From the NCBI GenBank assembly GCA_025544715.1, contig GCA_025544715.1_4109.3: a stretch of DNA of 64,000 nucleotides. The stretch is one strand, 5' to 3'. The DNA comes from Escherichia coli. GTDB taxonomy: Bacteria > Pseudomonadota > Gammaproteobacteria > Enterobacterales > Enterobacteriaceae. This document shows positions 1 to 64,000 of this stretch, in pieces. A program made the position numbers and the translations under genes. Numbering within the stretch: the stretch's first letter is position 1; the number at the start of each line of letters is the position of its first letter. The notes beneath the pieces are model-generated. The model was not told the DNA's origin. It saw nothing but the letters and a program-made list of their open reading frames with translations, and ran no database searches.

Positions 1-1
1 G

Positions 2-220
2 TTATTTTGAATTATACAAGCAGTACAGGTATACCAATGGAGTAAAATGTTCGGAATCTATTATATATATTAACTGAGTAACATATATTCCATATAGATC
101 TCGTGATTTATCTCTGTACATTAACAATGATTTATTTAAGTAAGGATCAACCCAGTACTTAATATCATTGTACTTCAACGTGTTGTTACGGTAACCTGAT
201 AGTTTTGAATTTTTATTCAA
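2..220 (-). CDS. hypothetical small protein (72 aa)
   Basis: Complete ORF with TAA stop at 2..4; C-terminal EHFxxLVxxYC motif shared with ORF 32687..32908. Confidence 0.4.
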   Translation of the reverse strand: MNKNSKLSGYRNNTLKYNDIKYWVDPYLNKSLLMYRDKSRDLYGIYVTQLIYIIDSEHFTPLVYLYCLYNSK

Positions 221-590
221 TTTTCTTACAATTACTCAGTAAGTGAATGATATCATCAGCAGTGAATGGTCCCAATACCAGAACTTCTTCACCATTACCG
301 AAAATGCTCAATGGTACTGATTGTTGACCAGCTAGATATTCAATTTGTTCCAGTTCGAAAATGTCATCAGCAGCATAAACTACCTGCTCCATTTCATTAT
401 CTTTAATCCATGACTGCCAATGTTCTTTAAACTTCTTAGCTTCGTATTCTTGAACATAGTTAGGTGATTCAGGGTTATATTGATGTAACATAGTCATCCC
501 AGCCATTACTAATTCTTTAGGGGATGGTGTAGAATCTTTCAGTACTACGATAGCTTGGATAGTTTTTACTTTAACGTCATTAGCAGCCAT
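213..590 (-). CDS. hypothetical protein (125 aa)
   Basis: ORF in same-strand operon; no motif recognised. Confidence 0.45.
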   Translation of the reverse strand: MAANDVKVKTIQAIVVLKDSTPSPKELVMAGMTMLHQYNPESPNYVQEYEAKKFKEHWQSWIKDNEMEQVVYAADDIFELEQIEYLAGQQSVPLSIFGNGEEVLVLGPFTADDIIHLLSNCKKIE

Positions 591-602
591 TATATACCTC
601 TA

Positions 603-920
603 TTATAGAATGATTTTATTCTCAGGAACGAAAACTTTTGGAGTGTTTTCGATTGCTTTAATAGCATCAACATAAGCATCAACTAATGCAGGGTTTGCAT
701 CACTAACACTAATAATGTTGGATTTATAAAAAATAACATTTTTCTCCATACTAACAAACTCTAGATAATCACGAAGAATGATTTCACCATTTTCGTCAGT
801 CCCTAGTTGTGCTGGGTAGTTAACTACAACAGCTTCAGCAGAATCGGTTTGAAGAACTGCTAGTACTGGGCCAATGTTATTGATGTTTAGTAGTTTAACG
901 GTCATAGTCATTTTTGTCAA
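603..920 (-). CDS. hypothetical protein (105 aa)
   Basis: ORF in operon context; no motif recognised. Confidence 0.45.
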   Translation of the reverse strand: MTKMTMTVKLLNINNIGPVLAVLQTDSAEAVVVNYPAQLGTDENGEIILRDYLEFVSMEKNVIFYKSNIISVSDANPALVDAYVDAIKAIENTPKVFVPENKIIL

Positions 921-930
921 GTCCTTTTGT

Positions 931-1407
931 TTATTTTAGAATATATAAGTGTTTTTCTGCATTGACCAGACGGTGATCAATGATTTCTTTGATAACGTTC
1001 CAGTTACCGCCGCCCAAATCGGCTCCAATTTTCGGGAAATGTACATGAACATCTCGATCAACTTTACAAAAATAATTTAGATGTTTGAACACATCGTCGA
1101 TTGCATCATAACTGACATATTTAGCACCGTCATTACCGTACATTTTTTGGGTAATACAGTTTGCAATAATCAAATTATCGTTAATTGCTGAATATGCAAT
1201 TTGTCCAATTCTAAGAAATCCCATTTCCTTTTCATATGCTTTATAATCATCATATGCCATTGGATAACGATTTCTTAGTTCTTTTGCAAAACCTGAACCC
1301 ATTTTACCCTGTGCGTTACAACCATGAGCAATTATATGTATTGCTGTTTTATCATCTGTTACAGTACTGAATAATTCAAACAGATTACCTCGGTGTTCAT
1401 GAATCAT
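931..1407 (-). CDS. macro-domain protein (ADP-ribose binding/processing)
   Basis: IIAHGCNAQGKMGSGFA and IGADLGGGNW resemble the two glycine-rich ADP-ribose-binding loops of macro domains. Confidence 0.55.
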   Translation of the reverse strand: MIHEHRGNLFELFSTVTDDKTAIHIIAHGCNAQGKMGSGFAKELRNRYPMAYDDYKAYEKEMGFLRIGQIAYSAINDNLIIANCITQKMYGNDGAKYVSYDAIDDVFKHLNYFCKVDRDVHVHFPKIGADLGGGNWNVIKEIIDHRLVNAEKHLYILK

Positions 1408-1425
1408 TATATTCTCCGAAAAGAA

Positions 1426-1449
1426 AGGACTCTGTGGTCAGAGTCCTTA
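1426..1449 (-). terminator. hairpin terminator after 1457..1714
   Basis: aggactctg/cagagtcct stem with T-run on the minus strand. Confidence 0.45.
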
Positions 1450-1456
1450 TTTTAAA

Positions 1457-1714
1457 TTATTCTTCTTCACCGAAACGGATTTTCTTTAATTCTTTTCGAT
1501 GCTTTCTAGCTATTGTACTTTTGTGAAGTCTATTACTGCGTTTTGTGTCTTTTGTAATGTACCATGAATCTTCTGGTGCATCATAATCACAAAATCCATC
1601 TTCCGTAATTGTTCCTAAAAATGCAGATTTTTTAGGAATATTAGTTTGAGCTTTAGCCTGAAATTGACCTTTTGCTAATTGTTCACGAAAACTGAGCATA
1701 ATAGTATCTCCCAA
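1457..1714 (-). CDS. hypothetical basic protein (85 aa)
   Basis: ORF; Lys/Arg-rich C-terminus. Confidence 0.45.
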   Translation of the reverse strand: MGDTIMLSFREQLAKGQFQAKAQTNIPKKSAFLGTITEDGFCDYDAPEDSWYITKDTKRSNRLHKSTIARKHRKELKKIRFGEEE

Positions 1715-1745
1715 ATTGTTAAGAAGAACTTTTTGTTCTTCACAT

Positions 1746-1997
1746 TTATTTAGGGTTGCCAGAAACCTTCACATATTTGATAAATGCCAAAATATCATCT
1801 TTACTAAAAGATTTTACAATAAATTCGACAGCGGAATCATACTGTTCTTGTTTAGATAGATATTCTTTCATCTTGTTAATTTTAATCTGGGCTTTTTCTT
1901 TAGCTATTGAAATATCAGGAATTTTGAACTCTACTCCCAACGTATCAGCTAGTTGTTTTGCACGAGATGATACTTTTTCAATATCCATTAGTTCCAA
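1746..1997 (-). CDS. hypothetical protein (83 aa)
   Basis: ORF in operon; chosen over overlapping plus-strand ORF 1756..2010. Confidence 0.4.
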   Translation of the reverse strand: MELMDIEKVSSRAKQLADTLGVEFKIPDISIAKEKAQIKINKMKEYLSKQEQYDSAVEFIVKSFSKDDILAFIKYVKVSGNPK

Positions 1998-2236
1998 CGA
2001 CCTTCTTTAAGACCTTCAATAAACCCAGTACAACCACCTGGTACATAAATGTCATTTACGAAAATTTGAGGAACTTGACGAACTGGTTCACCACAAATTT
2101 CAGACAGTTTTGAACCATCGATACCTTCAGCAACAATATCTACAAACTCCATTTCAAATTTATTTTGTTCACATACAGCTTTTGCAGTGTCGCAAAATTT
2201 ACAACCAGTCTTGCGACCATAAATTTTAACTTTCAT
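1988..2236 (-). CDS. nrdC: glutaredoxin / NrdC-like thioredoxin
   Basis: CKFC active-site CxxC near N-terminus, VPQIFV...GG motif, about 82 aa; resembles T4 NrdC. Confidence 0.7.
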   Translation of the reverse strand: MKVKIYGRKTGCKFCDTAKAVCEQNKFEMEFVDIVAEGIDGSKLSEICGEPVRQVPQIFVNDIYVPGGCTGFIEGLKEGRWN

Positions 2237-2237
2237 G

Positions 2238-2639
2238 TTATTTCCTTCTATTTCTTTGAAAAGCTTTAACAGCTTTAATAATACTGTTACACATTCGTTC
2301 AGTCAAATACTTTTGACATTCTCGTACATCAATGTACATGAACTTATCCAATTCTGGATGACTCTTACCATATCTATTAGTGTAAGTACTTTTACAAACT
2401 AATTCATCTGGTATTGGTTTGTCTTTGGCAGTATAAAAGAAAAGTACTAACCTTTTTCCCTTTCTATAGGATACATCACCAAGAAACAGAAGATCATCTT
2501 CATCGATTTCGTATCCTGTCTCTTCGAAACATTCACGTACAGCAGCTTCTTTGAAAGTTTCATTACCCTCAGCTTTCCCTTTAGGTAAATCCCAATGATT
2601 CTGTCCGTGTTGTATGTCCGATAAGTATCTGACCATCAC
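2238..2639 (-). CDS. Nudix hydrolase (short N-terminus)
   Basis: Nudix box GKAEGNETFKEAAVRECFEETGYEI; track start is GTG with ATG one codon downstream; only about 14 residues precede the box. Confidence 0.65.
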   Translation of the reverse strand: MMVRYLSDIQHGQNHWDLPKGKAEGNETFKEAAVRECFEETGYEIDEDDLLFLGDVSYRKGKRLVLFFYTAKDKPIPDELVCKSTYTNRYGKSHPELDKFMYIDVRECQKYLTERMCNSIIKAVKAFQRNRRK

Positions 2640-2746
2640 GATAAAATATTATACCACAACTATAACGCATATCTTATCTCTTTGTCATCAATCGATGTTC
2701 AGATACTAATAATTATATCAGTTATTGGTTTTTTGTCCCACTATTT

Positions 2747-3859
2747 TTAGAACATTTGTTTGATTGCTTCGTAACGAAGTTCACAAACAAAATCACGAAT
2801 TTCTGACGTTTCAAGTTCACCATCTTTAACCATTTGCTGAATATCAGGTAATTCAACATCAGTATAACGATCATAAACTTTAATAATTAGATCTTCAAGT
2901 TCTAAATCAATTTCTTTTCGCAAAATGAAGTATTCCAAAACTTTATAAAGGAATTCTTCACCTCCGTTATTTTTAATATTCATATCCAATAAAATATTAC
3001 CCATTTCAATTGGGGTCTTTTTACGGAATGTTTTGATATCATCACGGAAACGTTTGATATAATTACTAAATTTAACATACTTAACTGGAACTTTAATAGC
3101 ACCGTTAAGTACTGAATCATTATTTACTTCTTCATTTTCTAGAAGAATAGACCACAGAAAATATGGTTTATATACATCAGTACAGTTATCTGAAATATAA
3201 TCAATAAGGTCTAAATTCTTTTTGGTCAAAGATGTATTAAACACCTTTTCGTAATAACCAAATTTACTTAGCGTCTTAAGGAACTTTGAAGGCTTTTCTT
3301 CAGAAAATGCTTTTTCGAATTCCACAAAAACACGGTCAGGAACAAGATGATTTAGCTCACCACTATTGACCATTCCAATAGCGAGTTCCTCAGTGCTTTC
3401 ATGAATAGTAAAGTCTGAATAACGAGTAGCAAATCGAGCAAGACGTAACACGCGTAATGGATCTTCTTTAAAATGGTCAGAAACATGACGTAGTACCTTG
3501 TTCTTGATATCAGCTTTACCACCGTATGGATCGATGTGAATTTGTAGTACTGGATCATACGCAATTGCATTAATTGTAAGGTCACGGCGATACAAATCTT
3601 GTTCTAGTGTTACGCCTTTTGTATCCACTTCAAAGCCACCATATCCAGTACCAGTTTTACGCTCAGTACGGGCTAATGCGTGTTCATTACCTTCTGGACT
3701 TAGATATACTGGGAAATCCTTACCTACTTGCTTATAGCCAATACTTTGCAAGTACTTAAGATCAGATTCGGATGCACCAACAATGACATAATCTTTGTCT
3801 TTTGCACGAAGACCCATTAAACGGTCACGGACGTAACCGCCAACCAAATACTTTTTCAT
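2747..3859 (-). CDS. cca: CCA-adding tRNA nucleotidyltransferase
   Basis: N-terminal GGYVRDRLMG...DKDYVIVG head-domain motif of class II tRNA nucleotidyltransferases; 370 aa. Confidence 0.75.
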   Translation of the reverse strand: MKKYLVGGYVRDRLMGLRAKDKDYVIVGASESDLKYLQSIGYKQVGKDFPVYLSPEGNEHALARTERKTGTGYGGFEVDTKGVTLEQDLYRRDLTINAIAYDPVLQIHIDPYGGKADIKNKVLRHVSDHFKEDPLRVLRLARFATRYSDFTIHESTEELAIGMVNSGELNHLVPDRVFVEFEKAFSEEKPSKFLKTLSKFGYYEKVFNTSLTKKNLDLIDYISDNCTDVYKPYFLWSILLENEEVNNDSVLNGAIKVPVKYVKFSNYIKRFRDDIKTFRKKTPIEMGNILLDMNIKNNGGEEFLYKVLEYFILRKEIDLELEDLIIKVYDRYTDVELPDIQQMVKDGELETSEIRDFVCELRYEAIKQMF

Positions 3860-3860
3860 G

Positions 3861-3983
3861 TTATTCCCCCATCAACCAATCACGTAGACGTTCCCAGAAG
3901 CCTTTTGGTTGGTATTCTGGGTATTCATATTCATCAGTGCCTTGCTCGGAAACACCCCAATCTTCTTCTAGCATAGCAATCAT
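3861..3983 (-). CDS. small acidic protein (40 aa), not in ORF track
   Basis: ATG preceded by GGAGG 5 nt upstream; MIAMLEEDWGVSEQGTDEYEYPEYQPKGFWERLRDWLMGE; fills the gap between flanking genes. Confidence 0.4.
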   Translation of the reverse strand: MIAMLEEDWGVSEQGTDEYEYPEYQPKGFWERLRDWLMGE

Positions 3984-3994
3984 AATGCCTCCAA

Positions 3995-4417
3995 TTAAAT
4001 TAATCTGTCACGTAGACGGTCGTAATATTTTTTGTGTATAGCTAGTATACACTGATATGCAGAATAGTCAATACCAAATGTATCATCAATGAACATGTAC
4101 TGATCAAGTGTTTCGGGTCCATTATCATCAACTGGTAATGTCCCTTCTTTTTTTGATAGTGTGTGCCACATCAACTCACTTTCAATATGGTGAGTTGCGT
4201 ATGTCAATTCTATCTTACTTTTTCGTAGTAAAATTAACAATTCATCATTGTCGTCGAGTGCATTACGAAATTTAATACGAACTGTACCCTGGAAATTATT
4301 AGTGTACATAACACGATGATGATTGTATGAAATCAAACCACGCCTTTCAGTACTGATTTCGTGTTCAGCAAAGTACTTTAACGTTTCATTAAATTTTGGA
4401 ATTTTAGTAACGTCCAA
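3995..4417 (-). CDS. hypothetical protein, tandem paralog A (140 aa)
   Basis: C-terminal FIDDTFGIDYSAYQ matches FIEDTFGIDFDTYQ of the adjacent ORF. Confidence 0.5.
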   Translation of the reverse strand: MDVTKIPKFNETLKYFAEHEISTERRGLISYNHHRVMYTNNFQGTVRIKFRNALDDNDELLILLRKSKIELTYATHHIESELMWHTLSKKEGTLPVDDNGPETLDQYMFIDDTFGIDYSAYQCILAIHKKYYDRLRDRLI

Positions 4418-4820
4418 TCACATAATCCTCATAAAGTTCGTATACCCTCATTATACTCTGATATGTATCAAAGTCAATACCAAAGGTATCCTCAATGAAC
4501 TGATATTGCAAAAACTCTTCCTCTGTGGCAGCAATAGGAAGAGTCCCGTTTCGTTGTTCTGGGGATTGAACATCCTCAATATACATCAACACTATACCTT
4601 CATCCAGATTTATATCTATCATAAAAACATCTTCACTATAAAATATGTTATATGTACGGATGAAGAGATTTCCTGTTCTATCATAACTTGACACGTGTGT
4701 TTCATAATACATTTTATCTAAACTAAAGAACAAACCTGTACTATCTGGCTTTTTAGTATTTTTTAATTTAATTTCGATAGCATCAATAATAGGTTTAATA
4801 TCAAACTTTTTCATAGACAA
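4404..4820 (-). CDS. hypothetical protein, tandem paralog B (138 aa)
   Basis: Paralog of 3995..4417. Confidence 0.5.
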   Translation of the reverse strand: MSMKKFDIKPIIDAIEIKLKNTKKPDSTGLFFSLDKMYYETHVSSYDRTGNLFIRTYNIFYSEDVFMIDINLDEGIVLMYIEDVQSPEQRNGTLPIAATEEEFLQYQFIEDTFGIDFDTYQSIMRVYELYEDYVIGRY

Positions 4821-4996
4821 ATCACATACTTATTACTATGTGGGTCGTAACAATATGAATCATTTACCTTAATACCAGGCTTAAGTTCAATAGTTGTTCC
4901 TGTTTCAGTACTGGATTCCGCATCACAGTAAATCATCACACCAACTCCTGCGAGTAATGCTACGATACATACAATTACACCAATGGTATATTCCAT
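4811..4996 (-). CDS. small membrane protein (61 aa)
   Basis: Single hydrophobic helix IGVIVCIVALLAGVGVMIY. Confidence 0.4.
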   Translation of the reverse strand: MEYTIGVIVCIVALLAGVGVMIYCDAESSTETGTTIELKPGIKVNDSYCYDPHSNKYVICL

Positions 4997-5009
4997 TTCA
5001 ATTCCTCGG

Positions 5010-5405
5010 TTATAAAAAGTAATTATACATTTTATTGTACAATATAAAAAGATCTTTCACATTATCATAAGTAATATCAGATACATCATGAATTAATGAT
5101 AACTGAAAAAATGAAGCTTCGTCTATTTCTGCTGGAATTATAACATCACCATCGTCTTCGTCCATTTTATTAGTGTAGTATTTTATGTGATCTACATTCA
5201 ACTCAATAGAGAACGCAATGTTGGTTTTTGTATAATCTTCAATTAATCCAATATATTGAGATTTTTCATTAATAAAAAATCCAATCCCAATACAACGGTT
5301 ATCTGTATATGGATAGTACCATCTATTAATAACTAGGTGTTCAGGTAAGTCCATATCATGTGTTGATATTAGAGATTTTACAATTTCCATCCAGGAATAA
5401 TTCAT
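5010..5405 (-). CDS. hypothetical protein (131 aa)
   Basis: ORF; GGAG RBS after upstream terminator. Confidence 0.45.
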   Translation of the reverse strand: MNYSWMEIVKSLISTHDMDLPEHLVINRWYYPYTDNRCIGIGFFINEKSQYIGLIEDYTKTNIAFSIELNVDHIKYYTNKMDEDDGDVIIPAEIDEASFFQLSLIHDVSDITYDNVKDLFILYNKMYNYFL

Positions 5406-5420
5406 AATTAAAACTCCATA

Positions 5421-5447
5421 AGAAAAGGGACAGAATTAATCTGTCCC
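5421..5447 (-). terminator. hairpin terminator after hpf-like gene
   Basis: gggacag/ctgtccc stem, 7-nt loop, short T-run on minus strand. Confidence 0.4.
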
Positions 5448-5458
5448 TTTAGTCTATA

Positions 5459-5791
5459 TTACTCTTCGTTTTCTGTCAAATCATCAAGAACTGGGTGTTC
5501 TGGATGGTTTCGGCGGTGTAATTTAATGCTTTTGTCTTTACTGAATACAGTTTCCATCTTATCAAAAGATTCAACAATTGCTTTATACAAATCAGCATCA
5601 TCAGCAGTGACTGATTTACTACCAGCAGTTAAAGTTACAGCATATTGAGTTTTATGCTCTTTCTTAACATGAACACCAATGTCTAGTACTGAAGAAGTAC
5701 GGTACTTATCCAGACTTTTTGCTTCATTGTAAATAGCATCTTGGATTGCTGGAGTGATATCAACGTTGCCTTGAATATTTAGATTTAGCAT
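5459..5791 (-). CDS. hpf: ribosome hibernation factor (HPF/RaiA family) homolog
   Basis: MLNLNIQGNVDITPAIQDAI and DLYKAIVESFDKME resemble the N-terminus and helix of YfiA/HPF; strong AAGGAAGGTGA RBS. Confidence 0.6.
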   Translation of the reverse strand: MLNLNIQGNVDITPAIQDAIYNEAKSLDKYRTSSVLDIGVHVKKEHKTQYAVTLTAGSKSVTADDADLYKAIVESFDKMETVFSKDKSIKLHRRNHPEHPVLDDLTENEE

Positions 5792-5807
5792 ATTTCACCT
5801 TCCTTTT

Positions 5808-6734
5808 TTAGAGTGAACTTAACAACAAATCTGCTCGGTTTGTAACTTGACGATACCATAAGGAATTCATGATTTCTTTTTTAAATTTCTTAGGGTTATC
5901 ATTTTTTACGCTTTTCCAAAGCTTATTAAACGTAGCCAATTTATCGACACCCATTGTATAGGACATTTCAAAAAGAATACGTTGTTGTTCTTTGGTCAGA
6001 TTTACTGCTTCTTTTTTCTGCATCAACAATAAAAAGTCATTATATGTTCTTTTCATATCTTGCATTAAAAGTTTATTGGCTTGAGCTTTGGTAATACCGT
6101 TTCTGTACTTAATCGCATCAGATTCTTTTCTACCCAAATAATGCCCATAACCTATTGTATAATTACCTTTCATGTCCTTGTAGGGATGAAATTTAGAATT
6201 GTGGAAAGGAACTCCGACTTTCCCACCAAGTAAACGGCGTTTGTTCTTGGACTGAAATTCAATTGAACCTTCAGCTTCTTTGATGTGATTGACAATTTCT
6301 GGATCATTATAATCAAACAGTACAGTCACATCTGGTAACAATACGTTCTTCAAATCCTCTTTTGTTGGGATAAAGATACCCTGAGAAGTATGAAGAGTAG
6401 CATTTAAATTGATATTTTTCAACAAAATAACATACTCTTCAAGTTGTACATTTTTAGGTTTAAACTTTTTAGCAATAGAATAATAACTATCACCAGGTTG
6501 AACCGTATAATGCTTCTCGCCGCGTGGAACATCCTTTGATATTTCTACCTTTGGTAATTCCTGCTTTTGAATTTGCGTAACTTGTGGTTTTAAATTGTGT
6601 ACCTGACTTTCGTCCGATGATGATACACGATCATTTTGAGAAAAACCATAAAATCCAATCGCAGCGACAAGTACTGTGCAAACTAGAACACCATAAGTAG
6701 TCTTAGTTTTCAGTGCTTTTTTCGCTTGTTTCAA
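5808..6734 (-). CDS. endolysin: signal-anchor + LysM + T4-type lysozyme
   Basis: N-terminal TM, LysM-like HYTVQPGDSYYSIAKKF, C-terminal GNYTIGYGHYL and WYRQVTNRA matching T4 lysozyme; start re-assigned to TTG with GGAGG RBS (track start 6767 is also TTG). Confidence 0.65.
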   Translation of the reverse strand: MKQAKKALKTKTTYGVLVCTVLVAAIGFYGFSQNDRVSSSDESQVHNLKPQVTQIQKQELPKVEISKDVPRGEKHYTVQPGDSYYSIAKKFKPKNVQLEEYVILLKNINLNATLHTSQGIFIPTKEDLKNVLLPDVTVLFDYNDPEIVNHIKEAEGSIEFQSKNKRRLLGGKVGVPFHNSKFHPYKDMKGNYTIGYGHYLGRKESDAIKYRNGITKAQANKLLMQDMKRTYNDFLLLMQKKEAVNLTKEQQRILFEMSYTMGVDKLATFNKLWKSVKNDNPKKFKKEIMNSLWYRQVTNRADLLLSSL

Positions 6735-6902
6735 AACGCCTCCTTTGTTGATTGTTAAGATGGGCAATCACAAAGATGGCAAAGAGGCCATTTGCAAAAG
6801 CCTCATCGGACTTTCTACAGTACAAAAACGTTCTTTTCAAATGTTTAAGTAGTATAGCATATTTTTATTTTATTACAAGACATATTTACTGTAAAAACCA
6901 CA

Positions 6903-7313
6903 TTAATCGTAGTAGGTTCTACCTACAGTTATGTGATATTTAAAGTACTTGGTTGGTAGTCCTAGTTCGTTTCTAATGTGTGTGATGAAATCATCTTCAA
7001 ATTCAATGATAAAGAATGAACCTGGATTCTTTTTATCTTTTACTATCTCAATAGAAGGATTGAACTTTATCTTTACTTTCATTCCATCGTATTTTTTCCA
7101 GAACTCTTCATGTGGTGGTACTTCACCACGCACTATACTAACATGTGCTCCCCATTGAGGATCTTTAACATCAATATGTAAATCAGTTCTGATGAAGTAC
7201 TGGTAGTATCTAACCAACTGTAATGGAAGTTGTAGTACTAACCAGAAGTCCTTCTTCTTTTTCATAGTGCCACGATCTGGATCATACACCAGAGTTCCTT
7301 CCATTTCAATCAT
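6903..7313 (-). CDS. 2H-phosphoesterase-fold protein (LigT/Acb1-like)
   Basis: Two H-x-[ST]-x motifs, HVSI at His57 and HITV at His127, about 70 residues apart; 136 aa. Confidence 0.45.
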   Translation of the reverse strand: MIEMEGTLVYDPDRGTMKKKKDFWLVLQLPLQLVRYYQYFIRTDLHIDVKDPQWGAHVSIVRGEVPPHEEFWKKYDGMKVKIKFNPSIEIVKDKKNPGSFFIIEFEDDFITHIRNELGLPTKYFKYHITVGRTYYD

Positions 7314-7320
7314 ATGTTAC

Positions 7321-7524
7321 CTATAAAATTACATATATGTTTTTATTTTCAATACGAACATATGTTTCCAAAACATCTTTCGGAATTTTATTACTTGTTT
7401 TGAACCATGTAGTATTCTCTACTAAAACAAAAGTTTCACCTTCAGTTTCACCAAATGTACTTAGTGCATAAATGAAGTAATTGGGTGATGCACTACAATA
7501 TATATCAGCATTAATTTCAATCAT
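7321..7524 (-). CDS. hypothetical protein (67 aa)
   Basis: ORF, operon context. Confidence 0.4.
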   Translation of the reverse strand: MIEINADIYCSASPNYFIYALSTFGETEGETFVLVENTTWFKTSNKIPKDVLETYVRIENKNIYVIL

Positions 7525-7527
7525 ATG

Positions 7528-7659
7528 TTACACCACAATAAAGCTTAATACAACGAGTGTAATAAACACACCCACGATGGCAGTCATTTCTGGGTTTGCA
7601 TCATATGTATAGCGTATACATTTTAGAAAATCTTTACCAAATTTCTTTAGTCCATTCAT
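7528..7659 (-). CDS. small membrane protein (43 aa), not in ORF track
   Basis: ATG with AAGGAAAA RBS; C-terminal TM AIVGVFITLVVLSFIVV; stop abuts next start. Confidence 0.4.
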   Translation of the reverse strand: MNGLKKFGKDFLKCIRYTYDANPEMTAIVGVFITLVVLSFIVV

Positions 7660-7670
7660 ATATTTTCCTT

Positions 7671-8027
7671 TTATTTCTTGTGTAAAGGTTCATCACTTTC
7701 ATAATAAATTGTATCATTATTTCGCTCTATAGTAAAGCTCTTTTGACACAACTCTTCAGCTAAACCCTTTGCATAGTTTAATACATCTCGGTTGAGATAT
7801 ACTTCTTCTTTTGGAAAGCGTGGGTACTGAATAATACGAGCACACATCCCACTTTCAAGACCACCCGTGTAGATGTATTCACACGGAATCAATTGTACAC
7901 AAAAACCAAGATTGAATGCAAACTTTCTTGTGTACTCTCTTGCTGTTTGAATATCACCAGCAATATGGATATTCCAGTACTGTGTCTCCACTGTACCTTT
8001 ATCGATGTATTTCATACTCATCTCCAA
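7671..8027 (-). CDS. hypothetical protein (118 aa)
   Basis: ORF. Confidence 0.45.
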   Translation of the reverse strand: MEMSMKYIDKGTVETQYWNIHIAGDIQTAREYTRKFAFNLGFCVQLIPCEYIYTGGLESGMCARIIQYPRFPKEEVYLNRDVLNYAKGLAEELCQKSFTIERNNDTIYYESDEPLHKK

Positions 8028-8044
8028 TTATAGCACTAAAAATC

Positions 8045-8434
8045 TCACTTTCCCAACTCTTCTATGATTCTTTTTATTGAATCATGATTTTCCAGACATA
8101 AAGTACTGTAATTTCTGCCAGTTTTTTCATTGAGGTCGTCGATTTCAATCATAAGATATCCATATGTAATATCTTGAACCCTACTTCGTTTTACCCTTGA
8201 GTACAGCTTGATTGGTACTGATACACGAGTATTCAAAAACAATTCAGATAAATCATAACGATACACCAGGTATTCATTCTTGTAACGCTTACGACTGTAA
8301 GATTCTAAACACTGCGGATAACGTCTATCAAAAATACTGGTCCTTAGCTGAAGATTCATCGGATCTAACTTATGTGAGTAATATTTTTTAATTATTTTCT
8401 CAAAACGCTTAATGTGACGTTTCTTCCATCTCAT
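8045..8434 (-). CDS. hypothetical basic protein (129 aa)
   Basis: ORF. Confidence 0.45.
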   Translation of the reverse strand: MRWKKRHIKRFEKIIKKYYSHKLDPMNLQLRTSIFDRRYPQCLESYSRKRYKNEYLVYRYDLSELFLNTRVSVPIKLYSRVKRSRVQDITYGYLMIEIDDLNEKTGRNYSTLCLENHDSIKRIIEELGK

Positions 8435-8883
8435 GTTCTAACTCCTTTCAATAATACAATAGGAAAATACTGTGTATCTGTATCAGAAATACTATTACAG
8501 TACTCAATAATTTCTTGATGGAGTGTGTTTATATAAATGCTAGGATATGGAATTGGTGTTTGTATTAGTCCAGAACTATAAACACAATCAGTTCTTTGAC
8601 AATCAATATAGTGTGTTGTCGGTATACCTTTACCACGTTCCTCAACTACAATTGAGTACGTGTCAGCAATAAAAATGAACGCATTGTTAATTGATACATA
8701 TTGGAGGGAATACACATCATCATGAACTTCAATCAAAGGACCATCAAAATTCATCAATACCGAACGGCGATATCCTAACACATCACTCATTGCATCGAAC
8801 TGTTCCTGTGATGAAAGATAACAAAAACACGTATCACGACATACGTCAATAAAACGCTTAAATGTTTCTGTTTCTATAAGCAT
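8431..8883 (-). CDS. hypothetical protein (150 aa)
   Basis: Start moved to internal ATG with AAGGAA RBS downstream of a hairpin/T-run; track start 8928. Confidence 0.45.
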   Translation of the reverse strand: MLIETETFKRFIDVCRDTCFCYLSSQEQFDAMSDVLGYRRSVLMNFDGPLIEVHDDVYSLQYVSINNAFIFIADTYSIVVEERGKGIPTTHYIDCQRTDCVYSSGLIQTPIPYPSIYINTLHQEIIEYCNSISDTDTQYFPIVLLKGVRT

Positions 8884-8894
8884 ATAATTTTCCT

Positions 8895-8919
8895 TAAAAA
8901 AGACCCCACATAGTGAGGT
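8895..8919 (-). terminator. imperfect hairpin terminator
   Basis: gacc...ggtc stem followed by T6 on minus strand. Confidence 0.3.
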
Positions 8920-8928
8920 CAAATACAT

Positions 8929-9153
8929 TTAATCGTTATCATCATCCAATGCGTCACGGTAAACATAATAAACATGTGCACCTAGCAGAGCAATAAGTAC
9001 AATAAAGACTAACCAGAATGGTACAAAATGCAGTACTAGAGAAAACGCCAGTACTGTAATAACCATTACAACTGAACTGAAAATAAGACTGACTGCTTTT
9101 TCAAATCCAGATAGTAAATTTTTAAAGATTTTTTTCATAAATGAATCAACCAT
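8929..9153 (-). CDS. small two-TM membrane protein with acidic C-terminus (holin-like topology)
   Basis: Two hydrophobic helices then RDALDDDND tail; topology only, not adjacent to the lysis genes. Confidence 0.4.
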   Translation of the reverse strand: MVDSFMKKIFKNLLSGFEKAVSLIFSSVVMVITVLAFSLVLHFVPFWLVFIVLIALLGAHVYYVYRDALDDDND

Positions 9154-9496
9154 TTTTAATCCTCAAGAAAGTATGCTTACATTTTAGTTTATTACCATAG
9201 AATGAAATAGGAACATTAAACATTTCAATCTTATCTTCTTTCAACAAACGTAGAATATCAGGATCGTTTTTTGTTTGAATACAATGAAGACCATTAACCT
9301 GAATTTCTAAACCTTTCTTTAGATATTCATAAATTTTTTGACGACGCATCCCGCCATAACTATCATTATGCACCACATCACGTAGTTCTTTATATTCTTG
9401 CTTCAATGCTCGGTCTACAAGTGTTCCATCTTTCTTCCTGATCTCTGCAATACATTTATATTGATTTGAACCTCTAAGAGCCATGCTGTACCTCAT
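9146..9496 (-). CDS. hypothetical protein (116 aa)
   Basis: ORF. Confidence 0.45.
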   Translation of the reverse strand: MRYSMALRGSNQYKCIAEIRKKDGTLVDRALKQEYKELRDVVHNDSYGGMRRQKIYEYLKKGLEIQVNGLHCIQTKNDPDILRLLKEDKIEMFNVPISFYGNKLKCKHTFLRIKNG

Positions 9497-9953
9497 TAGG
9501 GTATTTTTTCATCAATTCGTGTAAACGCTGAATCTCTTGTTCTTTTTTTCTATCACTCTCGTATTTTCGAGAAAGTTTCTTTTTTGTATTTGCTTCTTCT
9601 AATCTAATATCAGTACAGAATTTGTCATTTTTTAAAAAATTCTTACGCAATGCATTGTAAACAGCATTGAAATCGTTTCCTAATTCTTTAGAAGTGTCAG
9701 TGTAATTATGAAAATATATGTTATTTGTCATATTTACATGTTCAATTACTGCACCATTATGAGTTACGATAAACATTATATCGCCATACTGTTCATGTGG
9801 TTCTGTACGATACAGATATATATGTTTACGTAGATAATCTTTTAATTCATGTTCAATGCCACTTTGTTCATAACTTTGATATACTAAAACCTCACCATCA
9901 GTTGAACTGTTGTCAGATTCATATGGTTCGCGGATAATTATAAGATTATACAT
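9474..9953 (-). CDS. hypothetical protein (159 aa)
   Basis: ORF. Confidence 0.45.
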   Translation of the reverse strand: MYNLIIIREPYESDNSSTDGEVLVYQSYEQSGIEHELKDYLRKHIYLYRTEPHEQYGDIMFIVTHNGAVIEHVNMTNNIYFHNYTDTSKELGNDFNAVYNALRKNFLKNDKFCTDIRLEEANTKKKLSRKYESDRKKEQEIQRLHELMKKYPNEVQHGS

Positions 9954-9961
9954 ATTACTCC

Positions 9962-10243
9962 TTATACCGGAGATACGGTACTCAACATTAGTAAAGCTGT
10001 ATTTTCATCAATTTCATGATATTTGTCACACACAAGAGTTTCCAACAAATCAGGATGATAATAATAATGTTCATAATCAGTATCATTAGGAATATGATGA
10101 TATACAAATACAATATCAAACACATCATCATCATTTTCACTTTTGAAACGCTTTAATTCATCTACACTTTCAACAAAGCCATATTCTTCAAAAGCAGTTG
10201 TACCATCTGGTAGTTTCATCCATGCACTTGCAACAATTTTCAT
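9962..10243 (-). CDS. hypothetical acidic protein (93 aa)
   Basis: ORF. Confidence 0.45.
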   Translation of the reverse strand: MKIVASAWMKLPDGTTAFEEYGFVESVDELKRFKSENDDDVFDIVFVYHHIPNDTDYEHYYYHPDLLETLVCDKYHEIDENTALLMLSTVSPV

Positions 10244-10260
10244 AAATTTGTGAATCCTTA

Positions 10261-10845
10261 TTATTTTGTAATGTTTAGTTTAGAAACGAAGTATTCTTTG
10301 GCTTCTTCATATGTCATTGAAGTATACATAGGATTCCATTTATCGTCAATATCCATAAGTACTTTAACTTCCATTACATCTTCTGGTGTATAGAATTGCC
10401 ATGTATTGTGATCTGGCTCATAGTTAGGGTCCAGTACAAAAACCGTACCATCCTGACCATAAACTTCTCCATCCTCTAATAGCTCACGGAAGAAATCTTC
10501 TCCAGTAGTTGGGTCTTCGTATGCATTATAAAAACGAAAAACAACATTCTCAACATCAGTTTGGGTAGTACCATCGTCTTCATCATATTCCACCAAACGG
10601 TCCTGATGAAATACTAGGTCAATAGCACCAATGCGAGGTTTATTATGTGGAGTTTTGATTTCTTGCTGGGAATTCAAATCAATACGTTCAGTGCTGATGA
10701 ATACTCCACTAGGGGTAATTTCAATACCAGACACATTTTCTGGTGAATAGTAAGCGTCACACATGTCATCAATGTGCATGTGCTCATGATACACTTCCAT
10801 TTCAGGATTCTGCATCAACAGTGCTGCTAAGTCTTTTGCTTTCAA
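10261..10845 (-). CDS. hypothetical protein, paralog of 11215..11847
   Basis: Shares N-terminal MK..LA.LL.Q.P, TPSG.F and C-terminal DPNTW...SYDEA motifs with the other copy. Confidence 0.5.
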   Translation of the reverse strand: MKAKDLAALLMQNPEMEVYHEHMHIDDMCDAYYSPENVSGIEITPSGVFISTERIDLNSQQEIKTPHNKPRIGAIDLVFHQDRLVEYDEDDGTTQTDVENVVFRFYNAYEDPTTGEDFFRELLEDGEVYGQDGTVFVLDPNYEPDHNTWQFYTPEDVMEVKVLMDIDDKWNPMYTSMTYEEAKEYFVSKLNITK

Positions 10846-11234
10846 TCTTCAATCTCCATAGAATTATCATCATCATAATCATCACTGGTGTACTTAGTTT
10901 TTACCTCAATACCATTCTCATGTAGGTATGTGATAAAACCATTACCATAAACGAATTGATTATAATATGTATTTTCTTCTACATGTGCATCATAATCATC
11001 TTCATAATATGTGGGTATTGTAACATCATGACCGACACTTTGCAAGTACTGGAACAATTCTTTCAGTACTACTTCGATATCACCTTCTTCTGTGCCATAA
11101 CAGTAAGCAGGTTCACCATGAGTGAATTTGAAACCTTTACAGGAAACTGTATAAATATCACTCATTTGTATACCACAATCATCACATTCATGTATAGAAC
11201 AATGCTGGTGGAATTTAATCTTTTTGATTTGCAT
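10842..11234 (-). CDS. hypothetical acidic protein (130 aa)
   Basis: ORF. Confidence 0.45.
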   Translation of the reverse strand: MQIKKIKFHQHCSIHECDDCGIQMSDIYTVSCKGFKFTHGEPAYCYGTEEGDIEVVLKELFQYLQSVGHDVTIPTYYEDDYDAHVEENTYYNQFVYGNGFITYLHENGIEVKTKYTSDDYDDDNSMEIED

Positions 11235-11847
11235 TTAGAAATTCACCAATTTTGGTAGTTGATGCTTTAACATTGAATTCAGAATCAGGAAAATCTTTAG
11301 AAAATGATTCATTTTGTTCTTGTGAAAGTTCTTTTTTCGGTGGAAATAACATTTTGGCTAAATTTTTACCACATTCAATTGCTTCATCATATGACATATT
11401 TTCCCATGTTTCATGCCAAGTATTAGGATCATATTCTGTCAGTACTGAAATGAAATCAATATCATCAGATGTATAACAAACAGCATGTTGATTAGAGAAT
11501 TGTGTTGATTGATTTTTACCTAATAAAACAATTGGCTTTTCATAAGGAATGTTAAATACCAACCCATATTCTAAGCTAAGAACAGTTTGAATATGTGAAC
11601 CCTCCAATTTTGGAGTAATAGTACCATCCTTAAAAAAAATTTGGACGTGACCCAAGAGTGGTGTATGGTATGGAGTAAGTACATTTTCATAATCTAATGT
11701 GGTTTTTACTGTGGTGAAAATACCAGATGGTGTAACCATTAATCTATTATCAAAATTCTGATAATGCAAGTCACTCTCTGCATCATAATGAAAAATGTCT
11801 AGATTCGGTTGAGACAGTAGTAATTTTGCTAATTCATGCGATTTCAT
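11215..11847 (-). CDS. hypothetical protein, paralog of 10261..10845
   Basis: Start re-assigned to ATG (MKSHELAKLL) with GGAG RBS just after a terminator hairpin; track start 11877 lies inside the hairpin. Confidence 0.5.
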   Translation of the reverse strand: MKSHELAKLLLSQPNLDIFHYDAESDLHYQNFDNRLMVTPSGIFTTVKTTLDYENVLTPYHTPLLGHVQIFFKDGTITPKLEGSHIQTVLSLEYGLVFNIPYEKPIVLLGKNQSTQFSNQHAVCYTSDDIDFISVLTEYDPNTWHETWENMSYDEAIECGKNLAKMLFPPKKELSQEQNESFSKDFPDSEFNVKASTTKIGEFLNANQKD

Positions 11848-11857
11848 ATTATTTCTC

Positions 11858-11888
11858 CAAAAGAAAAGGAGAGTCATAGCGACTCTCC
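11858..11888 (-). terminator. rho-independent terminator
   Basis: ggagagtc/gactctcc 8-bp stem followed by ttttctttt on minus strand. Confidence 0.5.
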
Positions 11889-11895
11889 ATATAGT

Positions 11896-12336
11896 TTATT
11901 GTAAAACTTTAAGTTTGTAAAGTGTTCCTTCAACAAAACTCATAATATCTTCTAATGTGTTTACACTGCCGTAATCACCCGATTCTTCAAGCATATCATG
12001 AATTGCTCTGCATTGCTCAACATATTCTTCAAGAATTGGTACACAATCTTCAATTGGTGTAAAACGATAACTATTACCAGTCCCAACTTGTAAAGCACCA
12101 CGATTATTCATGATACCTTCAACAAATGCGTCTACATATTCTGGTAATTCTTTATATAGTTCATCTAATTGTAAATGCTTTGTATAAAAATGACATTGTA
12201 AGTGCCAGTTATGTGCAGCAGAACTTAAAAACAAACTATTTTCAATAAAAGTTAATAGTACTTCATCATATGAATTATCTTCTTCAGTACTTCCGATAAA
12301 GTCCATTACGTGTCGTAAATCATTAATATCTTCCAT
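11896..12336 (-). CDS. hypothetical protein (146 aa)
   Basis: ORF. Confidence 0.45.
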   Translation of the reverse strand: MEDINDLRHVMDFIGSTEEDNSYDEVLLTFIENSLFLSSAAHNWHLQCHFYTKHLQLDELYKELPEYVDAFVEGIMNNRGALQVGTGNSYRFTPIEDCVPILEEYVEQCRAIHDMLEESGDYGSVNTLEDIMSFVEGTLYKLKVLQ

Positions 12337-12368
12337 AATATCTCTCCTTAGAGTTATTCTCTTATTAT

Positions 12369-12797
12369 TTAGTTAATAATAAAGGTAATTTCAGGATTCA
12401 TTTCCGAAACTGCATTTCGTTTACTTCTATCCCATAGTATTCTGTTATTATACAAAGAAGAATCACATACTACAAGTAAGCAATGTCTTAATCTACTTAC
12501 AGTACTTTGATTATTTAAATCAGTTTCTGAAATAAAAAATACATTTTCAGGAACTATTAAAGGAATAGATTTATCAAAAAACAAAACTACAATAGGTCTT
12601 GTTGTATGAACTGATTTAACGAAATCCAAAATACTATTATAAAAATTACTTTCTTTATTAATTACTGACGGATCTTTAATTCTTTTCAAATATTGCTGTG
12701 GTAATTGATGTTCGTCTTTTATCTGGAACTCAAAATATTCTTTGAATAACATTTGTGTTAATTCAGATTTATCGGATATTTTCGTTGTGTTACTCAT
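12369..12797 (-). CDS. hypothetical protein (142 aa)
   Basis: ORF. Confidence 0.45.
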   Translation of the reverse strand: MSNTTKISDKSELTQMLFKEYFEFQIKDEHQLPQQYLKRIKDPSVINKESNFYNSILDFVKSVHTTRPIVVLFFDKSIPLIVPENVFFISETDLNNQSTVSRLRHCLLVVCDSSLYNNRILWDRSKRNAVSEMNPEITFIIN

Positions 12798-12935
12798 TCA
12801 CTTCGTTCTCTCGTAACTCAAGAAGTCACTGCGTTTACTTCGTAAACTAGTTCCTTCTGAAAATGATAATGTACTTTAAAAACTTGACGGGATTTGTTGA
12901 GGACTATTACATCCCCCCGCAGGGGAATGAAGGTA

Positions 12936-12960
12936 ATAAAAAAGAGACAATTAAGTCTCT
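12936..12960 (-). terminator. rho-independent terminator ending the non-coding locus
   Basis: agagac/gtctct stem followed by ttttttatt on minus strand. Confidence 0.45.
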
Positions 12961-13000
12961 CTTGACGATGATGGCATCGGATATTATCGAATTGCGAATT

Positions 13001-13181
13001 TCTCAAATTTTGGACGGATCTTTCTTGTACCAAAATTTAGAGAGCGAAAGCGGGTTGCTCGGTTTCTCTCTATCGCAGTCATATGCAACGGTCGCTGGTC
13101 TTTTCATCAACAGCACTCAGTACTAACTCTATTCGATCAAAGTAGTACCTGTTCTCAAATTTTGGACGCAACTTTCTTGTA
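13001..13181. repeat. direct repeat pair (about 29 bp, 152 bp apart) with associated hairpins
   Basis: tctcaaattttggacg-N4-tttcttgta at 13001..13029 and 13153..13181; first copy sits in a 12-bp bulged stem 13002..13042, second overlaps an 8-bp stem 13164..13192. Confidence 0.6.
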
Positions 13182-13457
13182 AAATTGCGTCCGCTATTCT
13201 TAAACTCCCTTAGCAAATCTGGTAAGGTGCGAACCTTATACATCTATCTAGGAACTCTCTGTATGCTTATCGGAGTTCTTTATACAGCCGTGTCGCCGTG
13301 ATTCGTGGTCTTACATCGTGTTTGTTTAAATGCCAGTACTCTAACAGGTTTCTTCTGCTGTTCGCTACAACGGTAAAGCTCATCTATCCTTTACATTTTC
13401 AAGAGAAGTAGGTTCTCAGTGTCCATTTTTCAATGTCCGTTGTCATTTTCTATATAC

Positions 13458-13466
13458 ATTATATCA
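13458..13466 (-). promoter_or_regulatory. extended -10 promoter element (TGaTATAAT)
   Basis: Minus-strand TGATATAAT downstream of the 13487 stop, reading into the non-coding locus. Confidence 0.35.
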
Positions 13467-13486
13467 TTGGAACATATAATGTCCCA

Positions 13487-13885
13487 TTACATGTATACTT
13501 TTTTTAAATCCTTAGAACAACGATCAAAAATTGTGTTTATGAATTCAACATCTTCGATAATATTCGAATCGTTAGCAACATTTTCATTTCTTGTCGTATT
13601 CCTATATGTGTGTTCAGGATGATTGTATACCACCTTGACTACATTATTTAGGTCTATAAAATTTGACGTTTTTTGCGTATAGGAAGCCTGAAGCTTGATG
13701 AGTTTACCATCATTCTCAAGATTGGTTTTATGAATTAGTTCTTCAATGCCAGTTAAATGGCTATAGCTATCTTTTTCTTTTACAAAAGTAATAGTAACAA
13801 GAACTGCTTTCTCATCTCCCATATCGGAAATGTTTTTTACAGCACTGATAATTTCTAAGTTTGAAAAATCTAATTCTTTAAGCAT
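13487..13885 (-). CDS. hypothetical protein
   Basis: Track ORF 13487..13960 overlaps upstream gene by 74 nt; internal ATG at 13885 follows the upstream stop by 1 nt; start uncertain. Confidence 0.4.
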   Translation of the reverse strand: MLKELDFSNLEIISAVKNISDMGDEKAVLVTITFVKEKDSYSHLTGIEELIHKTNLENDGKLIKLQASYTQKTSNFIDLNNVVKVVYNHPEHTYRNTTRNENVANDSNIIEDVEFINTIFDRCSKDLKKVYM

Positions 13886-13886
13886 T

Positions 13887-14243
13887 TTACAAATATTTCC
13901 ACAAAGTTCGATAAGTGATAATTTCTTCTCTGGTAACAGAAACTTCATTGCACTTAACACCGTCAGTTTCAGTACTGAATGGTTGTACTAGTCTATCTTC
14001 TGTTAAACCTCGTTCATAAGTACAATGATAAAACTTATTTGTGCTCATGTCAAGAAATACGAGATCAAATTCTTCAGTCCACCTTCTGTGTCCTTTGCTT
14101 TCATTGCAGATGATTTTATATTTTACATCTGGTTTAAAAGTTTCAGTACTGTCATCCCATGCACCATAGTCAGTATATTCATCATCTTCATCTAACTCTG
14201 CTAGATGCCACATTAATTGTGGTAAAAAGATTTTAGATTTCAT
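13887..14243 (-). CDS. hypothetical protein (118 aa)
   Basis: ORF with GGAG RBS after terminator. Confidence 0.45.
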   Translation of the reverse strand: MKSKIFLPQLMWHLAELDEDDEYTDYGAWDDSTETFKPDVKYKIICNESKGHRRWTEEFDLVFLDMSTNKFYHCTYERGLTEDRLVQPFSTETDGVKCNEVSVTREEIITYRTLWKYL

Positions 14244-14254
14244 TTATTTTCTCC

Positions 14255-14282
14255 AAAAAAAAGGACTTGAATACTCAAGTCC
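14255..14282 (-). terminator. rho-independent terminator after HNH gene
   Basis: ggacttga/tcaagtcc 8-bp stem followed by T8 on minus strand. Confidence 0.55.
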
Positions 14283-14295
14283 CTATAATATCATA

Positions 14296-14907
14296 TCAAT
14301 CATGTTTATTCAATTTCTTCTGTTCTTTTTTCAAAGCTTTCATATGACGACCAAACTCTCGAACATGCCATAGATGATCGGTTTCCCATAATTCTTGACG
14401 TAACCTACGTTCTTCTAGTAGTTTCGACTTGTCAATGTTATTTTTCTTTTTTTGTACATTAAAGAAATTATTCATATGTTCTTGAAGAAGATTACGACCT
14501 TTAACTTTCTCAAGAAACTCATCAACTGTTTCAGTTTTATTAGAACGTAGTTGATTGCATTTGGAGCACATAGTATTAAAGTTTGTTTCTAAATCAGGAC
14601 CACCCTTAGATGCCAGATGGTTGTGATCAACTGTCATCAACACTTCATAAAGACCACATACAGCATATACATTTAAATGTGGTTTACCATATACTGGATC
14701 AGAACTAAATGAACGTTCAATGCGTACTTCAGTGGCTTCAATCCCACATGCCACGCATTTTGGATTCTTAACAAAAGTAAGAACTTTTTGTGGGAAATAT
14801 CGAAAAGTAATACCATTTAAAGTATAACGTTTCATCTTAGTACTTCGTTGATTTAATTCGTCAAGAAGTGATAATTTTGTCGTATAGTAAACATGATATT
14901 TGTTCAT
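14296..14907 (-). CDS. HNH endonuclease (likely homing endonuclease)
   Basis: CVACG...DHNHLASKGG...N...CSKCNQ HNH/zinc-finger motif; start re-assigned to ATG with AAGGAA RBS (track 14952). Confidence 0.65.
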   Translation of the reverse strand: MNKYHVYYTTKLSLLDELNQRSTKMKRYTLNGITFRYFPQKVLTFVKNPKCVACGIEATEVRIERSFSSDPVYGKPHLNVYAVCGLYEVLMTVDHNHLASKGGPDLETNFNTMCSKCNQLRSNKTETVDEFLEKVKGRNLLQEHMNNFFNVQKKKNNIDKSKLLEERRLRQELWETDHLWHVREFGRHMKALKKEQKKLNKHD

Positions 14908-14908
14908 T

Positions 14909-15217
14909 TTATTCCTTGATATTGATTTTAATATCTTTACCTTGTAAATCACGAATAGTTTTAATTAATGCATCATGTTTTAAAGCACATTCGTTGTATA
15001 CTGCATCCCAACGAGTAAGTACTTTAAGAATTTCTGCACCATCATAACCTTTAAAACCATTTTTGTCAATCATAATTTTTTGTGGTAGAGGTGTATCATC
15101 ATCACATCTTTCTAACAGAATTTCTTGTTTAATTGGTGCAGGGGATTGTAGTTTTACTTGTTCTGCACATCCACTTATAATTAAAAAAGAAATAAACGGA
15201 ACTAATAATTTTTTCAT
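14909..15217 (-). CDS. o-spanin (outer-membrane lipoprotein, Rz1-like)
   Basis: Signal peptide with lipobox ISGC, about 100 aa, start overlaps i-spanin stop (ATGA). Confidence 0.6.
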   Translation of the reverse strand: MKKLLVPFISFLIISGCAEQVKLQSPAPIKQEILLERCDDDTPLPQKIMIDKNGFKGYDGAEILKVLTRWDAVYNECALKHDALIKTIRDLQGKDIKINIKE

Positions 15218-15588
15218 TTGAATTTATTCCTCGCAGCTTGAGAATTTTGTTTTAGTTCATTCAGTACTTTTACACCATCTTCATCTAAACATACATTCTT
15301 ATAAACTTCACGTTCTACAATAAAAGGAACTTTTGTTTCAATAACTTTAGCATTATCTTCCATGATTTTTTTAGTTTCAAGGTAATTTTTTGCATTTTCT
15401 TGTTGCATTTTATCCAAGGCGGTATCAACTTTTTTAGCTATTTGTTGCTCTATGCTTTGTTGATAGCCACTGTAATAAGTATTAGCTTCCCAACCAGCAT
15501 AAGCTGAACCGCCAATCAATAATACAAAAGAAATTGGTTTCCAAAATGGAATAAGAATTTTCGAAACAATTATTTCTAACATACTCAT
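15214..15588 (-). CDS. i-spanin (Rz-like)
   Basis: N-terminal TM then charged coiled-coil-like region; directly upstream of and overlapping the lipoprotein gene. Confidence 0.6.
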   Translation of the reverse strand: MSMLEIIVSKILIPFWKPISFVLLIGGSAYAGWEANTYYSGYQQSIEQQIAKKVDTALDKMQQENAKNYLETKKIMEDNAKVIETKVPFIVEREVYKNVCLDEDGVKVLNELKQNSQAARNKFK

Positions 15589-15641
15589 AATAATATCTCC
15601 TATAGTTGATGATATTATTTAGAGTATATAATTGTATAGAT

Positions 15642-16061
15642 TTACAACATTTTTTGAATATGTTCTGCTAGTTCATACAGCTTAGTTTCATTATTCTCGA
15701 ACTTTTCATCAACTTGAACATTGAATTTTTCTTCTAGTTCCATGACCATTTCAATCCAATCAAGCCAATCAAAATTGAATTTTTCTTCAACTTCCAATTT
15801 AGTAAGATTGAAGTTCGCTAATACATCATTCTCTGATGTATCAGAGTAACGAGTAGTGATGAATTTGACAATTTCTTTTTCAACATCGTTTAATTCACTA
15901 GTTTGATATTCTGGCTGAAGATACCACCATTCTCCCTTATTAATAGATTCCAATTCTTGTTTGATTTCATGCATTACTTTATAACGGTCAGTACTTTTAT
16001 GAATAGAATTAACTTCTTGATTCAATACATGTAGTGCATTTTTAATACGTTCATTTAACAT
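15642..16061 (-). CDS. hypothetical acidic protein with ACP-like helix (139 aa)
   Basis: FDWLDWIEMVMELEEKF resembles the acyl-carrier-protein DSLD helix but Trp replaces the Ser. Confidence 0.4.
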   Translation of the reverse strand: MLNERIKNALHVLNQEVNSIHKSTDRYKVMHEIKQELESINKGEWWYLQPEYQTSELNDVEKEIVKFITTRYSDTSENDVLANFNLTKLEVEEKFNFDWLDWIEMVMELEEKFNVQVDEKFENNETKLYELAEHIQKML

Positions 16062-16074
16062 TTTATCACCTTAT

Positions 16075-16104
16075 AAAAAAAGAGAACTCCATATGAAGTT
16101 CTCT
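16075..16104 (-). terminator. rho-independent terminator after 929-aa gene
   Basis: agagaact/agttctct 8-bp stem followed by T-run on minus strand. Confidence 0.5.
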
Positions 16105-16105
16105 A

Positions 16106-16134
16106 ATTATACATAATTACTTTTTCTATGTCAA
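16106..16134 (-). promoter_or_regulatory. consensus sigma70-type promoter (TTGACA-N17-TATAAT)
   Basis: Minus strand reads TTGACA (16134..16129), 17-nt spacer, TATAAT (16111..16106); upstream of 15642..16061 and the spanins. Confidence 0.5.
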
Positions 16135-16135
16135 G

Positions 16136-18925
16136 TTATAAATCACGGAAACGATTTGGTGTGTTTAAACGGTACATTGAGTATAACCCCAATCCACGCA
16201 TAATCTCACCTGCCCAGAAACCAAAAAACATACCATTATCAGTACCTTCTCTAACTGCTGGACTCCATGATCCATTCATTGGGGAACTTGGATTTACAAT
16301 AACATAATTCTTTTGAAGTTCTAAAACTAAGTTATCAGCGAGTGTCGTTAGACCTTCTATTTTACATCCAGCTAATCCAGCAGCACAAGCCCCAGCTAAC
16401 CACAACCCACACATATGACCTGTAAAGTCCCAATCTGGTCCTTCAACTGTGCCATCTTTATTGAAGATTGTTGGTGAACGACCATCATTATCTTTTTGAA
16501 ATTGAATTAAAAAGTGAATCCAATTCTCACAAAAATCAACAAGATCTGCTGGTGGTTCGATTCCTCTTTCTGCAAGTTCTTGCCATGCTCTTGCAGCCCC
16601 AAAGAATGCACGAGGTTCATACCCGCTCCATGCTTGATCTCCCCAGTGTAGCATTGTGAACGTGTCTGGTTCACCATATTTTAAGTTATCCCAGCGGTTC
16701 CAAACATATGCTTGTGCACATGGACCAACAGTACCGAATTGTTGAGTAAACCATGTTTGAGAATCTTTCATAAAGCTTAACATGTTGCCTAAACGTGTGT
16801 TATCTACTGGTTGGTCTTTAAAACAATATATCACTGGATACTGATAACCAGGATAAGGCAATCCACGCCAACCAGAATACTGATTCGCATACGGGTCAGT
16901 GATGTTAGAAAATGGTATTGTTCCAGGAGTGTAATGCAATGAGTTTAACAAATAATCTTTGATTACACAATCCCCTAACTGTGCAGTATAAGGTGATTCA
17001 CCTGCAATTGTTATTGAGAATGTCATGGTATAGTCATCACCGTCAGCATCCGTATATAATTCTGGAATGTCATTAATACAATACCAATCAATTATTGCAG
17101 CAACACCATCTACTGGGGTTGTATCAGGTAAAATAGTAATATCTTCTAGCTCACTATAAACTGGTGCATCTGGTCTTGGATCAGAACTTGGATGATTTGG
17201 CTGATACCCAGATAAACGTAATGTATCAGAACTTAGTGTGATAGTAGTCCATTCCCCGTGTGTTGCAGGAATCATCCACCACCATCTCCAACCATTATCA
17301 TCTACAATTCGTATATTATAATCATCTTCATATGAACGATATGTGAAAGATTTAACTTCAGACTTATTTGTTGCTAATAACCAAAATCCAATAACAGCAC
17401 CATCATCTTCACCACAAACCAACTGATTAATTGTATCGCGTCTTGTGATTAATATATCAGTACTATATAACATTTCTGATGTAGCTGCACCATAAGGAAC
17501 AACAATTCTACTATCAGCAATTATATAAGGGGAACCATCTGCTTTCTTTTCTCTAACAAATGCACTTAAAGGTGTTAATGAATGTGTGATATTTTGGTCT
17601 TTACTTTCTGGTAAGCCGCAACGATAACGAACAACATCATGGTCATTTTTTGTTTTTGACAATTCCAGTACTGGTTTAAATGATAACGGTTTACCATCAT
17701 CGCACACGCCACCATAGTCAACTAGCAATTTTGAATCAGCATTTACCCTGAACCAAATAGCTTGTTGCTCCATCGTACTCTGTGCACTTTGGTCTTGTCT
17801 GATAGTAATGTATCCTAACGAATTTCTACCAAACTTAGCAATAGCATCACTTGGATAAAAATATTCATAGGAAATACCATCAGTGAATGGTGTGGTTACA
17901 ATTGTACTTTGTCTGAAAAATTTATCTCTGGAGTCGATATCACCATAAGCATAGCATGTGAGTAGTGAACATTTCCAACCCAAATAATGTTTTCTTTCTT
18001 TAGTTATTTTATATAACAAATACGAAGCATCACTGAACCATAATTCTGCATCTGATGCGTTATCAGCAAATTCTAAATTAATTGGAACATGAAGTGGGCG
18101 GTTGTGTTGCATTTCATTTCGTTGAATTATTACACCACCATATTCTACTGGTTGACGATTAGCAAAATTTAATTTATATACACCATTAATTGTTGTATTC
18201 TTTAATTGAACAGTTCCTTTTTCAGATTCGTCAAAACCTTCTGCTAAAATATTACCATCCCAGTCGATTTTTCTACCCATGAAATCAATAACCCAGTCAA
18301 CATCATATTGTTCACCTGGTGTATCCCAATCAACACTACCATCTGGTAATAAAGCTTTTACTGACGCATTTATTTGGTTCCATGCTAAAGCACCTTTGAA
18401 TGCAAATGTCACTTTATCCAAGAACTGACCATAATATGGTGCACCATGTGGTATTTTGCATTGACCATTAGTAAATGTAAATTCTACTCCCTTGAAACCA
18501 CCATGTGTGGGCCAGCCATCATCAGCTAAAGGCCAGTTAGCCAATATAGGTTCTTTTGCATTAACTATCCAGTTACATTGTAGCGGTGTAGGTGGATCTG
18601 GTAATTCACGTCCAGCATAAAAGTACTGATGATATGCGTCCCAATACCACTTTGCCTTATCTAAAAACATTGGATCATTTGTAGCCAGATATGCATAAAT
18701 GTATCCTAAAATTAATAGACTTTGACCTTCTGTTGTCCCGTCACCGTTTGGTTGACCTTCCATTGCAGAATAGTTAATAAAATGGCGGTTGTTCGCCAAA
18801 ACACCCTGATTGTTCACCACATAATGCTGTACTGTTGGGTCTATTGTATCACCAGTATTTCTTTCAATAAATTTGTGATGCCCATAAAGAAGTTGTACAA
18901 TATTATCAATATTATTGTTTAACAT
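16136..18925 (-). CDS. large virion-associated protein (929 aa), possible tailspike/depolymerase
   Basis: Aromatic-rich (W/Y) sequence typical of carbohydrate-active folds; follows tail-fibre-associated ORF; no specific catalytic motif identified. Confidence 0.5.
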   Translation of the reverse strand: MLNNNIDNIVQLLYGHHKFIERNTGDTIDPTVQHYVVNNQGVLANNRHFINYSAMEGQPNGDGTTEGQSLLILGYIYAYLATNDPMFLDKAKWYWDAYHQYFYAGRELPDPPTPLQCNWIVNAKEPILANWPLADDGWPTHGGFKGVEFTFTNGQCKIPHGAPYYGQFLDKVTFAFKGALAWNQINASVKALLPDGSVDWDTPGEQYDVDWVIDFMGRKIDWDGNILAEGFDESEKGTVQLKNTTINGVYKLNFANRQPVEYGGVIIQRNEMQHNRPLHVPINLEFADNASDAELWFSDASYLLYKITKERKHYLGWKCSLLTCYAYGDIDSRDKFFRQSTIVTTPFTDGISYEYFYPSDAIAKFGRNSLGYITIRQDQSAQSTMEQQAIWFRVNADSKLLVDYGGVCDDGKPLSFKPVLELSKTKNDHDVVRYRCGLPESKDQNITHSLTPLSAFVREKKADGSPYIIADSRIVVPYGAATSEMLYSTDILITRRDTINQLVCGEDDGAVIGFWLLATNKSEVKSFTYRSYEDDYNIRIVDDNGWRWWWMIPATHGEWTTITLSSDTLRLSGYQPNHPSSDPRPDAPVYSELEDITILPDTTPVDGVAAIIDWYCINDIPELYTDADGDDYTMTFSITIAGESPYTAQLGDCVIKDYLLNSLHYTPGTIPFSNITDPYANQYSGWRGLPYPGYQYPVIYCFKDQPVDNTRLGNMLSFMKDSQTWFTQQFGTVGPCAQAYVWNRWDNLKYGEPDTFTMLHWGDQAWSGYEPRAFFGAARAWQELAERGIEPPADLVDFCENWIHFLIQFQKDNDGRSPTIFNKDGTVEGPDWDFTGHMCGLWLAGACAAGLAGCKIEGLTTLADNLVLELQKNYVIVNPSSPMNGSWSPAVREGTDNGMFFGFWAGEIMRGLGLYSMYRLNTPNRFRDL

Positions 18926-18926
18926 A

Positions 18927-19463
18927 TCATACTCCTGCTCTAATTAATGCACCGTACCATGTAACTCCTTTATCATATGTTTCTAATGAAATAATATCTT
19001 TTTCACCAATTTCATAAGAAAGAACAACTGGTCTATTATATGACCATTTAACATTTGAACCCCAATTAACGAGGTTAGACCCTGTTTGCTGAGTTAATAG
19101 GATAGTAATTGAATAAACTTCAGTAGGAGCAGCACCAATAGCAATAGTGGTATTTCTGTCAGATAAATTAATATTAAAAACTGTATTACCTGATAGGGGA
19201 TTAATTAAAATATTATTAGAACTCAATACATTATATAACTTGTTACTAGCACTATCATACAATGTTACCCATTCTGTTTCATGATTCTCATTAGTAGCTT
19301 TAGCTTTTATTTTTACATTATTTTCGGAAGAAGTCATTCCAGTCCAGCCAGAAATAATAAAAGAACTGTTTTTATTTGTTCCAAATGATGCAATTACCGA
19401 ATCACTAAGAGAACTATCTTCACCGTCAATAGATCCGAGTACTGACAATGTTAAAACCATCAT
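18927..19463 (-). CDS. tail-fibre-associated protein (178 aa)
   Basis: S/T/N-rich ORF immediately upstream of 929-aa gene; frame closed by TAA just upstream of ATG ATG. Confidence 0.45.
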   Translation of the reverse strand: MMVLTLSVLGSIDGEDSSLSDSVIASFGTNKNSSFIISGWTGMTSSENNVKIKAKATNENHETEWVTLYDSASNKLYNVLSSNNILINPLSGNTVFNINLSDRNTTIAIGAAPTEVYSITILLTQQTGSNLVNWGSNVKWSYNRPVVLSYEIGEKDIISLETYDKGVTWYGALIRAGV

Positions 19464-19569
19464 TTTTAATGTCTACACCAGTTGCACCTGAAAAATTATT
19501 TTGAAATTTAATAACTCCGGTAGTGTGGATATCTGTGAAAATTTGTTGTGCCATACTTAATCCTTGCGT

Positions 19570-19578
19570 TAATTTATA
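19570..19578 (-). promoter_or_regulatory. late-promoter-like motif (TATAAATt)
   Basis: Minus strand TATAAATTA about 15 nt upstream of an AAGGA RBS and ATG at 19554. Confidence 0.3.
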
Positions 19579-19631
19579 TTGAGTATTTATCGAGTATAAT
19601 GGCATTTTTAGTACCATTATACTCATGTATA

Positions 19632-20864
19632 TTACTTATACCATTGCATTTCTCTGATATCAATGATAATTTTTGATGCTAATTTAATGTTTGGTTTTTT
19701 GGGAAGTACTGATTTCTTATATAGAACATCACGAATGTATTGTACTTTATCATCGAAATATTCTAATACTTCTTCATACTTCCACTTACCATTACGAATA
19801 TCCATCAACATTTGTGCATCAGGTCGTTTAACTTGAATAATTCCACTCTGTAATGCTTCTTCTGCACTATTCAAAAGTCTAATTGTGTGCATAGCATGTT
19901 TACAATCGTATCCGTGTTGTGATTCTAAAATAGCACGTTTGGCATTACGATTTTCTTTCCATTTATGATAACTTTTCCTATTCTCACTATTCTCCTGATA
20001 TTCTTTTTCGTTAAATTTTACAATTAGTTCTGGTTTGGTTTTCAACTCTTCAGTACTACGTTCTTTAGAAAAATAACGCAATGAACCATCATGGTTAATA
20101 GTGCTTTCATTAGGATTCTTAACAATCGCAAAAATGTTTTCTCCGTAATGAATTAGTTCATAACCATTATTAAAATTCAATAAATTGAAATCACGATCAA
20201 GAATTTTTTCAGTAGTGTAGTTATGTACTAATCTTACGAAATGATATTGCTTTAATGGATTTTTCGAAACTAACTGCAATGATGTATCACGCATATATTT
20301 TTCAAAATCAATCTTTTTAGCATTAAATGGATGTAAGTTGGATGTATCTAAACGTTCAACAAGATACTGTGGGAATGAATCATACATCCACGCAAGAACC
20401 TCATCGACAGGGTGTTCTTCTAAAATCTCATTTAATCGTTTTTCAGCAATACGCTCTTTATCCATCCAACCGTGATGATTTGTCATACGCTTAATCTGAT
20501 TATATGCATATCCAGTGTATGAAAATGCAATCTTGGAACTAAGAAGTTTTTGGTTAAATGAACGAAGATAGTCATAAATTTCAGTACTTTCAACAATGTG
20601 TTCAGGTTCAACCCAAAGTGATTCAAGAATATTAGGGTTAGCTTCAGTGTATAATTTTAAATACTGATTCAACTCATAGAATTTAGTATCTTCTTCGCTT
20701 TTATCAGCTACCTCTTTGACCTTATAGAAGGGTGTAAGAATAAATTCTTTATTAGCAAGAAAAATACCACGATAATCAGTATCACTTTCAGGTGTACTGG
20801 TTCCGTAGGCTTGTGACCCAGCCAAGTGTTTCACTATTGTTTGTTCAATATATTGGTTATTCAT
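19632..20864 (-). CDS. Pol-beta-superfamily nucleotidyltransferase domain protein (410 aa)
   Basis: N-terminal hLAGSQAYGTSTPESDTDYRGIF matches the GS-x9-13-DxD nucleotidyltransferase signature. Confidence 0.5.
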   Translation of the reverse strand: MNNQYIEQTIVKHLAGSQAYGTSTPESDTDYRGIFLANKEFILTPFYKVKEVADKSEEDTKFYELNQYLKLYTEANPNILESLWVEPEHIVESTEIYDYLRSFNQKLLSSKIAFSYTGYAYNQIKRMTNHHGWMDKERIAEKRLNEILEEHPVDEVLAWMYDSFPQYLVERLDTSNLHPFNAKKIDFEKYMRDTSLQLVSKNPLKQYHFVRLVHNYTTEKILDRDFNLLNFNNGYELIHYGENIFAIVKNPNESTINHDGSLRYFSKERSTEELKTKPELIVKFNEKEYQENSENRKSYHKWKENRNAKRAILESQHGYDCKHAMHTIRLLNSAEEALQSGIIQVKRPDAQMLMDIRNGKWKYEEVLEYFDDKVQYIRDVLYKKSVLPKKPNIKLASKIIIDIREMQWYK

Positions 20865-21262
20865 AGATAAATTGTTAACTCCTTTAAGAAACCATTATAA
20901 TAACGATTAAAGTCATGTTCTAATGTTTTATAATCATCAAAACTAAAACCTAAATTGATAATTGTATCTTCTTGAAAGAAAGTTTCTTCATTCATACATT
21001 CAATAGGTTCGTAATTAATTCCACCTTTGAAAACTTTTGTAAAAAACATTCCATCATTATTAATTTCAACATACATAAAATTATTTTCTGGGTCACGAGG
21101 ACAGACGATATTCAGTGAACTATTTCCACTCGTATTGTACTCATAAGAAATTATATCAAAAGAATCAATACCATAACACTTAGATTTTTCTTTATCGCCA
21201 AATACTTTTCTATCTGTACTCATATTGCGTATAGTGCTATAGATATCATCAACTGTAGTCAT
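20861..21262 (-). CDS. hypothetical protein (133 aa)
   Basis: ORF. Confidence 0.45.
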   Translation of the reverse strand: MTTVDDIYSTIRNMSTDRKVFGDKEKSKCYGIDSFDIISYEYNTSGNSSLNIVCPRDPENNFMYVEINNDGMFFTKVFKGGINYEPIECMNEETFFQEDTIINLGFSFDDYKTLEHDFNRYYNGFLKELTIYL

Positions 21263-21264
21263 AG

Positions 21265-21774
21265 TTAACCACCATACTTTGACTTGTATGTTTCAAGTGA
21301 TAAAGATATACGATTTTGCTTTTTAATTCTTTCATCAATATCCTTTGAATTCTTCACACTTCGGTATACGTCAGCTAATAAATTATAATCTTCTTTATTT
21401 GAGCTATGCTGTGTCCAACCTATGTCTGTTTTAATACGAACACTTGCTTTATTTGACCAGTAAAAGAAACTGAAACCATTTGACCCATCAAAAATATCAA
21501 AAGTATCTACCCAATCACCATAAGGAAAACTCGTCGGGACTGACTCGTGGTCGATTGTGATATCCGATAAATTGTTTGAACAGTACTTCGCAAAGTGATA
21601 AACAATTGGATCACATTTAGATAATTCATATTTGTATTCAATGATAGTTTTTCTATTAGCATCATTGATAGCATATTCTTTCATCAATGGGCTTTTTTTG
21701 ATGATAAGAGTCCACAGAAACGATTCTAATCCGGTTTCATCAACTTTTTGTTTCTTTTTGAAAAATGAAATCAT
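21265..21774 (-). CDS. hypothetical protein, triplicated family member 1
   Basis: Shares NDANRKTIIEYKYELSK-type motif with 21771..22292 and 22299..22865. Confidence 0.5.
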   Translation of the reverse strand: MISFFKKKQKVDETGLESFLWTLIIKKSPLMKEYAINDANRKTIIEYKYELSKCDPIVYHFAKYCSNNLSDITIDHESVPTSFPYGDWVDTFDIFDGSNGFSFFYWSNKASVRIKTDIGWTQHSSNKEDYNLLADVYRSVKNSKDIDERIKKQNRISLSLETYKSKYGG

Positions 21775-22292
21775 TTATATAAACCCTTAATTTTCTGTCT
21801 ATTATGTATATCATTTTGCTGGATTTTCAATTTAGTAAGGTTGTTTCTTACACCTTCAACTCCACGCATTATTTGTAACATAATTAGTGATTCGTCATAT
21901 GTTAGTACATTGCTATTATTATCGATATATACTTTCACTCCACTTTCAAGATAATCATTTTCTTTGGAGTTAAAGTTTCTAATAGCAAACTTAACTTTAT
22001 TTGTTGTATCACTGAATACATATCGTTCCGCACCGTAGAATGTTTTTCCACGAAATAAACCGCCGTCTTCCCACTTCCAACGGCTAGATTCATAATCATT
22101 AACGTAATCAAGGATTAAAGAAAGTAAAGGATGTTTACTTAATTTATATTTTGCTTCTAACAGGATACGTCTATCATTATCTGTGGTGATAATATCCTTT
22201 AGTGAGTAGCTTTTAGATATAATTTTAAAGATAATTTCATGCCAAATTAATGTACTGTTTTGTTTTCCAACTGATCCAAAAAACATATCCAT
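21771..22292 (-). CDS. hypothetical protein, triplicated family member 2
   Basis: TDNDRRILLEAKYKLSK motif. Confidence 0.5.
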   Translation of the reverse strand: MDMFFGSVGKQNSTLIWHEIIFKIISKSYSLKDIITTDNDRRILLEAKYKLSKHPLLSLILDYVNDYESSRWKWEDGGLFRGKTFYGAERYVFSDTTNKVKFAIRNFNSKENDYLESGVKVYIDNNSNVLTYDESLIMLQIMRGVEGVRNNLTKLKIQQNDIHNRQKIKGLYK

Positions 22293-22298
22293 TCCTCA

Positions 22299-22865
22299 TT
22301 AGTATAAATCAGTAATGTCTTTGTATGCATTAATCTGTTTTTGTTGTAATGAAAGTTCATTGAGTTTAGTTACCATCTTATCTACACCAACACGTGTATA
22401 GAAAATAATTAATGAATCTAAATTGCCTAGAGTAATTCTTGAACTGTAAGTTGAAAGTTTTCTTGCATAAACATAAATTTCTTCTTCACTTGGTAAACGT
22501 TTCTCAATCAGCAAGTTTTCCACACCATTCGGCTCATAATCAATCTCGAACTCTACGCCTATCACTGTGTCTTGAATGCGATCCGTATATGAACCACCGT
22601 AAAAATACTCTCTTGGTTTGGATCTCCAACGAGAACTAAATGGGTCTGTTGCGTATTCTTTTACAAATTTGTAAAAGGACATTTTACTGAGCATATACTT
22701 CATCTCAATTAGTGCTTTGCGGTCATCATCAGTTTTAAACTCTGCTTTGAGCGATGGACTTTTACACAGTAACTTAACTAAATTGTTGTACATCTTTAAT
22801 GTACGTTGTTCTTTCATTTCTTTGATTTTGTGACGTTTTGGTGGTGGTAATAAAGATTTGACCAT
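22299..22865 (-). CDS. hypothetical protein, triplicated family member 3
   Basis: TDDDRKALIEMKYMLSK motif. Confidence 0.5.
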   Translation of the reverse strand: MVKSLLPPPKRHKIKEMKEQRTLKMYNNLVKLLCKSPSLKAEFKTDDDRKALIEMKYMLSKMSFYKFVKEYATDPFSSRWRSKPREYFYGGSYTDRIQDTVIGVEFEIDYEPNGVENLLIEKRLPSEEEIYVYARKLSTYSSRITLGNLDSLIIFYTRVGVDKMVTKLNELSLQQKQINAYKDITDLY

Positions 22866-22902
22866 AATTTCCTCCTATTTTTATTCAATTATACACATAA
22901 AA

Positions 22903-22930
22903 GAAAAGCCCGTCAATAGACGAGCTTTAA
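22903..22930 (-). terminator. imperfect hairpin terminator after tail-fibre operon
   Basis: aaagcccgtc/gacgagcttt stem (one mismatch) then T-rich run on minus strand. Confidence 0.35.
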
Positions 22931-22932
22931 AT

Positions 22933-25662
22933 TTATTTCCAACGTGTACCTGGACCTGATGGTACACCAGTACTGGCAGGTATCGCTGAACCACGTTTCG
23001 TTGTACTTGGGCGATATGTCAAAAAACGAGTCACTTTTTCAGTATCAATCGAAGTAATTCCTGAAGTTCCAGTAACTATCTTACCAATGTAAGTGCTAGT
23101 TAAAGATTCATCAATAGTTTCAGTACTAATAACATATGACGCTTTCTTAGTATTCCTGTTCATTTGTATATACAAATAGAACGTAGTATTAGCTGGATTA
23201 CTTTTTACCGTACTTAAATCTACACTTTGTATAGGTAGTCTGTCGAAAATTCCACCTAAAAACACCGGAACTTCACGTGTAAAGTACACTGAGAATCCTT
23301 GTGCAACGTCTTGTGATACTACCACAATCTTTTCTTTAACGCTACCATTTCCGCTAATTAAACCATCCATTTCAGCAGATGTTGTACCAAAAACGCTGAA
23401 TACAGATTTGGTTTGATAGTCAGAATCTTGAAAATTGTAATATCCAAAACCAACACCAGGAATAACACCATGTTGATATGCTGCACCGAGTTGGATGTAA
23501 CTAGATGACAAAAAACGATTTGATGTTATGACACCATCTACCGTTTTAGCTATCATCATCTTAAATTGTGCATTACCTGGTTGTGAAAATTGATGAACTG
23601 CATCAACACCAATGTAACCGAATCCTGAATATTTAGCAACTGTTAGACCAGTACAACGTTTCATATATGCTTCAGTAATAATTCCTGTAACAGAACTAAG
23701 TGTCTCATATCTAGTACTTACCAATGAAGCTGAAGTTATGTTAGTTCCAGATAATACAACATCAACTTCGGCATAAATTGCATAACCTTGGTTATTGTTA
23801 AGATTATATGCTGAAACTACTGCAATGGATTTAGAAAAAGTATTATCAGGTACATAATATAATACAATTTGTCCAGATAGTGTACCAACAATGCCAGAGT
23901 TTCCTAGATTAGCAAAAATATCTTGTTTTAATGATTCTAATACCGTTGGTTCTATTGTATATGTTTCATCAAATTCTAAAGTATCTGGGTTTAATAATCC
24001 ACCACTTGTTTTATATACACCTTCAATGAATGATGTTCCATAGCATCTAACACTACCATCGGTATCAACAAGAGAAATCATAGCAGTGTATGTAAAATCA
24101 TCACCTATTTGTTTACGATTAGATTGTGGTGCAAAACCATTTAATGTAGTATTATTTTGAACTGAGTTATATTGATATGTTGGTTGTGAGCCTATTTCAG
24201 AAAAAACAGTATTATTATAATTATATGTTACATCATCATACGTACCAGAACATGCTAATAATATTTTTCTATTATCGATGAAACGTACACCTAATAGGTT
24301 TGCACCAACAGCACTACCAAAAACTGGTAAAACGTTTGCATTTATAACGTTACTTGCGGATCTAGTACTAGCAACCCATGAATCAAACGGTGTGCCACTA
24401 ACCTTATATCGTTGTAGACCATAAAATTCAGTTGAACTCCATCTAAATTTAGATGCAAATACTAAACCATCTTTGGTTTGACATAAACCACCTGCGTTTC
24501 CTAATACACCAGCAGCAGTTGTCCCAGTGAAGTTGACCATATCGATTTCAAATGGGTTAGAAACTTGAAATCCATTATTATATGAAACTGTAGCAGGAGC
24601 ACGAGCAGAACCATCTAGTGACATAGATTTTGAGTTTATATTATAAACAAAACTGATACCAGTACCATACACTGTTGAAATATATAAAGGTGTAACCATT
24701 CTATGTGTTGGGTATAAAGTTACACGTATTTTGGATAAATCAGTACTAACGTTTGCTTGTATATTAAAGTCTGTATAATCCGAAAATTCTACACGTGAGA
24801 CTGGTGATGTAACTTCGAATAATGAATCCGAGCTAGTACCAACACTATATAATCTATCAAACACTCTTATGTTATTAGATGCAGAATAACTTGTATTTCT
24901 AACAGTTTGCCCTGATAATCCAGTAACTTTTGTTAATGATGCCATTGAGCTTGCTTTCACATCACTTAGCTCTACTGTATAAATTGAAAGTGCTAATCCT
25001 AAATTAGAAACACTTTTATCTTTACACCAAATATATACTTTTGTTCCAACAATATGAGTATATATAGGCATATCATTACCAAAAGAAGTACTTGGTACTT
25101 TAGCATGAATATGTGATACTTCGTTGAATGTACCATTAGTTATAGTAAAAATATAATTATCTTCTGTACTTAAACATCCAAGCATTTCATAACCATTAGA
25201 GCCAATAAAATACTTAATATTCTCTGTACTACTCATAATTGAAGGTTTATACATTGAATTGGTTGAAATAACACTTTCTTGTGAAATCATGGTTATATTT
25301 CTGATTTCTCGTATAAATGAATAATAAAAACCTTTAGTACTGCCATTCGTCCCACTACGTAGAACAACAGCAGTACCATCATCTTCAATAATAGTCGGTT
25401 GAACAACTTGATCACTTGACATAGGTGTAGCACCTTCATACGACCCACTTACGTTTAATGGTAAGTAATCCATTTCTCCTACACGTGATATAGGCAACAT
25501 ATCTAAAATACTTTGAACTTCAGAACGCTTGTATATTGGATATTGAACAATTCCAGTATTTGCATTCGGTGAGGTTCCATTGAAAGTACGCATAGCGTAC
25601 CTTCCTCCAATTGCTAAGTTCCCAAGGATCTCGGCACTTCCTATAATTCGTTTTGATGACAT
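22933..25662 (-). CDS. tail fibre protein (909 aa)
   Basis: S/T/N/G-rich beta-type sequence; N-terminal MPIS..G..YLP..VSG and DGT.VLLRSGTNGS shared with 26278..28974; C-terminal domain shared with both neighbours; start re-assigned to MSSKR with AAGGAA RBS (track 25752). Confidence 0.6.
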   Translation of the reverse strand: MSSKRIIGSAEILGNLAIGGRYAMRTFNGTSPNANTGIVQYPIYKRSEVQSILDMLPISRVGEMDYLPLNVSGSYEGATPMSSDQVVQPTIIEDDGTAVVLRSGTNGSTKGFYYSFIREIRNITMISQESVISTNSMYKPSIMSSTENIKYFIGSNGYEMLGCLSTEDNYIFTITNGTFNEVSHIHAKVPSTSFGNDMPIYTHIVGTKVYIWCKDKSVSNLGLALSIYTVELSDVKASSMASLTKVTGLSGQTVRNTSYSASNNIRVFDRLYSVGTSSDSLFEVTSPVSRVEFSDYTDFNIQANVSTDLSKIRVTLYPTHRMVTPLYISTVYGTGISFVYNINSKSMSLDGSARAPATVSYNNGFQVSNPFEIDMVNFTGTTAAGVLGNAGGLCQTKDGLVFASKFRWSSTEFYGLQRYKVSGTPFDSWVASTRSASNVINANVLPVFGSAVGANLLGVRFIDNRKILLACSGTYDDVTYNYNNTVFSEIGSQPTYQYNSVQNNTTLNGFAPQSNRKQIGDDFTYTAMISLVDTDGSVRCYGTSFIEGVYKTSGGLLNPDTLEFDETYTIEPTVLESLKQDIFANLGNSGIVGTLSGQIVLYYVPDNTFSKSIAVVSAYNLNNNQGYAIYAEVDVVLSGTNITSASLVSTRYETLSSVTGIITEAYMKRCTGLTVAKYSGFGYIGVDAVHQFSQPGNAQFKMMIAKTVDGVITSNRFLSSSYIQLGAAYQHGVIPGVGFGYYNFQDSDYQTKSVFSVFGTTSAEMDGLISGNGSVKEKIVVVSQDVAQGFSVYFTREVPVFLGGIFDRLPIQSVDLSTVKSNPANTTFYLYIQMNRNTKKASYVISTETIDESLTSTYIGKIVTGTSGITSIDTEKVTRFLTYRPSTTKRGSAIPASTGVPSGPGTRWK

Positions 25663-25678
25663 CTTTCTTTTCCTTAAT

Positions 25679-26266
25679 TTACCAACCAATTGTACCAGTT
25701 TCTGATGGTTTCCCAGTACTGACTGGGAATGAAGAACCTTTTTGTGTAACACTAGGTCTATATGTACTAAATCTGGATACTTTATTAATGTTTATATTTG
25801 TAATGCCACTTGTACCAACGGTAAGAGTTCCAATAAACATTATAATTTCAGATTCTTGTATTTGTGTTGGTGATACTTTATATATTGGTTCACCGAGAAC
25901 TAACGTTGCATATACATATTGTGTTTGTGTCCCAGATGAAACTGTTGAAGCAAAAATAGAAACTGCTGGAAATTTATAAAGATAACCACCAATAAATGAT
26001 GGTATTTCTCTATTAAATGTAAGACTATAACCAGACGAAGTAATATTTAGACTTGCATCATCATACAATTCACCGTATTGTGTGAGTGGTAATCCATTTA
26101 CAATAAAATTAACTTCATCTTTAGTAATAGAGGGGAATGTACATTCCCCATTTGAATTTGTTGGGTAATAAGTCATATTATTACCTAATACACCAAGTCC
26201 AGTACTTTTACCCTGTACTGTAACTTGTTGCATTGCCTTAAGGTCTGCTCTTATTTTATATGCCAT
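25679..26266 (-). CDS. tail fibre distal-domain paralog (195 aa)
   Basis: Standalone copy of the C-terminal roughly 130-aa domain of both long fibre genes, ending ...TYRPS...KGSSFPVSTGKPSETGTIGW. Confidence 0.55.
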   Translation of the reverse strand: MAYKIRADLKAMQQVTVQGKSTGLGVLGNNMTYYPTNSNGECTFPSITKDEVNFIVNGLPLTQYGELYDDASLNITSSGYSLTFNREIPSFIGGYLYKFPAVSIFASTVSSGTQTQYVYATLVLGEPIYKVSPTQIQESEIIMFIGTLTVGTSGITNININKVSRFSTYRPSVTQKGSSFPVSTGKPSETGTIGW

Positions 26267-26277
26267 TATGTAATCCT

Positions 26278-28974
26278 TTACCAGTTTATGGTTCCTGTTT
26301 GTGATGGTAGACCGTAGCTAACTGGGAACGATGAACCTGCTGATTCAAGTGAAGCACCAAATATATCTAAACGTGAACGTTTTTGTATATTAATTGTTTC
26401 GATTTGAATTGCATTAGTTTGAATTGTACCTATCCAAAAAATATTATATGCAGTTGTTCCTGTTTCAGAAATAACATCAGTAGTTATGTAATAGTTTGCC
26501 AATCCTTGGTCCAATTTAACATATACATAAAATGTTGTATTTGCTGGATTAGACTTAATAGTTCTCAAATCAATATTTGAAACTGGTAGTGAAAATGACT
26601 TACCTGAAAGAATAACTGGTGTTTCTTCTGTAAAATATACAATAAACCCTTGAGCAACGTCCTGTGATACTACGTTAATTGGGCTACCTTGTGCAGTCCA
26701 GTTATTATAGTCTGTAATCGTTGTCCCATATTTTTTGAATGTCATTTTATTTGAGTAATCCATTGGTTCAAAAATTCCAAAACCAATACCAGGTAACGCT
26801 GCTGGTTGACTTCCCTGTTCATAACTGGCATGAGAACCAGTAATTATAAAACTTGTAAATTGTGCAGTTGATTTAGTTACATATGCTCTAAATTGATGAG
26901 TTGCAGTATTACCTATTGTTGGATGTGATAATGGGTCAGAACCACCAATGAAGTAGAATGAACCTCCATCATATATTGTCAAACCAACAGAAGAAGATGC
27001 AATCGAACCATTTCCAGTTGGTGTAAAGTTATCACCATACGTATTCTCAAGTACTAAACGCTTGAATGTAATAGATGTAATATTACCAACTCTAGTATTG
27101 ACGTTAACTTCAGCAATTCTAATATAGTTTCTATAATCATTAGTAATTGTACTCAACATAACAAAAGCTGGAATGTCTGTTTGTTGTGGAACAAATAGTG
27201 TCATATCACGGTATGCTTGTGGTGATAAATTCCAATCACTTAGAACTTTAGCATATTCAGTATTTCTAAAATTGTCCAGTACTGATTGTGTAACACTTAT
27301 AATGCCTGTACCATTTAAGTTTTTATCATAGGATAATGATTGTGAATAACGTTGCCCAACCATAAAAATACCACCATTGGTTGTAACAGTTGACCCAGAA
27401 ATACTACTAATGAAAATTCTATTATTTGCATTATCATCAACGTTAGCACGTTCAACTGTAGGTTCATAACCTTGTATTGTTCCTAAAGATAATGATTTAA
27501 ATGTAAAATTAGGAGTACTTTTATGAACTGCATATGATGGTCTAAATCCACCACTACCTGATGCACGTGAATATTGTTTAGTACTGTTATCTGGTAGTAA
27601 TTCTACACCATTAATAAATGAACCAACCGCTGAACCAAAAGACGGGCGAACTATACCACCTTTGAAGTCAGTAGAAAGTACAGCACGCACATTCAGCATA
27701 CTATAAACTATTTGAATAGGAAACTTAGCTTTTTGCATAAGCAATGGTTCTGCTAAGTTTGGACATGCAGTACAAAATGCTTCACCTGAATTTAAATAAA
27801 AATATGAACTGTAAATATTCCTTGCATTTGCATGGTTATACAATGGATCGTTATTTAAAACGTTTCCAGTAGGAACTAATGCTGAACCGGTATCAGTAAT
27901 AACTAATGGTGCTTGGTATGAACCAATATCATTACCTGCATCTAATGTACATTGTTTAGTACTCATGTTGAATACAAAACTGTAACTATGTTGTGGTCGT
28001 GTATTATAAGTTGCCATTGTGAACCAAGCATCACCATTCATTCTAAAGCGGAAGTTCTGTGTACCTGGCTGCTGTGCAACACATAAATCGATTGATGTCA
28101 TGTAAATCCCAATACCACGTAGATTTTTTGGAACATACACATAAGGTTTATCAGCGATATTTGTTGATGTTACCTGATTAGTTATAACCATATTATTTTG
28201 TGCAGAATAAGTTGTGTTATAAAATGTTTTAGTAGTCCATCCAGTAACACGAGTTGCGGTATAAGTACCATTACTGATATTATAAACCACTTTAACTACA
28301 ACTAATTGTAATTGGTTATTTGCATTAAGTACGTTAAAAACATATATAGAACCATCTTCTGCCATCATAGCATATTCAATACCACCTTCAGGTGATATAT
28401 CTGCTTGGTTAACGAAAAAACCAGTATGCAATTTATCATCTAATGTACCATTAGTAATTGATATGAACAAACCATTAGTACTGTTAGAAGTGTCTACATA
28501 TCTACCGAGTAAAATATTTGGATCAGTATTGTATAAGCCAATTGCGACTCGATTAGAACCGAAAAAACCAGGCTTGTATTGACGACTGGTGTTAATTGTA
28601 CGGCTCATGTCATCAACTGATAATGCGTTAGCCAAATATGAATAAAATAATCCCTCAACACTACCGTTTGTTCCACTACGTAAAAGTACTAGTGTACCAT
28701 CGTTTTCTAATAAAATTTTATTTCTACGTTGGGTCTGGTTTTCGGATGCACCATTGAAATCTCCAGAAACACCAGCAGGTAGATAGTTTTGTGAACCATA
28801 ATGGGAGATTGGCATCATGCTTACTATATCTAGTACTTCATCTCTGGAATACGTGTCTAATTCCATGTTACCATTTGAATCAAACACTTGTTCATTTATT
28901 CCTTGAATTGTTCTTTTACCATTAACTGTCACATTATGTGTGACATCTAAGCCACCATATATTTTCTTTGACAT
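26278..28974 (-). CDS. tail fibre protein (898 aa)
   Basis: Paralog of 22933..25662 at both termini; preceded by TATAAATA late promoter. Confidence 0.6.
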   Translation of the reverse strand: MSKKIYGGLDVTHNVTVNGKRTIQGINEQVFDSNGNMELDTYSRDEVLDIVSMMPISHYGSQNYLPAGVSGDFNGASENQTQRRNKILLENDGTLVLLRSGTNGSVEGLFYSYLANALSVDDMSRTINTSRQYKPGFFGSNRVAIGLYNTDPNILLGRYVDTSNSTNGLFISITNGTLDDKLHTGFFVNQADISPEGGIEYAMMAEDGSIYVFNVLNANNQLQLVVVKVVYNISNGTYTATRVTGWTTKTFYNTTYSAQNNMVITNQVTSTNIADKPYVYVPKNLRGIGIYMTSIDLCVAQQPGTQNFRFRMNGDAWFTMATYNTRPQHSYSFVFNMSTKQCTLDAGNDIGSYQAPLVITDTGSALVPTGNVLNNDPLYNHANARNIYSSYFYLNSGEAFCTACPNLAEPLLMQKAKFPIQIVYSMLNVRAVLSTDFKGGIVRPSFGSAVGSFINGVELLPDNSTKQYSRASGSGGFRPSYAVHKSTPNFTFKSLSLGTIQGYEPTVERANVDDNANNRIFISSISGSTVTTNGGIFMVGQRYSQSLSYDKNLNGTGIISVTQSVLDNFRNTEYAKVLSDWNLSPQAYRDMTLFVPQQTDIPAFVMLSTITNDYRNYIRIAEVNVNTRVGNITSITFKRLVLENTYGDNFTPTGNGSIASSSVGLTIYDGGSFYFIGGSDPLSHPTIGNTATHQFRAYVTKSTAQFTSFIITGSHASYEQGSQPAALPGIGFGIFEPMDYSNKMTFKKYGTTITDYNNWTAQGSPINVVSQDVAQGFIVYFTEETPVILSGKSFSLPVSNIDLRTIKSNPANTTFYVYVKLDQGLANYYITTDVISETGTTAYNIFWIGTIQTNAIQIETINIQKRSRLDIFGASLESAGSSFPVSYGLPSQTGTINW

Positions 28975-29008
28975 TGTATATCCCTTATAAATTAGATATT
29001 AGTTAATG

Positions 29009-29016
29009 TATTTATA
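29009..29016 (-). promoter_or_regulatory. T4-type late promoter TATAAATA
   Basis: Exact TATAAATA on minus strand 35 nt upstream of the tail-fibre ATG at 28974, just after the nrdG terminator. Confidence 0.5.
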
Positions 29017-29024
29017 TACATAAC

Positions 29025-29045
29025 AAAAAAGCACCCAACGGGTGC
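29025..29045 (-). terminator. rho-independent terminator after nrdG
   Basis: gcaccc/gggtgc stem, 3-nt loop, T6 on minus strand. Confidence 0.55.
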
Positions 29046-29050
29046 TTATG

Positions 29051-29521
29051 TTAAAAATCTTTATTTTTATATAGTATTCTTTGATTATTTGAACCACGGA
29101 AAGGTAATTTTAAATTCTTTTCGGACTCGATAAACTTACCATCAACTAATACATCTAAGTACTGAAGTATATCTTTAGAATGATTTTTCATAATCTCATC
29201 TAAAGTATACCCACTCCAGCACCAAATAGTTTTACTAGGATAAGTTTCTTTAACTACTTTGCATAGATTTAAAACTTCATCTATATTCTTTTTCATTAAT
29301 GGATCGCCGCCTAGAAGTGATAAACCACTAACATATGGTTTTTTTAGTTCCTGTAGTATAATCTCAACTGTTTCAGTACTGAACTCTTGACCACTTCTGT
29401 AGTCCCATGCTTCTTCATTGAAGCAACCATCACATCCGTGCGAACACCCACTAACAAATAAAGAGCAGCGAACACCCTCTCCATTTACTAAATCATCCTT
29501 GATTATCGTCTGGTAATTCAT
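29051..29521 (-). CDS. nrdG: anaerobic ribonucleotide reductase activating protein
   Basis: Radical-SAM-like CSHGCDGC cluster; 156 aa; close to T4 NrdG in length and N-terminus. Confidence 0.85.
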   Translation of the reverse strand: MNYQTIIKDDLVNGEGVRCSLFVSGCSHGCDGCFNEEAWDYRSGQEFSTETVEIILQELKKPYVSGLSLLGGDPLMKKNIDEVLNLCKVVKETYPSKTIWCWSGYTLDEIMKNHSKDILQYLDVLVDGKFIESEKNLKLPFRGSNNQRILYKNKDF

Positions 29522-29825
29522 CTAATATTGCACTCACTATTTCGACAAGAACATCGCCGTGACATGATTTGGGTTTACAGAAACAACCAAGGCGTTTCCC
29601 TGCGAGTTCAAGTAATTCATCAATCTTAACTTCTCCACAAGAAATACGTTCAATAATGTATTCTCTGAATTTTTCAATTGATTCTTCTCTTGTACTAACA
29701 ATGAATTCGGCTTTGGTTTGTTTATCTTTAATATGGGTAAATGGGTTTCCCCATTTAGACCCACGCCCAATATACACATCATACGGTTCTTTGTATTTGT
29801 TAACCACAATTGGCTTTAAATCCAT
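29493..29825 (-). CDS. conserved hypothetical protein (110 aa)
   Basis: YIGRGSKWGNPF ... CFCKPKSCHGDVL motif pair; lies between nrdD and nrdG. Confidence 0.45.
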   Translation of the reverse strand: MDLKPIVVNKYKEPYDVYIGRGSKWGNPFTHIKDKQTKAEFIVSTREESIEKFREYIIERISCGEVKIDELLELAGKRLGCFCKPKSCHGDVLVEIVSAILDELPDDNQG

Positions 29826-29833
29826 AATTTACC

Positions 29834-31639
29834 TTATTTGTGCTGAATACGCTCACAACACTCTTGTTGTTTGCCTTTATTGAATCCACGCGAAGAAGGA
29901 TTACCCAAGTAACCAGAAACACGACGAATCACTGAGATTGTCTTCTCATTACGATTATCACATACCGGACAGTGGAAACCATGTTTATCTACACTGAACT
30001 CACCCTGGAAGCCACATTCATAACAATGGTCAACGGGTTGGTTAATACCAAAATATGGTATCTTCGTGTAAGCATAGTTAACTAATGTTTCAAGTGCTTG
30101 AATGTTGTTTGCTAAGTTTGGAGATTCAACATAACTGATGTTTCCACCGTTACTTAGGTAAGCAAAGCCTTCTTCATAACTCCATTTATCAAATGGAGAA
30201 CTTTCTACCCATACTGGTTGATGAAAGGAATTTGTGATGTAATCACGTTTTAGTACTGACGGATATTTTGCTTCAATACAACGTGCAAATTTATAACAAA
30301 GTGACTCTGCTGGAGTTCCATATAGACTAAAAGCTATATTACTCTCTTTTTTGAACTCATCACATTTTACTTTCATATAATTCAGTACTGACATACAAAA
30401 CTCCTTACTGATAGAACCAGTGAGGATTTCTGAACATTCAACAAGTCCAACATAACCAATACTAATACTAGCATAACCATTGTAAAATAGCTTGTCAATG
30501 GTTTCTTCTGCACCTAAACGTGCTAATGCACCTTCCATGAACAAAATTGGATTTTGCTTTGCTTTAGTGCCTTTTAAACGCTCTACGCGGTTCATCTGAG
30601 CACGATATGCAATATTCATATGCTCGTCTATCTTATCAAAAAACTCTCCGTCAGAAGCACTCTCAAGAGCAATTAGAGGTAAATTGATAGAAACCACACC
30701 TAAATTGAAACGACCGTTGTATTGTTCATTTCCATTAGAATCTTCCCATTTTCCTAAGAATGAACGACAGCCCATCGGTGTTACCGCAGTACTACTACTT
30801 CCAGTCACTTTGTGATTTAATGGTACGGAAACAAAGTCAGGGTAGATTCGTTTTGATGCACAACGCATAGCTAACTGTTTAAGGTCATAATTACTATCAT
30901 TGGTATTCATGTTTATACCATCTTGTAAAAAGAAAATTACTTTAGGAAACACTGGAGTAATCTTATCTTTACCTAAACCATTCTCATGAACTTTTAAGTA
31001 CTGTTCAGTGATTAATTTACCAAATTTAGAAGTGTTAAGACCTAAACTAAGAGAAATAAATGCAGCTTGACCATTAGTACTAATCATTGAATTAGTTTGG
31101 TAAAGTAATGTTTGGCAGCCATCGTATACTTCTTTTCGTAGTTCTTCTTCAATGAATTCATCACTTAGATTATATTTCTTTTGTTTTTCTAACAGCTTAT
31201 CCCATGACTTTTGAACGTAAGGTTCTAATCCGACATCAATGTGAGCCAAAGATTGACCACCATACTGGGAACTGGCAACAGCTTGGACAATTTGTGTCAG
31301 TACTGTACATGCTACACTAAAACTCTTTGGTTCTTCAATTTTAGCACAACCAATGGTGAATCCATTTTTTAGCATATCTGGGTAGTTAACTAAGCAACAG
31401 TTGGTTAATGGGCTGATATAGTAGTCTAAATCATGGATATGACCATAACCATCATTATGCCACTGCATTAGCTCATTTGGAATAACATCTTGTGAATAAT
31501 GCTTAGATAGGATACCTGCAAGTAAATCCCTGTGTGTATTGACGCATTTCGCATCTTTGTTCGCATTTTCGTTTGTAAGATCAGTATTGCTCTGATTGAG
31601 GAAATTCGTTACGTCAGTATATAATTTATCTAATTGCAT
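29834..31639 (-). CDS. nrdD: anaerobic ribonucleoside-triphosphate reductase (class III)
   Basis: Alignable along its length to T4 NrdD, including LTNENANKD, NCCLV, the C-terminal zinc ribbon CYECG...CPVCD and glycyl-radical tail RVSGYLG; start set to ATG with AAGGAA RBS (track 31702). Confidence 0.9.
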   Translation of the reverse strand: MQLDKLYTDVTNFLNQSNTDLTNENANKDAKCVNTHRDLLAGILSKHYSQDVIPNELMQWHNDGYGHIHDLDYYISPLTNCCLVNYPDMLKNGFTIGCAKIEEPKSFSVACTVLTQIVQAVASSQYGGQSLAHIDVGLEPYVQKSWDKLLEKQKKYNLSDEFIEEELRKEVYDGCQTLLYQTNSMISTNGQAAFISLSLGLNTSKFGKLITEQYLKVHENGLGKDKITPVFPKVIFFLQDGINMNTNDSNYDLKQLAMRCASKRIYPDFVSVPLNHKVTGSSSTAVTPMGCRSFLGKWEDSNGNEQYNGRFNLGVVSINLPLIALESASDGEFFDKIDEHMNIAYRAQMNRVERLKGTKAKQNPILFMEGALARLGAEETIDKLFYNGYASISIGYVGLVECSEILTGSISKEFCMSVLNYMKVKCDEFKKESNIAFSLYGTPAESLCYKFARCIEAKYPSVLKRDYITNSFHQPVWVESSPFDKWSYEEGFAYLSNGGNISYVESPNLANNIQALETLVNYAYTKIPYFGINQPVDHCYECGFQGEFSVDKHGFHCPVCDNRNEKTISVIRRVSGYLGNPSSRGFNKGKQQECCERIQHK

Positions 31640-31774
31640 TGTACATTCCTTGTATTTTGAAATCATCTGGGGGTGAAGATATTTAATATCACCAGACAAC
31701 ATTATAGCGTCAGAACAGGTTATTTCTCTTGACCTATATCAAGGAAAAGTCACATTGGTTTTTATTTGCACAAA

Positions 31775-31799
31775 TAGAAAAAGCACCACTAGGGTGCTT
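31775..31799 (-). terminator. rho-independent terminator upstream of nrdD
   Basis: aagcacc/ggtgctt stem followed by T-run on minus strand. Confidence 0.45.
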
Positions 31800-31901
31800 T
31801 AAAGTACTGCTAATATAACAACTGCCCAAATTAACAGTAATACATTGGTTGGGGCTGAAAAAATCATATATGCAGCAATTGCACTACAACCTATGACAAG
31901 T

Positions 31902-32087
31902 TTAGCTAGTCTCATCTGGACTCCATGTAATAGTCACTGTGAACGTCCCTTCCTGAAAACCAAACTCATCTTGTGGGATTTGTTCAGCTAATGGGTTAAA
32001 TCTTGAATCGAAGGCTTCATGTACGTCTCTTTGAATATCATAGAGACTTTCACCATCATATTCTTTTTTAAATATTACACTTCCCAT
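31902..32087 (-). CDS. hypothetical protein (61 aa)
   Basis: ORF. Confidence 0.4.
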   Translation of the reverse strand: MGSVIFKKEYDGESLYDIQRDVHEAFDSRFNPLAEQIPQDEFGFQEGTFTVTITWSPDETS

Positions 32088-32100
32088 AATATAACTCCTA

Positions 32101-32316
32101 CTACAAAACGTTACAGTAGAACTGAATGATGTAAGGAAATAAAGGATTATTTACGTATGTTGCAAAATTAGCTATTGTAACTTTTTTATAGTACGAGTTG
32201 TGAATTGTTATAATAGTGTGAGGATCTATTGATTCTCTATTAGAGAGTTCAACAAAACGCCCACACTTCATATAAGCCTTACCATAATAATCGTAAATTA
32301 TATCGTATTTTTCCAT
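32101..32316 (-). CDS. hypothetical protein (71 aa)
   Basis: ORF. Confidence 0.4.
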   Translation of the reverse strand: MEKYDIIYDYYGKAYMKCGRFVELSNRESIDPHTIITIHNSYYKKVTIANFATYVNNPLFPYIIQFYCNVL

Positions 32317-32721
32317 TTATTCAGGATCTTTGTTTTTATCAACTGTGTTGTTTTTATTCAAATCAATTTGTAAAGCCATTGCAGCTTCAGCATTTTCTTC
32401 ATGTGTGCCATTGAATTTATACCCATTCTTAATGAGATTCACTGTGTAGTACTTATTATAAAGAAATGCCCAAACGATCATCGCAATAGTACCTACAATC
32501 CAAAAAGACACTGCGTTTAGGATGAAGTAAATTACAAATGCACCAATGAACGTAATAAAGTCACCACGGAACAATGCAGGGAAAGGTCCAAAAAATAATG
32601 TAGTCCAAGAAAAACCAAAGAAACCATCTTTGCGTTGTCCTACATTTTCATTTTTTAAAGAAATTGTTTTAGCCATTTTTAATCTCCTACTTTTTATTTG
32701 GGTTTGGTATGCAGTACACAA
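32317..32721 (-). CDS. membrane protein (134 aa)
   Basis: Two or three hydrophobic helices. Confidence 0.45.
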   Translation of the reverse strand: MCTAYQTQIKSRRLKMAKTISLKNENVGQRKDGFFGFSWTTLFFGPFPALFRGDFITFIGAFVIYFILNAVSFWIVGTIAMIVWAFLYNKYYTVNLIKNGYKFNGTHEENAEAAMALQIDLNKNNTVDKNKDPE

Positions 32722-32908
32722 ATACTAAATGATTAAAATGTTCTGTATTCGCATACTTTGCTAAGTCGGTTATGATGAAGTTTGTATCTTTAAATCTGCC
32801 ATCATTGAATGTTGTGATTTGAAAACGTAGTTCAGGTGCAAAAATATAATAATAGAATATATCATTTACACACCCAACAGTATGTTTAGCATATCTTTCA
32901 ATTTTCAT
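32687..32908 (-). CDS. hypothetical small protein (73 aa)
   Basis: C-terminal EHFNHLVFVYC motif shared with ORF 2..220. Confidence 0.4.
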   Translation of the reverse strand: MKIERYAKHTVGCVNDIFYYYIFAPELRFQITTFNDGRFKDTNFIITDLAKYANTEHFNHLVFVYCIPNPNKK

Positions 32909-33273
32909 GTGTGGATGATCTCTTTTACCCCGTATTCATAGATTGCCAATGAGCAAATCTCACAAGGTTTTGCTGGAACTGGAATTCCATCTTTACTTAC
33001 ACGAGCAATCAGAAGAGTATGAACTTCAGCACGTGCAGCAAGTAAACATGAAATTTCAGCATGAAGAAACTCACCTTGTGGTCGCCCAGCACGAATTGCG
33101 AAACCCTTCTGTACTGGGTGAGTCTGTGTATAAGAATTTGTGCGAGTTGCTAGTACTCTACCTTTTTTATCAAGTGCACGAGCAATAACACGATACCGTT
33201 TGTAATTTCCTACTTGTTCAATAGGCGGCATCTGGCGTAATTCTTCGATTAGTTTCTCCAATTTACTATTCAT
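32905..33273 (-). CDS. cytidine/deoxycytidylate-deaminase-fold zinc deaminase (122 aa)
   Basis: HAEISCLLAA ... PCEICSLAI, the H(A/C)E and PCxxC zinc-ligand motifs. Confidence 0.55.
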   Translation of the reverse strand: MNSKLEKLIEELRQMPPIEQVGNYKRYRVIARALDKKGRVLATRTNSYTQTHPVQKGFAIRAGRPQGEFLHAEISCLLAARAEVHTLLIARVSKDGIPVPAKPCEICSLAIYEYGVKEIIHT

Positions 33274-33896
33274 AAGTCTAAGTCTATACCTTTTTCAATA
33301 GATTTCTCTAGAACCCAAAGTTTACATTCTTCACTCTCCAAATGTATCTTTGCCTCTTTCTGTTGTTCTATTGTACAAGACTTTATGAATTCACGCAAGG
33401 CTTCTATCGTATTTTTTAAATTTTTTATATCATCGATAATTTTTTCTTTGGTTTCTTCATCGATTACACATGAACTCCAACTGTGTCGTTCCTCCCAAAC
33501 AGTTTTAGTAGGATTATAAATTGATGGAGTAGATTTGAATGCATGGATCTTATTAAAGGTATCGTCCGCTTCTTGTTGGGTGTAATCACCATATGTTCTT
33601 AGCACATTTTTGTATAATTCATCAATGGCCTCTTCATACGTATCACCACCACAATCCAATTGATAATCATGTGCTTGTACCCATTCGTCGTCTTGCTCAA
33701 TATACATTGGTGAAAGAAATTCTACCCAAAATTGATTCTTTGTATTCAATGCTTTGAAATCTTCAATTCGATTTGTCATTGGACACACATCATGAGGTTC
33801 AATATCAATCCTAGCTGGAACCATATCTTTGTTTATGAATTTAGGATGACCCAAAATCCACCAGTACTTTTCCGATGTAGTCATAATAATCTCCAA
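33270..33896 (-). CDS. hypothetical protein (208 aa)
   Basis: ORF. Confidence 0.45.
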   Translation of the reverse strand: MEIIMTTSEKYWWILGHPKFINKDMVPARIDIEPHDVCPMTNRIEDFKALNTKNQFWVEFLSPMYIEQDDEWVQAHDYQLDCGGDTYEEAIDELYKNVLRTYGDYTQQEADDTFNKIHAFKSTPSIYNPTKTVWEERHSWSSCVIDEETKEKIIDDIKNLKNTIEALREFIKSCTIEQQKEAKIHLESEECKLWVLEKSIEKGIDLDL

Positions 33897-33930
33897 TTAA
33901 AAAGTACTGCCCGTGATGGCAGTACTGATG

Positions 33931-34290
33931 TTAAACGTAACGTTTCTTTTTATAATCATACCCTACTGCTTTGTAAAAGTCAAACAAAGAAGCATGTTCA
34001 AATGTAGGTAATAGATCATATGGGTGCTGATAGTTCGCAATACCAACAATAGCCATCATTGATTCAGCAGTTCTTACGTTCTCACTATCCCATTCATCTA
34101 AACGCCAAAGTGAGCAAAGTACCTCTCGTTCATGTTGCTTACCCAGAAAGAATCCAGCTTCACGGTCACGAAATGCACCTACACTGACAGTACTTTTGTA
34201 CCAGTCTTTTTCACCATATAATGGCATACGGATAATATGTTTTTCTTTAGCTTCTCCAAAGCGATGAAGAAATGCTACATAATCACTCAT
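33931..34290 (-). CDS. hypothetical protein (119 aa)
   Basis: ORF. Confidence 0.45.
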   Translation of the reverse strand: MSDYVAFLHRFGEAKEKHIIRMPLYGEKDWYKSTVSVGAFRDREAGFFLGKQHEREVLCSLWRLDEWDSENVRTAESMMAIVGIANYQHPYDLLPTFEHASLFDFYKAVGYDYKKKRYV

Positions 34291-34457
34291 AATTTATAAC
34301 CCATTACAGGTTTGTTATGATCCGGTTCGTAAGACTTTTCAGTACTGAACCCTCTGAAATTACCACGTCCTGGATTTGGACAAGCCATCCCTTGTATTGA
34401 ATGCTTACCCTTATCTTTGCCACAATTTTTACATTTGTAGCCAATTACTTCTTTCAT
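34287..34457 (-). CDS. small zinc-ribbon-like protein (56 aa), not in ORF track
   Basis: MKEVIGYKCKNCGKDKGKH...MACPNPG; ATGA stop/start overlap at both ends. Confidence 0.4.
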   Translation of the reverse strand: MKEVIGYKCKNCGKDKGKHSIQGMACPNPGRGNFRGFSTEKSYEPDHNKPVMGYKL

Positions 34458-34684
34458 TGTGCATCCTTCGGAACAGTATTAAGACGTTTGCGATTCACAA
34501 TCTTCCTGCACATGAGATTAAGATCTTGCCCATGACGCATAGTATGACATGCATATAGTGTTCCTTGATGATTTAGTTTTGTTAAACCTTGACGGATGAT
34601 TTCAGCATCCATCTCATCAACTTTAGGAGCACAGCCACTGAGAAATACAATAGAAGAAATAATAAAAATATATAATAATTTCAT
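34454..34684 (-). CDS. lipoprotein (76 aa)
   Basis: Signal peptide with lipobox LSGC. Confidence 0.5.
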   Translation of the reverse strand: MKLLYIFIISSIVFLSGCAPKVDEMDAEIIRQGLTKLNHQGTLYACHTMRHGQDLNLMCRKIVNRKRLNTVPKDAQ

Positions 34685-34687
34685 AAT

Positions 34688-34867
34688 TTAATCACCTATA
34701 CATAAGTACTCGATTGATGGTTTACCATTAACTAACACAATTCCAGTGTGAGTTAATACACAGTTGTCGGGAGCTTCTTCAAACACTGATACGTAAATGT
34801 ATGAACCATTACTAACTGAACAAGATAATACCATAATAACTGCGATTAGTACAAGTAAAATTTTCAT
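34688..34867 (-). CDS. small secreted protein or lipoprotein (59 aa), not in ORF track
   Basis: Signal-peptide-like MKILLVLIAVIMVLSC; ATGA overlap with upstream gene. Confidence 0.35.
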   Translation of the reverse strand: MKILLVLIAVIMVLSCSVSNGSYIYVSVFEEAPDNCVLTHTGIVLVNGKPSIEYLCIGD

Positions 34868-35523
34868 ATAAACCTACTTTTTGATTTATGTAATGCAATT
34901 TGTACTCGTGTAATGAACTCACGCTGTACTTCTTCAGCACTGTATCCTTCATATTGTGTCTTGAAAAGTTCCATTGCTTTTAGTGCCATCTGTACAGAAA
35001 TGTCTGTAATACTTTCTGTACTGGTGCTTTCAAATACGTTTTTGAGAGTTAGTTCACCATCACAAACATCATCAACTACAACTGGGGTATTGTTTTGTTC
35101 ATCAATGTAACGTAAAGCTTTGTACTCTGCTTTTGTTAGATTTTCATACCAACGTGGGTGGTGGAACAAATCATGCATTGTAACTTTTGCTGCTTCCATG
35201 AGAAGTAATAGCTCTTCATTTCTGCGAATATGTTTTTCTTCACCTTTATGATTTTTGTAAGTATATGCACAACGCATAATGGCTAATCGAACTTCACCTG
35301 CTTTGGTGATAGTGTATGAATGTATTGCATTATCATAATCACTTTCCCATTTCTGACCAGCATATTCGTACCAAAGTTCATTAGTTTCCCATTTAATGAA
35401 ATCAAATTCTAACAAACTGTCAATCAACTTAGCCAAATTACCACTGTACTCACGGCTAATGATATTGAAACCACCATTGTACTTTGCAAGGTACAGAATC
35501 TTTTCTTGAGTTACATTTTTCAT
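34864..35523 (-). CDS. hypothetical protein (219 aa)
   Basis: ORF. Confidence 0.45.
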   Translation of the reverse strand: MKNVTQEKILYLAKYNGGFNIISREYSGNLAKLIDSLLEFDFIKWETNELWYEYAGQKWESDYDNAIHSYTITKAGEVRLAIMRCAYTYKNHKGEEKHIRRNEELLLLMEAAKVTMHDLFHHPRWYENLTKAEYKALRYIDEQNNTPVVVDDVCDGELTLKNVFESTSTESITDISVQMALKAMELFKTQYEGYSAEEVQREFITRVQIALHKSKSRFI

Positions 35524-35861
35524 TACATGTAATCCTTGATGTATTTTAGCAGTTTAGATTTCTCTTCGGTACTTAATGATTTCTTGTTCATTAAATGTTT
35601 CATTTCTTGACGTTCAATTTCTTCACATCTTTTAGATTCAGCTTCAATTCGTGTATTATATTCTTCGTCAGTTTCTTCTCTGGTCCAAATTACATTGTAT
35701 CCATGAAAACCGCCATAACCACTGTCTGGTGAAAGACTAATGTGACCGTTATATTCAGCACGATACTTATTAAGAGTGTCAATAAAGGTATCAATGCCAC
35801 ACGGTTCAATTTCAATATAACCAATCACTACAGTAACGTCAATTTTGTTCATAAAGTTCAC
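35523..35861 (-). CDS. hypothetical protein (112 aa)
   Basis: ORF. Confidence 0.45.
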   Translation of the reverse strand: MNFMNKIDVTVVIGYIEIEPCGIDTFIDTLNKYRAEYNGHISLSPDSGYGGFHGYNVIWTREETDEEYNTRIEAESKRCEEIERQEMKHLMNKKSLSTEEKSKLLKYIKDYM

Positions 35862-35879
35862 CTATAAAATTAGGGAGCA

Positions 35880-36437
35880 TTAGCTCCCTTTGTATTGATG
35901 TTTACGTTTAGTACTGTATTTCCAGCCAGTACTGTGTCTTGTTCTGATATCGTCCCAATACGATGGTAATGAACGCATCTTACGTCTTCCACGTATATCA
36001 GGTTCCCCCTCATCCTTCAGTACTGCACAAGCCATACGACGCTCTTGTTGAGTCTTAGGACGCTTGTATCGGGAGTGGTTATGTTTGTACATATACGAAC
36101 GCTTATGTCGCCATTCCGTATCACGAGCTTTGCGTTTATGTTCCCAGTACTCATTATAGAGTATCATGTATTCACCCATAAGTAAATCAGGAGATACAAG
36201 TAATCCTTTTTCAGTACAAAGATAATAACCCACAAACTCTTCTGGGAACATTTCGTAATAGAAACGGTTCTTCCAAAAAGTTTCACGATTCTTTTTGTTG
36301 AATTCTGCTAAATCAAATTTCATCTTACTGTGGAAACGATCTATCCCTTGATGGTCAGCAATGTATTGAAGTAGATCGTCTACAATCTCAACTTTACCAG
36401 AATCGTGATACAACGTAAATGTTTGGTCAAAAAACAT
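35880..36437 (-). CDS. hypothetical basic protein (185 aa)
   Basis: ORF; GGAG RBS. Confidence 0.45.
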   Translation of the reverse strand: MFFDQTFTLYHDSGKVEIVDDLLQYIADHQGIDRFHSKMKFDLAEFNKKNRETFWKNRFYYEMFPEEFVGYYLCTEKGLLVSPDLLMGEYMILYNEYWEHKRKARDTEWRHKRSYMYKHNHSRYKRPKTQQERRMACAVLKDEGEPDIRGRRKMRSLPSYWDDIRTRHSTGWKYSTKRKHQYKGS

Positions 36438-36533
36438 ATGAAATCTCCTTTAAGTTAAAATAACCTAATGGAAAGTCATTCTTCCTTTAATACATGTTCT
36501 CATGATTTGTTCCTTTTGTCAAGATATAGATAT

Positions 36534-36558
36534 AAAAAATCCCTGCCAAAAGACAGGG
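36534..36558 (-). terminator. rho-independent terminator after 62-aa gene
   Basis: tccctg/caggga stem flanked by A/T runs; a second 9-bp inverted repeat (ggagttctt/aagaactcc) lies at 36591..36644. Confidence 0.45.
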
Positions 36559-36663
36559 ACGAAAAACTGAAATAACACATGGAGTTCTTTTTAATTTAAT
36601 AAAAAGTATTATTATTCTTATAAAAGTATTTATTAAGAACTCCACAATATGGCTTCAAATGAA

Positions 36664-36852
36664 TCAAAAACCTTTCTGAGCTACTAGTTCACGGTACTGT
36701 GCACGAGTTAGTACACCTTGTTTGCGTAGAGCTTGTAGACCGGATAGGGTTTCACTCTTACGTTGTTCGTACATACGTTGTTCTTTGGATTGAATAACTT
36801 TCTCTTTCTTAACTTTTGCTACTGGTTCTTGTTTCTTAGGTTGTTTAGCCAT
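36664..36852 (-). CDS. small Lys-rich protein with SHOCT-like C-terminus (62 aa)
   Basis: N-terminal KKQEPVAKVKKEK, C-terminal LSGLQALRKQGVLTRAQYRELVAQ; AGGAG RBS. Confidence 0.45.
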   Translation of the reverse strand: MAKQPKKQEPVAKVKKEKVIQSKEQRMYEQRKSETLSGLQALRKQGVLTRAQYRELVAQKGF

Positions 36853-36883
36853 TTTATATCTCCTTCTGTATTATGATAACAAC

Positions 36884-36917
36884 ATTATATCATGTATGGG
36901 ACATAATGTCCCATACA
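36884..36917 (-). promoter_or_regulatory. extended -10 promoter with abutting 25-bp palindrome (candidate operator)
   Basis: Minus-strand TGATATAAT (36892..36884) immediately downstream of the perfect palindrome tgtatgggac-ataat-gtcccataca (36893..36917). Confidence 0.45.
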
Positions 36918-36920
36918 ATA

Positions 36921-38360
36921 TTACATATTTTCTTCAGCAAATTCAGCCAGTGGTGAACGAACAACACCTTCTAGTTCGATGACACGACAACCTGCCCAGT
37001 CTTTAAACTTCTCAGTTACATAAGTCAAACCACTGTTAACTGGACTAATAAACTTACTGTCAATCTGACTCAAGTTACCCATAATTACTACTTTACAGTT
37101 TAACCCTGCTCGTGTCAAGATGGTTTTTGCTTGTGCAGGTGTAATGTTTTGGAATTCATCAACTACTAGAATAGTGTTGGTGAATGAACGTCCACGTACA
37201 AAGTTTAGTGCTTTAAATTGAATAACATTACGTTTCATAATCTCTTCAATACTACCTTGTGGGTTAGCATCATCTTTATGAAGAAACTCTAACGCATCAA
37301 TCGCGGCTCCACAGAATGGAATCACTTTTTCTGCTTCTGAACCTGGCAAGAAACCAATATCTTCAAACTGTGAGTCTTGAGTTTTAGAGAAGATGATTCG
37401 GTCGTATTTACGTTTTTCCAGTACTAATTCCAATGCAGTAGCAATCGTAATTAGTGTTTTACCAGTACCAGCAGAACCTAGCAGTACTGTTAGATGTACA
37501 TCAGGATCGAGAATACTGTTGATAGCGAGTGCTTGTTGGATATTCTTTGCTTTAATATCCCATACTTTAGCACGTAAAGCCACTGATTGTCCAATGTCTT
37601 GGAATACCAAAATATCTTCTGGTGTTAGTGTTCCATCATCTTCCTCAATTGCTGATTGTCCTTCGTACACAAATAATACGTCAGCATCATCATATAGGTA
37701 ATCACCGATGCATAGATTTTGTGGAAGCAGATGTTCAATCAAGCTTTTAGAAATGTAATGATACAAACGACGACCAACTTGTTCGGATTGAATATTAGTA
37801 TTGGTTAAGTTGCTGTATACTTCCCAAAAATTGATTTCCAGATGGTGTTGACCAATGTGAATCAAATCACTATCACCAATAACAATATCATGGCGATAAT
37901 CTTGTACCTCGACACCATAACTTAGTGCTTTGATACGCATGTTGATATCACGAGTTACCAGTACTGATTCTGTTGCTAAAGCTACCAGAATGATTTTATC
38001 ATCAGGTACAGTACTTTTGAGAAGGGTTTGAACTTTCTCTTCTGTACCTTTAGTACGAATTAGTGCCTCAGCTTCTTCGTTTGTAATAACAAACAATTTG
38101 CTATCAGGATTCATATTGGTATGAACATCAGCAATATTAACACCAGTACTACTAATCTCGTCATGTGATGCATCTGCAATAATTGCTTCAATGTTACGAA
38201 TAGCAACACGTGCATCGCGTGAAACATCTACATTACGACTCTTAATCGAATCTAATTCTTCCAGTACTGTAAATGGTAGAATGATTGCAGCACCATCAAA
38301 AGCAATAGATGCATTAGGGTCAGATAGTAGTACGTTTGTGTCAATTGTATATTTTTTCAT
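36921..38360 (-). CDS. phoH: PhoH-like ATPase with N-terminal PIN domain
   Basis: N-terminal PIN-like IDTNVLL...D, Walker A GSAGTGKT, 479 aa. Confidence 0.8.
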   Translation of the reverse strand: MKKYTIDTNVLLSDPNASIAFDGAAIILPFTVLEELDSIKSRNVDVSRDARVAIRNIEAIIADASHDEISSTGVNIADVHTNMNPDSKLFVITNEEAEALIRTKGTEEKVQTLLKSTVPDDKIILVALATESVLVTRDINMRIKALSYGVEVQDYRHDIVIGDSDLIHIGQHHLEINFWEVYSNLTNTNIQSEQVGRRLYHYISKSLIEHLLPQNLCIGDYLYDDADVLFVYEGQSAIEEDDGTLTPEDILVFQDIGQSVALRAKVWDIKAKNIQQALAINSILDPDVHLTVLLGSAGTGKTLITIATALELVLEKRKYDRIIFSKTQDSQFEDIGFLPGSEAEKVIPFCGAAIDALEFLHKDDANPQGSIEEIMKRNVIQFKALNFVRGRSFTNTILVVDEFQNITPAQAKTILTRAGLNCKVVIMGNLSQIDSKFISPVNSGLTYVTEKFKDWAGCRVIELEGVVRSPLAEFAEENM

Positions 38361-38420
38361 AAAACATCCTTGAGTTATGAGTACATCCTTGTACTCGACT
38401 AATGTTATTGACTCGGATTA

Positions 38421-38723
38421 TTACATATTTGGTTCGTATTCAACATAGCAACGTGAACCTCGAACCTTTTCTTCCCAGCACTCCTGGTAAACAAGTTGAC
38501 CAATTGAAACTGGTTCTCTTGATAGTCCATTACGTACTTCACCACTTTGGGTTTTATACATGAATGAACATTTGGACTCGCTACATTGTCCTAAACTAAC
38601 AACTTCTGCGGTATTGTAGTGAATGTTGGTACGCTTAGTGTTCTCGTGATACTGTCCGAACCAAAGAACTCCTGCACCTAACAGAACAGTACAAATAAGA
38701 CTTTTAATGTGTGTTTGAATCAT
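38421..38723 (-). CDS. exported/membrane-anchored protein (100 aa)
   Basis: N-terminal hydrophobic segment; Cys-rich. Confidence 0.45.
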   Translation of the reverse strand: MIQTHIKSLICTVLLGAGVLWFGQYHENTKRTNIHYNTAEVVSLGQCSESKCSFMYKTQSGEVRNGLSREPVSIGQLVYQECWEEKVRGSRCYVEYEPNM

Positions 38724-39040
38724 AATGCGTTAAATCCATTGTTTAAGTATGTTTCAATATTAATTTTACCAACAGGATTACTACTGTGAACAAAGTACTC
38801 AAACGGTTCTTTAATATTATTATCAAACATATAATCAATAAGAAACTTAGCAAAAGAATATCCAGTCTTTTCGTCTTCGCTCACATCACCCAAGTCATGG
38901 TCGAATGATACAAATGCTGGAATTCCATTTTCAATAACATATTCACATGCACTTTTAAAGTCACGACATACCACCATATCTTGGTTTGGATAATATAGAT
39001 TTGCATCACGAATATCATCCAAAAACATTGAGTAAGACAT
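38720..39040 (-). CDS. hypothetical protein (106 aa), co-transcribed with Nudix/Sir2
   Basis: ORF overlapping upstream gene by 4 nt; no motif recognised. Confidence 0.45.
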   Translation of the reverse strand: MSYSMFLDDIRDANLYYPNQDMVVCRDFKSACEYVIENGIPAFVSFDHDLGDVSEDEKTGYSFAKFLIDYMFDNNIKEPFEYFVHSSNPVGKINIETYLNNGFNAL

Positions 39041-39049
39041 GTTAAACTC

Positions 39050-39601
39050 CTATAGATAACTAATTAGTAAGTTTTCTTTTTGAACCAGATACTCCAATTC
39101 TTGTTTTGCTGTACCGATGAAGTTCTGTGTCATAAGATTATTATATCCCGCTTCTCGATTTTGTCCCTTAGAATAACGAGAAATATGACATAAATTTACA
39201 CCAGCAACTTCAGCACTCGCATGTTTAGCATTAGTGTATCCATCTCTAATGTGTTTCAACTCGTCATAGCTTACTTCATAGCTAAAACTATGACTGTTTG
39301 CACCTGGGTAAATTTCAAAAGTTTTGAGTGGTCGGAGATGGGAAACAAAAATATTGTAATCCATTTCTTCTTGAACTTCACGACGCAATGCATCTTCTAA
39401 TGAGATATCAGTACTTTCTACGGTTCCACCACATCCACCAAGAAGACCATCCCATCGTAATTGTAGTAAAACTAAATTTACTTCTGGTATATCATTCAAC
39501 TCATAGTTTTTGTAAGGGTTGCATTTTCTTGCAAAGAAATAACAAAATACAAAATTTGCACGTGAGCCATATTCACCAAAGGGAACTTCTTTAACACTCA
39601 T
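39050..39601 (-). CDS. Nudix hydrolase (183 aa)
   Basis: Nudix box GGCGGTVESTDISLEDALRREVQEEM; ATGA overlap with Sir2 gene. Confidence 0.55.
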   Translation of the reverse strand: MSVKEVPFGEYGSRANFVFCYFFARKCNPYKNYELNDIPEVNLVLLQLRWDGLLGGCGGTVESTDISLEDALRREVQEEMDYNIFVSHLRPLKTFEIYPGANSHSFSYEVSYDELKHIRDGYTNAKHASAEVAGVNLCHISRYSKGQNREAGYNNLMTQNFIGTAKQELEYLVQKENLLISYL

Positions 39602-40356
39602 TTCATACGTTCCTTAATTATAGTCTCTAGATGTGGTATTGCTTTGGTTGCTGGCTTGATAACTTTTTCATTAAACAAAAAATCATTATCATTTTTACGA
39701 ATGTTAACATTAACACTATAACATGGCAATGCTGCTGCTAATCTCGACCATACCAGTACTGTATCGCTACTACCAATTACAATAACTGTATCATTTTCAT
39801 TAAGAGATTTCAACACATTATTTCGTTCTTCGTAAATTGGTAAGCGAATACCATCAACATAACGATGATATTCTCCAATCATTACTACATTTGGTTTAGC
39901 AAAAACATCATGCTTTGGTATGTATGGTTCGTATCCGCAGTTAATAACATTATAATCATCGGAATTAATACTATAATTTTCAATAACTTCGCACAAGTTT
40001 CCATGAAGTTTAAGCTCATGACCACCAATACGAGTATAAAGATCATCCATGTTAGAAGTCATATGAAGGAAGCAATCACCATATTGATCTTCTAACGATT
40101 TTATAAAATAATGCATTGCATTGGGTTCGCATTGTCCCAATTTTACACGTAATGTATTATAGAAGGAATGAACAACGTGATATTTTGTAGTTAAACTAGC
40201 AATGTTACATACATCATTAATTTTAAATGTATCCCACAAACCATCATCAAATCGAAAAGGTTCCATACCACTTTCAACGGAAAGTCCTGCACCTGATATA
40301 ATCAGTAATCGTTTTTTACCTTCATTGCTTATAAATTTTTCTGATATCATATTCAA
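39598..40356 (-). CDS. Sir2-family (sirtuin-fold) NAD-binding protein
   Basis: ISGAGLSVESGMEPFR (GAGIS..SG.P.FR) and SNMDDLYTRIGGHELKLHG (NxDxL...LHG catalytic His); no zinc-ribbon CxxC pairs seen. Confidence 0.6.
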   Translation of the reverse strand: MNMISEKFISNEGKKRLLIISGAGLSVESGMEPFRFDDGLWDTFKINDVCNIASLTTKYHVVHSFYNTLRVKLGQCEPNAMHYFIKSLEDQYGDCFLHMTSNMDDLYTRIGGHELKLHGNLCEVIENYSINSDDYNVINCGYEPYIPKHDVFAKPNVVMIGEYHRYVDGIRLPIYEERNNVLKSLNENDTVIVIGSSDTVLVWSRLAAALPCYSVNVNIRKNDNDFLFNEKVIKPATKAIPHLETIIKERMK

Positions 40357-40359
40357 TCC

Positions 40360-40554
40360 TTATAAAAAACCAATTAAATATATTGATAATAACAGAATGA
40401 TTCCAATATGATAGGCATACATAAAATTATTATCTTTGTGATAACCTTTGGATGTCAAGTCCCTATATAAGCATTTAGCATTGTTATAAATTACAACAAT
40501 AGAAAAAACTATAAAAAAACTCAAAACCCATTCATAAATTGTGTATGCCATCAT
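40360..40554 (-). CDS. small two-TM membrane protein (64 aa)
   Basis: Two hydrophobic helices. Confidence 0.4.
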   Translation of the reverse strand: MMAYTIYEWVLSFFIVFSIVVIYNNAKCLYRDLTSKGYHKDNNFMYAYHIGIILLLSIYLIGFL

Positions 40555-40572
40555 CTATTCTCTCTTATAATT

Positions 40573-41169
40573 TTAATACTTTAAAACATCAAACTCTGCA
40601 CTTACACTAGTTACATTATCACTGACAATTTTAAAAATTGATTTGATGCGTTCATGTAGTGGTACTTTTGATTCATTCTCAACTTCAATATATGCTTGCA
40701 TTGCTGCAATAGCATGATATGTCCCGCTACCTACGGCTGTGATTCGTGTTTTCGGTTGAAGAACTGAAAAATCTTCTTGAACTTCATAAATTGTATGATT
40801 GTGGAGAATGATGAACTGACCACCACCTACTTCTTGTGAAGGATCACGAGAACCCCATTCCTCTTTGAACATTTGACGAATAATAGGAATAACTTTCAGT
40901 ACTAAGTACTGTGGGAACGTCTCATTGGCATCTTGCTGTGGTAGATTCAAACTGTAAGTAAGAAGTTGACCCATACGGAATGATGTGGTGTAACCAATCG
41001 CCATAATTTCTTTTGTACGGGTCAAACCAGCATCATCATTGATTTTAATGAATTCTTTCTCAAATACTTTAGGCTCAGTTTGAACTGATTTTGTGAAACC
41101 ATTACTTCCTAGTTTGTCCCCTGCAATAAAAGAAGTTACACCATCAGTGTGTGCAATGATACATGTCAT
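40573..41169 (-). CDS. HslV/proteasome-beta-like Ntn-hydrolase peptidase
   Basis: MTCIIAHTDG...IAGDK and ITAVGSGTYHAIAAMQAY resemble HslV TTIVSV...IAGDGQ and IAIGSGG.YA.AAARAL; start re-assigned to ATG giving N-terminal Thr (ATGA overlap with upstream stop; track 41238). Confidence 0.55.
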   Translation of the reverse strand: MTCIIAHTDGVTSFIAGDKLGSNGFTKSVQTEPKVFEKEFIKINDDAGLTRTKEIMAIGYTTSFRMGQLLTYSLNLPQQDANETFPQYLVLKVIPIIRQMFKEEWGSRDPSQEVGGGQFIILHNHTIYEVQEDFSVLQPKTRITAVGSGTYHAIAAMQAYIEVENESKVPLHERIKSIFKIVSDNVTSVSAEFDVLKY

Positions 41170-41426
41170 AAAATAGCTCCAATTGCAAATAAAGTTGTAT
41201 ATAAAATATAAATCAATGTACCTAATAACATTAGACACACCAAATATGATGTTGCCAGAACATAATAAATTATTGCTTCAAACTTTGAATTGAACTTCAT
41301 TGTTGTGTTATCAATAAAGCCATTTTTGTAATCTTTGTAAATGAAAACTGTTAGGAAAAGTACAGTAATATACATCACTACTGTAGCATAAAAAATAATA
41401 GATGTCAAATTTTGGATGTTTGTCAT
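41166..41426 (-). CDS. membrane protein (86 aa)
   Basis: Multiple hydrophobic helices. Confidence 0.4.
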   Translation of the reverse strand: MTNIQNLTSIIFYATVVMYITVLFLTVFIYKDYKNGFIDNTTMKFNSKFEAIIYYVLATSYLVCLMLLGTLIYILYTTLFAIGAIL

Positions 41427-41496
41427 AGTTATATAATCTCAATATAATTAATAACAAAGGAAGTACAACATAATCATCCTGTTATTTTAATTATTT

Positions 41497-42105
41497 TTAT
41501 TGGTTTACTGATCCATATCGGATTAGTTCAGTTTTTGTCAAGATAACAACATCTTCACCACGAGAACGGCTAACTTTATATAGAACGTCTGGTGGAATTC
41601 CATTTGCAGAATATAGTGTAAATAGAAAACCTACTTTAGTTGCCATTTCTTCAGTAAAAGTTGATAGCTGCCTAACTGATACAAAAGAATTATCACCGTC
41701 TTTAACATTACTTTTAATAGAAATGTTATGAAGTCCCAGTACTGAGCGATTTATCATGTATCGCTTTTCAAAAGCTACACTAAAGAATACCACAGTACAT
41801 GCTGAGTTGCAATACCTAGAAACAATTAAATTTATACCATTGTCTCTAACGAAGTTTGCCATTTTAATTCCAGCATCAAAATCACCACCTGGTGATGTGA
41901 TTGTAATGGTATCATAGTGTTCTTTATCATACAACTCCATCATACGCTTGAGTGATCCATCTGTAATATCTGAGATGAAATATACATTACGTGTTTCTGG
42001 ATTGTACTTTATCACATTTTTACGTTCAACACCAGCACTGGCTGGAAAATTTATCAACATCAGAAGCATTACTGCTTGTACTACCTCAAGCCATAGTCTT
42101 TTCAT
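41497..42105 (-). CDS. secreted ClpP/S49-fold serine-peptidase-like protein
   Basis: Signal peptide MKRLWLEVVQAVMLLMLINFPASAG; ITSPGGDFDAGIKMANF resembles the ClpP/SppA SPGG serine motif; AAGGA RBS. Confidence 0.45.
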   Translation of the reverse strand: MKRLWLEVVQAVMLLMLINFPASAGVERKNVIKYNPETRNVYFISDITDGSLKRMMELYDKEHYDTITITSPGGDFDAGIKMANFVRDNGINLIVSRYCNSACTVVFFSVAFEKRYMINRSVLGLHNISIKSNVKDGDNSFVSVRQLSTFTEEMATKVGFLFTLYSANGIPPDVLYKVSRSRGEDVVILTKTELIRYGSVNQ

Positions 42106-42133
42106 AACAAATCCTTAATTTTGGTTAGGAAGA

Positions 42134-42141
42134 TATAAATA
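42134..42141 (+). promoter_or_regulatory. T4-type late promoter TATAAATA (plus strand)
   Basis: Exact TATAAATA about 147 nt upstream of the only plus-strand gene pair. Confidence 0.35.
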
Positions 42142-42287
42142 ATATAGTACTTAAACACTTAAGTCAAACTTTTTCTGTACTTAACTCAAATTTCCCTCAT
42201 CAGATAATCCCCTTAGTACAATCACTGTGAAGATTCTATCACAAACCCATACCAAATGTAAAGCTTTTTTTATAAGGAGTGCCCTTC

Positions 42288-44213
42288 ATGGGAAAACCAA
42301 TTGCAGGACAAGACCAATTTCCATTCACTATAGGTGGATATTTAGTTGATGGTGCAAACATAAAAGGTACAACATATGTAAAATCGTTGTACATCTACAA
42401 ACAGCGTTCCTCTGATTTGTATGATTTAATGGATTCAAATGGAACAATATATCGTTTTATTCGTATTGTTGGATATGGTCAAGATGGTAACAGATTAAAT
42501 TATTTTACACCAGCAGAAGAAATTGTACCAAATCTGGCGACCAATACATTTTTTATAAAAGTTCAAGATGCTGAAAGAAATATATTTTCATTTGTTAGAT
42601 TGTACCAATTAAATAAAATAATAACATTCGATGGTGATTATATTTTTAGAAAAATAGATAAAGATCGTTATCTAAGTGGTGTGTTAATTCAACCATCATT
42701 AACTACATTACAAGTTGGTAAAACCAGTTCACTGCATTGTGTATTCTACCCTAATGATTACTATGATACTGATGGAACTTGGTACATAAACGACCATTCT
42801 GATATAAATCCAGAAATACCTAGTAAGTATGCTAAAATCATAGAATATAATAAAAATGAAGTATCTATTGAAGGAACATCGGTGGGTATGTCAATACTTT
42901 CATTTGTTCCTAAAAATAATAAATCCATAATTTCACATTCTCTTATTAACATTGTTAATGAAAATGTAGATATAGAATACATGGTTGCCGAAAGAAGTTC
43001 TCCATTTTTTAATCATTATATTGGCAATGAATGGACTATTCAAATAGTCACATATCCGTATGACGCGACTATACAATACCCTCTTGAAATCGTAATCGAT
43101 GCGGAAGTAGATCCTTATATGAAAATTGCCACTACCGAGTTAGTTGGAGTCTCTGAAAATAATAAAATATATACATTTAAATCAACACTTGAGCCAGATT
43201 TAGAATATTATATAGATTATTATCCACAAATCACCTTCACTATGAATGAACCTTACAAATTTAGTGCATTGTTTGAAAATAAAATTTGTTTGTCTGGTTG
43301 GGAAAGATATTGTGAAAAAATTACCAGTCCTGGAAAGTTATTTTCTATTGATGAATATGTACGTCCAAACACGACTAAAACATTAAAATATTGGTTAATG
43401 AATGATTATGACCAACATATGTATCCAATACGTTCAACTGATGATGAAATTGCCACAATTGATGTAACAACTGGTATATTGAGAACTTACGATAAAAGAG
43501 GAACAGTATCTTTCTATACAAATTATACTGATATAACTACTGGGGCCATTAGTCAAGATGAATATTTAGTTGGGAAACTAACCGTTACAGACGATGTGTA
43601 CGATTTAATCGAGGTAGAACCATCAAATATACAATATATGTTCCCAAATCAATCACAACAATTCACGTTAACTGGTTATAGAGAAGGTTATCCAAATACA
43701 TCTTTTAATGTTAATGTAAGTATGTTGAACAATTATGCAACTTCTTCAAACAATATCGTCACTATTAACGAAAATACATCTAATAACTCTAGATTTAAGA
43801 TAGTATCAGATTTCAATGGTAATTATAAAAACTTTAGTAGTATATATTCTAATCAAACACCATCTATTATAGTAAAAACAAATCCAAATGATTTAACTCC
43901 AATACAAAGTATTGATGTTTCTGAAAATGAAATTTTATCTATAAGAATGGCTGAAGAAAATGAAATAGATGATTATAAAGTTAGTTTTTATCCAAAACCA
44001 AATTATTGTGTTAATTATGAACTTGAAATTGTATCATATGATAATACTATAATTGAAATATATGATAAAGAAAATGCATTAAAAAACGGGCTAAATTATT
44101 ATGGTAATATTATGTTATACATAACACCAAAAAGTCCTGGAAGTACCGAGATTGTTGTTAGATCTGTTCATTACCCAGATGTACAACAATCTGTAAAAGT
44201 AGTTGTTTATTAA
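42288..44213 (+). CDS. virion-surface-type protein with bacterial Ig-like (Big_2-like) repeats
   Basis: ATG with AAGGAG RBS (track gives GTG at 42279); segments such as IQPSLTTLQVGKTSSLHCVFYPND and the C-terminal block fit Big_2-like patterns; N-terminal 110 aa duplicated in next gene. Confidence 0.5.
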   Translation: MGKPIAGQDQFPFTIGGYLVDGANIKGTTYVKSLYIYKQRSSDLYDLMDSNGTIYRFIRIVGYGQDGNRLNYFTPAEEIVPNLATNTFFIKVQDAERNIFSFVRLYQLNKIITFDGDYIFRKIDKDRYLSGVLIQPSLTTLQVGKTSSLHCVFYPNDYYDTDGTWYINDHSDINPEIPSKYAKIIEYNKNEVSIEGTSVGMSILSFVPKNNKSIISHSLINIVNENVDIEYMVAERSSPFFNHYIGNEWTIQIVTYPYDATIQYPLEIVIDAEVDPYMKIATTELVGVSENNKIYTFKSTLEPDLEYYIDYYPQITFTMNEPYKFSALFENKICLSGWERYCEKITSPGKLFSIDEYVRPNTTKTLKYWLMNDYDQHMYPIRSTDDEIATIDVTTGILRTYDKRGTVSFYTNYTDITTGAISQDEYLVGKLTVTDDVYDLIEVEPSNIQYMFPNQSQQFTLTGYREGYPNTSFNVNVSMLNNYATSSNNIVTINENTSNNSRFKIVSDFNGNYKNFSSIYSNQTPSIIVKTNPNDLTPIQSIDVSENEILSIRMAEENEIDDYKVSFYPKPNYCVNYELEIVSYDNTIIEIYDKENALKNGLNYYGNIMLYITPKSPGSTEIVVRSVHYPDVQQSVKVVVY

Positions 44214-44229
44214 TAAGAGGAAATAAAAT

Positions 44230-44607
44230 ATGAAAGCTATAGCAGCACAAGGTAAATTACCATTCAATATCGGCGGCTTTTGTGTAACCGCAGCTAATAT
44301 AAACGGTGAATTGAAATATAACTTGAACATCTTTAATCAACGTTCTAGTTGTGTTTACGATCTTATCGACACTGATTTTAATGTTTATCGTTTTGTAACT
44401 ATAACAAGTTTTGATAAAGATAAAATCAGATTAGACGCATCTAAAACTGCACTAGAGATTGCACCAACTTTAGCAAAAAATACTTTTTGTATTAAGATTG
44501 ATGATAGTGCATTTGCCGAATCATTCCAGTTTCATAAAATTAAATTGAGTACTGGAGAAATGAAATATCACCCTTGGGATTTGTATTATTGTAACATCCC
44601 TGGTTAA
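44230..44607 (+). CDS. standalone paralog of the N-terminal domain of 42288..44213 (125 aa)
   Basis: Shares G.LPF.IGG..V..ANI.G...Y, QRSS.vYDLiD, YRFV.I, NTFcIK; AAGAGGAAA RBS. Confidence 0.5.
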   Translation: MKAIAAQGKLPFNIGGFCVTAANINGELKYNLNIFNQRSSCVYDLIDTDFNVYRFVTITSFDKDKIRLDASKTALEIAPTLAKNTFCIKIDDSAFAESFQFHKIKLSTGEMKYHPWDLYYCNIPG

Positions 44608-44639
44608 CAAAAAAGGAGCCACAAGGCTCCTTTTTTTTA
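44608..44639. terminator. bidirectional rho-independent terminator
   Basis: A7-ggagcc-acaa-ggctcc-T8; ends both the plus module and the convergent minus gene. Confidence 0.6.
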
Positions 44640-44894
44640 TTCTACAGTATTAAGCTTCTGACAAATCATGTCAGCTTCTACTCGGTCTTTATAATAAATG
44701 GTAAATCCAAATCTACTTGTTACCCTTTTCTCACTACGGTGTATACAGTTTACAATATAGTACTTATTATTTTGTGCAGAAAAACGAACTTCATAATTTC
44801 GAAAATAAGTATTAGGTTCATCTATAGCAACTATATATAACATAAAAATGAAAAGCACTATTATTAGAAAAGCAATAATAATTATTACTGTCAT
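44637..44894 (-). CDS. membrane-anchored protein (85 aa)
   Basis: N-terminal TM IIIIAFLIIVLFIFMLYIVAI. Confidence 0.45.
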   Translation of the reverse strand: MTVIIIIAFLIIVLFIFMLYIVAIDEPNTYFRNYEVRFSAQNNKYYIVNCIHRSEKRVTSRFGFTIYYKDRVEADMICQKLNTVE

Positions 44895-45370
44895 TTATCA
44901 AGACCCTTATCATAAATGCAATTAACAATAATTCCAGCATCTTCCAGTACTTTAATAGCTTCTGGTGGTGTACGAGGATAATTTTTGAGATAAATTACAC
45001 GTGAAATACCACTACCCGCAATCAACTTAGAACAAGTATAACATGGTTGTAGTGTTGTGTAAAGAGTAGCACCTTGACGTTCAGTAGGAGAACTATAGAG
45101 TAAAGCGTTCATTTCGGCATGGATTTCATGAATATTACTCCACTCATGATGTTGATGCTTTGCTTCATCACTAACCCAGTCTTGAAAAGACCCATCATTT
45201 ACTAAGTGTTGATTCACGTCACAGCAATTTGGTTGTTTTGATGGAGTACCATTGTATCCAGTACTCAATACTCGATTATTTTTAACAATAACACAACCAA
45301 CTTTTTGTGAAATACATTTACTTTCCTCAGCAACTACTTCTGCTATCTTCAACCAAGTCGTATGTTTCAT
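44891..45370 (-). CDS. cd: dCMP deaminase
   Basis: HAEMNAL and PCYTCSKLIAGSGI zinc motifs, N-terminus like T4 Cd; start set to ATG (MKHTTW), track 45382. Confidence 0.8.
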   Translation of the reverse strand: MKHTTWLKIAEVVAEESKCISQKVGCVIVKNNRVLSTGYNGTPSKQPNCCDVNQHLVNDGSFQDWVSDEAKHQHHEWSNIHEIHAEMNALLYSSPTERQGATLYTTLQPCYTCSKLIAGSGISRVIYLKNYPRTPPEAIKVLEDAGIIVNCIYDKGLDK

Positions 45371-45851
45371 TATAAGCTCCAATACTTAACAATGCGTTTT
45401 TACACAAATCATGAATTTTCATAACTCGAATATAGTTTAACACATCTGTTTCATTAATTTCAAATGGTTTATCTGCATATGTAGACCACGTTTGATTTAA
45501 TTCAATAACAAATGTAATTTTATCTGTATCCATAATATTATCACAAAATCTACGAAAATCTTGCTCTTCATCGGAAAGTCTGAAATTTAAATCATTTTTT
45601 AAACCATTAACTGTGAAGCAAATACCAGTACTGTAACCTATGCAAATATCTTCAATATCATATAATCCATAAATTAATTTAGAGATAAACGTGCTATATT
45701 TGTTTCTATGATAATAGTTTAATATTTCTTTTTTAATATTATTTTCAATATCAGTAGTTTTTTGTAATGTAAGTTTAATTAATTCTAATGTCTTGATTAT
45801 GTTATCTAACCAGATATTAGTATCATCTATACTTAGGTGTGTGTATTTCAT
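45327..45851 (-). CDS. hypothetical protein (174 aa)
   Basis: ORF. Confidence 0.4.
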   Translation of the reverse strand: MKYTHLSIDDTNIWLDNIIKTLELIKLTLQKTTDIENNIKKEILNYYHRNKYSTFISKLIYGLYDIEDICIGYSTGICFTVNGLKNDLNFRLSDEEQDFRRFCDNIMDTDKITFVIELNQTWSTYADKPFEINETDVLNYIRVMKIHDLCKNALLSIGAYNETYDLVEDSRSSC

Positions 45852-46377
45852 TATGTCCCTCTAGATTCCAATCATCAACGAGTTTAGAACAAACTTCCAT
45901 ATGATTATAGTACTTTTCATTCAATACATAAGGTTTATTATGATATTGTCGTACATCAGTGAATATATCATAATTTCTATATATGAATGACATATTTTTG
46001 TGCATGAATTCTATAGTTTTCCAAATCTTTTCTATATCATATAAAATTGTTTTTAATGATAAACCTGTAAGCTTTGAAATTCTTTCAACTTTAAAACCGG
46101 ATAACATCATAGTATTATTGTGTTTAGTCAAATAACTATATCCAATTGAACTATGTATCATTTCTACACTATCAACTTGTGTTATTGTTTTTAAAAATGA
46201 CTTTAAATTTCTATTAAACCAATACCACTTTTTGTTTTTATTATAACATGAATACCATTTCTTCAATATATCAATTGCTTCAGAATTAATTTTCAAAGCA
46301 AACTCATCAATTAAAAACATATGATGATAAAAAATATCACTTTGTTCTTCAGTTAAATTATATTGCTGCATATTCAC
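45823..46377 (-). CDS. hypothetical protein (184 aa)
   Basis: ORF. Confidence 0.4.
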   Translation of the reverse strand: MNMQQYNLTEEQSDIFYHHMFLIDEFALKINSEAIDILKKWYSCYNKNKKWYWFNRNLKSFLKTITQVDSVEMIHSSIGYSYLTKHNNTMMLSGFKVERISKLTGLSLKTILYDIEKIWKTIEFMHKNMSFIYRNYDIFTDVRQYHNKPYVLNEKYYNHMEVCSKLVDDWNLEGHNEIHTPKYR

Positions 46378-46456
46378 CTACCCTAGTAACAATGATTCCT
46401 TGGGTATTTAGCTTATATAGATCATTTTTTGATCGATGAAAATTGATATACAGCAA

Positions 46457-46485
46457 TAAAAAGAGGAATCCAGTACTGGATTCCT
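46457..46485 (-). terminator. rho-independent terminator
   Basis: aggaatcc/ggattcct stem with AGTACT as the loop, T-run on minus strand. Confidence 0.5.
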
Positions 46486-46495
46486 ATTTGTAATA

Positions 46496-46942
46496 TTATT
46501 TTTGATATGGGGTGTACTGATATTTTTCACAATCAGAAACAGTTAGGACACCTTCATCATAACCATATTGAAGTACAAGGTCAAATGCTTTATCAACCAT
46601 AGCAACAACATCTTTATAACGAACAATCTTATGAGATTGATTCTCAACTGCTTTCATAATCCCCATTAGCAACCAGCGACCTTCATCGGTGTGTAATTTA
46701 GCAAAACGTGGACGCTTTGTTGCTGCCATAATATCAGTCCATTCAGCTTTAAAAATGTGTGGACGTTTTGGAATATCATATAGTGTAGTAGGGAAAGTTA
46801 CATTATTTTTCTTCATTGCTTCTGCTTGTGCTGCACGATAGCCCTGACGATATAATGGATGCTGCATTTTTAGCTGTTCAGCACTTAGAACTACTTTTGC
46901 TTTGTATGCGTCATAACCATCTTTATATTGTGCATTGGACAT
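46496..46942 (-). CDS. hypothetical protein (148 aa)
   Basis: ORF. Confidence 0.45.
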   Translation of the reverse strand: MSNAQYKDGYDAYKAKVVLSAEQLKMQHPLYRQGYRAAQAEAMKKNNVTFPTTLYDIPKRPHIFKAEWTDIMAATKRPRFAKLHTDEGRWLLMGIMKAVENQSHKIVRYKDVVAMVDKAFDLVLQYGYDEGVLTVSDCEKYQYTPYQK

Positions 46943-46943
46943 A

Positions 46944-47261
46944 TTATTCTTTTACCTCATCAGTTTGAATGTATTTTTTGTCAGAGAATGTACCGTGTTC
47001 TTTACGCACAGCTTCTGCATGTTGAACCGCATCAACTGGATTAATGTTCTTTTTAATTAGTACTTCTTTCATTAATTCAAGTACAATTGCAAAACCATTT
47101 AGTACACGCTCAGATTCATCCACATTTTTTAACTCAAGTGCTACTGCACTAATTTGATCGAACGCAACATTAATAAAATCGGAATCTTCTAATACATTTG
47201 CTACTTCCGTATTATTACGTACTAGTACTTTCATATAATCTCCACAAAGATGATGCCCCAA
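46944..47261 (-). CDS. hypothetical protein (105 aa)
   Basis: ORF. Confidence 0.45.
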   Translation of the reverse strand: MGHHLCGDYMKVLVRNNTEVANVLEDSDFINVAFDQISAVALELKNVDESERVLNGFAIVLELMKEVLIKKNINPVDAVQHAEAVRKEHGTFSDKKYIQTDEVKE

Positions 47262-47282
47262 ATTGAGGCATCAAAATCTATC

Positions 47283-47978
47283 TTACACCCACTCTTCCAC
47301 ACCACCGCGACGCTTAACTAAGTACTTGCCTTCTTCGTTACGTGGTCCAAGAATAATACCATCAATGAAACCATGTTCACCATATTCAAGTGCTTCTTCT
47401 GCATTTAACCACAAATCTCGGTCAGCATCTTTTAGTAATTGTTCATGTGATACACCTACTGCTTCTGCAATTTCTTTGGTCAACAATGTATTCAGTGCAT
47501 CAGAATGTTGTAGTGAAATCTTCTGGTCTGTAATTAGACCTTGTGTACCAGAACTTACTTGGTGACACATGAAGTATGAGCGTTTACCACCTAAACGGAA
47601 ACCTTTAGTTCCAATAACAGATTGTGTATAGCAACCCATTGATGCTGCATAACCCATAACTACAGTGCGAATTGGGGAAATACAAGACTTAGCAACGTCT
47701 GCAATACCCAAACCTGCGTGTACTGAACCACCTGGTGAACTAATGTAGAATGTAATAGGGGAATCACCTTGTGAGTCTAACCACACCAATTGTTGTTTGA
47801 TGATATGTGCCATTTGATCATTGAAATCAGTATCAAGGAAAATGATACGGTCTTGCATCATACGAGATGCTAGATCATATGTACGTTCTGAACCATTAAC
47901 TTTCTCAACTACGTAAGGAATAGAAATGTTACGTACTTCGCCATTAGCATAACCACCAAACATGAATTGTTCAACCAT
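47283..47978 (-). CDS. clpP: ClpP-family serine protease
   Basis: RIIFL, YISSPGGSVHAGLGIAD (catalytic Ser region), AASMG, CHQ(V) His region all align to ClpP. Confidence 0.75.
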   Translation of the reverse strand: MVEQFMFGGYANGEVRNISIPYVVEKVNGSERTYDLASRMMQDRIIFLDTDFNDQMAHIIKQQLVWLDSQGDSPITFYISSPGGSVHAGLGIADVAKSCISPIRTVVMGYAASMGCYTQSVIGTKGFRLGGKRSYFMCHQVSSGTQGLITDQKISLQHSDALNTLLTKEIAEAVGVSHEQLLKDADRDLWLNAEEALEYGEHGFIDGIILGPRNEEGKYLVKRRGGVEEWV

Positions 47979-48012
47979 TGTTAATTTCCTCTATTATTTC
48001 GTTGTTGTGAGT

Positions 48013-48041
48013 ATTATATCACTAAGATTTAAAATGTCCAA
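48013..48041 (-). promoter_or_regulatory. sigma70-type promoter (TTGGAC-N17-TGaTATAAT)
   Basis: Minus strand: -35-like TTGGAC (48041..48036), 17-nt spacer, extended -10 TGATATAAT (48021..48013); upstream of clpP. Confidence 0.45.
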
Positions 48042-48042
48042 A

Positions 48043-48465
48043 CTATTTTACTGGAATATTTGAAAAGAAATCAGTCATCCAATACGCCGTTTCTTTGTTG
48101 AATAATACTGGATCAAACTTAAGTAACTCAACATGACTTGTATCATACACGCTTGTATCGGTAATGTCAAACAAAGTTTTAGTACTGAATAGTGGGTTAC
48201 TCACTAGAAAGTAGTAATCAGCAGTACTGCTAATGTCATCATAAAACACACCGTCATACCATCCATCATCATATACAAAAACAGAATCGTCTTGAAGATA
48301 GTAAACTTCTATATGTAAACTCAAGATCTTCATGGTTTCAATCATTTTTGCCGTATGAGGATTTAACTTATTGACATTTTCAAACACATAAGAGTGTTTT
48401 TCATTCATATCAACAAATGAAAATATTCGTACTGCACGTATATTCATATTACTCCAAATAAACAA
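48043..48465 (-). CDS. hypothetical protein (140 aa)
   Basis: ORF. Confidence 0.45.
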   Translation of the reverse strand: MFIWSNMNIRAVRIFSFVDMNEKHSYVFENVNKLNPHTAKMIETMKILSLHIEVYYLQDDSVFVYDDGWYDGVFYDDISSTADYYFLVSNPLFSTKTLFDITDTSVYDTSHVELLKFDPVLFNKETAYWMTDFFSNIPVK

Positions 48466-48832
48466 GTGAATTAATGAAATCGTATTTCAATTTATCATCC
48501 ACATCATTTAAATCAACTTTAATCATCGGAGAATGGGAACGTATAGACAGTGTTTCCATAAAGTACTGATTAAGTTTGTATGTATGGAAAAGATGAGTAT
48601 CACCTTTCATCACCACCAACACTTCCCCGAACAGATCACTGAGTTCAACTTCAGTACCACTTGAGTTAAACCCATAACGATTCTTTAATGTACGTGGTTC
48701 TTTATTTCGATAATAATGCACAGCTTTATTACTATTCACTAACAAGTGATGATATGCATTACTATAAACTGAGCAAATAACTCGGCTTGGATAATTGGTA
48801 TATTCTGGTAGTTCAAAATAAATCAATGACAC
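48449..48832 (-). CDS. hypothetical protein (127 aa)
   Basis: ORF. Confidence 0.45.
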   Translation of the reverse strand: MSLIYFELPEYTNYPSRVICSVYSNAYHHLLVNSNKAVHYYRNKEPRTLKNRYGFNSSGTEVELSDLFGEVLVVMKGDTHLFHTYKLNQYFMETLSIRSHSPMIKVDLNDVDDKLKYDFINSLVYLE

Positions 48833-48844
48833 TGTATCCTCACA

Positions 48845-49636
48845 TTAAATTTCAAATACAAATTTAGGATTGTAATCAAAATTCTCACAAGCTCCACTAT
48901 ACGATTCATAGCCTCGTGGATTACAAATGATACGTGTCTTACCAATGTGGTAGTCAAAGCTACTATGAACATGACCATGAATCCAAACATCAGCACCCAA
49001 ATCTTCAATGTACTGATCCATATCGGAACAGTAACAACCATTCAGTGAATCATTTTTATATTTTGGTGAAACACTTTGATAACTTGGTGCGTGATGAGTA
49101 ACCACGATGACCTTGAAATCATTATCATGCATAAAGCGAACTGTGTCAATAGAATTTTTGATAAATTGTTTATCTTTGTGATGCATAAACTCAGTATCAT
49201 CAGGTGTCAGTTTCTTACGCCAAGGCTCGGTTGTTGTTCCATGACGGATATGTTTGTAATCGTTCATCTTCTGACGAGCATCAAACTTCGTCAAAGAATT
49301 ACCTTTATCGAAGTCTGTCCACAGAGTACTACCAACAAGCAGTACTCCATCCAGCCATACAAATTTGTTTTGCAAAAAGATGAAATTTGGAATCTCATCT
49401 TGCATATCGGACAGTACTTTATGCGTTTTGATGATATTGGAACCATAATATTCATGATTGCCAGGAACCAGTACTACATTTTTGAACTGCTTACACAGTG
49501 ATTCGATACCAGTACGGTAACGACTGCGTTTAACTTCATCGAAGTCCCCAGCAATGATCAGTACTGTATCACTGTAATCACCACTATGGAGGTAATCAGT
49601 GCCACCGTGTACATCAGATGTTACAACAAATTTCAT
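48845..49636 (-). CDS. calcineurin-like metallophosphoesterase
   Basis: SDVHGG, GDFDE, GNHEYY, HHAP, GHVH motifs; start set to ATG with GGAGG RBS (track TTG at 49648). Confidence 0.7.
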   Translation of the reverse strand: MKFVVTSDVHGGTDYLHSGDYSDTVLIIAGDFDEVKRSRYRTGIESLCKQFKNVVLVPGNHEYYGSNIIKTHKVLSDMQDEIPNFIFLQNKFVWLDGVLLVGSTLWTDFDKGNSLTKFDARQKMNDYKHIRHGTTTEPWRKKLTPDDTEFMHHKDKQFIKNSIDTVRFMHDNDFKVIVVTHHAPSYQSVSPKYKNDSLNGCYCSDMDQYIEDLGADVWIHGHVHSSFDYHIGKTRIICNPRGYESYSGACENFDYNPKFVFEI

Positions 49637-49655
49637 AATTACCTCCAATAAATGG

Positions 49656-51074
49656 TTAACCTAATGATTCAATAATACTGTTTGAGAACACTTCAACCGC
49701 ACTCTCACGAATTTCTAAGATACGAGTATAATCGTCACAAGTGTTTTTGTCAAATCTAAATTCAATAAACACAGGTAAGAACAGTGATGGTTCACCAGTA
49801 CGCTTGTCGAATACAATGTCATTACACTCAACAGTAACCACTTTACCAATAAGTTCTTGCATTCTTTCCCAAATGGTTTTAAATGTCCATTCAGCATCTT
49901 TTTCGCGGATGCCTGTTCCTACGCTTACTTTTAGTGTACCACAAGCACTTTCCAGTTGTAAAGAACCAAGCATACCTTTACGTTTACCTTCACCTTTATT
50001 GAAACCAACAATACGCAAGTCCAGTTGCATTTTCAATTTCATTTTCAACTGCTTAGGAGAAGTATGAGATTTCCAGATACCATCTTCACATTTCAGTACT
50101 GAACCTTCTTCACCTTCAGCCATGAGTTCGCTATTGTACTCAAATGCTTCTTTGATATTTTGGACTTTACGATAACCTACCATACGAACAAATTCACTAC
50201 CCAATGCATTGATTGCACCTTCAAGAATCTCTCGGCGTTCTTTACGTTTTACATTCCATACACCTTCACAGAAAGCATCATATGGCACGACATCCCATAG
50301 AACGAATACTGTACGCATTGCTTCGCTTTGGTTAATGGTATCCTTACCTGCTTTCTGAATGATCCCGTTGCCAGTTGTACGTGGTAGAATAGTTTCCCCA
50401 TCAGTATCAAGTACCAACCCTTCCCCCATAAAGACTACACCACTACTGAAACGTTCATCTTTACTTTGGATGATGTGAGCAAGACCTGCCATCTCACCAT
50501 CACGACAACCCAGGAAGTCGTACAGTTTGCCATTACGGGATGTAGAAGTTAATGAACCATTAATGACAACGTGGTTCAAGTACTGACCATCCATTTTCAC
50601 TTCTGATATAGCGTAACCATAATCTTTGAAGTTGATGTTCTTTGCAGTCTTTTTGTCAATCAAAGAACAACGCATATATGGTTCGTCTTTGATGAATCCT
50701 TTACCAAACACATCATTGCAGTTCTTCTCCTGAATACCACAATCAAGGTTCTTAGTGAGCATTTTACGGAGAACTTCCTGATCATCTTCAGATACAGAAC
50801 CCAGTACTGAAGCAATGAAATCACGCCCCGCATTTCCTGTCACATCACGCTTGTAAATGCATTCCAGCTTATCAATTGCTTCATCTAACGTCATATGTTG
50901 ATATACGTCATCAGCGACTGGTAGCTTCTTATAGCCACTTACGATAGAAGGGTCGAGAGTATATTTCAGAACTTTTTGTAAAGTTACATTATCTTTATTT
51001 TGTTCAAGAATAGCCTTTTTGCCCAGAGTACTGCTAGTATTTTTAATGCTTTCAAGAATTGCTAAAATGCTCAT
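49656..51074 (-). CDS. ATP-dependent DNA ligase (T4 gp30-like)
   Basis: N-terminus MSILAILESIKNTSSTLGKKAILEQNKDN is close to T4 ligase; adenylation motif KMDGQ; 472 aa; AAGGAA RBS. Confidence 0.9.
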   Translation of the reverse strand: MSILAILESIKNTSSTLGKKAILEQNKDNVTLQKVLKYTLDPSIVSGYKKLPVADDVYQHMTLDEAIDKLECIYKRDVTGNAGRDFIASVLGSVSEDDQEVLRKMLTKNLDCGIQEKNCNDVFGKGFIKDEPYMRCSLIDKKTAKNINFKDYGYAISEVKMDGQYLNHVVINGSLTSTSRNGKLYDFLGCRDGEMAGLAHIIQSKDERFSSGVVFMGEGLVLDTDGETILPRTTGNGIIQKAGKDTINQSEAMRTVFVLWDVVPYDAFCEGVWNVKRKERREILEGAINALGSEFVRMVGYRKVQNIKEAFEYNSELMAEGEEGSVLKCEDGIWKSHTSPKQLKMKLKMQLDLRIVGFNKGEGKRKGMLGSLQLESACGTLKVSVGTGIREKDAEWTFKTIWERMQELIGKVVTVECNDIVFDKRTGEPSLFLPVFIEFRFDKNTCDDYTRILEIRESAVEVFSNSIIESLG

Positions 51075-51085
51075 TGTATATTCCT

Positions 51086-52288
51086 TTATAGATAATACTT
51101 TCCAATATAAAGTGGATTACTAATTGATAGTTGAACGTGACACGGCTTATCTTGGTAGTAACGAGAACTTGATGTTTTGCGTTCATTTGGTGGGAAGAAT
51201 GGTGAACGATAACCGTTCCATGTACTAAATGATGTGTGCTCATTAATATCAACATCCATTGACATAATTCCATTATCATCAATTTGAACTGGGTATGCAC
51301 TAAAGCGTTCAAATTTATCATTATAATGAATATTATAATCCCCGCTACGTCCATAATAACTACGTGTTGTATTATTACTTACACCAAAAAATACGCGATA
51401 AGATTGTTCATTATCTTTAGTCATAAATGGTACGTTCTCGTTGAAACGTCCATTATTCATAAGATCATCAACATTTATTTCTTCATATTTAATTTTTAGG
51501 TCTTTTGCTTTAAATGATTTATTGTGTACCAGTACTGGAATGTTAGATTCACCTAATGGGTTATGTCTGTTTGTTCTATAGCTTTGCCAAAATTCATTAG
51601 CAAGTTTAATTTCTTCATCTGCCGTAGTCTTCTTATTCAAGAGTGCACGAGGTTCCAGATTGTAATTATCCAAACGTTGATTCAATGCATAAGTTCCACG
51701 AGTACTGTTATAAAGTAAATGATAAACAGAACTTTTGTCGGGGTATGCAAATTCTTTAGTTTTCTTTATACAAATTGCATGTACTTTACCGCAGTAATAG
51801 TAATCTTCTTTGAGATACGTGAAGCCATCACCAACTTTAAGACCTGCTACAGTTTCTTTTTGTTGTTCTTTTTTATTTTCTTTTTCAACTAACTTAGCAA
51901 ATGTTTTTGTTTTACCATTAATTAATTCTAAGTTATTGTTGAAAAACATTGGGTCTACAAAAACACCTTTGATTATATCGTTATTGATAATTAAATCATT
52001 CATGTTTTTGGCACTAATCATAAATTCAAATCCTTCTGGGTGACGGATTGTGAAATATGTTTCTCGTGCATGAATTGTTAATTTATCAACTACACAAAAT
52101 CCAGTAGTTGGAACGTTGTCAATATATAACGATGGAAGATTGTTCTTCTTTGCCCAGTACTCTGCTCTCTCTTTCTTTGTTTCAAACGCTTTTGTATGTG
52201 ATTTTGTTGCATCGATAATAAAACCATCAACTTGGTTGTGGTTTACATAGGAACGTGCAACAAATAACTTCTCTGGAAAATCCATCAA
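51086..52288 (-). CDS. hypothetical protein (400 aa)
   Basis: Long ORF; no motif recognised. Confidence 0.5.
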   Translation of the reverse strand: MMDFPEKLFVARSYVNHNQVDGFIIDATKSHTKAFETKKERAEYWAKKNNLPSLYIDNVPTTGFCVVDKLTIHARETYFTIRHPEGFEFMISAKNMNDLIINNDIIKGVFVDPMFFNNNLELINGKTKTFAKLVEKENKKEQQKETVAGLKVGDGFTYLKEDYYYCGKVHAICIKKTKEFAYPDKSSVYHLLYNSTRGTYALNQRLDNYNLEPRALLNKKTTADEEIKLANEFWQSYRTNRHNPLGESNIPVLVHNKSFKAKDLKIKYEEINVDDLMNNGRFNENVPFMTKDNEQSYRVFFGVSNNTTRSYYGRSGDYNIHYNDKFERFSAYPVQIDDNGIMSMDVDINEHTSFSTWNGYRSPFFPPNERKTSSSRYYQDKPCHVQLSISNPLYIGKYYL

Positions 52289-52704
52289 ATAGTCCTCATT
52301 GTACTGATTGCTTTTAGTGTGTCAAACAATGCACCATATTTTACTTGCATTAGTTGATCACCCGCAGGAAGATTCATACGCATAACAGCCATGTCTTCAA
52401 TCATTTCAGACGTACACAGTACTGCTACACAGGTAATAGCATCATTTAATCCAGCTTCATTGAATTTGGCAAAAGGAACTTTTCCCTGTTTGCTAAGGTT
52501 GTTATAATAAGAATTTAATTTATCATGTCCACCAGCATTTAGTACTACAATAGTTTCGTGTTCATAGTACCATTCATCAATAATAGTACTGAAAGCAGTA
52601 CCTTCATATTCTTTAATTAGTTTAACACCAGCATGGAATGCTTGAATACCAGCTTGGACACCTTGACAGTACATATTAGTTAAGCAATACAATTTCATTT
52701 CCAT
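52285..52704 (-). CDS. hypothetical protein (139 aa)
   Basis: ORF. Confidence 0.45.
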   Translation of the reverse strand: MEMKLYCLTNMYCQGVQAGIQAFHAGVKLIKEYEGTAFSTIIDEWYYEHETIVVLNAGGHDKLNSYYNNLSKQGKVPFAKFNEAGLNDAITCVAVLCTSEMIEDMAVMRMNLPAGDQLMQVKYGALFDTLKAISTMRTI

Positions 52705-52922
52705 ACCTCTTGTTTTTCTACATAGCCTTTCCCATCACAGTGTGGACAAGCAAAAAAGCTGCGGTAATCTTCTGACGGTACTTGTTGTGTTCCATTACAT
52801 GTAGGACACACTTTACGTGCACCCGAAATAATACGTTCATGGTGTTCAGCTTGTTTAGCTGAATCAAAAATACGACCATCTTCAGTTTGGTATTTTTCTA
52901 CCATAACTTGAATTACTTTCAT
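52695..52922 (-). CDS. zinc-ribbon protein (75 aa)
   Basis: CPTC ... CPHC pairs. Confidence 0.45.
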   Translation of the reverse strand: MKVIQVMVEKYQTEDGRIFDSAKQAEHHERIISGARKVCPTCNGTQQVPSEDYRSFFACPHCDGKGYVEKQEVWK

Positions 52923-52932
52923 TTCTATTTCC

Positions 52933-53202
52933 TTATAAAAATGTTAAATCTTCAGTACTTAATTGTGATAATTTACCATCATATTCAATTTCAACATATA
53001 CATTTTGGTCATAAACAGCAACTACACGTTTAATAACTCCAATCTTCACTACATTCTTTTTGTAGTAGAACTCAACTGAACAACCAATAAGTTTATTTGA
53101 TAGAATCTCACGTATTTGATTAGCATGATCTTTTAGGATAGAATTAATAGATTTTTTCATAATATATCTATCATTCAAATATTTTTTAACTACATCATGC
53201 AT
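52933..53202 (-). CDS. small protein, LIGxxV family member
   Basis: KLIGCSVEFYY motif shared with multiple small ORFs in 52.9-60.8 kb. Confidence 0.45.
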   Translation of the reverse strand: MHDVVKKYLNDRYIMKKSINSILKDHANQIREILSNKLIGCSVEFYYKKNVVKIGVIKRVVAVYDQNVYVEIEYDGKLSQLSTEDLTFL

Positions 53203-53207
53203 AATTA

Positions 53208-53951
53208 TTACCTTTTGAAACGATTGAATGAGTACTCATCTTTTTCTTTACGTAAGTATCTCATCCCACCACTTTGTGGAGTAGCAAGAGTTAAGTCACC
53301 CGTCAAGAACTGACTATCAATCCAAATGCGATTACCATAAATGAGTGGTTCAGTAACGGCTGTATGTCCACTAAAGACACAATGCACTCCATCTAACTTA
53401 GGTGCATAATAGGTATTATTCATTCTACAATAATCGAATGTTTTCCTATCCCACAAGCACTTATCAATTATATCAGCACTAAGTGATTTTGTCCCATTAA
53501 CAAATCGTTCCCATGTTGTATATTCCAACGGAACTCCAGCATGAACTAACCCAATCTTCAATCCTCGGTGATTGATTTGGATAATCATGGGTAAATCTTT
53601 TAAGTACTGACGAAAGAATTGAATGCCTGTTCCTCCAACTTCATCAAGGAATTTATCACCACCATTACTTATCCAACAATGATACCAATCTCGAAGTGTT
53701 TCCGAATCAACGCACATCATCTCATGATTACCCGCAATCATGTAACGATTTTCTCCGAACAAAAATTCAAAAAGGAGCTTTGAATTTTGTTCTCCACGGT
53801 CGATAATATCACCTACACTGAAAACATAATCATTGTGTGTAATACCAAATTCTTTCACTGTAGCATCCCATAGTTTACCATTACCATGCAAATCACCTAC
53901 AATGTATAAATCTTTATCATCAGGTACGGTTACTTCTAAGAAATGTTTCAT
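53208..53951 (-). CDS. Ser/Thr protein phosphatase (lambda-PPase-like metallophosphatase)
   Basis: GDLHGN, GDIIDRG, GNHEMM motifs; start set to ATG (MKHFLEV) with GGAG RBS (track 53966). Confidence 0.75.
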   Translation of the reverse strand: MKHFLEVTVPDDKDLYIVGDLHGNGKLWDATVKEFGITHNDYVFSVGDIIDRGEQNSKLLFEFLFGENRYMIAGNHEMMCVDSETLRDWYHCWISNGGDKFLDEVGGTGIQFFRQYLKDLPMIIQINHRGLKIGLVHAGVPLEYTTWERFVNGTKSLSADIIDKCLWDRKTFDYCRMNNTYYAPKLDGVHCVFSGHTAVTEPLIYGNRIWIDSQFLTGDLTLATPQSGGMRYLRKEKDEYSFNRFKR

Positions 53952-53953
53952 TA

Positions 53954-54205
53954 TTACTCCAACCATATAATATTAGTGTGTTTAGTAACTTGTGTTCCAG
54001 CAAAAGAACCATCTTTAAGATAAGTATTAATTTTAAAACGCCATTCACCACCACTAATATACATATCAGTAATAATATACTTTCCATACCCTCTAGAGTT
54101 TATTAATCGTACTTCTTGACCAATATATTTTGGCTTCAGATCATTTATAAAATCATCAGCCAAAGACATAAGATATCGCAAATGTGATAAGTCGTGGTTG
54201 AACAT
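53954..54205 (-). CDS. small protein, LIGxxV family member
   Basis: KYIGQEVRLIN motif. Confidence 0.45.
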   Translation of the reverse strand: MFNHDLSHLRYLMSLADDFINDLKPKYIGQEVRLINSRGYGKYIITDMYISGGEWRFKINTYLKDGSFAGTQVTKHTNIIWLE

Positions 54206-54420
54206 TATTTCTTTCTCTTATATTTGTTAATAATATCTTGGGTAAGTGAAATAAAAATATATACTAACGTTACAGGCCAAATAATAGCCATCAGTGCTGC
54301 TGTTTGGAGATTCATGATAATCATGAATTCATCTTTAAAACAACCCCAATTAAGTACTAGAAAGTTGGTTATAAATGTAACAAATGCTACAAATCCATAT
54401 ATTGCAAAAAATGTTATCAT
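54205..54420 (-). CDS. small membrane protein (71 aa)
   Basis: Two hydrophobic helices, KYKRKK tail. Confidence 0.4.
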   Translation of the reverse strand: MITFFAIYGFVAFVTFITNFLVLNWGCFKDEFMIIMNLQTAALMAIIWPVTLVYIFISLTQDIINKYKRKK

Positions 54421-54422
54421 AA

Positions 54423-54752
54423 TTATTCCTCATCATCCACTAAAACAAGATAATCCAAACTCAACTCTGTATCTATGTAACAATCACAATTCAAGTACTC
54501 AATTTCAGCACCTATAGTTCTCCCATTCTTAAATATCTCAATGATTTTCATTCTAGTATTGGGATTAATGTGTTCAATGTCGTATTCGTATTCAGGGTCA
54601 ATATACTGACTTGTAATACGTTTGATGTATTGTTCCGAATATCGTACAGTTTTACCTATAAGATCATTACTCAACGTCTGATAAAAATCATCTTGAATTT
54701 TGAATAATGACCTATAAAAAATATTATGTTGAATTAGTGGTTTCATAGACAT
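54423..54752 (-). CDS. small protein, LIGxxV family member
   Basis: DLIGKTVRYSE motif. Confidence 0.45.
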   Translation of the reverse strand: MSMKPLIQHNIFYRSLFKIQDDFYQTLSNDLIGKTVRYSEQYIKRITSQYIDPEYEYDIEHINPNTRMKIIEIFKNGRTIGAEIEYLNCDCYIDTELSLDYLVLVDDEE

Positions 54753-55381
54753 TAATCACAACTTCCAGAAGATGAACTTGAATCAGAACTAGAGCTATCA
54801 TAGGAACAAGAATCAGAGGAAGAACTGCTGTGACGGCTATAATCACTGTAATCATCATTGTTGTAGATTGGTGATGTTACGATTGCTGCTGCGGTCGCTG
54901 CCGTTGCAATTTGTGCAGTATGGTCATGAACACCTAGTTGTGGTTCATCCTTAGATTTACCTTTGTTCTTACCTTTAGTGTAACGAGCTTTCTTTGCAGT
55001 TTTAGTATTTTTCTGTGCTTTAGGAGCTTTTGGTTTCACATCTTCAACGACTGGAACTACATTCACTACAACTTTAGGGTCAGTTTCTTCAAGTGTATTA
55101 TACACTTTAACTTGCATTTGCACTTCAACTTCTTTAACTTCTTCTTTAACTTCTGGAATAACTGTTTCTGGTGCTGGGGTGATTTTATCAAGTTCTTCAG
55201 TAATAAAGAAGCTTGTATTTTTCTCACCTAGCATAACAAGAAGACCAATAGCAATCACTGGACTTAGTACTGTACCAAGTACTACATAACCTAGAACACT
55301 TCTGTTATAGTTATATGCAAGCATACCAGAAATAATAATACCGATTACATATGCACTGCTAAGAATAATTGGGGTTAACAT
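54752..55381 (-). CDS. membrane protein with Lys-rich linker and Ser/Asp-rich C-terminal tail
   Basis: Two N-terminal TM helices, KAPKAQKNTKTAKKARYTKGKNKGK, C-terminal SSSSSDSCSYDSSSSDSSSSSGSCD. Confidence 0.45.
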   Translation of the reverse strand: MLTPIILSSAYVIGIIISGMLAYNYNRSVLGYVVLGTVLSPVIAIGLLVMLGEKNTSFFITEELDKITPAPETVIPEVKEEVKEVEVQMQVKVYNTLEETDPKVVVNVVPVVEDVKPKAPKAQKNTKTAKKARYTKGKNKGKSKDEPQLGVHDHTAQIATAATAAAIVTSPIYNNDDYSDYSRHSSSSSDSCSYDSSSSDSSSSSGSCD

Positions 55382-55685
55382 ATTCTACTCCTTTGTATAT
55401 AAATTTACTAACTTCTTCGATGTATAAAGACGTCCCTAAACGTTCATTTAGAACTAACCAAGCACCAAAACCACATCGAATCTCGGATATATGAAACTCT
55501 TCTACACTGTAATTTGAATACGCCTTAAATGGACATATTTCATCAGATATACTTACCACATAGTTATTACTAATTGAATCTAACACTTGGGTATTGTATA
55601 AATTATTAGTACTGAAAATGTGCATTAACGAACTAGAAAGCATCTCGAATGTCTTTTCTAAAATTGTTAAAAACGAACCATTCAC
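55359..55685 (-). CDS. hypothetical protein (108 aa)
   Basis: GTG start with GGAG RBS 8 nt upstream. Confidence 0.4.
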   Translation of the reverse strand: MNGSFLTILEKTFEMLSSSLMHIFSTNNLYNTQVLDSISNNYVVSISDEICPFKAYSNYSVEEFHISEIRCGFGAWLVLNERLGTSLYIEEVSKFIYKGVEYVNPNYS

Positions 55686-55716
55686 TTCAACTTCTCCACA
55701 TTGGTGATGTAATCAA

Positions 55717-55725
55717 ATTATATCA
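55717..55725 (-). promoter_or_regulatory. extended -10 promoter element (TGaTATAAT)
   Basis: Minus-strand TGATATAAT within inverted repeat ggtgat...atcacc, about 30 nt upstream of 55359..55685. Confidence 0.35.
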
Positions 55726-55742
55726 CCGAATTCTGATACGTC

Positions 55743-56048
55743 TCATGATATTCGCATTTCATCTATATATAATGAACATGATTCAGAATTATCGTCTAAA
55801 CTTAAACCTAAATCAACCATTAAACCACAATGAGTTCCCCAGAATTTCTTTATGTATAGTTTTTTCCTACTATTACCTAAATCATAAACATATTCATTTT
55901 TAAACATACTTTTTAATTCTTCACATATACATTTTACTATCTTCATTAATTGATTATGATATTCGTATGGTATCCCATCAAGTTCGTTAATTATTAATGC
56001 AAAACCATTATCATAGTACTTTAGCTTATTGAATGTTTGTATATCCAT
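55743..56048 (-). CDS. hypothetical protein (101 aa)
   Basis: ORF. Confidence 0.4.
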   Translation of the reverse strand: MDIQTFNKLKYYDNGFALIINELDGIPYEYHNQLMKIVKCICEELKSMFKNEYVYDLGNSRKKLYIKKFWGTHCGLMVDLGLSLDDNSESCSLYIDEMRIS

Positions 56049-56345
56049 TTAATATATAATCTCACTAGCTTCTATTGTGTAGACACCATCATCAGTCATT
56101 AATCTTACTGCAACTTTAATATTACTAGACAATCGTGTAACTATCAATCCAATAATTATACCATCCTTTAAAGTACCATTATGGTATCTTACTTGTACTT
56201 TAGTTTTGTTATCAATTAGGTATCTTCGAATATAATGAATTTCAGTTCTAAACAGTTCTAAGTAAACTTCACTATATTCCTTATCTGAACCGTCTGAACA
56301 CCAGTACAATAAATTTACTTGTTCAAATAATTTTTTTATATTCAT
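56049..56345 (-). CDS. small protein, possible LIGxxV family member
   Basis: Weak match (YLIDNKTKVQVRY). Confidence 0.4.
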   Translation of the reverse strand: MNIKKLFEQVNLLYWCSDGSDKEYSEVYLELFRTEIHYIRRYLIDNKTKVQVRYHNGTLKDGIIIGLIVTRLSSNIKVAVRLMTDDGVYTIEASEIIY

Positions 56346-56644
56346 AAAAATCTCACAGATTTAATATTACTAGTTACATGATTAACCCAAGTGTTATCGA
56401 ACTTGTAAACAATTGTATTAAGTGATTTATGAAAATTAACCTCAGACACCACAGCCTTGGAACCATTGATTACACAGACGGTTGACGGTAAATTATTTGC
56501 TAATATCTCTTTTTCATCTAAAGATAGTGAACTAATACAATCATAATAGAGAGGTTCAAGAACTTGTTCAGTACTGAGAAATTCAAAAGAAAGATCATCT
56601 ATTAGTTTTATGTAATCGAATAAATTATGATAATATTCATTCAT
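56342..56644 (-). CDS. hypothetical protein (100 aa)
   Basis: Start re-assigned to ATG (MNEYYHN) with AAGGA RBS (track 56701). Confidence 0.4.
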   Translation of the reverse strand: MNEYYHNLFDYIKLIDDLSFEFLSTEQVLEPLYYDCISSLSLDEKEILANNLPSTVCVINGSKAVVSEVNFHKSLNTIVYKFDNTWVNHVTSNIKSVRFL

Positions 56645-56891
56645 TGCAGATCCTTTTAAATTTAGCATTATTAGAATATGTATATGAATGACCAAAATCA
56701 TTTACGCCATGTACATTTAGTACACCGTCACTGAAATAAATTCGTTCAATAGTGAGTTCACGTTTATAATCCCAATCATCATACCAGCACAGAACACGAA
56801 TACCTTTGTACTTTGTAGTTAAATCATTTTCTAATATAGTCAAGTAATCAATATGACTTTTGAATATCTCTAAGTCCTGCTCAAACATCAT
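56637..56891 (-). CDS. small protein, LIGxxV family member
   Basis: KYKGIRVLCWY motif. Confidence 0.45.
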   Translation of the reverse strand: MMFEQDLEIFKSHIDYLTILENDLTTKYKGIRVLCWYDDWDYKRELTIERIYFSDGVLNVHGVNDFGHSYTYSNNAKFKRICNE

Positions 56892-57148
56892 TGTTCCTCG
56901 TATAATTCTATATCATCAACTCCAACTTGGCGAATTGCAGTACTTCTGTTGAATGTATTTTTTTCAAACAAACATACTGTTAAACGTATTTCACACTTCA
57001 ATGCACTGTAATAAATCATATCAATAACACCATATGTTTCATACATTTCTACGTATACATTTCGACCTAAATACTTTTCTTCTAAATCAGTAATTAGACT
57101 ATTGATAAGATTACCTATCTGTGTTATATCTGTGTGAAATTTATCCAT
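56888..57148 (-). CDS. small protein, LIGxxV family member
   Basis: KYLGRNVYVEM motif. Confidence 0.45.
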   Translation of the reverse strand: MDKFHTDITQIGNLINSLITDLEEKYLGRNVYVEMYETYGVIDMIYYSALKCEIRLTVCLFEKNTFNRSTAIRQVGVDDIELYEEQ

Positions 57149-57324
57149 TATAATAAACCTCTCACATAAAACATTGATGAAAATAGATAATCATTAGTAC
57201 TTGTGTTTAGTTGTTTAGAAAAGTTATATTTTTTATCTTTATTTTCGTATAAAGACAATCTATAGAACATTTCTATATTTTCTAAGTATTCTTTTTGTAA
57301 CAACATCTGTGTTTTTACATTCAT
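57148..57324 (-). CDS. hypothetical small protein (58 aa)
   Basis: Start re-assigned to ATG with AAGGT RBS just after the pseT terminator (track 57393). Confidence 0.35.
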   Translation of the reverse strand: MNVKTQMLLQKEYLENIEMFYRLSLYENKDKKYNFSKQLNTSTNDYLFSSMFYVRGLL

Positions 57325-57340
57325 TACAATATACCTTAAA

Positions 57341-57368
57341 AGAAAAAGGGACCAACATATGATCCCTT
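57341..57368 (-). terminator. hairpin terminator after pseT
   Basis: aaaaggga/tccctttt stem followed by T-rich run on minus strand. Confidence 0.4.
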
Positions 57369-57373
57369 TTGTA

Positions 57374-58306
57374 TTAGAAATTTCCTTCTGCAACTTGAAA
57401 AACTTTCAAGCCAAGTAGTTTACGCCACATGAATACAACTTGATCGCGGTCATCATAAACCTTTTTAACATCGTAATGATCAACCACATTTTTCATGTAC
57501 AGGTCGAATTTTACAACATCATCGGGACGTTTATCATCGATGTCTCGCATAAACAATGCATCGTAAGGAACACCCCAATTCTTAAGCCACTGTTCGGTAT
57601 CAGCACGACACCCTTCAGTACGCCCACTCATGACGATAATCTTGCGTTTATGAAAAACTGCTTCAGCGATAATAGACAAAATAACTTCTTCATCTGGTGT
57701 ATCCTGAAGAACAGTACTTTCATCGTAAGGATTACGACCCCATTTATGAGCAAGAGTACCGTCAATATCAACGATAACAGCAGCTTCTCGTGAATTACCA
57801 TAGTAACCAATGTGCATGGCCTTACTATAATAGTACGTATCTGCCATAGTGTCAATGATATTATCTTGTACAGAACGCTCACGCATGAGGTTACGTTTCT
57901 TACAAAGTTTTACGAACTCTTTAATCTTAAAGAAAACATGAACATCTGCACCACGATCTTCATTCGGTACAAAATCTTCGTAGAAGTTCTTTTCTTTGTA
58001 GTCGTATTCATTATCTTTAGCCCAACGTTTCCATTCATCACGGAAATGTTGTTTAAGGTTCGTATCGGACACAATGATGTTCCAACCATTCTCTGCTGCT
58101 GAATTTGCTGCACTGAACTGCATTTTAGTTACGTACTGCTCATTAGCGTCGTTGAATTTGTATGCATCATGTGACCCAGCCATAGATTCACGAATATCAT
58201 CACGGTTGATGTTGATAGTCTTTGATTTGGCATTTTTAATTTCTTGAACTGCCCATGTAGTTTTACCACAACCAGGCAACCCAACTGTTAGTGTAATAGT
58301 TGGCAT
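57374..58306 (-). CDS. pseT: polynucleotide 5'-kinase/3'-phosphatase
   Basis: Walker A GLPGCGKTT, phosphatase DxDGT motif IVDIDGTLA; overall similarity to T4 Pnk. Confidence 0.85.
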   Translation of the reverse strand: MPTITLTVGLPGCGKTTWAVQEIKNAKSKTININRDDIRESMAGSHDAYKFNDANEQYVTKMQFSAANSAAENGWNIIVSDTNLKQHFRDEWKRWAKDNEYDYKEKNFYEDFVPNEDRGADVHVFFKIKEFVKLCKKRNLMRERSVQDNIIDTMADTYYYSKAMHIGYYGNSREAAVIVDIDGTLAHKWGRNPYDESTVLQDTPDEEVILSIIAEAVFHKRKIIVMSGRTEGCRADTEQWLKNWGVPYDALFMRDIDDKRPDDVVKFDLYMKNVVDHYDVKKVYDDRDQVVFMWRKLLGLKVFQVAEGNF

Positions 58307-58318
58307 TATTACTCCTTG

Positions 58319-58633
58319 TTACTCAATGAATTCAACATCTTCGAGTTTGTGCCATCCTCTTGAAAGGTTTCTTGTTCCGTTATTGTATTCAGTGTATACA
58401 AAGCATTCACCATTTACTAAATTACCAATAGCAGTACGCGATACTTTAACATCAAGAATTATAGTACTGAACCATTCTCTGATTGTATGATCCCAGCATT
58501 TAACTTTACATCCAATCAATGTTTTCTTAAAATCGAAAACGTAATCTTCGACCATTGATTCGACAGATTCTATTAGTTCCTTTTCAATGTACTTTAACTT
58601 TTCGATCCTCTCAAATGCAAGTTCTTTATTCAT
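58319..58633 (-). CDS. small protein, LIGxxV family member
   Basis: KTLIGCKVKCWD motif. Confidence 0.45.
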   Translation of the reverse strand: MNKELAFERIEKLKYIEKELIESVESMVEDYVFDFKKTLIGCKVKCWDHTIREWFSTIILDVKVSRTAIGNLVNGECFVYTEYNNGTRNLSRGWHKLEDVEFIE

Positions 58634-58639
58634 ATGTCC

Positions 58640-58894
58640 TCAATTATCTAGAACATCCACTATCAAACAAGCTTCAATAACGAAACAATCATCTAATTCA
58701 AAGAGTAATTGATAGTCATCAGAAAACTTCACTTTAGTAATGTAAGCACTTTCAATTCCACCACTATGATAAGAACTATATAAAATACATTTACCTGTAT
58801 ATTCCTTACGGATACGACTAAATTCTTCATATAAATGAGTAATAAACGTATCCGCAGTTTTGTTGTAGTATTTTAGGTCACTTACTGTGCTCAT
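58640..58894 (-). CDS. small protein, LIGxxV family member
   Basis: KEYTGKCILYSS motif. Confidence 0.4.
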   Translation of the reverse strand: MSTVSDLKYYNKTADTFITHLYEEFSRIRKEYTGKCILYSSYHSGGIESAYITKVKFSDDYQLLFELDDCFVIEACLIVDVLDN

Positions 58895-59108
58895 TAACTT
58901 TTCCTACTCCAAATCGTTTGGAGATTTTCACAAGTACAGATTCATCACAACGAATACTAGCTGTATCATTGGATGAACTGTACTTTAATGGGGTCCACTG
59001 TAATTGAGATTCTTCTAGGAACTTGATACATCTGAAGTAATCTTTCAGAGAAAGAAATTTAACTACTGACATATCCTGAACAATACTATGCTGAACTTCA
59101 ACTTTCAT
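58878..59108 (-). CDS. hypothetical protein (76 aa)
   Basis: ORF. Confidence 0.4.
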   Translation of the reverse strand: MKVEVQHSIVQDMSVVKFLSLKDYFRCIKFLEESQLQWTPLKYSSSNDTASIRCDESVLVKISKRFGVGKVNEHSK

Positions 59109-59117
59109 ATGAACTCC

Positions 59118-59375
59118 TTATAGTGGATCAAATTTATTTTCACGTTTCGATGTATAGCGAGTTACATCATGTATTCTCGGCTTAACACCTTTTGGTTTCC
59201 TTTTCTTCTTGTATTCAGTACTACTACATCCGAAGGTATTCTCGATTCGTTTCTTACTTATCTTCACACCTTTCATTGAGCGTTTGTGCTGTAATTCATC
59301 GATTTCTTCTTGTATTTTCCTGAACTCAGTCGGAGAAAGGGAACCGTCATTTTTATACTTAGGTTTAGCCATCAC
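59118..59375 (-). CDS. hypothetical basic protein (85 aa)
   Basis: Lys/Arg-rich. Confidence 0.4.
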   Translation of the reverse strand: MMAKPKYKNDGSLSPTEFRKIQEEIDELQHKRSMKGVKISKKRIENTFGCSSTEYKKKRKPKGVKPRIHDVTRYTSKRENKFDPL

Positions 59376-59402
59376 TTCTCCTTGTGCTTAGGCTAGATAG
59401 TA

Positions 59403-60545
59403 CTAAAAATCCTTTAGTACAATTTTCATGTATTTTATAAGAGTCTCTTTGTAATCAACTTTCTTATTGTTATACATTGCAAAGGCCAAGCCCTGACGAT
59501 TCAGTTCATTAGTTAAACACTCCTGAACCTTCATTGCGAATTCCTTTCGCTCCAAGTGCTTGTGTTCCTTGACGAAGCTTTCTACTTCATCTTGTAATGC
59601 ATTATAGCACGAAAATACCAATTGTTCCATTCTTAATATCTTTTGCATAGCATATTCATCAGTACTGAACAATTGTTTTAAATCATCACTTGAACCATTT
59701 AATACGGCTTCATATAAATGAGAATCAATAATAATACTATCTTTTGTAAGATGTAATGAACTGTACCAGTCAGTCTTTATTTTACACATTGTTCCATTAT
59801 TTAGGATGCACACAAAACCCTCAATATCAAGCATTTTATGAACTTCCTCCACGCTTTCACGGAAGGTATTTCGTACCGGAAAAGTGTGATGAATATCTTT
59901 TCCTGTCATATTAGTACTGTACTGTGCAAGACATGGAAACTTATCACGTAGTGCTTTACCACATAGCAACTCACCACTCACACGATGTCGAACGTTCAGT
60001 ACAAACAGTTGTTCTACCTGATATGGTAATACAATTCGGTACTCTGGGCTTGTATACTCCATATTAACTGTGTAACCTAAACGTTCCGCTTCGTCGATGT
60101 ACTGATACAAATTCTGGTTCTCGTTAATAAGTCGAGTACTGTTAATCGCATGGTCAGAATACAATGCAGTATGTGATTTACAACGAATCTCACCATCATT
60201 ATCACGATAAGTACTGATGATCGAACCATCCAACTTAGGCATAACTACCGCAATGTCATCGCATGTGGTGTTAGCAGGGAACATTGTAGCAGGATTCTCG
60301 TAAGCATTAAAGAACTTTTTCATTGTACGTGCTGCACAACGTATCATGTCACCTTCTTCATCAATTTCCCACATAGAGCCACGGGTTTCCAACGCATTTG
60401 GTTGCATGAAATCAGTGTATGATGCTAGACGATAACTGAATACACGATACGTACCACCAGCAGGACTTTTATGATCCACATAAAAGAACGCATCGTTTGT
60501 ATTACATAAGTGCATTAAATCTTCATATATTTGCAAAAGGGTCAT
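59403..60545 (-). CDS. rnlA: RNA ligase 1
   Basis: Adenylation motif KLDGS and N-terminal similarity to T4 RnlA (GGTYRVFSY, ETRG, KFFN). Confidence 0.85.
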   Translation of the reverse strand: MTLLQIYEDLMHLCNTNDAFFYVDHKSPAGGTYRVFSYRLASYTDFMQPNALETRGSMWEIDEEGDMIRCAARTMKKFFNAYENPATMFPANTTCDDIAVVMPKLDGSIISTYRDNDGEIRCKSHTALYSDHAINSTRLINENQNLYQYIDEAERLGYTVNMEYTSPEYRIVLPYQVEQLFVLNVRHRVSGELLCGKALRDKFPCLAQYSTNMTGKDIHHTFPVRNTFRESVEEVHKMLDIEGFVCILNNGTMCKIKTDWYSSLHLTKDSIIIDSHLYEAVLNGSSDDLKQLFSTDEYAMQKILRMEQLVFSCYNALQDEVESFVKEHKHLERKEFAMKVQECLTNELNRQGLAFAMYNNKKVDYKETLIKYMKIVLKDF

Positions 60546-60805
60546 TTTATTACCTCTATGTCTATATCAGTTCCATAATATGATATTAATCCATCATCTG
60601 ATTCACACTGAATAGACAACTCAGATTCATAATATGTTACTTTATTCACTGTTAGTACTTGTTCTTCAATTTTTCCAGAAAAATAATTCATCTCACGTAC
60701 ACGAACTTTAGTTCCTTTAGGGAGTTCTTCAGAGATTTTTCGAACAAGTTCATAAGCAGCCTGTTCAAGTGTGTACAGTAATTGTAATCTATCTTGGATA
60801 TTCAT
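60542..60805 (-). CDS. small protein, LIGxxV family member
   Basis: LPKGTKVRVRE motif; start re-assigned to ATG (MNIQDRL) with RBS (track 60850). Confidence 0.4.
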   Translation of the reverse strand: MNIQDRLQLLYTLEQAAYELVRKISEELPKGTKVRVREMNYFSGKIEEQVLTVNKVTYYESELSIQCESDDGLISYYGTDIDIEVIK

Positions 60806-60806
60806 A

Positions 60807-61496
60807 TTATTTCCACCAACTGGTATCACGTCCATTAGACAAAGATTCATTGTACTGTCGTCTGAAATTTGTTTCAGGGTTATTATTCATTGTACTAATG
60901 AAATTAAATTTAGTAACTTCTTGGATATATCTAATAACACTATCTTTAAATTTAATAGTACTGAAATCTAAATCCAAATGTTCATAAGATACTGGATGAC
61001 AAAACTCATGTGTACGCAACGATGGCATGGTATCCTTAATGTATTGCACAGTGTTAATCATTGCATTGTATTCCGGCATAGCACGCATCATCATTAGCTG
61101 AAAGTGTTCTTCCTCTGACATTGACTCATCCAAATCAATAACGACTTCATCATTTTTAGAGTCATAAACTTTAATGGTACTCTTGGTTGGATCAAGCATA
61201 GCCCACTCTGGATACAGGCATGTTTTCCAAAAAGGATTATTGCACTGAAACATACTAATGAGATTTTGATCTTTATCAAAAATAGCAAATCCAAGATCCG
61301 AACTTGGTTGTACTTCACATACACAAATATCGTAAGACGAGTCTTCAGTACTGAGTGAACCAACTACATTTGATATATGTGAATATGGAGTTTCTCTTGA
61401 CTCCAACTGAAATGTACTTTCAATTCGATTGATTTGTGGATGTAATGTAATTACACCCCTTAGTACATATAAAATTCTATCTAAATCTTTAATCAA
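60807..61496 (-). CDS. hypothetical protein (229 aa)
   Basis: ORF. Confidence 0.45.
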   Translation of the reverse strand: MIKDLDRILYVLRGVITLHPQINRIESTFQLESRETPYSHISNVVGSLSTEDSSYDICVCEVQPSSDLGFAIFDKDQNLISMFQCNNPFWKTCLYPEWAMLDPTKSTIKVYDSKNDEVVIDLDESMSEEEHFQLMMMRAMPEYNAMINTVQYIKDTMPSLRTHEFCHPVSYEHLDLDFSTIKFKDSVIRYIQEVTKFNFISTMNNNPETNFRRQYNESLSNGRDTSWWK

Positions 61497-62071
61497 AATT
61501 CTATCCCCGTATCAGTTAATTTCGTTCCGTCCATGTACTTAACAGTTATTTCAATGCGTCGATCAGTACTCAATTTTTGAAGATCATTGTAGTACAATTT
61601 AAATTCTTCAAAGAACTCAAGTGGTGGAATATCGTATAAAGTACTAATCTGGAAGTGCTCAGGTAATCCAAATTCCAATATATCAATCTTAGGCATAAGT
61701 CCATCGGCTGCTGCACCTTCTGGAGTACTGCTATCTGCTACATAAAACATAGAATTACCATGACGCTGGATAACGAATATGCAATCATCTTCACTTACAT
61801 AAATCATATTTCCAAGGTATGGATCGTTATCACACCAATTATCATGGACGAGTTGTTCAACTTGAAGTAAATCTTTTATAATTCCCTGACCACTATCGTC
61901 AACTAGAATATGTAAACCAGAACAATCTTTGCTCAACCAGCGGTATCTTGCATCACATCCTGATTCCATAAATGGATATTTTGAAAAATCCATATCAGTA
62001 CCATTATAAAACCAATCGTACCACTCATTACGCATACTAATCAGCTTAGTACTTAATTCTAATACATTCAT
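61493..62071 (-). CDS. hypothetical protein (192 aa)
   Basis: ORF. Confidence 0.45.
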   Translation of the reverse strand: MNVLELSTKLISMRNEWYDWFYNGTDMDFSKYPFMESGCDARYRWLSKDCSGLHILVDDSGQGIIKDLLQVEQLVHDNWCDNDPYLGNMIYVSEDDCIFVIQRHGNSMFYVADSSTPEGAAADGLMPKIDILEFGLPEHFQISTLYDIPPLEFFEEFKLYYNDLQKLSTDRRIEITVKYMDGTKLTDTGIEF

Positions 62072-62078
62072 TTTAGTT

Positions 62079-62381
62079 TTATCCTCTTAATTTAATAGTA
62101 CTGGCTGGATATTCTACCAAAGTATTATCTGGTAATCCTATACAGTAATAAGGGAAATACCCCATCTTTATATTAATACCAATTAAAATTCCTGTTTTAT
62201 ATGAAGTATTAATTCCATAGTAATCGTCTATATCAACAGCAAGTCCATATAATGATATGTTACAATCCTTGATATATCGGTCAAACATTTTATACATTGC
62301 AGAATATAAAGTTCCATTGGATTGTCTCACCAAATCTGCCAACATTTTGATAGTACTGTTAATTAAATCTATACTGAACAT
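62079..62381 (-). CDS. hypothetical protein (100 aa)
   Basis: ORF. Confidence 0.45.
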   Translation of the reverse strand: MFSIDLINSTIKMLADLVRQSNGTLYSAMYKMFDRYIKDCNISLYGLAVDIDDYYGINTSYKTGILIGINIKMGYFPYYCIGLPDNTLVEYPASTIKLRG

Positions 62382-62393
62382 CTTTGTACCTGC

Positions 62394-62418
62394 GAAAAAA
62401 GACCAGCAAACGCTGGCC
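62394..62418 (-). terminator. rho-independent terminator
   Basis: ccagc/gctgg core stem followed by T6 on minus strand. Confidence 0.45.
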
Positions 62419-62425
62419 TAAAAAT

Positions 62426-62707
62426 TTAAATTATTTCATAAAGACAATATACACCATCAACGCCAGCATCAGGAAAATCAACATAGAAATTCACACTAAC
62501 AGTGTCGTAATCTATATCAGTGATTCGTCCGGTTTTACCTACACTTTTTACAAATATATCAGTACCAAGATACACGAACTCAAATTCGTCCGCATACTCT
62601 TTTATGATATCTGCGAACCAACAACCACACCTAGGTTCTGTGTTAATAATTTCAAGATATAATGTAATATATTGTTCGTATGTCCATGTGTGTAGATAAA
62701 AATCCAT
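62426..62707 (-). CDS. hypothetical protein (93 aa)
   Basis: ORF; chosen over antisense ORF 62384..62662. Confidence 0.45.
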   Translation of the reverse strand: MDFYLHTWTYEQYITLYLEIINTEPRCGCWFADIIKEYADEFEFVYLGTDIFVKSVGKTGRITDIDYDTVSVNFYVDFPDAGVDGVYCLYEII

Positions 62708-62717
62708 AGCAGTTTCC

Positions 62718-63452
62718 TTAGAAATATATCATACCCATCAATTCAGAATCGTCGGGGCGAGTATAACCTTGCTTCTTAACTTTAAAATAGAATGATTCAT
62801 GCTCTTCTAAATTATAACGTTTTTTCAAGCAACGAGTATATGTCTGGCAGTTCGGTGAAACCCATTCATAGATATGAACACCATCTTCATTATAACCATT
62901 AACACTACAACGATTACCTTCATGTTTCATGTAATTTTTACTTTTTTCAGTAAATTCACGAGAATATGCAGTACTTGGTGCTTTGTATTCAAAAGGAACT
63001 TCAGTCATACGAAAATAAAAGTATTCTTCGTCTTCATCATAACCCAAGAGCACAGTGTTAGTTTCACGTACATTGTAATGATTCTTACTTTTTAATTCAT
63101 TTTCATATATATCGTTAAGAACTTCAGCAAATACAATCTCAGGTGCAGCATCTGGATCTGACACACCACTAATTCTTCTTTCAATGATAAAATCTGTGAA
63201 TTTACGGTCTTCGACTATATCTTCGTTCATATAAAGACTAACAAACTTATCCTTATATGTCTTGACACTATATTGCTTACTTTGCACTTCACTATAAACG
63301 TCAGCTAACAAGTTTTCTTGTCCACATTGAACACCACTTACAGAGTAAGCACATGCATGTTCAGCCATTACTGATGTTAACATTTGAAAATTAGCAATAT
63401 TTAGTTGGTTTGCCATTTCGGTAGCAAATTTAATGTTATCTATCATTTTCAC
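62718..63452 (-). CDS. hypothetical protein (244 aa)
   Basis: ORF. Confidence 0.45.
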   Translation of the reverse strand: MKMIDNIKFATEMANQLNIANFQMLTSVMAEHACAYSVSGVQCGQENLLADVYSEVQSKQYSVKTYKDKFVSLYMNEDIVEDRKFTDFIIERRISGVSDPDAAPEIVFAEVLNDIYENELKSKNHYNVRETNTVLLGYDEDEEYFYFRMTEVPFEYKAPSTAYSREFTEKSKNYMKHEGNRCSVNGYNEDGVHIYEWVSPNCQTYTRCLKKRYNLEEHESFYFKVKKQGYTRPDDSELMGMIYF

Positions 63453-63473
63453 ATTCCTTGTGTTTATGATTTT

Positions 63474-63938
63474 TTAAACTTTTATTTTTTTCTCTAGTAG
63501 ACATAAACATATATAGTCAATTACAATACCAATGTCCTCAACATCAAATGTTTCAGTATACCCATCACCAAAAATCCTTTTTGGTAATTTACTGCTATTT
63601 TTTAATAAACTTATAATGTTATATTCTATATTTTTCACAACTTCGGTATTACCAGTAAAATAATATAATTCATCAACTATAAAATTAGTTTTCGATCTAA
63701 TACTTATTATTCTAGTTTGATCAAACCTTGTTGATATACCAACTTTATATTTTATTAATATATTATCTTCATAAATTCCAATAATGTATAATTTACATTC
63801 ATTCGGAACTTCTCGTACACAATTACAATTTAGAACTCCACACTTAACTCTACTATACGGTACATATTTGTTGAAGTTACATTCAGTACAGAAAAAACGA
63901 GCCGGTTGTTGTGTACCCTTGTATGATGTTTTATCCAT
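63474..63938 (-). CDS. zinc-ribbon + T5orf172/GIY-YIG-like domain protein
   Basis: N-terminal CTEC...C..C.C then LYIIGIYEDNILIKYKVGISTRFDQTRI, resembling the GIY...KIGxT...R pattern. Confidence 0.4.
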   Translation of the reverse strand: MDKTSYKGTQQPARFFCTECNFNKYVPYSRVKCGVLNCNCVREVPNECKLYIIGIYEDNILIKYKVGISTRFDQTRIISIRSKTNFIVDELYYFTGNTEVVKNIEYNIISLLKNSSKLPKRIFGDGYTETFDVEDIGIVIDYICLCLLEKKIKV

Positions 63939-64000
63939 ATGTAATGTATTGGAATACTCTCGAATTTTCTCGGTTATCGAAGAATAAGCCTCATCAATAG

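Follow-up and report, generated by a model that had tools for sequence, protein, structure and literature searches.

Why does one short palindrome recur throughout a phage sequence, inside and outside genes? The question was raised by a 64,000-nt stretch of DNA, referred to here as the window, whose source is an Asteriusvirus jumbo coliphage (121Q/PBECO4 group). An exact count found 154 copies of AGTACT, one per 415 bp, while the mononucleotide expectation was 21.5, an excess of about 7.2-7.3x. An earlier sequence-only reading had estimated ~130 copies against ~20 expected, i.e., a ~6-fold excess; its expectation was close and the exact count is higher. That reading had proposed a codon-preserving null as a check, and the excess held when synonymous codons were shuffled within genes (49.8±5.1 copies, z=20) and when codon order was shuffled (32.5±4.7, z=26). 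The extended palindrome CAGTACTG, for which 35-40 copies and fewer than one expected had been claimed, was found 35 times versus ~0.6 by composition and 5.4±1.4 under the synonymous-codon shuffle within genes (z=21). AGTACT was the sole strongly over-represented 6-bp palindrome in the window, the runner-up being CATATG at 2.0x, and its one-sided variants reached 1.1-2.3x compared to 7.3x for the full palindrome. The spacing of the copies was Poisson. Over-representation against both composition and codon-aware nulls, as known for words of the HIP1 type, was therefore found for AGTACT.

Comparison with other genomes showed that the enrichment is confined to the RaK2/121Q/GAP32/CBB/BF clade, with every genome inside and none outside having it. 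AGTACT was 5-10x enriched in 121Q (899 copies across 346 kb), RaK2, GAP32, CBB, Serratia BF and one metagenomic relative, and seven clade loci gave z values of 11-21. No enrichment was found in T4 (0.4x), the PA5oct-like phage MIJ3 (0.1x), more distant relatives or E. coli. The same excess in unrelated AT-rich genomes had been named beforehand as grounds for abandoning the idea, and T4 and the AT-rich jumbo phage MIJ3 did not provide it. Iteration of the word in the host genome too, which is expected of a HIP1-type phage word, was not found in 50 kb of E. coli K-12 (3 copies versus 4.6 expected from dinucleotide shuffles). The proposed likeness to HIP1 thus stood for the statistics, those of an iterated, dispersed and conserved palindrome, but not for host sharing. 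No report of AGTACT over-representation was found in the searchable literature. The hosts of this AGTACT-rich giant phage family include E. coli and Klebsiella.

Within the window, 143 of the 154 copies (93%) were located in ORFs, with a frame split of 64/29/50 and an even distribution along genes; the 11 intergenic copies are about the number predicted from the 7% non-coding share. Densities were similar in majority- and minority-strand genes (2.3 and 1.9 per kb). Ser-Thr dipeptides were written AGT-ACT in 64 of 119 cases, while codon usage predicts 16.9. The dispersal of HIP1-type words, genome-wide in all frames and in non-coding DNA, was also observed for AGTACT. The use of AGT-ACT for Ser-Thr, the presence of the word in all frames and its equal density in spacers support the earlier claim that selection is on DNA rather than protein. 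An nrdD copy encoding T-V-L, cited in favor of that claim, does exist; its coordinate is 31299, and the 31263 given before was approximate. Other sites proposed by the sequence-only reading were located as well (Table 1): all four positions of TTCAGTACTGAA were exact, TCAGTACTGA and CCAGTACTGG were found where they had been placed, and the copy assigned to a terminator at 46470 is that at 46472, which centers the AGGAATCCAGTACTGGATTCCT hairpin and is followed by a T-run on the minus strand. The copy overlapping a -35-like hexamer is kept in 121Q and vB_Ec-M-J. The longest AGTACT-free stretch spans a plus-strand ORF of 644 aa (42279-44213), which 121Q lacks and for which no Pfam match was obtained.

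Table 1. Location of AGTACT-related features in the window
Feature	Position	Strand	Remarks
TTCAGTACTGAA	13968..13979	.	One of four identical 12-mers (others at 29372, 34338 and 50092); 11 nt upstream of a minus-strand start codon
TCAGTACTGA	4347 (one of 10 copies)		Exact count
CCAGTACTGG	46470 (one of 4 copies)		Exact count
nrdD	29834..31702	-	Pfam NRDD, E = 1.5e-166, and annotated relatives
AGTACT copies in nrdD (n=6)	30252, 30384, 30788, 30997, 31076, 31299		Frames 2, 2, 0, 1, 0, 2
22-bp perfect palindrome AGGAATCCAGTACTGGATTCCT	46464..46485	-	Intrinsic-terminator hairpin; AGTACT (46472) at center, then T-run
AGTACT overlapping -35-like TTGCAA	11045..11050	-	Register AGTAC/TTGCAA-N17-TACAAT
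AGTACT in promoter-like spacer	42146..42151	-	TTGACT-N10-AGTACT-ATATTAT; 41 nt upstream of gene starting at 42105
Two AGTACT 18 bp apart in spacer	33903..33926	-	Upstream of gene starting at 33896
Longest AGTACT-free stretch (2.4 kb)	42152..44547	+	

Orthologous sites were kept above background, another property of HIP1-type words. Retention of AGTACT sites was 95% in 121Q versus 84% for the background, and 60% versus 39% in vB_Ec-M-J, at 83% identity, where 42 losses and 44 gains were counted. The substitution rate within the sites was about half that of their flanks. AGTACT-poor islands coincided with mosaic or inserted DNA. Eight of the nine classes of one-letter neighbors occurred at 0.88-2.26x, only AGGACT being depleted (0.54x), and the transition products AATACT and AGTATT, at 1.06x, gave no excess of C-to-T decay products. 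Depletion of one-mismatch precursors, as produced by VSP-type repair for CCWGG in E. coli, was therefore not seen, nor was the asymmetry with strand bias of Chi or KOPS, AGTACT being a perfect palindrome. Since the sites are conserved yet turning over and their one-letter neighbors are undepleted, selection acts on double-stranded DNA for AGTACT density, not on protein. A word without function, accumulating with residence time through a bias of mutation or repair peculiar to the clade or through molecular drive (gene conversion biased toward AGTACT), would agree with the rapid turnover (~40% of sites differ between genomes at 83% identity) and with the lack of AGTACT in recently mosaic regions, as slow amelioration predicts. 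This explanation is nevertheless very doubtful: one-off neighbors should be depleted by directed, VSP-like repair, yet apart from AGGACT they are at expectation or up to ~2x above it, and the explanation accounts neither for the halved substitution rate nor for symmetric flank preferences that are present in spacers, nor for the two exact early-promoter registers shared by two genera that are described below.

The bases around the core were not random. In the window, the base at -1 was C in 48% of the copies and G in 6%, that at +1 was G in 48%, and the symmetric preference was visible in spacers as well as in two of the frames (0 and 2). The two preferences are independent, as their product (74 x 74 / 154 = 35.6) matches the 35 copies of CAGTACTG observed, and they are weak outside Asteriusvirus; CAGTACTG, presented earlier as a distinct extended unit, is not one. 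The preferences were graded and differed between genera, as is usual for binding proteins but not for restriction-modification enzymes. A known protein with a related site is SlmA, the host nucleoid-occlusion protein, whose site GTGAGTACTCAC has an AGTACT core (PMC3020112) and which is carried by all known hosts, these being Enterobacterales. The phage could hijack it to block cell division, or decoy it. This is extremely improbable, since G1, T2, A4 and G5 are required by SlmA (PMC3020112), the window has a single site within 1 mismatch of GTRAGYRCTYAC, and the base beside the core (C 48%, G 6%) is opposite to that of the SlmA site. The AGTACT copies in the 64 kb are not 12-bp GTGAGTACTCAC sites.

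A feature missed by the sequence-only reading is the placement of AGTACT in fixed registers of early promoters. Two registers, AGTAC/TTGACA and CAGTACTG/TATAAT, were found in sigma70-type early promoters of 121Q and RaK2. AGTACT was present in 30 of 77 promoter-like sites in 121Q (16 at offset -5 from the -35 hexamer and 16 at -7 from the -10 hexamer), in 11 of 16 in RaK2 (5 at -5 and 7 at -7) and in 3 of 16 in GAP32, in the -35 register only; as promoter cassettes have been duplicated, not all of these copies are independent of one another. In many such promoters of two genera the spacer is bracketed by two AGTACT about 20 bp apart, and early-promoter regions had the peak densities, 65 per 10 kb in 121Q and one per 212 bp in RaK2. 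The -35 register resembles the upstream sequence that strong phage promoters such as T7 A1 generally have. The fixed registers and the density peaks could mean that AGTACT is itself a sigma70 promoter element, or a consequence of one, which spread from strong early promoters. However, this is highly improbable: promoter-like sites hold only 30-35 of the 899 copies in 121Q, 93% of the window copies lie in ORFs in all frames and lack promoter context, and minority-strand genes are equally dense in the word.

The reading we favor, with a probability of roughly 0.4, is that AGTACT is a selected 'self' word, the preferred site of a putative dimeric phage DNA-binding protein that controls early promoters. 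Such a reader would be abundant, symmetric (homodimeric) and encoded by this phage clade, and would be expected to prefer CAGTACTG or AAGTACTT duplexes over scrambled DNA. At early promoters it would overlap the -35 and -10 elements and thereby govern early transcription, the simplest mode being that of a repressor which shuts it off. The ~850 intragenic copies would concentrate the same protein on phage DNA, away from a host chromosome that is 13-fold larger and has AGTACT at ~1 per 17 kb. Phage DNA might in this way be marked or coated in the absence of base hypermodification. No reader protein, HU-like or other, was identified in the clade; 121Q lacks a homologue of the only annotated HTH that adjoins the GAP32 phage sigma factor, and no restriction-modification or DNA-binding family was present among the 25 listed of the 49 Pfam families matched by window ORFs. 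Promoters account for no more than about 4-5% of the copies, which also counts against this reading.

The promoter placement could equally be explained by methylation. If AGTACT were the target of a phage DNA-modifying enzyme (an orphan methyltransferase or one adding a bulkier modification), the dense sites together with those at -35 and -10 would form an epigenetic mark, e.g., a self-label or a timer that couples early promoters to replication. Analogues are the reported HIP1-methyltransferase link and Dam-controlled phage promoters, and the registers would fit methylation-sensitive promoters. In 121Q, gp91 is a DNMT3-like C5 enzyme and gp417 a Dam-family (PF05869) enzyme of 173 aa; three methyltransferases are present in CBB and an additional N6A enzyme in GAP32 (PMC5259590), RaK2 DNA resists most methylation-sensitive enzymes (PMC3622015), and a viral orphan methyltransferase of Mollivirus acts on AGTACT (PMC7253447). 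However, CpG, which AGTACT does not contain, is the most likely target of the C5 enzyme, as bisulfite data from RaK2 revealed CpG methylation (PMC3622015). Furthermore, ClaI, NruI and SmaI cut fEgEco12 DNA as predicted (PMC13070987), AGTATT and AATACT (1.06x) show no C-to-T decay excess, discrete recognition of the restriction-modification type does not predict graded flanks that differ between genera, and modification gives no reason why more target sites would help. We consider it rather unlikely.

Another possibility is that a symmetric phage enzyme (a T4-type topoisomerase II, a nickase or a resolvase) preferentially cleaves or nicks DNA at AGTACT; dense sites would focus such an enzyme on phage DNA in replication, decatenation or debranching. 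The 4-base stagger of topoisomerase II would suit A/GTAC/T, a hexameric palindrome whose outer positions are symmetric but weaker is compatible with cleavage of this kind, as is selection on density with Poisson placement, and the enzymes of the clade include topoisomerase II subunits, endonuclease VII, an SbcCD-like nuclease and several HNH or GIY-YIG nucleases. Nonetheless, T4 has the same enzyme set yet avoids GTAC (0.39x), sites receiving double-strand breaks should erode by gene conversion, the fixed promoter registers are left unexplained, and no sequence evidence links topoisomerase II, a nickase or a resolvase to AGTACT. This function is decidedly unlikely. Of the roles suggested by the sequence-only reading, modification, nicking and a binding protein still stand as candidates, while a packaging or recombination signal found no support.

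A second observation that the earlier reading missed is the complete absence of GCGC from the clade. GCGC had zero copies in the AGTACT-rich genomes, whereas 292 are expected in 121Q; its frequency in E. coli is one per ~150 bp. At least 25 restriction hexamers were purged (zero copies) from the same genomes. AGTACT is itself a restriction site, that of ScaI/Eco255I, and is enriched in the window rather than avoided. The two words might form a self/non-self code that replaces base hypermodification, which we regard as quite unlikely. AGTACT would be its positive tag, ~900 copies being read by the dimeric protein of the phage, which would gate early promoters as well, and GCGC its negative tag, at which a phage-encoded nuclease could shred the host chromosome while sparing the GCGC-free phage.

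Should a dimeric phage reader of AGTACT exist, as the favored reading proposes, it would explain how ~350 kb of phage DNA is marked as self, and how early genes are timed, in a giant phage whose bases are ordinary. The origin of iterated palindromes has been an open question since HIP1 was described, and this phage, with a small genome, an E. coli host and a site cut by ScaI, is a tractable model in which it is directly testable. AGTACT density and GCGC absence are diagnostic of the clade in metagenomes, and the purge of common restriction sites bears on the host range and engineering of therapy-candidate phages.

Among known systems, HIP1 (GCGATCGC, cyanobacteria) is like AGTACT in being a short palindrome with hundreds of copies in coding and non-coding DNA and in all frames, kept at orthologous positions above background. 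An association with a cognate DNA methyltransferase has been proposed for HIP1. AGTACT differs in being a 6-bp AT-rich word of a virulent phage clade, not iterated in the host, and in additionally holding fixed promoter registers. Uptake sequences (USS/DUS) and Chi are likewise density-selected, far commoner in 'self' DNA, tolerated in genes and turning over, but they lack symmetry and known machines read them on one strand, while AGTACT is a palindrome. SlmA (GTGAGTACTCAC) and Noc sites share the palindrome with an AGTACT core and a chromosome-wide dispersal for a dimeric protein; however, the essential outer G and T of the SlmA site are missing around AGTACT, the adjoining base preference is opposite, and SlmA has 24-52 sites per 4.6 Mb compared to ~900 AGTACT per 0.35 Mb in the phage. 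ScaI/Eco255I recognize the identical word, and the same phage genomes strongly avoid other palindromes, but with respect to restriction-site avoidance the sign is reversed, AGTACT being 7-10x up while GCGC and at least 25 hexamers are at zero. The closest functional parallel is TF1 of SPO1, an HU-like phage protein whose favored sites on the phage DNA include early promoters, which TF1 represses. Like TF1, the abundant phage protein proposed here would tell phage from host DNA and would repress early promoters through favored sites that overlap them. TF1 recognizes hydroxymethyluracil-containing DNA, while the discriminator here would be AGTACT density.

Exact counting found 154 copies of AGTACT in the window (33.3% GC) against a mononucleotide expectation of 21.5, an excess of 7.2x, which upheld the description of this palindrome as highly iterated in the sequence-only reading. 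The three most over-represented hexamers were AGTACT, CAGTAC and GTACTG, and no other 6-bp palindrome exceeded 2x. The count was also far above codon-aware nulls built on 110 called, non-overlapping ORFs (104 on the minus strand, 93% of the window): shuffling synonymous codons within each gene left 49.8±5.1 copies (z=20), and shuffling codon order left 32.5±4.7 (z=26). The extended palindrome CAGTACTG was in excess as claimed, with 35 copies where about 0.6 were expected (5.4±1.4 after the synonymous shuffle, z=21). TCAGTACTGA occurred 10 times, and the four copies of TTCAGTACTGAA, which was named beside AAAAGTACTTGACA as a candidate bait duplex, were exactly where that reading had placed them. 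The idea that CAGTACTG is an extended unit was not sustained. C preceded 74 copies of AGTACT and G followed 74; since the product of these flank frequencies (74 x 74 / 154 = 35.6) matches the observed number, the two flanks are independent, a separate 8-mer unit is ruled out and the count calls for no explanation of its own.

Most copies (143 of 154) were inside ORFs, in frames 64/29/50 and evenly along gene length, and the 11 in spacers are about what 7% non-coding DNA would give. The nrdD gene carries six copies in three frames. Ser-Thr dipeptides in the window were written AGT-ACT in 64 of 119 cases (16.9 expected by codon usage), and Val-Leu dipeptides were written GTA-CTN in 70 of 160 (27.3 expected). 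Occurrence in all frames and the skewed codon choice rule out a peptide motif and bear out the earlier proposal that selection acts on DNA, not protein. The flanks were symmetric, with C at -1 and G at +1 each at 48% and G at -1 and C at +1 the rarest; in pooled Asteriusvirus sequence, spacers and frames 0 and 2 all showed this preference. One-sided variants stood at 2.3x (TGTACT/AGTACA) and 1.7x (GGTACT/AGTACC) versus 7.3x for the full palindrome, ruling out a primase-type single-strand half-site. Dependence on strand or transcription direction was also ruled out. Spacing was exponential (pooled CV 1.09, 963 sites), which excludes a regular or phased arrangement; apart from a small bump near 20 bp, no short distance was favoured. 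Long palindromes or hairpins around the sites were ruled out, as a single copy in the window, in a terminator hairpin, had more than 3 extra pairs.

Taken together, these features of the window speak for a symmetric word selected at the level of double-stranded DNA, and they are at odds with a repeat element and with a motif in peptide or RNA. That the word is a site of topoisomerase II, a nickase or a resolvase is a rather improbable reading. Neutral drive is quite improbable as the source of the enrichment, and its VSP-like repair form is ruled out because the one-letter neighbours are not depleted, AGGACT (0.54x) being the sole exception. An origin of the copies by double CpG deamination of GCGC to GTAC was rejected on numbers, since AGCGCT is expected only about 5 times per 64 kb and AGTGCT/AGCACT stand at 1.6x. 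The hijacking of SlmA is scarcely credible, and SlmA sites were ruled out.

Identity between the window and the Asteriusvirus jumbo coliphages E9.1, JP4, 121Q, PBECO4 and phAPEC6 is 95-97%, and the enrichment extends to other genera of the clade.

AGTACT in clade members and in other genomes
Sequence	AGTACT	Other counts
121Q, 1-346 kb	n=899 (119 expected)	CAGTACTG n=194
vB_Ec-M-J	7.4x	
RaK2 (Klebsiella)	7.1x	
GAP32 (Cronobacter)	6.8x	
CBB (Pectobacterium)	6.8x	
Serratia phage BF	6.1x	
366-kb metagenomic contig, TerL identity 73%	5.1x	
Nine metagenomic relatives, TerL identity 43-45%	0.5-1.9x	
T4	0.4x	GTAC 0.39x
MIJ3 (PA5oct-like, 34% GC)	0.1x	
E. coli K-12, 50 kb	n=3 (4.6 expected, dinucleotide shuffles)	

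Codon-aware nulls gave z = 11-21 in seven clade loci. The sequence-only reading had named unrelated AT-rich genomes as the place where the same enrichment would count against it. Under the same nulls neither T4 nor MIJ3 was enriched in AGTACT, so the claim survives and generic AT-rich composition is ruled out as the cause.

A second anomaly has identical phylogenetic limits. GCGC is absent from the window (about 48 expected), from the 346 kb of 121Q (292 expected) and from every clade locus of RaK2, GAP32, CBB, BF and vB_Ec-M-J; the loci with zero copies are, by their handles, L001-L008, L010, L021, L022 and L024-L031, plus the window. Counts of GCGT (0.96x), GCGG (0.81x) and ACGT (0.97x) lie close to expectation; GCGC itself is found 342 times per 50 kb in E. 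coli and in normal numbers in T4 and MIJ3. Either a GCGC nuclease encoded by the phage or extreme avoidance of restriction-modification systems could lie behind this absence. Another 25 hexamers, each expected 22-44 times, are missing or almost missing from 121Q 1-246 kb: 22 have zero copies and three have one or two. They are mostly palindromic type II sites (BamHI, PstI, KpnI, XhoI, SalI, SacI, NcoI, PvuII, SphI, NheI, StuI) and include the type IIS sites GGTCTC (BsaI), GAGGAG (BseRI) and GGCGGA (EciI). GGCC, CCGG and CGCG stand at 0.36-0.41x.

Comparison with 121Q (96.6% identity) showed 114 of 120 aligned sites retained versus 84% of all hexamers. Against vB_Ec-M-J (83% identity) 62 of 104 were retained versus 39% of all hexamers, and per-base identity was 0.84-0.93 within sites and about 0.85 in flanks. 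In the latter comparison 42 sites were lost and 44 gained, leaving equal totals (104 and 106); most differences were changes of a single step, either synonymous or conservative (AGTTCT, AGTACA on the coding strand). Such retention (60% versus 39%), with balanced losses and gains, means that single sites are weakly protected while their overall density is kept up. One 2.4-kb gap in the window lies over a 644-aa ORF missing from 121Q, and a 14-kb block in 121Q, made up of about 45 tiny ORFs, holds almost no AGTACT (gaps of 4.1 and 7.6 kb). The block is a mosaic, and Asteriusviruses diverge more from one another there (90-92% identity, patchy coverage). Both stretches fit a slow build-up of the word in resident DNA. 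The 644-aa ORF, for which a Pfam search gave zero matches, probably encodes a variable structural or fibre protein.

Coordinates of features in the window and in 121Q (L numbers are handles of clade loci)
Sequence	Position	Locus position	Feature
Window	13968, 29372, 34338, 50092		TTCAGTACTGAA
Window	11045, 42146		Only AGTACT copies in promoter-like context
Window	42152-44547		Gap without AGTACT
Window	42279-44213 (+)		644-aa ORF, minority strand, 28-30% GC, zero AGTACT; small Ig-domain structural gene at this position in 121Q
Window	46472		Copy in terminator hairpin
121Q	75464-75555	L005 25464-25555	tRNA-Ser, anticodon ACT
121Q	109279, 110561, 112729, 98698	L026, L005	Repeated promoter-terminator cassette gggTTGACTtcggtcagccctttttgcTATAAT; GC hairpin and T-run within promoter spacer
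121Q	117-131 kb	L026 17089-31255	~15 paralogous RCC1-repeat genes, minority strand; label 'DNA condensation' taken only from repeat family name
121Q	130-150 kb		AGTACT density peak, 65 per 10 kb; tiny early genes
121Q	155.5-169.4 kb	L022 9500-23400	AGTACT-poor block
121Q gp221		L026 10900-12363	Annotated 'endonuclease'
121Q gp604		L028 40967-42064	Annotated 'endonuclease'

Early promoters were searched in 121Q with the pattern TTG[AC][CA][AT]-N16-18-TA[TAC]AAT, which matched 77 promoter-like sites of the coding strand and 10 of the opposite one. AGTACT was contained in 35 of the 77. The copies occupy two exact registers. These, each found in 16 promoters where arithmetic from the genome-wide density gives about 0.2, place AGTAC directly before TTGACA/TTGCAA (offset -5 from the -35 hexamer) and CAGTACTG directly before TATAAT (offset -7 from the -10 hexamer). 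The early region of RaK2, another genus, is built in the same way: it holds 160 AGTACT in 34 kb and carries the word in 11 of 16 promoter-like sites; an example is agtacTTGACAattcgatccagtactgTATAAT, with two copies 20 bp apart. In GAP32 the -35 register was present in 3 of 16. Promoters account for only about 4-5% of the copies, and the promoter counts are inflated by duplicated cassettes. The registers are nevertheless conserved across genera, which shows that the putative AGTACT reader meets RNA polymerase at early promoters. That AGTACT is a promoter element and nothing more is very improbable.

The enrichment is large, clean, conserved and open to experiment; the analysis establishes its counting statistics, evolutionary pattern and promoter registers, and a protein and its effects are inferred. 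Symmetry, genus-specific graded flanks, selection on density, confinement to a single clade that the host does not share, and the promoter registers make a clade-specific homodimeric DNA-binding protein the simplest fit. In this model, whose probability is put at about 0.42, the predicted homodimer would bracket the early-promoter spacer, repressing or timing early promoters, and about 850 intragenic sites would gather it on phage DNA as a self-tag. As candidates for this reader, GAP32_488, an HTH protein adjoining the phage sigma factor in GAP32, was ruled out because it is missing from 121Q, and the 121Q C5 methyltransferase is unlikely, being DNMT3-like, with RaK2 DNA carrying CpG methylation (PMC3622015). 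Methyltransferases do exist in the clade (PMC3622015; PMC5259590), and a DNA modification target is an unlikely reading of AGTACT; 121Q gp411 and gp415, searched as hidden methyltransferases, gave zero Pfam or PDB matches. The window ORFs have functions in nucleotide metabolism and RNA repair. In 121Q, gp221 and gp604 have CapR-homology, treble-clef zinc-finger and T5orf172 domains and are possible sequence-specific nucleases.

Two further observations concern codons. The anticodon of the 121Q tRNA-Ser is exactly complementary to AGT, which in the window is used more than any other Ser codon (34%, in part owing to AGTACT). AGY codons are usually read by a GCU anticodon, and an ACT anticodon is unusual. 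A phage tRNA-Thr(TGT) is present as well. Chi (GCTGGTGG) occurs 2 + 2 times in the window against about 0.1-0.2 per 64 kb, and 12 versus 2 times by orientation in 121Q (L001, L005, L022, L007), the expectation being composition-based only; this excess may stem from codon use (CTG GTG G).

Literature searches on these phages gave no match for AGTACT, ScaI or GCGC; the genome papers of RaK2, CBB, phAPEC6, Sharanji and fEgEco12 and one jumbo-phage comparative study do not mention the enrichment, and a full-text search of phage papers for AGTACT gave no relevant match. The enrichment is opposite in sign to the extreme restriction-site avoidance of these very genomes. The resemblance to HIP1 noted earlier holds statistically, since AGTACT is likewise a highly iterated palindrome, but the word is iterated in a virulent phage clade and is not shared by the host, as E. 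coli K-12 indicates. The closest known parallel to the proposed protein is SPO1 TF1, with its preference for phage DNA and for sites at early promoters.

What the first reader, a model, noticed from the sequence alone, without database searches (positions are those of the whole stretch)
931..1407. Macro-domain protein in an early-gene operon
The two glycine-rich loops typical of ADP-ribose-binding macro domains are present. Phage macro domains can reverse ADP-ribosylation of DNA or protein or process ADP-ribose derivatives, complementing the Sir2/Nudix genes.
Basis: partly seen in the sequence, partly recalled or inferred. Interest (0 to 1): 0.5.

Follow-up and report, generated by a model that had tools for sequence, protein, structure and literature searches.

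The report
Phage macrodomain, Tk.4/AdfM-type ADP-ribose eraser
This is a real but already annotated macrodomain gene of a 121Q-like jumbo coliphage; it most likely strips ADP-ribose off thymine in phage DNA to defeat the bacterial DarTG2 defence, as its T4 homologue Tk.4/AdfM does, so it is ordinary.

Summary
Window 931-1407 (minus strand) is a 158-aa ORF with two Gly-rich loops. AlphaFold2 gives a confident model (pLDDT 95) that matches solved macrodomains: BT1257, SCO6735, Poa1p, DarG and TARG1. The window is 99.3% identical to Escherichia phage 121Q, where this gene (gp544) is already annotated as macro domain-containing.

New here is the subclass. The protein has Gln87 where DarG, PhiKZ AdfM and TARG1 have the catalytic Lys. 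T4 Tk.4, SCO6735 and BT1257 share this Gln, and it is invariant in 69 homologues. SCO6735 removes ADP-ribose from thymine in ssDNA and uracil in RNA. T4 Tk.4 (AdfM) is required for T4 to resist DarTG2.

Best reading: an orphan, antitoxin-like T/U-ADP-ribose glycohydrolase that counters DarT2. This is inferred, not shown.

Main rival: processing of small ADP-ribose derivatives from a predicted Sir2-Nudix-cREC RNA-repair cluster, which lies 38 kb away.

"Early operon" is unsupported. A conserved terminator-like hairpin sits directly before the gene, and no timing data exist.

Seen in passing: the Nudix gene upstream carries a conserved apparent +1 frameshift at a CGG codon that neighbouring genes never use.

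The parts
931..1407 (-). Macrodomain CDS (158 aa, stop codon included); orthologue of 121Q gp544
   Evidence: ORF list; 99.3% DNA identity to 121Q, where it is annotated 'macro domain-containing protein'; AF2 and Foldseek macro fold
1315..1326 (-). H28-G-C-N31 motif at the end of strand beta-2. It corresponds to SCO6735 His24...Asn27 and to DarG Asn22 / PhiKZ AdfM Asn23
   Evidence: H28, G29 and N31 are invariant in 69 homologues; alignment map; residue roles from PMC9411070 and PMC13309987
1291..1308 (-). Gly-rich loop 1, G34-K-M-G-S-G39 (substrate-binding loop)
   Evidence: Read from the sequence; G34, M36 and G39 conserved
1147..1149 (-). Gln87 codon, at the position of the catalytic Lys of DarG (K80), PhiKZ AdfM (K78) and TARG1 (K84). 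It equals the essential Gln85 of SCO6735 and the Gln of T4 Tk.4
   Evidence: Invariant in alignment A1; MAFFT map; SCO6735 Q85A/E mutants are inactive (PMC9411070)
1006..1026 (-). Gly-rich loop 2, G128-A-D-L-G-G-G134 (diphosphate-binding loop). Gly132 replaces TARG1 Asp125
   Evidence: Read from the sequence; P125 and G128 invariant, G133 and G134 at least 90% conserved; alignment map
1414..1417 (-). Shine-Dalgarno GGAG, 6 nt upstream of the ATG
   Evidence: Read from the sequence
1425..1448 (-). Conserved 10-bp stem-loop followed by UCUUUUC, between gene 543 and the macro gene. Terminator-like or an RNA-stability element
   Evidence: Terminator scan; dG -16 kcal/mol, z -4.1; kept in Klebsiella relatives with the inner stem changed on both sides
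2712..2739 (-). Best candidate upstream promoter (GGGACA, 16 nt, TG-n-TATAAT), in the only long intergenic gap (107 nt) upstream of the Nudix-Grx-542-543-macro run
   Evidence: Consensus scan and intergenic map. Consensus match only; function not shown

Best explanation
The gene encodes a single-domain macrodomain of the ALC1-like (TARG1/DarG) class. It belongs to the glutamine-type subclass typified by Streptomyces SCO6735, Bacteroides BT1257 and T4 Tk.4 (AdfM).

Proposed mechanism, by inference from those relatives:
- The cleft formed by the two Gly-rich loops binds the ADP-ribose moiety.
- His28, Asn31 and Gln87 position the distal ribose and a water molecule.
- The N-glycosidic bond between ADP-ribose and N3 of thymine in single-stranded DNA is hydrolysed. 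The same may apply to uracil in RNA. Free ADP-ribose is released.

During infection this would erase the thymine ADP-ribosylation that the host DarT2 toxin places on replicating phage DNA. The protein would thus act as an orphan antitoxin against DarTG2. Direct inhibition of DarT2 by binding, as reported for SCO6735, is also possible.

Shown here: the fold, the class and the catalytic-residue constellation. Inferred: substrate, host target and timing.
For: - Fold: AF2 pLDDT 95, pTM 0.91. Foldseek against PDB ranks BT1257 first (TM 0.84), then Poa1p, SCO6735, DarG and TARG1. Foldseek against BFVD ranks a T4-like Tk.4 first (TM 0.83).
- Sequence: BT1257 8e-16 and SCO6735 8e-12. The family profile gives 5e-27 and 3e-21.
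- T4 Tk.4 shares 30% identity over 123 aa, E 2e-12, and falls in the same phrog_335.
- The only defence-related or NCBIfam model hit is DarG.
- Residue map: Gln87 = Gln of Tk.4 = SCO6735 Gln85 = Gln of BT1257. His28 and Asn31 are conserved. All three are invariant across 69 homologues down to 38% identity.
- Literature: SCO6735 cleaves T-linked ADPr-DNA, rescues cells from DarT toxicity and needs Gln85 (PMC9411070). It also cleaves U-ADPr in RNA (PMC13036486).
- Literature: T4 tk.4 was the single hit needed for resistance to DarTG2, and a clean knockout is sensitised (bioRxiv 10.1101/2025.11.20.689424). This agrees with T4 lacking adfA and adfN still resisting DarTG2 (PMC11825919).
- Literature: PhiKZ AdfM removes ADPr from DarT2-modified DNA (PMC13309987).
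Against: - No activity, phenotype or expression data exist for this protein or for any Asteriusvirus orthologue.
- Identity to the tested proteins is only 24-33%.
- SCO6735 Lys34, whose K34E mutant nearly abolishes DNA activity, is Ser38 here and in Tk.4. Lys35 is nearby.
- The T4 evidence is genetic and from a preprint. Biochemistry on T-ADPr has not been reported for any phage Gln-type member.
- The gene is not in a variable anti-defence islet. Its position in a CCA-enzyme / Nudix / Grx / PTH2 block next to neck and sheath genes is conserved out to Klebsiella and Xanthomonas jumbo phages. That fits a housekeeping or RNA-linked role at least as well.
- Iyer et al. argue that most phage Macro domains target small ADPr derivatives.
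Confidence: 0.55

Rival explanations
1. The protein processes small ADP-ribose derivatives within phage RNA repair. The phage's Sir2 (predicted to act like KptA), cREC and Nudt16-like Nudix would produce ADPr>P, then ADPr-1''-phosphate, while cleaning 2'-phosphate RNA ends. O-acyl-ADPr is another possible product. The macrodomain would dephosphorylate or deacylate these to ADP-ribose, as yeast Poa1p does, and a Nudix enzyme would then degrade the ADP-ribose.
For: - A Sir2 - Nudt16-like Nudix - cREC cluster is in the window (38720-40356).
- RNA ligase, PNK and a CCA-adding enzyme are also encoded.
- This sirtuin clade is predicted to act like KptA in jumbo phages, and Macro domains are listed as ADPr-1''P processors (PMC9503650).
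- Poa1p is the third-best structural match and scores 3e-16 with the family profile.
- The macro gene sits beside CCA-enzyme, Nudix and PTH2-like genes in a conserved block.
Against: - At the diagnostic position Poa1p has Ser (LFTS), not Gln. Its loop 2 (NSGIFGVPW, containing Phe152) differs from GADLGGGNW, and the Poa1p Ser30 position is Lys35 here.
- The protein is much closer to SCO6735 and BT1257 than to Poa1p (8e-16 against 9e-7).
- The Sir2 cluster is 38 kb away, and published analysis says it is not coupled to an adjacent Macro gene.
- To my knowledge T4 has no Sir2, yet it carries Tk.4.
- No KptA/Tpt1 is annotated in the parts of the 121Q genome I read.
- The T4-type Pnk/Rnl pathway leaves no 2'-phosphate (established knowledge).
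Confidence: 0.2
2. The protein repairs RNA. It would remove uracil-linked ADP-ribose from phage or host tRNA, mRNA or rRNA that has been modified by host ART toxins, protecting translation rather than DNA replication.
For: - SCO6735, the biochemically closest enzyme, cleaves U-ADPr in ssRNA efficiently (PMC13036486).
- The gene neighbourhood is translation- and tRNA-themed and conserved: HPF/RaiA, CCA-adding enzyme, PTH2-like, and YqeY in XaC1.
Against: - No bacterial anti-phage ART that modifies uracil in RNA is known.
- CmdT modifies adenine, and that modification is described as irreversible.
- SCO6735 is inactive on 2'-OH-linked RNA ADPr and, in the results of the same study, on 5'-phosphate-linked ADPr (PMC11833690).
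- Neighbourhood themes in jumbo phages are weak evidence, because structural and metabolic genes are interleaved throughout 121Q.
Confidence: 0.12
3. The protein removes mono-ADP-ribose from proteins (Glu/Asp-linked). The modification could be made by host ART toxins or by a phage ADP-ribosyltransferase of the Alt/Mod type.
For: - SCO6735 and TARG1 also hydrolyse Glu-linked protein ADPr (PMC5087735, listed; PMC9411070).
- In one T4-like metagenomic contig an ADPrib_exo_Tox gene lies 2 kb from the homologous macro gene (L010).
- ARTs occur in more than 40% of jumbo phages.
Against: - No ART is annotated in 121Q positions 1-150 kb or 196.5-273 kb. The remaining third of the genome was not inspected.
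- DarG-type relatives act on DNA only.
- The T4 Tk.4 knockout phenotype reported in that work is specific to DarTG2.
Confidence: 0.08
4. The protein is a non-catalytic binder, or a degrader, of ADPr-derived immune signals such as Thoeris His-ADPR or gcADPR. It would act as a sponge.
For: - Macro domains bind His-ADPR in type II Thoeris ThsA (bioRxiv 10.64898/2026.06.04.730250).
- Iyer et al. propose that phage Macro domains mainly counter small ADPr signals.
Against: - All residues needed for catalysis in SCO6735 are invariant here.
- No phage macrodomain sponge was reported in the papers read.
- The closest relatives are enzymes.
Confidence: 0.05

Closest known systems
T4 Tk.4 = AdfM (anti-DarT factor Macrodomain; HIDEN-SEQ preprint 10.1101/2025.11.20.689424)
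   Same: Single-domain phage macrodomain of about 155 aa. It is in the same phrog_335, shares 30% identity (E 2e-12), and has the same HGCN...TQ...P-[KR]-IG-x-x-[LI]-G-x-G-N-W constellation with Gln at the catalytic position. Both are encoded by virulent E. coli myoviruses.
   Different: The mobile loop after the Gln is longer here (QKMYGNDGAKY against QFQPGPNF), closer to SCO6735 and BT1257. The genomic context is unrelated: tk-vs-regB region in T4, CCA/Nudix/Grx/neck block here. The anti-DarTG2 phenotype has been tested only for T4.
Streptomyces coelicolor SCO6735 (PDB 5E3B) and Bacteroides BT1257 (PDB 2FG1)
   Same: These are the best sequence and structure matches (8e-16 and 8e-12; TM 0.84 and 0.76). 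Gln replaces the catalytic Lys, the His and Asn are conserved, and Asp125 of TARG1 is absent. SCO6735 hydrolyses T-ADPr DNA, U-ADPr RNA and Glu-ADPr protein.
   Different: They are bacterial chromosomal genes; SCO6735 is DNA-damage inducible. SCO6735 Lys34 is Ser38 here, and Val25 is Gly29. Identity is 24-25% in the structural alignments.
DarG antitoxin macrodomain (PDB 5M31/5M3E, 5M3I) and PhiKZ gp104 AdfM
   Same: ALC1-like macro fold and a conserved Asn (N22 / N23 = N31). Weak hits to the DarG models. Likely the same substrate and biological target, DarT2-modified thymine.
   Different: Those proteins use a catalytic Lys in an FPTK motif; this one has Gln. DarG has a C-terminal DarT-binding domain and an adjacent darT gene; this protein has neither. 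PhiKZ gp104 scores 132.9 bits on the PADLOC DarG model against 39.2 here. BLASTP of gp104 against the window protein aligns only 26 residues.
Human TARG1/OARD1 (PDB 4J5Q-S)
   Same: ALC1-like fold with TM about 0.76. The His of the H-x-C-x motif is shared.
   Different: The TARG1 Lys84/Asp125 dyad is Gln87/Gly132 here, and TARG1 Ser35 is Asn31 here (TARG1 sequence verified).
Yeast Poa1p (PDB 6LFQ-U), ADP-ribose-1''-phosphate phosphatase
   Same: Third-best structural match. The N-terminal half is very similar (IHSCNCNGSWGGG against AHGCNAQGKMGSG).
   Different: Ser at the Gln position. A different loop 2 containing Phe152. A longer protein with insertions.

Membership tests
Macrodomain superfamily | Three-layer alpha/beta/alpha macro fold with a mixed central sheet | tested here: met
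   AF2 pLDDT 95, pTM 0.91. Foldseek: 232 PDB matches with E <= 1e-3, and nearly all of the top 50 are macrodomains.
Macrodomain superfamily | Two Gly-rich ADP-ribose-binding loops (after beta-2, and P-x-[IL]-G-x-G before the last long helix) | tested here: met
   GKMGSG (residues 34-39) and PKIGADLGGG (residues 125-134), conserved in 69 homologues.
Macrodomain superfamily | Pfam PF01661 at or above its gathering score | tested here: not met
   16.4 bits against a cut-off of 22, E 0.009. This is a divergent subclass, and many homologues do carry PF01661.
ALC1-like class, Gln-type subclass (SCO6735/BT1257) | Gln at the position of DarG Lys80 / TARG1 Lys84, and no TARG1-type Asp125 | tested here: met
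   Q87 aligns with SCO6735 Q85 and G132 aligns with TARG1 D125. Q87 is invariant.
ALC1-like class, Gln-type subclass (SCO6735/BT1257) | Conserved equivalents of His24 and Asn27 | tested here: met
   H28 and N31 are invariant.
ALC1-like class, Gln-type subclass (SCO6735/BT1257) | DNA-positioning Lys34, and a long mobile loop with Lys89 and Lys94 | tested here: inconclusive
   The Lys34 position is Ser38, with Lys35 three residues earlier. The loop is only 1-2 residues shorter than in SCO6735 and carries K88 and K96.
ALC1-like class, Gln-type subclass (SCO6735/BT1257) | Hydrolysis of thymine-linked ADP-ribose on ssDNA | not testable with these tools
   Needs a biochemical assay.
Phage AdfM (anti-DarT factor, macrodomain) | Homology to a validated AdfM (T4 Tk.4, or PhiKZ gp104) | tested here: met
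   Tk.4: E 2e-12, 30% identity. Same phrog_335 as both Tk.4 and gp104. Against gp104 itself only a 26-residue local match.
Phage AdfM (anti-DarT factor, macrodomain) | Protects the phage from DarTG2 and removes DarT2-made ADPr from DNA | not testable with these tools
   Genetic or biochemical test required.
DarG antitoxin (type II TA) | Catalytic Lys in an FPTK motif | tested here: not met
   The motif here is CITQ.
DarG antitoxin (type II TA) | C-terminal DarT-binding domain, an adjacent darT gene, and the NCBIfam equivalog score | tested here: not met
   The protein is 158 aa with a single domain. Its neighbours are 85-aa and 105-aa ORFs with no ART hit. NF048014 scores 32.9 bits against a cut-off of 250.
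Poa1p-like ADPr-1''-P phosphatase | Poa1p active-site residues probed by the deposited mutants (His23, Ser30, Phe152) | tested here: not met
   The His is conserved (H28). The Ser30 position is Lys35. The loop containing Phe152 is replaced by GADLGGG. Poa1p has Ser at the Q87 position.
MacroD-type (YmdB/MacroD1/CoV Mac1) | Closest structural and sequence neighbours are MacroD-type | tested here: not met
   CoV Mac1 and YmdB rank below all ALC1-like hits, at 12-16% identity. No MacroD-type entry appears in the profile search against PDB.

The most novel reading that the evidence does not exclude
The Gln-type macrodomain of Rak2/121Q-like jumbo phages may not primarily be an anti-DarT2 factor. 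Instead it could be a fixed component of a conserved translation and tRNA-maintenance module (HPF, CCA-adding enzyme, recoded Nudix, Grx, PTH2-like). In that role it would erase uracil-linked ADP-ribose from RNA, or process ADPr-1''-phosphate made by the phage's own sirtuin-based RNA-repair system. If so, the Tk.4/SCO6735 subclass has an RNA-directed role in phage infection.
Probability: 0.2. Interest if true: 0.55.

Novelty: already known. Interest (0 to 1): 0.22.

Why it matters
As a macrodomain call it adds little. The gene is already labelled this way in GenBank/RefSeq for 121Q, ph0011, Sharanji and others. Macro domains are present in about 56% of jumbo phages (PMC9503650). Homologues occur in about 1,800-2,750 phage records.

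The modest added value is the subclass assignment. This protein and T4 Tk.4/AdfM share the glutamine-type active site of SCO6735. PhiKZ AdfM has the DarG lysine-type site. Phages therefore seem to have recruited two mechanistically different macrodomains under the one name 'AdfM'. That gives a concrete prediction for jumbo coliphages considered for therapy: 121Q-like phages should resist DarTG2, and resistance should depend on Gln87.

Tried and rejected
- Pfam alone was inconclusive for the macro gene: the Macro model scored below its threshold.
- DarG membership was considered and rejected. There is no catalytic Lys, no C-terminal domain and no darT neighbour, and the score is far below the cut-off.
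- A Poa1p-type phosphatase was considered and down-weighted on active-site differences.
- A MacroD-type O-acetyl-ADPr deacetylase paired with Sir2 was considered and down-weighted. The fold class is ALC1-like, and the Sir2 gene is 38 kb away and belongs to a clade predicted for RNA repair.
- I looked for expression-timing data in papers on 121Q, phAPEC6, CBB, PA5oct, Sharanji and fEgEco12. None bears on this gene.
- I looked for T4-type late promoters. TATAAATA occurs 3 times in the window against 12.9 expected, and the ATAAATA motif proposed for CBB/GAP32 is absent from the minus strand of the first 9 kb.
- Sigma-70-like hits are not enriched, so timing stays open.
- I read the 121Q annotation for partner ART, NADAR or KptA genes over 1-150 kb and 196.5-273 kb and found none. 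Positions 150-196.5 kb and 273-348.5 kb were not inspected.

Full report
**1. What is there**

Window 931-1407 holds a 158-aa ORF on the minus strand, with an ATG at 1407 and a GGAG ribosome-binding site at 1414-1417. The two glycine-rich loops are real: GKMGSG (residues 34-39, window 1291-1308) and GADLGGG (residues 128-134, window 1006-1026).

The window itself is a 121Q-like jumbo coliphage (Asteriusvirus). Its first 4.5 kb are 99.3% identical to Escherichia phage 121Q. There the ORF is gene 544, annotated 'macro domain-containing protein / Appr-1-p processing domain protein'. A 100% identical protein is encoded by Salmonella phage SD-1_S14.

**2. Is it a macrodomain?**

Yes.
- The generic Pfam Macro model is sub-threshold (16.4 bits against 22).
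- phrog_335 matches at 1e-45.
- PDB sequences match at 8e-16 (BT1257), 8e-12 (SCO6735) and 9e-7 (Poa1p).
- A profile of 69 homologues reaches 5e-27 to 3e-11 for BT1257, SCO6735, Poa1p, DarG and TARG1.
- AlphaFold2 on that alignment gives pLDDT 95 and pTM 0.91.
- Foldseek against the PDB returns BT1257 first (TM 0.84), then Poa1p, SCO6735, Thermus DarG and TARG1. Coronavirus Mac1 and YmdB come after these.
- Against predicted viral structures the top hit is the Tk.4 protein of a T4-like phage (TM 0.83).

The protein belongs to the ALC1-like (TARG1/DarG) class, not the MacroD class.

**3. Which kind of ALC1-like macrodomain?**

I aligned the protein with T4 Tk.4, PhiKZ gp104, two DarG macrodomains, BT1257, SCO6735 and TARG1.

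- The catalytic Lys of DarG (K80), PhiKZ AdfM (K78) and TARG1 (K84) is Gln87 here. The same Gln is found in T4 Tk.4, BT1257 and SCO6735 (Gln85).
- TARG1 Asp125 is Gly132 here.
- His28 and Asn31 match SCO6735 His24 and Asn27.
- H28, G29, N31, G39, Q87, P125 and G128 are invariant across the 69 homologues, which go down to 38% identity.
- Poa1p has Ser at the Gln position and a different second loop.

For SCO6735, Gln85 is essential. The enzyme removes ADP-ribose from thymine in ssDNA, rescues cells from DarT and also inhibits DarT by binding (PMC9411070). It also removes uracil-linked ADP-ribose from RNA (PMC13036486). It does not act on 2'-OH-linked RNA ADP-ribose (PMC11833690).

One difference: SCO6735 Lys34, important for DNA positioning, is Ser38 here and in Tk.4.

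**4. Link to phage biology**

- T4 Tk.4 is a homologue: 30% identity over 123 residues, E 2e-12, in the same PHROG.
- A 2025 preprint found tk.4 to be the single T4 gene needed to resist DarTG2. It showed that a clean knockout is sensitised and named the gene adfM.
- This fits the earlier observation that T4 lacking adfA and adfN still resists DarTG2 (PMC11825919).
- Independently, PhiKZ gp104 was named AdfM and shown biochemically to remove DarT2-made ADP-ribose from DNA (PMC13309987).
- gp104 is a true DarG-type protein with an FPTK motif. It scores 132.9 bits on the PADLOC DarG model, against 39.2 for the window protein and 36.0 for Tk.4. By BLASTP it aligns with the window protein over only 26 residues.

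The two proteins called 'AdfM' therefore have different active sites, and the window protein is of the T4/SCO6735 glutamine type.

The family is very common. tblastn finds homologues in 1,792 phage records with the window protein and in 2,751 with Tk.4. A published survey finds Macro domains in 56% of jumbo phages.

**5. Context and the 'early operon' claim**

The gene lies in a long, tightly packed, co-directional run on the minus strand. In order it reads: LysM lysozyme, HPF/RaiA, several small ORFs, CCA-adding enzyme, Nudix, glutaredoxin, two small ORFs, macro, a small ORF, a PTH2-like ORF, then neck, dNMP kinase, sheath and tube.

This order is conserved in Klebsiella Rak2-like phages (63% protein identity) and in Xanthomonas phage XaC1 (47%). 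In T4-like contigs the context is unrelated. The gene is thus a stably inherited part of this jumbo-phage lineage rather than a cargo gene in a variable islet.

Transcription signals:
- The only sizeable intergenic gap upstream (107 nt, before the Nudix gene) has two extended -10 elements.
- Sigma-70-like matches are not enriched over shuffles in the region (35 against 38.8 +/- 6.3).
- A 10-bp stem-loop followed by UCUUUUC lies 17 nt before the macro start codon (1425-1448; dG -16 kcal/mol, z -4.1).
- That stem-loop is conserved in Klebsiella relatives with compensatory changes in the inner stem.
- No transcriptome exists for this phage group in the papers I searched.

'Early' is therefore unproven. 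It is also not diagnostic, because PhiKZ AdfM is expressed late.

**6. The Sir2/Nudix idea**

The window does encode a true sirtuin (PF02146), a Nudt16-like Nudix and a cREC protein at 38720-40356. Iyer et al. describe this cluster type in jumbo phages. They predict a KptA-like RNA-repair role that would generate ADPr>P and ADPr-1''-P, and they note that it is not coupled to an adjacent Macro gene.

A macrodomain could in principle finish that pathway, and Poa1p is a good structural match. The active-site comparison favours SCO6735/Tk.4 over Poa1p. The genes are 38 kb apart. To my knowledge T4 has no Sir2 but does have Tk.4. I keep this as the main rival (about 0.2).

**7. Verdict**

- The DarT-reversal suggestion is the best-supported function, by homology only (confidence about 0.55).
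- The 'early operon' label and the Sir2/Nudix link are unsupported.
- Nothing about the gene is categorically new, and it is already annotated.
- The useful refinement is the Gln-type (SCO6735/Tk.4) assignment and the prediction that follows from it.

**8. Seen in passing**

The Nudix gene two genes upstream is interrupted by one extra nucleotide compared with intact orthologues in the Klebsiella and Xanthomonas phages.
- The N-terminal 21 codons (MRYSCGIIFYRDGQILIGHTT, ATG at 2670) are in one frame. The rest, including the Nudix box, is in the +1 frame.
- Skipping C2607 in ACA-ACA-C-GGA restores ...GHTTGQNHWDLPKGK..., which matches the orthologues.
- The interruption is shared by three E. coli Asteriusviruses that differ by 11-14% in DNA.
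- All five substitutions upstream of the site are synonymous in the first frame. Those downstream are mostly synonymous in the second frame.
- The in-frame codon at the site, CGG, is used 0 times in 1,992 codons of 13 neighbouring genes.

This pattern suggests programmed +1 frameshifting at a 'hungry' codon, and it deserves its own follow-up.

Noticed in passing
window 2581-2670, minus strand (Nudix gene, 121Q gene 540; annotated CDS 2238-2636/2639): Apparent conserved +1 frameshift in the Nudix gene.
- The ATG at 2670 opens MRYSCGIIFYRDGQILIGHTT in one frame, which stops at 2583-2581. The Nudix box continues in the +1 frame.
- Skipping C2607 in ACA-ACA-C-GGA (2613-2604) restores ...GHTTGQNHWDLPKGK..., as in the unshifted Klebsiella and Xanthomonas orthologues.
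- The interruption is shared by ph0011 and WPEC5.
- Substitutions are synonymous in the first frame upstream of the site (5 of 5) and mostly synonymous in the second frame downstream.
- The CGG codon at the site is used 0 times in 1,992 neighbouring codons.
This is a candidate programmed +1 ribosomal frameshift. Public annotations start the gene at an internal ATG or GTG.
   Followed up: partly
window 38720-40356, minus strand: A three-gene cluster: Sir2 (PF02146, 3.7e-20), a Nudt16-like Nudix (PF22327, 1.3e-18) and a cREC 'cyclic-phosphate processing receiver' domain protein (PF20274, 1.5e-22). It matches the sirtuin-centred, KptA-like RNA-repair system predicted for jumbo phages by Iyer et al. 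2022. According to the 121Q annotation, RNA ligase, PNK and DNA ligase genes lie elsewhere in the window.
   Followed up: partly
window 1425-1448 and 5424-5450, minus strand: Two look-alike intergenic modules. Each is a stable GC-rich stem-loop (dG -16 and -20 kcal/mol, z -4.1 and -4.7) followed at once by UCUU(U/A)U, then GGAG, then a start codon 6-10 nt later (6 nt at the macro gene, about 10 nt at gene 534). They lie upstream of the macro gene and of gene 534. The first is conserved with compensatory stem changes in Klebsiella relatives. They could be terminators or attenuators, or 5'-end protective hairpins.
   Followed up: partly
window 213-590, minus strand (121Q gene 546): This small ORF downstream of the macro gene is annotated 'aminoacyl-tRNA hydrolase' in phage ph0011. 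Its Klebsiella and XaC1 orthologues have weak PTH2 (peptidyl-tRNA hydrolase 2) hits. Pfam on the window copy gave only sub-threshold hits. Together with HPF/RaiA (5459-5791) and the CCA-adding enzyme (2747-3859), it gives the block a translation and tRNA theme.
   Followed up: no
whole window, both strands: The T4 late-promoter octamer TATAAATA is depleted: 3 matches against 12.9 +/- 3.8 expected from shuffles. The ATAAATA motif proposed as a late promoter for the relatives CBB and GAP32 is absent from the minus strand of the first 9 kb.
   Followed up: no
L002 (T4 60922-61389) and L004 (PhiKZ 107517-108005): Two proteins independently named 'AdfM' in 2025-2026 have different active-site types. 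T4 Tk.4 has Gln (SCO6735-like). PhiKZ gp104 has the DarG FPTK Lys. PHROG 335 lumps both types together under the label 'phosphatase'.
   Followed up: yes

Follow-up and report, generated by a model that had tools for sequence, protein, structure and literature searches.

Does the jumbo phage gene located on the minus strand at nucleotides 5459 to 5791 (ATG at 5791-5789, TAA at 5461-5459) of the DNA analyzed here code for a ribosome hibernation factor, and if so, what could a phage do with such a protein? The 64,000-nucleotide stretch, from here on the window, belongs to Asteriusvirus, the 121Q/PBECO4-like E. coli jumbo phages of about 350 kb, and the region is 95-98% identical to those of SP27, slurp01, Sharanji, G17, 121Q, and PBECO4. 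The gene was taken from the list of ORFs of the window, and its 110-amino acid product had been identified in a preliminary description as a phage homolog of HPF/RaiA. HMM search, fold prediction, fold search, and public annotation all agree with this identification.

The HMM search of the phage protein against the S30AE/HPF family, which had been put forward as a check, gave a significant match to Pfam PF02482 (Ribosomal_S30AE) with 41 bits and an E value of 3.3e-10, the gathering score being 23.7. A resemblance at the N-terminus and the central helix had been noted; it is present but is not limited to those parts, as residues 5-87 align with profile positions 2-84 of 88, covering the whole domain. 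Searches of the PDB sequences with the single protein and with a 13-sequence profile returned HPF, RaiA, and protein Y chains exclusively, including those of Thermus thermophilus and Bacillus subtilis as well as E. coli HPF and RaiA. The AF2 model (mean pLDDT 75) has strands at residues 2-8, 36-44, 50-56, and 59-65 and helices at 14-30 and 68-86, and the folded domain (residues 1-87) is followed by a tail, residues 88-110 reading SIKLHRRNHPEHPVLDDLTENEE, which has a pLDDT below 50 and is predicted to be disordered. When the model was compared to the PDB using Foldseek, the best 38 matches (37 at E ≤ 0.001 plus the next one) were all hibernation factors of the HPF/YfiA/pY type, two of them being the related mycobacterial factor RafH, with TMt values up to 0.81 and most of the structures bound to ribosomes.

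Three NCBIfam cut-offs were missed: the trusted cut-off of TIGR00741 (36.3 versus 40.9 bits) and those of the RaiA equivalog NF007654 (19.3 versus 158 bits) and the short HPF equivalog NF007780 (23.2 versus 125 bits). Since the equivalog cut-offs were missed, the phage protein is considered a divergent member of the family and not an ortholog of either E. coli HPF or RaiA. Pfam gave no further domain in the 110 amino acids, and the C-terminal dimerization domain of the long HPFs is absent. Dodecin, the other candidate that came up, was rejected in favor of HPF; its matches were below threshold (Pfam, 19.5 versus 22.5 bits; NCBIfam, 13 versus 75) and covered 45 residues. Sequence profiles and the predicted structure place the gene product in the HPF/YfiA family, as a short and divergent member of the tailed RaiA type.

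Of the host proteins, E. coli RaiA, also known as YfiA or protein Y, is alike in length (113 amino acids versus 110 for the phage protein) and also has a disordered tail of about 25 residues past helix 2 and an acidic C-terminus (EEVEEE in RaiA, DLTENEE in the phage protein). The two proteins differ in that their identity is as low as about 22-24% when structurally aligned and 30% over 77 hhalign columns, and in that the β2-β3 hairpin is lysine-rich (KKEHK) in the phage version. Moreover, RaiA is induced by stress from a host promoter, whereas the phage gene is virus-encoded and co-transcribed with a lysozyme gene. The fold is also common to the short HPF of E. coli (YhbH), a 95-amino acid protein that forms 100S dimers together with RMF and is the best E. 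coli structural match (6h4n chain x, TM 0.79, rmsd 1.7 Å, 28% identity). On the other hand, the short HPF stops at residue 95 without a tail, whereas the tail of the phage protein is conserved and 23 residues long. The long HPFs of Firmicutes and Thermus (about 185 amino acids) have a homologous N-terminal domain, and the T. thermophilus and B. subtilis proteins are among the best sequence matches, but the phage protein lacks their C-terminal dimerization domain. With 110 amino acids, no dimerization domain, and a tail predicted to be disordered, the phage protein should therefore be unable to dimerize ribosomes by the long-HPF mechanism.

How much of the ribosome-binding surface is left was determined by residue mapping, for which the phage profile was aligned to E. 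coli HPF and RaiA with hhalign (probabilities of 94% and 86%, respectively; offset of −2 in helix 2) and a 76-sequence alignment was used in addition. The E. coli HPF and RaiA sequences were verified against the PDB. The helix-2 ribosome contacts shared by HPF and YfiA are K80, R83, K87, K89, and K91; in addition, the aromatic residue 30 stacks on A790, and T53/62 serves as a platform for m2G966 (bioRxiv 10.1101/2025.10.07.680626). In the phage family, K78 (K80 in the host proteins), K85 (K87), and K87 (K89, or Q89) are invariant in 13 phage clusters, as are D67, Y69, A71, and I72 of the D-x-Y-x-A-I motif that starts helix 2. In the 76-sequence alignment K29 and the aromatic residue at position 30 (Y/F), also common to RaiA, are kept in the phage family, and T53 is found in most members. 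The β2-β3 hairpin, VHVKKEHKTQY, is invariant in the phage clusters and more basic than its counterparts in the host. Variation is concentrated in the N-terminal half of helix 1, a part with few ribosome contacts in the cryo-EM complexes (bioRxiv 10.1101/2025.10.07.680626).

Other contact positions have changed. The arginine matching E. coli R83, which contacts m4C1402 and has been termed 'a single essential arginine' on the basis of four cryo-EM structures (bioRxiv 10.1101/2025.10.07.680626), is absent from the window protein, where the residue is Thr81. This position is T or V in Asteriusvirus, with Lys in one cluster, and T, S, E, or H in the other jumbo phage lineages; it is R or K in 35 of the 55 other family members. 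K23 is replaced by Glu, K26 is variable, and D75, Q84, and K91 are changed as well; in contrast to RaiA, the residues at positions 23, 26, and 91 are non-basic in the phage protein. The protein as a whole is acidic, with a pI of 5.5.

The tail is similar to that of RaiA. Phage R93-R94 fall in the register of RaiA R95-R96, with R94 being invariant; this ungapped register is a manual extension, as the hhalign alignment stopped before the tail. All relatives compared have in common the pattern K-x-K-x-x-L-x-[KR]-R followed by 5-10 residues and T-[DE]-x-[DE]-E at the acidic C-terminus, and the 23 residues are conserved across the phage clusters. In YfiA, R95 and R96 touch the 16S rRNA and uS7, and the tail is directed to the RMF site and thought to be incompatible with RMF binding (bioRxiv 10.1101/2025.10.07.680626).

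HPF homologs encoded by viruses were described by Mizuno et al. in 2019 in the rV5-like Vequintavirinae and in the Cronobacter phage GAP32, in a table that does not include the Asteriusvirus lineage (PMC6375957). Like the window protein, these are PF02482 proteins of 105-111 amino acids encoded by large enterobacterial myoviruses (PMC6375957), and the GAP32 protein is also a structural match (BFVD K4F6Q6, E value 2.4e-7), although its identity to the window protein is 16%. With 40-44% identity to E. coli HPF, the rV5-type proteins fall inside the gammaproteobacterial sequences, whereas the Asteriusvirus lineage is far more divergent. When rV5 HPF was expressed in E. coli, none of it was seen in 70S or 100S ribosomes after a salt wash, and the levels of 100S were unchanged (PMC6375957). 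Our literature searches for experiments on phage HPFs other than those of Mizuno et al. found nothing.

The reading that we favor, with moderate confidence and by analogy to the host factors, is that the phage protein binds the ribosome at the canonical HPF/RaiA site. It agrees with the passed PF02482 threshold, with PDB sequence and fold matches that are HPF/RaiA proteins bound at that site, and with the invariant K78, K85, and K87, which are among the conserved contacts listed in the recent preprint (bioRxiv 10.1101/2025.10.07.680626). Further points in its favor are the kept K29, Y/F30, D67, Y69, and I72, the RaiA-like tail with R93-R94, the clustering of variable positions where few contacts are made, and, as described below, the purifying selection, the conserved gene order, and the detection of a homolog as protein. 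Against it stand the missed NCBIfam cut-offs, the loss of the R83 equivalent, the replacements of K23, K26, D75, Q84, and K91, the pI of 5.5, and the absence from salt-washed ribosomes of rV5 HPF, a protein nearer to host HPF than the one studied here (PMC6375957). Bound in this manner, the folded domain would sit in a vacant host 70S ribosome, in the 30S channel that runs between head and body and is otherwise taken up by mRNA and by the tRNAs of the A and P sites. Contacts would be made by Lys78, Lys85, and Lys87 of helix 2, by Lys29 and Tyr30 where helix 1 ends, and by the β-sheet platform around Thr53; Arg93-Arg94 would lead the acidic tail to uS7 and the RMF site, as R95/R96 do in RaiA. 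Idle ribosomes would then be parked as inactive and protected 70S monomers, with the decoding center and the 3′ end of the 16S rRNA shielded from nucleases and toxins, and the tail would obstruct RMF so that the 100S dimers driven by host RMF and HPF would be pre-empted in starved or stressed infected cells. The earlier suggestion that a phage copy could lock or modulate host ribosomes during takeover is, by the same analogy, reasonable, and the biological purpose could be protection, late shut-off, or anti-hibernation.

A different possibility is that the protein is a competitor, which binds the site weakly or transiently and displaces host HPF, and with its RaiA-like tail RMF, so that 100S dimers are prevented or dissolved and the ribosomes of a dormant host are freed for phage mRNAs. 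This is the hypothesis of Mizuno et al. for viral HPF, and it fits the missing rV5 HPF in salt-washed ribosomes (PMC6375957). It is also in line with a ribosome-binding surface that is degenerate in the Asteriusvirus protein (R83, K23, K26, and K91 lost) and with a tail resembling that of RaiA, which runs to the RMF site. However, the host has plenty of RaiA and HPF in stationary phase, and a protein that binds weakly would be a poor rival to them. In addition, the invariant K78, K85, K87, and R94 together with the hairpin VHVKKEHKTQY point to a specific, selected interface and not to a loosened one. We regard this anti-hibernation activity as possible but unlikely.

The gene itself is already known: RefSeq has it annotated, and viral HPFs have been in the literature since 2019. 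Added here are its recognition as a divergent, short, tailed, RaiA-type member, the residue mapping, the dN/dS values, the synteny, and the lysozyme-HPF unit. At least 11 deposited phages have an identical 110-amino acid protein, under the names "Sigma 54 modulation protein/S30EA" or "HPF/RaiA family ribosome-associated protein", and the RefSeq annotations of 121Q gp533 and of the PBECO4 ortholog also carry HPF/RaiA-type names. The PHROG that includes the Asteriusvirus HPF, 34864, is labeled 'unknown function'. The paper describing Sharanji placed HPF among the translation-related genes without experiments (PMC11895373). For the Klebsiella phage fENko-Kae01, mass spectrometry found 6 peptides of the homolog in a preparation that also contained many non-structural enzymes (PMC11218385), for which reason we take the detection as a sign of expression and not of packaging. 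HPF is not mentioned in the virion proteome of phAPEC6.

A word-indexed search retrieved 14 clusters, all of them Asteriusvirus-like. An exhaustive profile search found 6 proteins with E values below 1e-10 and 63 below 1e-3. The nearest outliers (P0016, P0017, P0018, P0019, and P0021) are 26-33% identical to the window protein, and the protein from the Erwinia phage Hallingskeid is 46% identical. A tblastn search with E. coli HPF as the query recovered about 130 phage records, mostly rV5-like. The representative search also returned a protein of 1605 amino acids (P0015) that consists of 29 tandem copies of a 53-amino acid unit matching positions 45-81 of the phage HPF profile (E value 2.6e-34); this is probably an artefact of assembly or amplification.

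The gene order around HPF is conserved. The arrangement 2H phosphoesterase, a variable gene, lysozyme, HPF, zero to seven small genes, CCA-adding enzyme, Nudix hydrolase, and glutaredoxin is kept in 121Q, a Munch-like contig, Hallingskeid, and a fourth lineage, and the same genes are present in the window. In the Hallingskeid record the 2H phosphoesterase and the lysozyme go unnamed, and the gene directly preceding HPF is listed only as hypothetical. Among these lineages the HPF proteins are 29-46% identical. Pairwise comparisons of the Asteriusvirus HPF alleles gave dN/dS values of 0.12-0.27 at dS 0.4-1.2, and by this measure the gene is under purifying selection. The kept synteny and the low dN/dS thus describe an old, vertically inherited, and selected core gene rather than a recent capture.

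These data bear on the idea that the gene is a dispensable passenger, captured from a bacterium and with no role in infection. Four records of Salmonella Asteriusvirus phages, SD-15_S21, SD-2_S15, SD-1_S14, and SD-6_S16 (L005-L008), carry four different deletions internal to HPF, which taken at face value would favor this idea. We rejected them as proof of dispensability: the deletions are confined to a divergent island described below (the equivalent of about 5590..5780 in the window), and in the same records the lysozyme genes are split, small genes are missing, and the genomes, at 310-326 kb, are 25-40 kb short, so that the deletions are probably assembly artefacts. In addition, the position of the gene is kept down to 29% identity with a dN/dS well below 1, and the phage protein is 22-28% identical to E. 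coli HPF and RaiA and no nearer to these than to the Thermus or Bacillus proteins. A mere passenger is therefore highly improbable.

The window and 121Q (L001) are 98% identical over 11.8 kb save for two islands of about 250 bp in which identity drops to about 78-80%. The first island, 5530..5800, corresponds exactly to the folded domain of HPF, with the tail and both flanks being identical to 121Q; the second, 4800..5040, spans an ORF for a 61-amino acid membrane protein at 4811..4996. The dN/dS between the diverged HPF alleles is about 0.15. Two divergent islands in DNA that is otherwise 98-100% identical are what allele replacement by recombination would leave behind, and the sequence comparison points to such allele swapping as the origin of the island covering the HPF domain.

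How is the gene expressed? The ribosome-binding site, which had been described as strong, was read from the sequence as a Shine-Dalgarno element, GGAAGGTGA, at 5803..5795 on the minus strand, 3 nt before the ATG. The genes adjoining HPF are all on this same strand. The ATG is 16 nt beyond the stop codon (5810-5808) of the lysozyme gene with no promoter between them, and HPF can therefore be considered the second and last cistron of a lysozyme-HPF unit. The preliminary description had also given the gene its own terminator; scanning and folding located an intrinsic terminator at 5415..5450 on the minus strand, composed of the stem AAAGGGACAGA/TCTGTCCCTTT, the loop TTAAT, and a U-rich tail. The 11-bp hairpin (5450..5424), 12 nt past the HPF stop codon and followed by UUUUCUUAU, has a folding energy of −18 kcal/mol (z = −3.6 against shuffled sequences). 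A hairpin with a U-tract is equally placed after the HPF orthologs of A4, Turkey5, EJP2, Hallingskeid, and the metagenomic relatives L002 and L037, which makes six folded examples from five lineages with four stem sequences (GGGACAGA, GGACAUUCC, GGGCAGCC, and GGAAGCC). The conservation of position in spite of the differing stems gives good comparative support for a working terminator. Of the transcription signals, HPF has a terminator but no promoter to itself.

The first cistron, 5808..6734 on the minus strand, codes for a muramidase that has LysM and T4-lysozyme-type domains (Pfam LysM and Phage_lysozyme) in addition to a hydrophobic segment at its N-terminus; its TTG start at 6734 was taken from the annotation of 121Q. 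A scan placed a σ70-like promoter with an extended −10 at 6851..6878 on the same strand (TTGTAA, 16 nt, TGcTATACT), with a predicted transcription start near 6845. All Asteriusvirus variants share the −10 block, ATGCTATACT or ATGCTATAAT, and in EJP2 and Hallingskeid the promoter position is taken by TTGACA-17-TAGACT. In this AT-rich region the scan found 10 sites versus 12.8 in shuffled sequence, which is no enrichment, and the promoter upstream of lysozyme is thus proposed on positional evidence only. The bicistronic arrangement is not universal in the clade, owing to an insertion in Munch-group isolates. In the Munch-group record SE_PL (L034, 620-1300) a 205-amino acid hypothetical gene and a terminator lie between lysozyme and HPF.

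Between the promoter and the ribosome-binding site of the lysozyme gene is a structured 5′ leader of about 110 nt (6735..6850, minus strand). Its motif, located at 6818..6789, is GTAGAAAGTCC-N5-GAGGCTTTTGCAAA in the window and invariant; across lineages it reads GTAGAAAGTCC-N5-6-GAGGCTTT(G)TGCAAA. It is invariant in the leaders of Asteriusvirus, EJP2/Hallingskeid, and the Munch-like phages, whose HPFs share 31-46% identity with the window protein; the fourth lineage has kept part of it, and it is found upstream of lysozyme in every lineage examined. In the relatives the leader is at 4937-5070 of L001, 236-369 of L026, 238-371 of L027, 239-373 of L028, 237-370 of L029, 4945-5079 of L004, 6949-7082 of L002, 1770-1903 of L010, and 3990-4080 of L037. 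The motif occurs once in the 64-kb window, and the possibility that it is a general phage promoter was rejected for this reason. A scan of IMG/VR with the 17-nt core returned 17 loci, with the full motif in two of them (121Q and a 366-kb Munch-like contig); the remaining core loci were dismissed as chance matches inside genes.

Other explanations of the leader were also discarded. A comparison to Rfam at E ≤ 10 yielded sub-threshold noise alone, so that the leader was not assigned to a known RNA family. The elements GAAAGUC and GAUGAG resemble those of the hammerhead ribozyme core, but on inspection there is no room for stem III. A small upstream ORF starting in the hairpin was set aside after reading the sequences, as neither its length nor its peptide is conserved between lineages.

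The leader folds with z = −2.7, and the motif can form a 9-bp hairpin, H1. In an alternative fold the loop and the 3′ half of the motif pair with downstream sequence to give a longer helix capped by a small hairpin. Loop and partner change together in four Asteriusvirus variants (GAUGAG with C(C/U)CAUC, AAUGAG with CUCAUU, and AGUGAG with CUCACU). In the extended helix 98.5% of the cells are paired, with two pairs changed on both sides, versus 34-48% in slid controls; the test included 4 distinct sequences, and 26 of 500 shuffles did as well. The small hairpins that flank the motif hold their position with unrelated sequences. Taken together, the comparisons are suggestive, not conclusive, of a candidate new cis-regulatory RNA with two mutually exclusive folds.

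The neighbors of HPF are genes for RNA repair and nucleotide housekeeping located at 6903..7313, 2747..3859, 2238..2639, and 931..1407 on the minus strand. The set comprises a 2H phosphoesterase (PF22547, 25.6 bits and thus slightly short of the 27-bit cut-off, with two HxT/S motifs visible), a CCA-adding tRNA nucleotidyltransferase, a Nudix hydrolase, and a weak macro-domain protein. In the related phages L002 and L004 an RNA ligase gene is found about 4 kb upstream. The gene content suggests a putative module for maintenance of the translation apparatus or for counter-defense. Also in this region are three adjacent ORFs of 131-140 amino acids (3995..4417, 4404..4820, and 5010..5405, minus strand) that appear to be paralogs; they share C-terminal motifs such as F(I/L)(D/E)DTFGID, their number varies between related phages, none of the three has a Pfam match, and blastn of the window against 121Q cross-matches two of them.

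The leader and the islands can also be read as indications that the HPF fold has been exapted for another partner, for example its own mRNA leader, a phage RNA, or a component of a host defense or toxin system that targets the translation apparatus. The loss of canonical contact residues would agree with this, and so would the unusually conserved leader RNA on the operon and the location of the folded domain in one of two divergent islands, a pattern more usual for host-interaction or counter-defense genes than for a protein that binds the unvarying decoding center. Yet most hallmark positions of the family are kept, the best fold matches are all ribosome-bound HPFs, the allele divergence took place under purifying and not diversifying selection (dN/dS about 0.15), and an alternative partner is indicated by none of the results. 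Exaptation is in our opinion decidedly unlikely. A joint reading of the locus, to which we give little credence, is that a new leader RNA with an invariant 28-nt motif and two mutually exclusive folds controls the lysozyme-HPF operon and that the tailed HPF without R83 is a specialized counter-defense or ribosome-shielding factor and not a plain copy of RaiA. If this were true, the decoding center would be guarded from nucleases and toxins or the RMF-dependent formation of 100S would be blocked, and feedback on the leader would be possible.

The significance of the gene lies in what hibernation factors do: they decide whether a starved bacterium keeps a usable pool of ribosomes. A viral copy could steer that choice in stationary-phase or stressed hosts, the setting of most encounters between phages and bacteria both in nature and in phage therapy. 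The lineage is a good test case: Sharanji infects E. coli K-12, the protein is small and conserved, and the clear prediction from its sequence is that it binds as RaiA does but without R83. Less expected is the conserved leader RNA, which may merit a study of its own.
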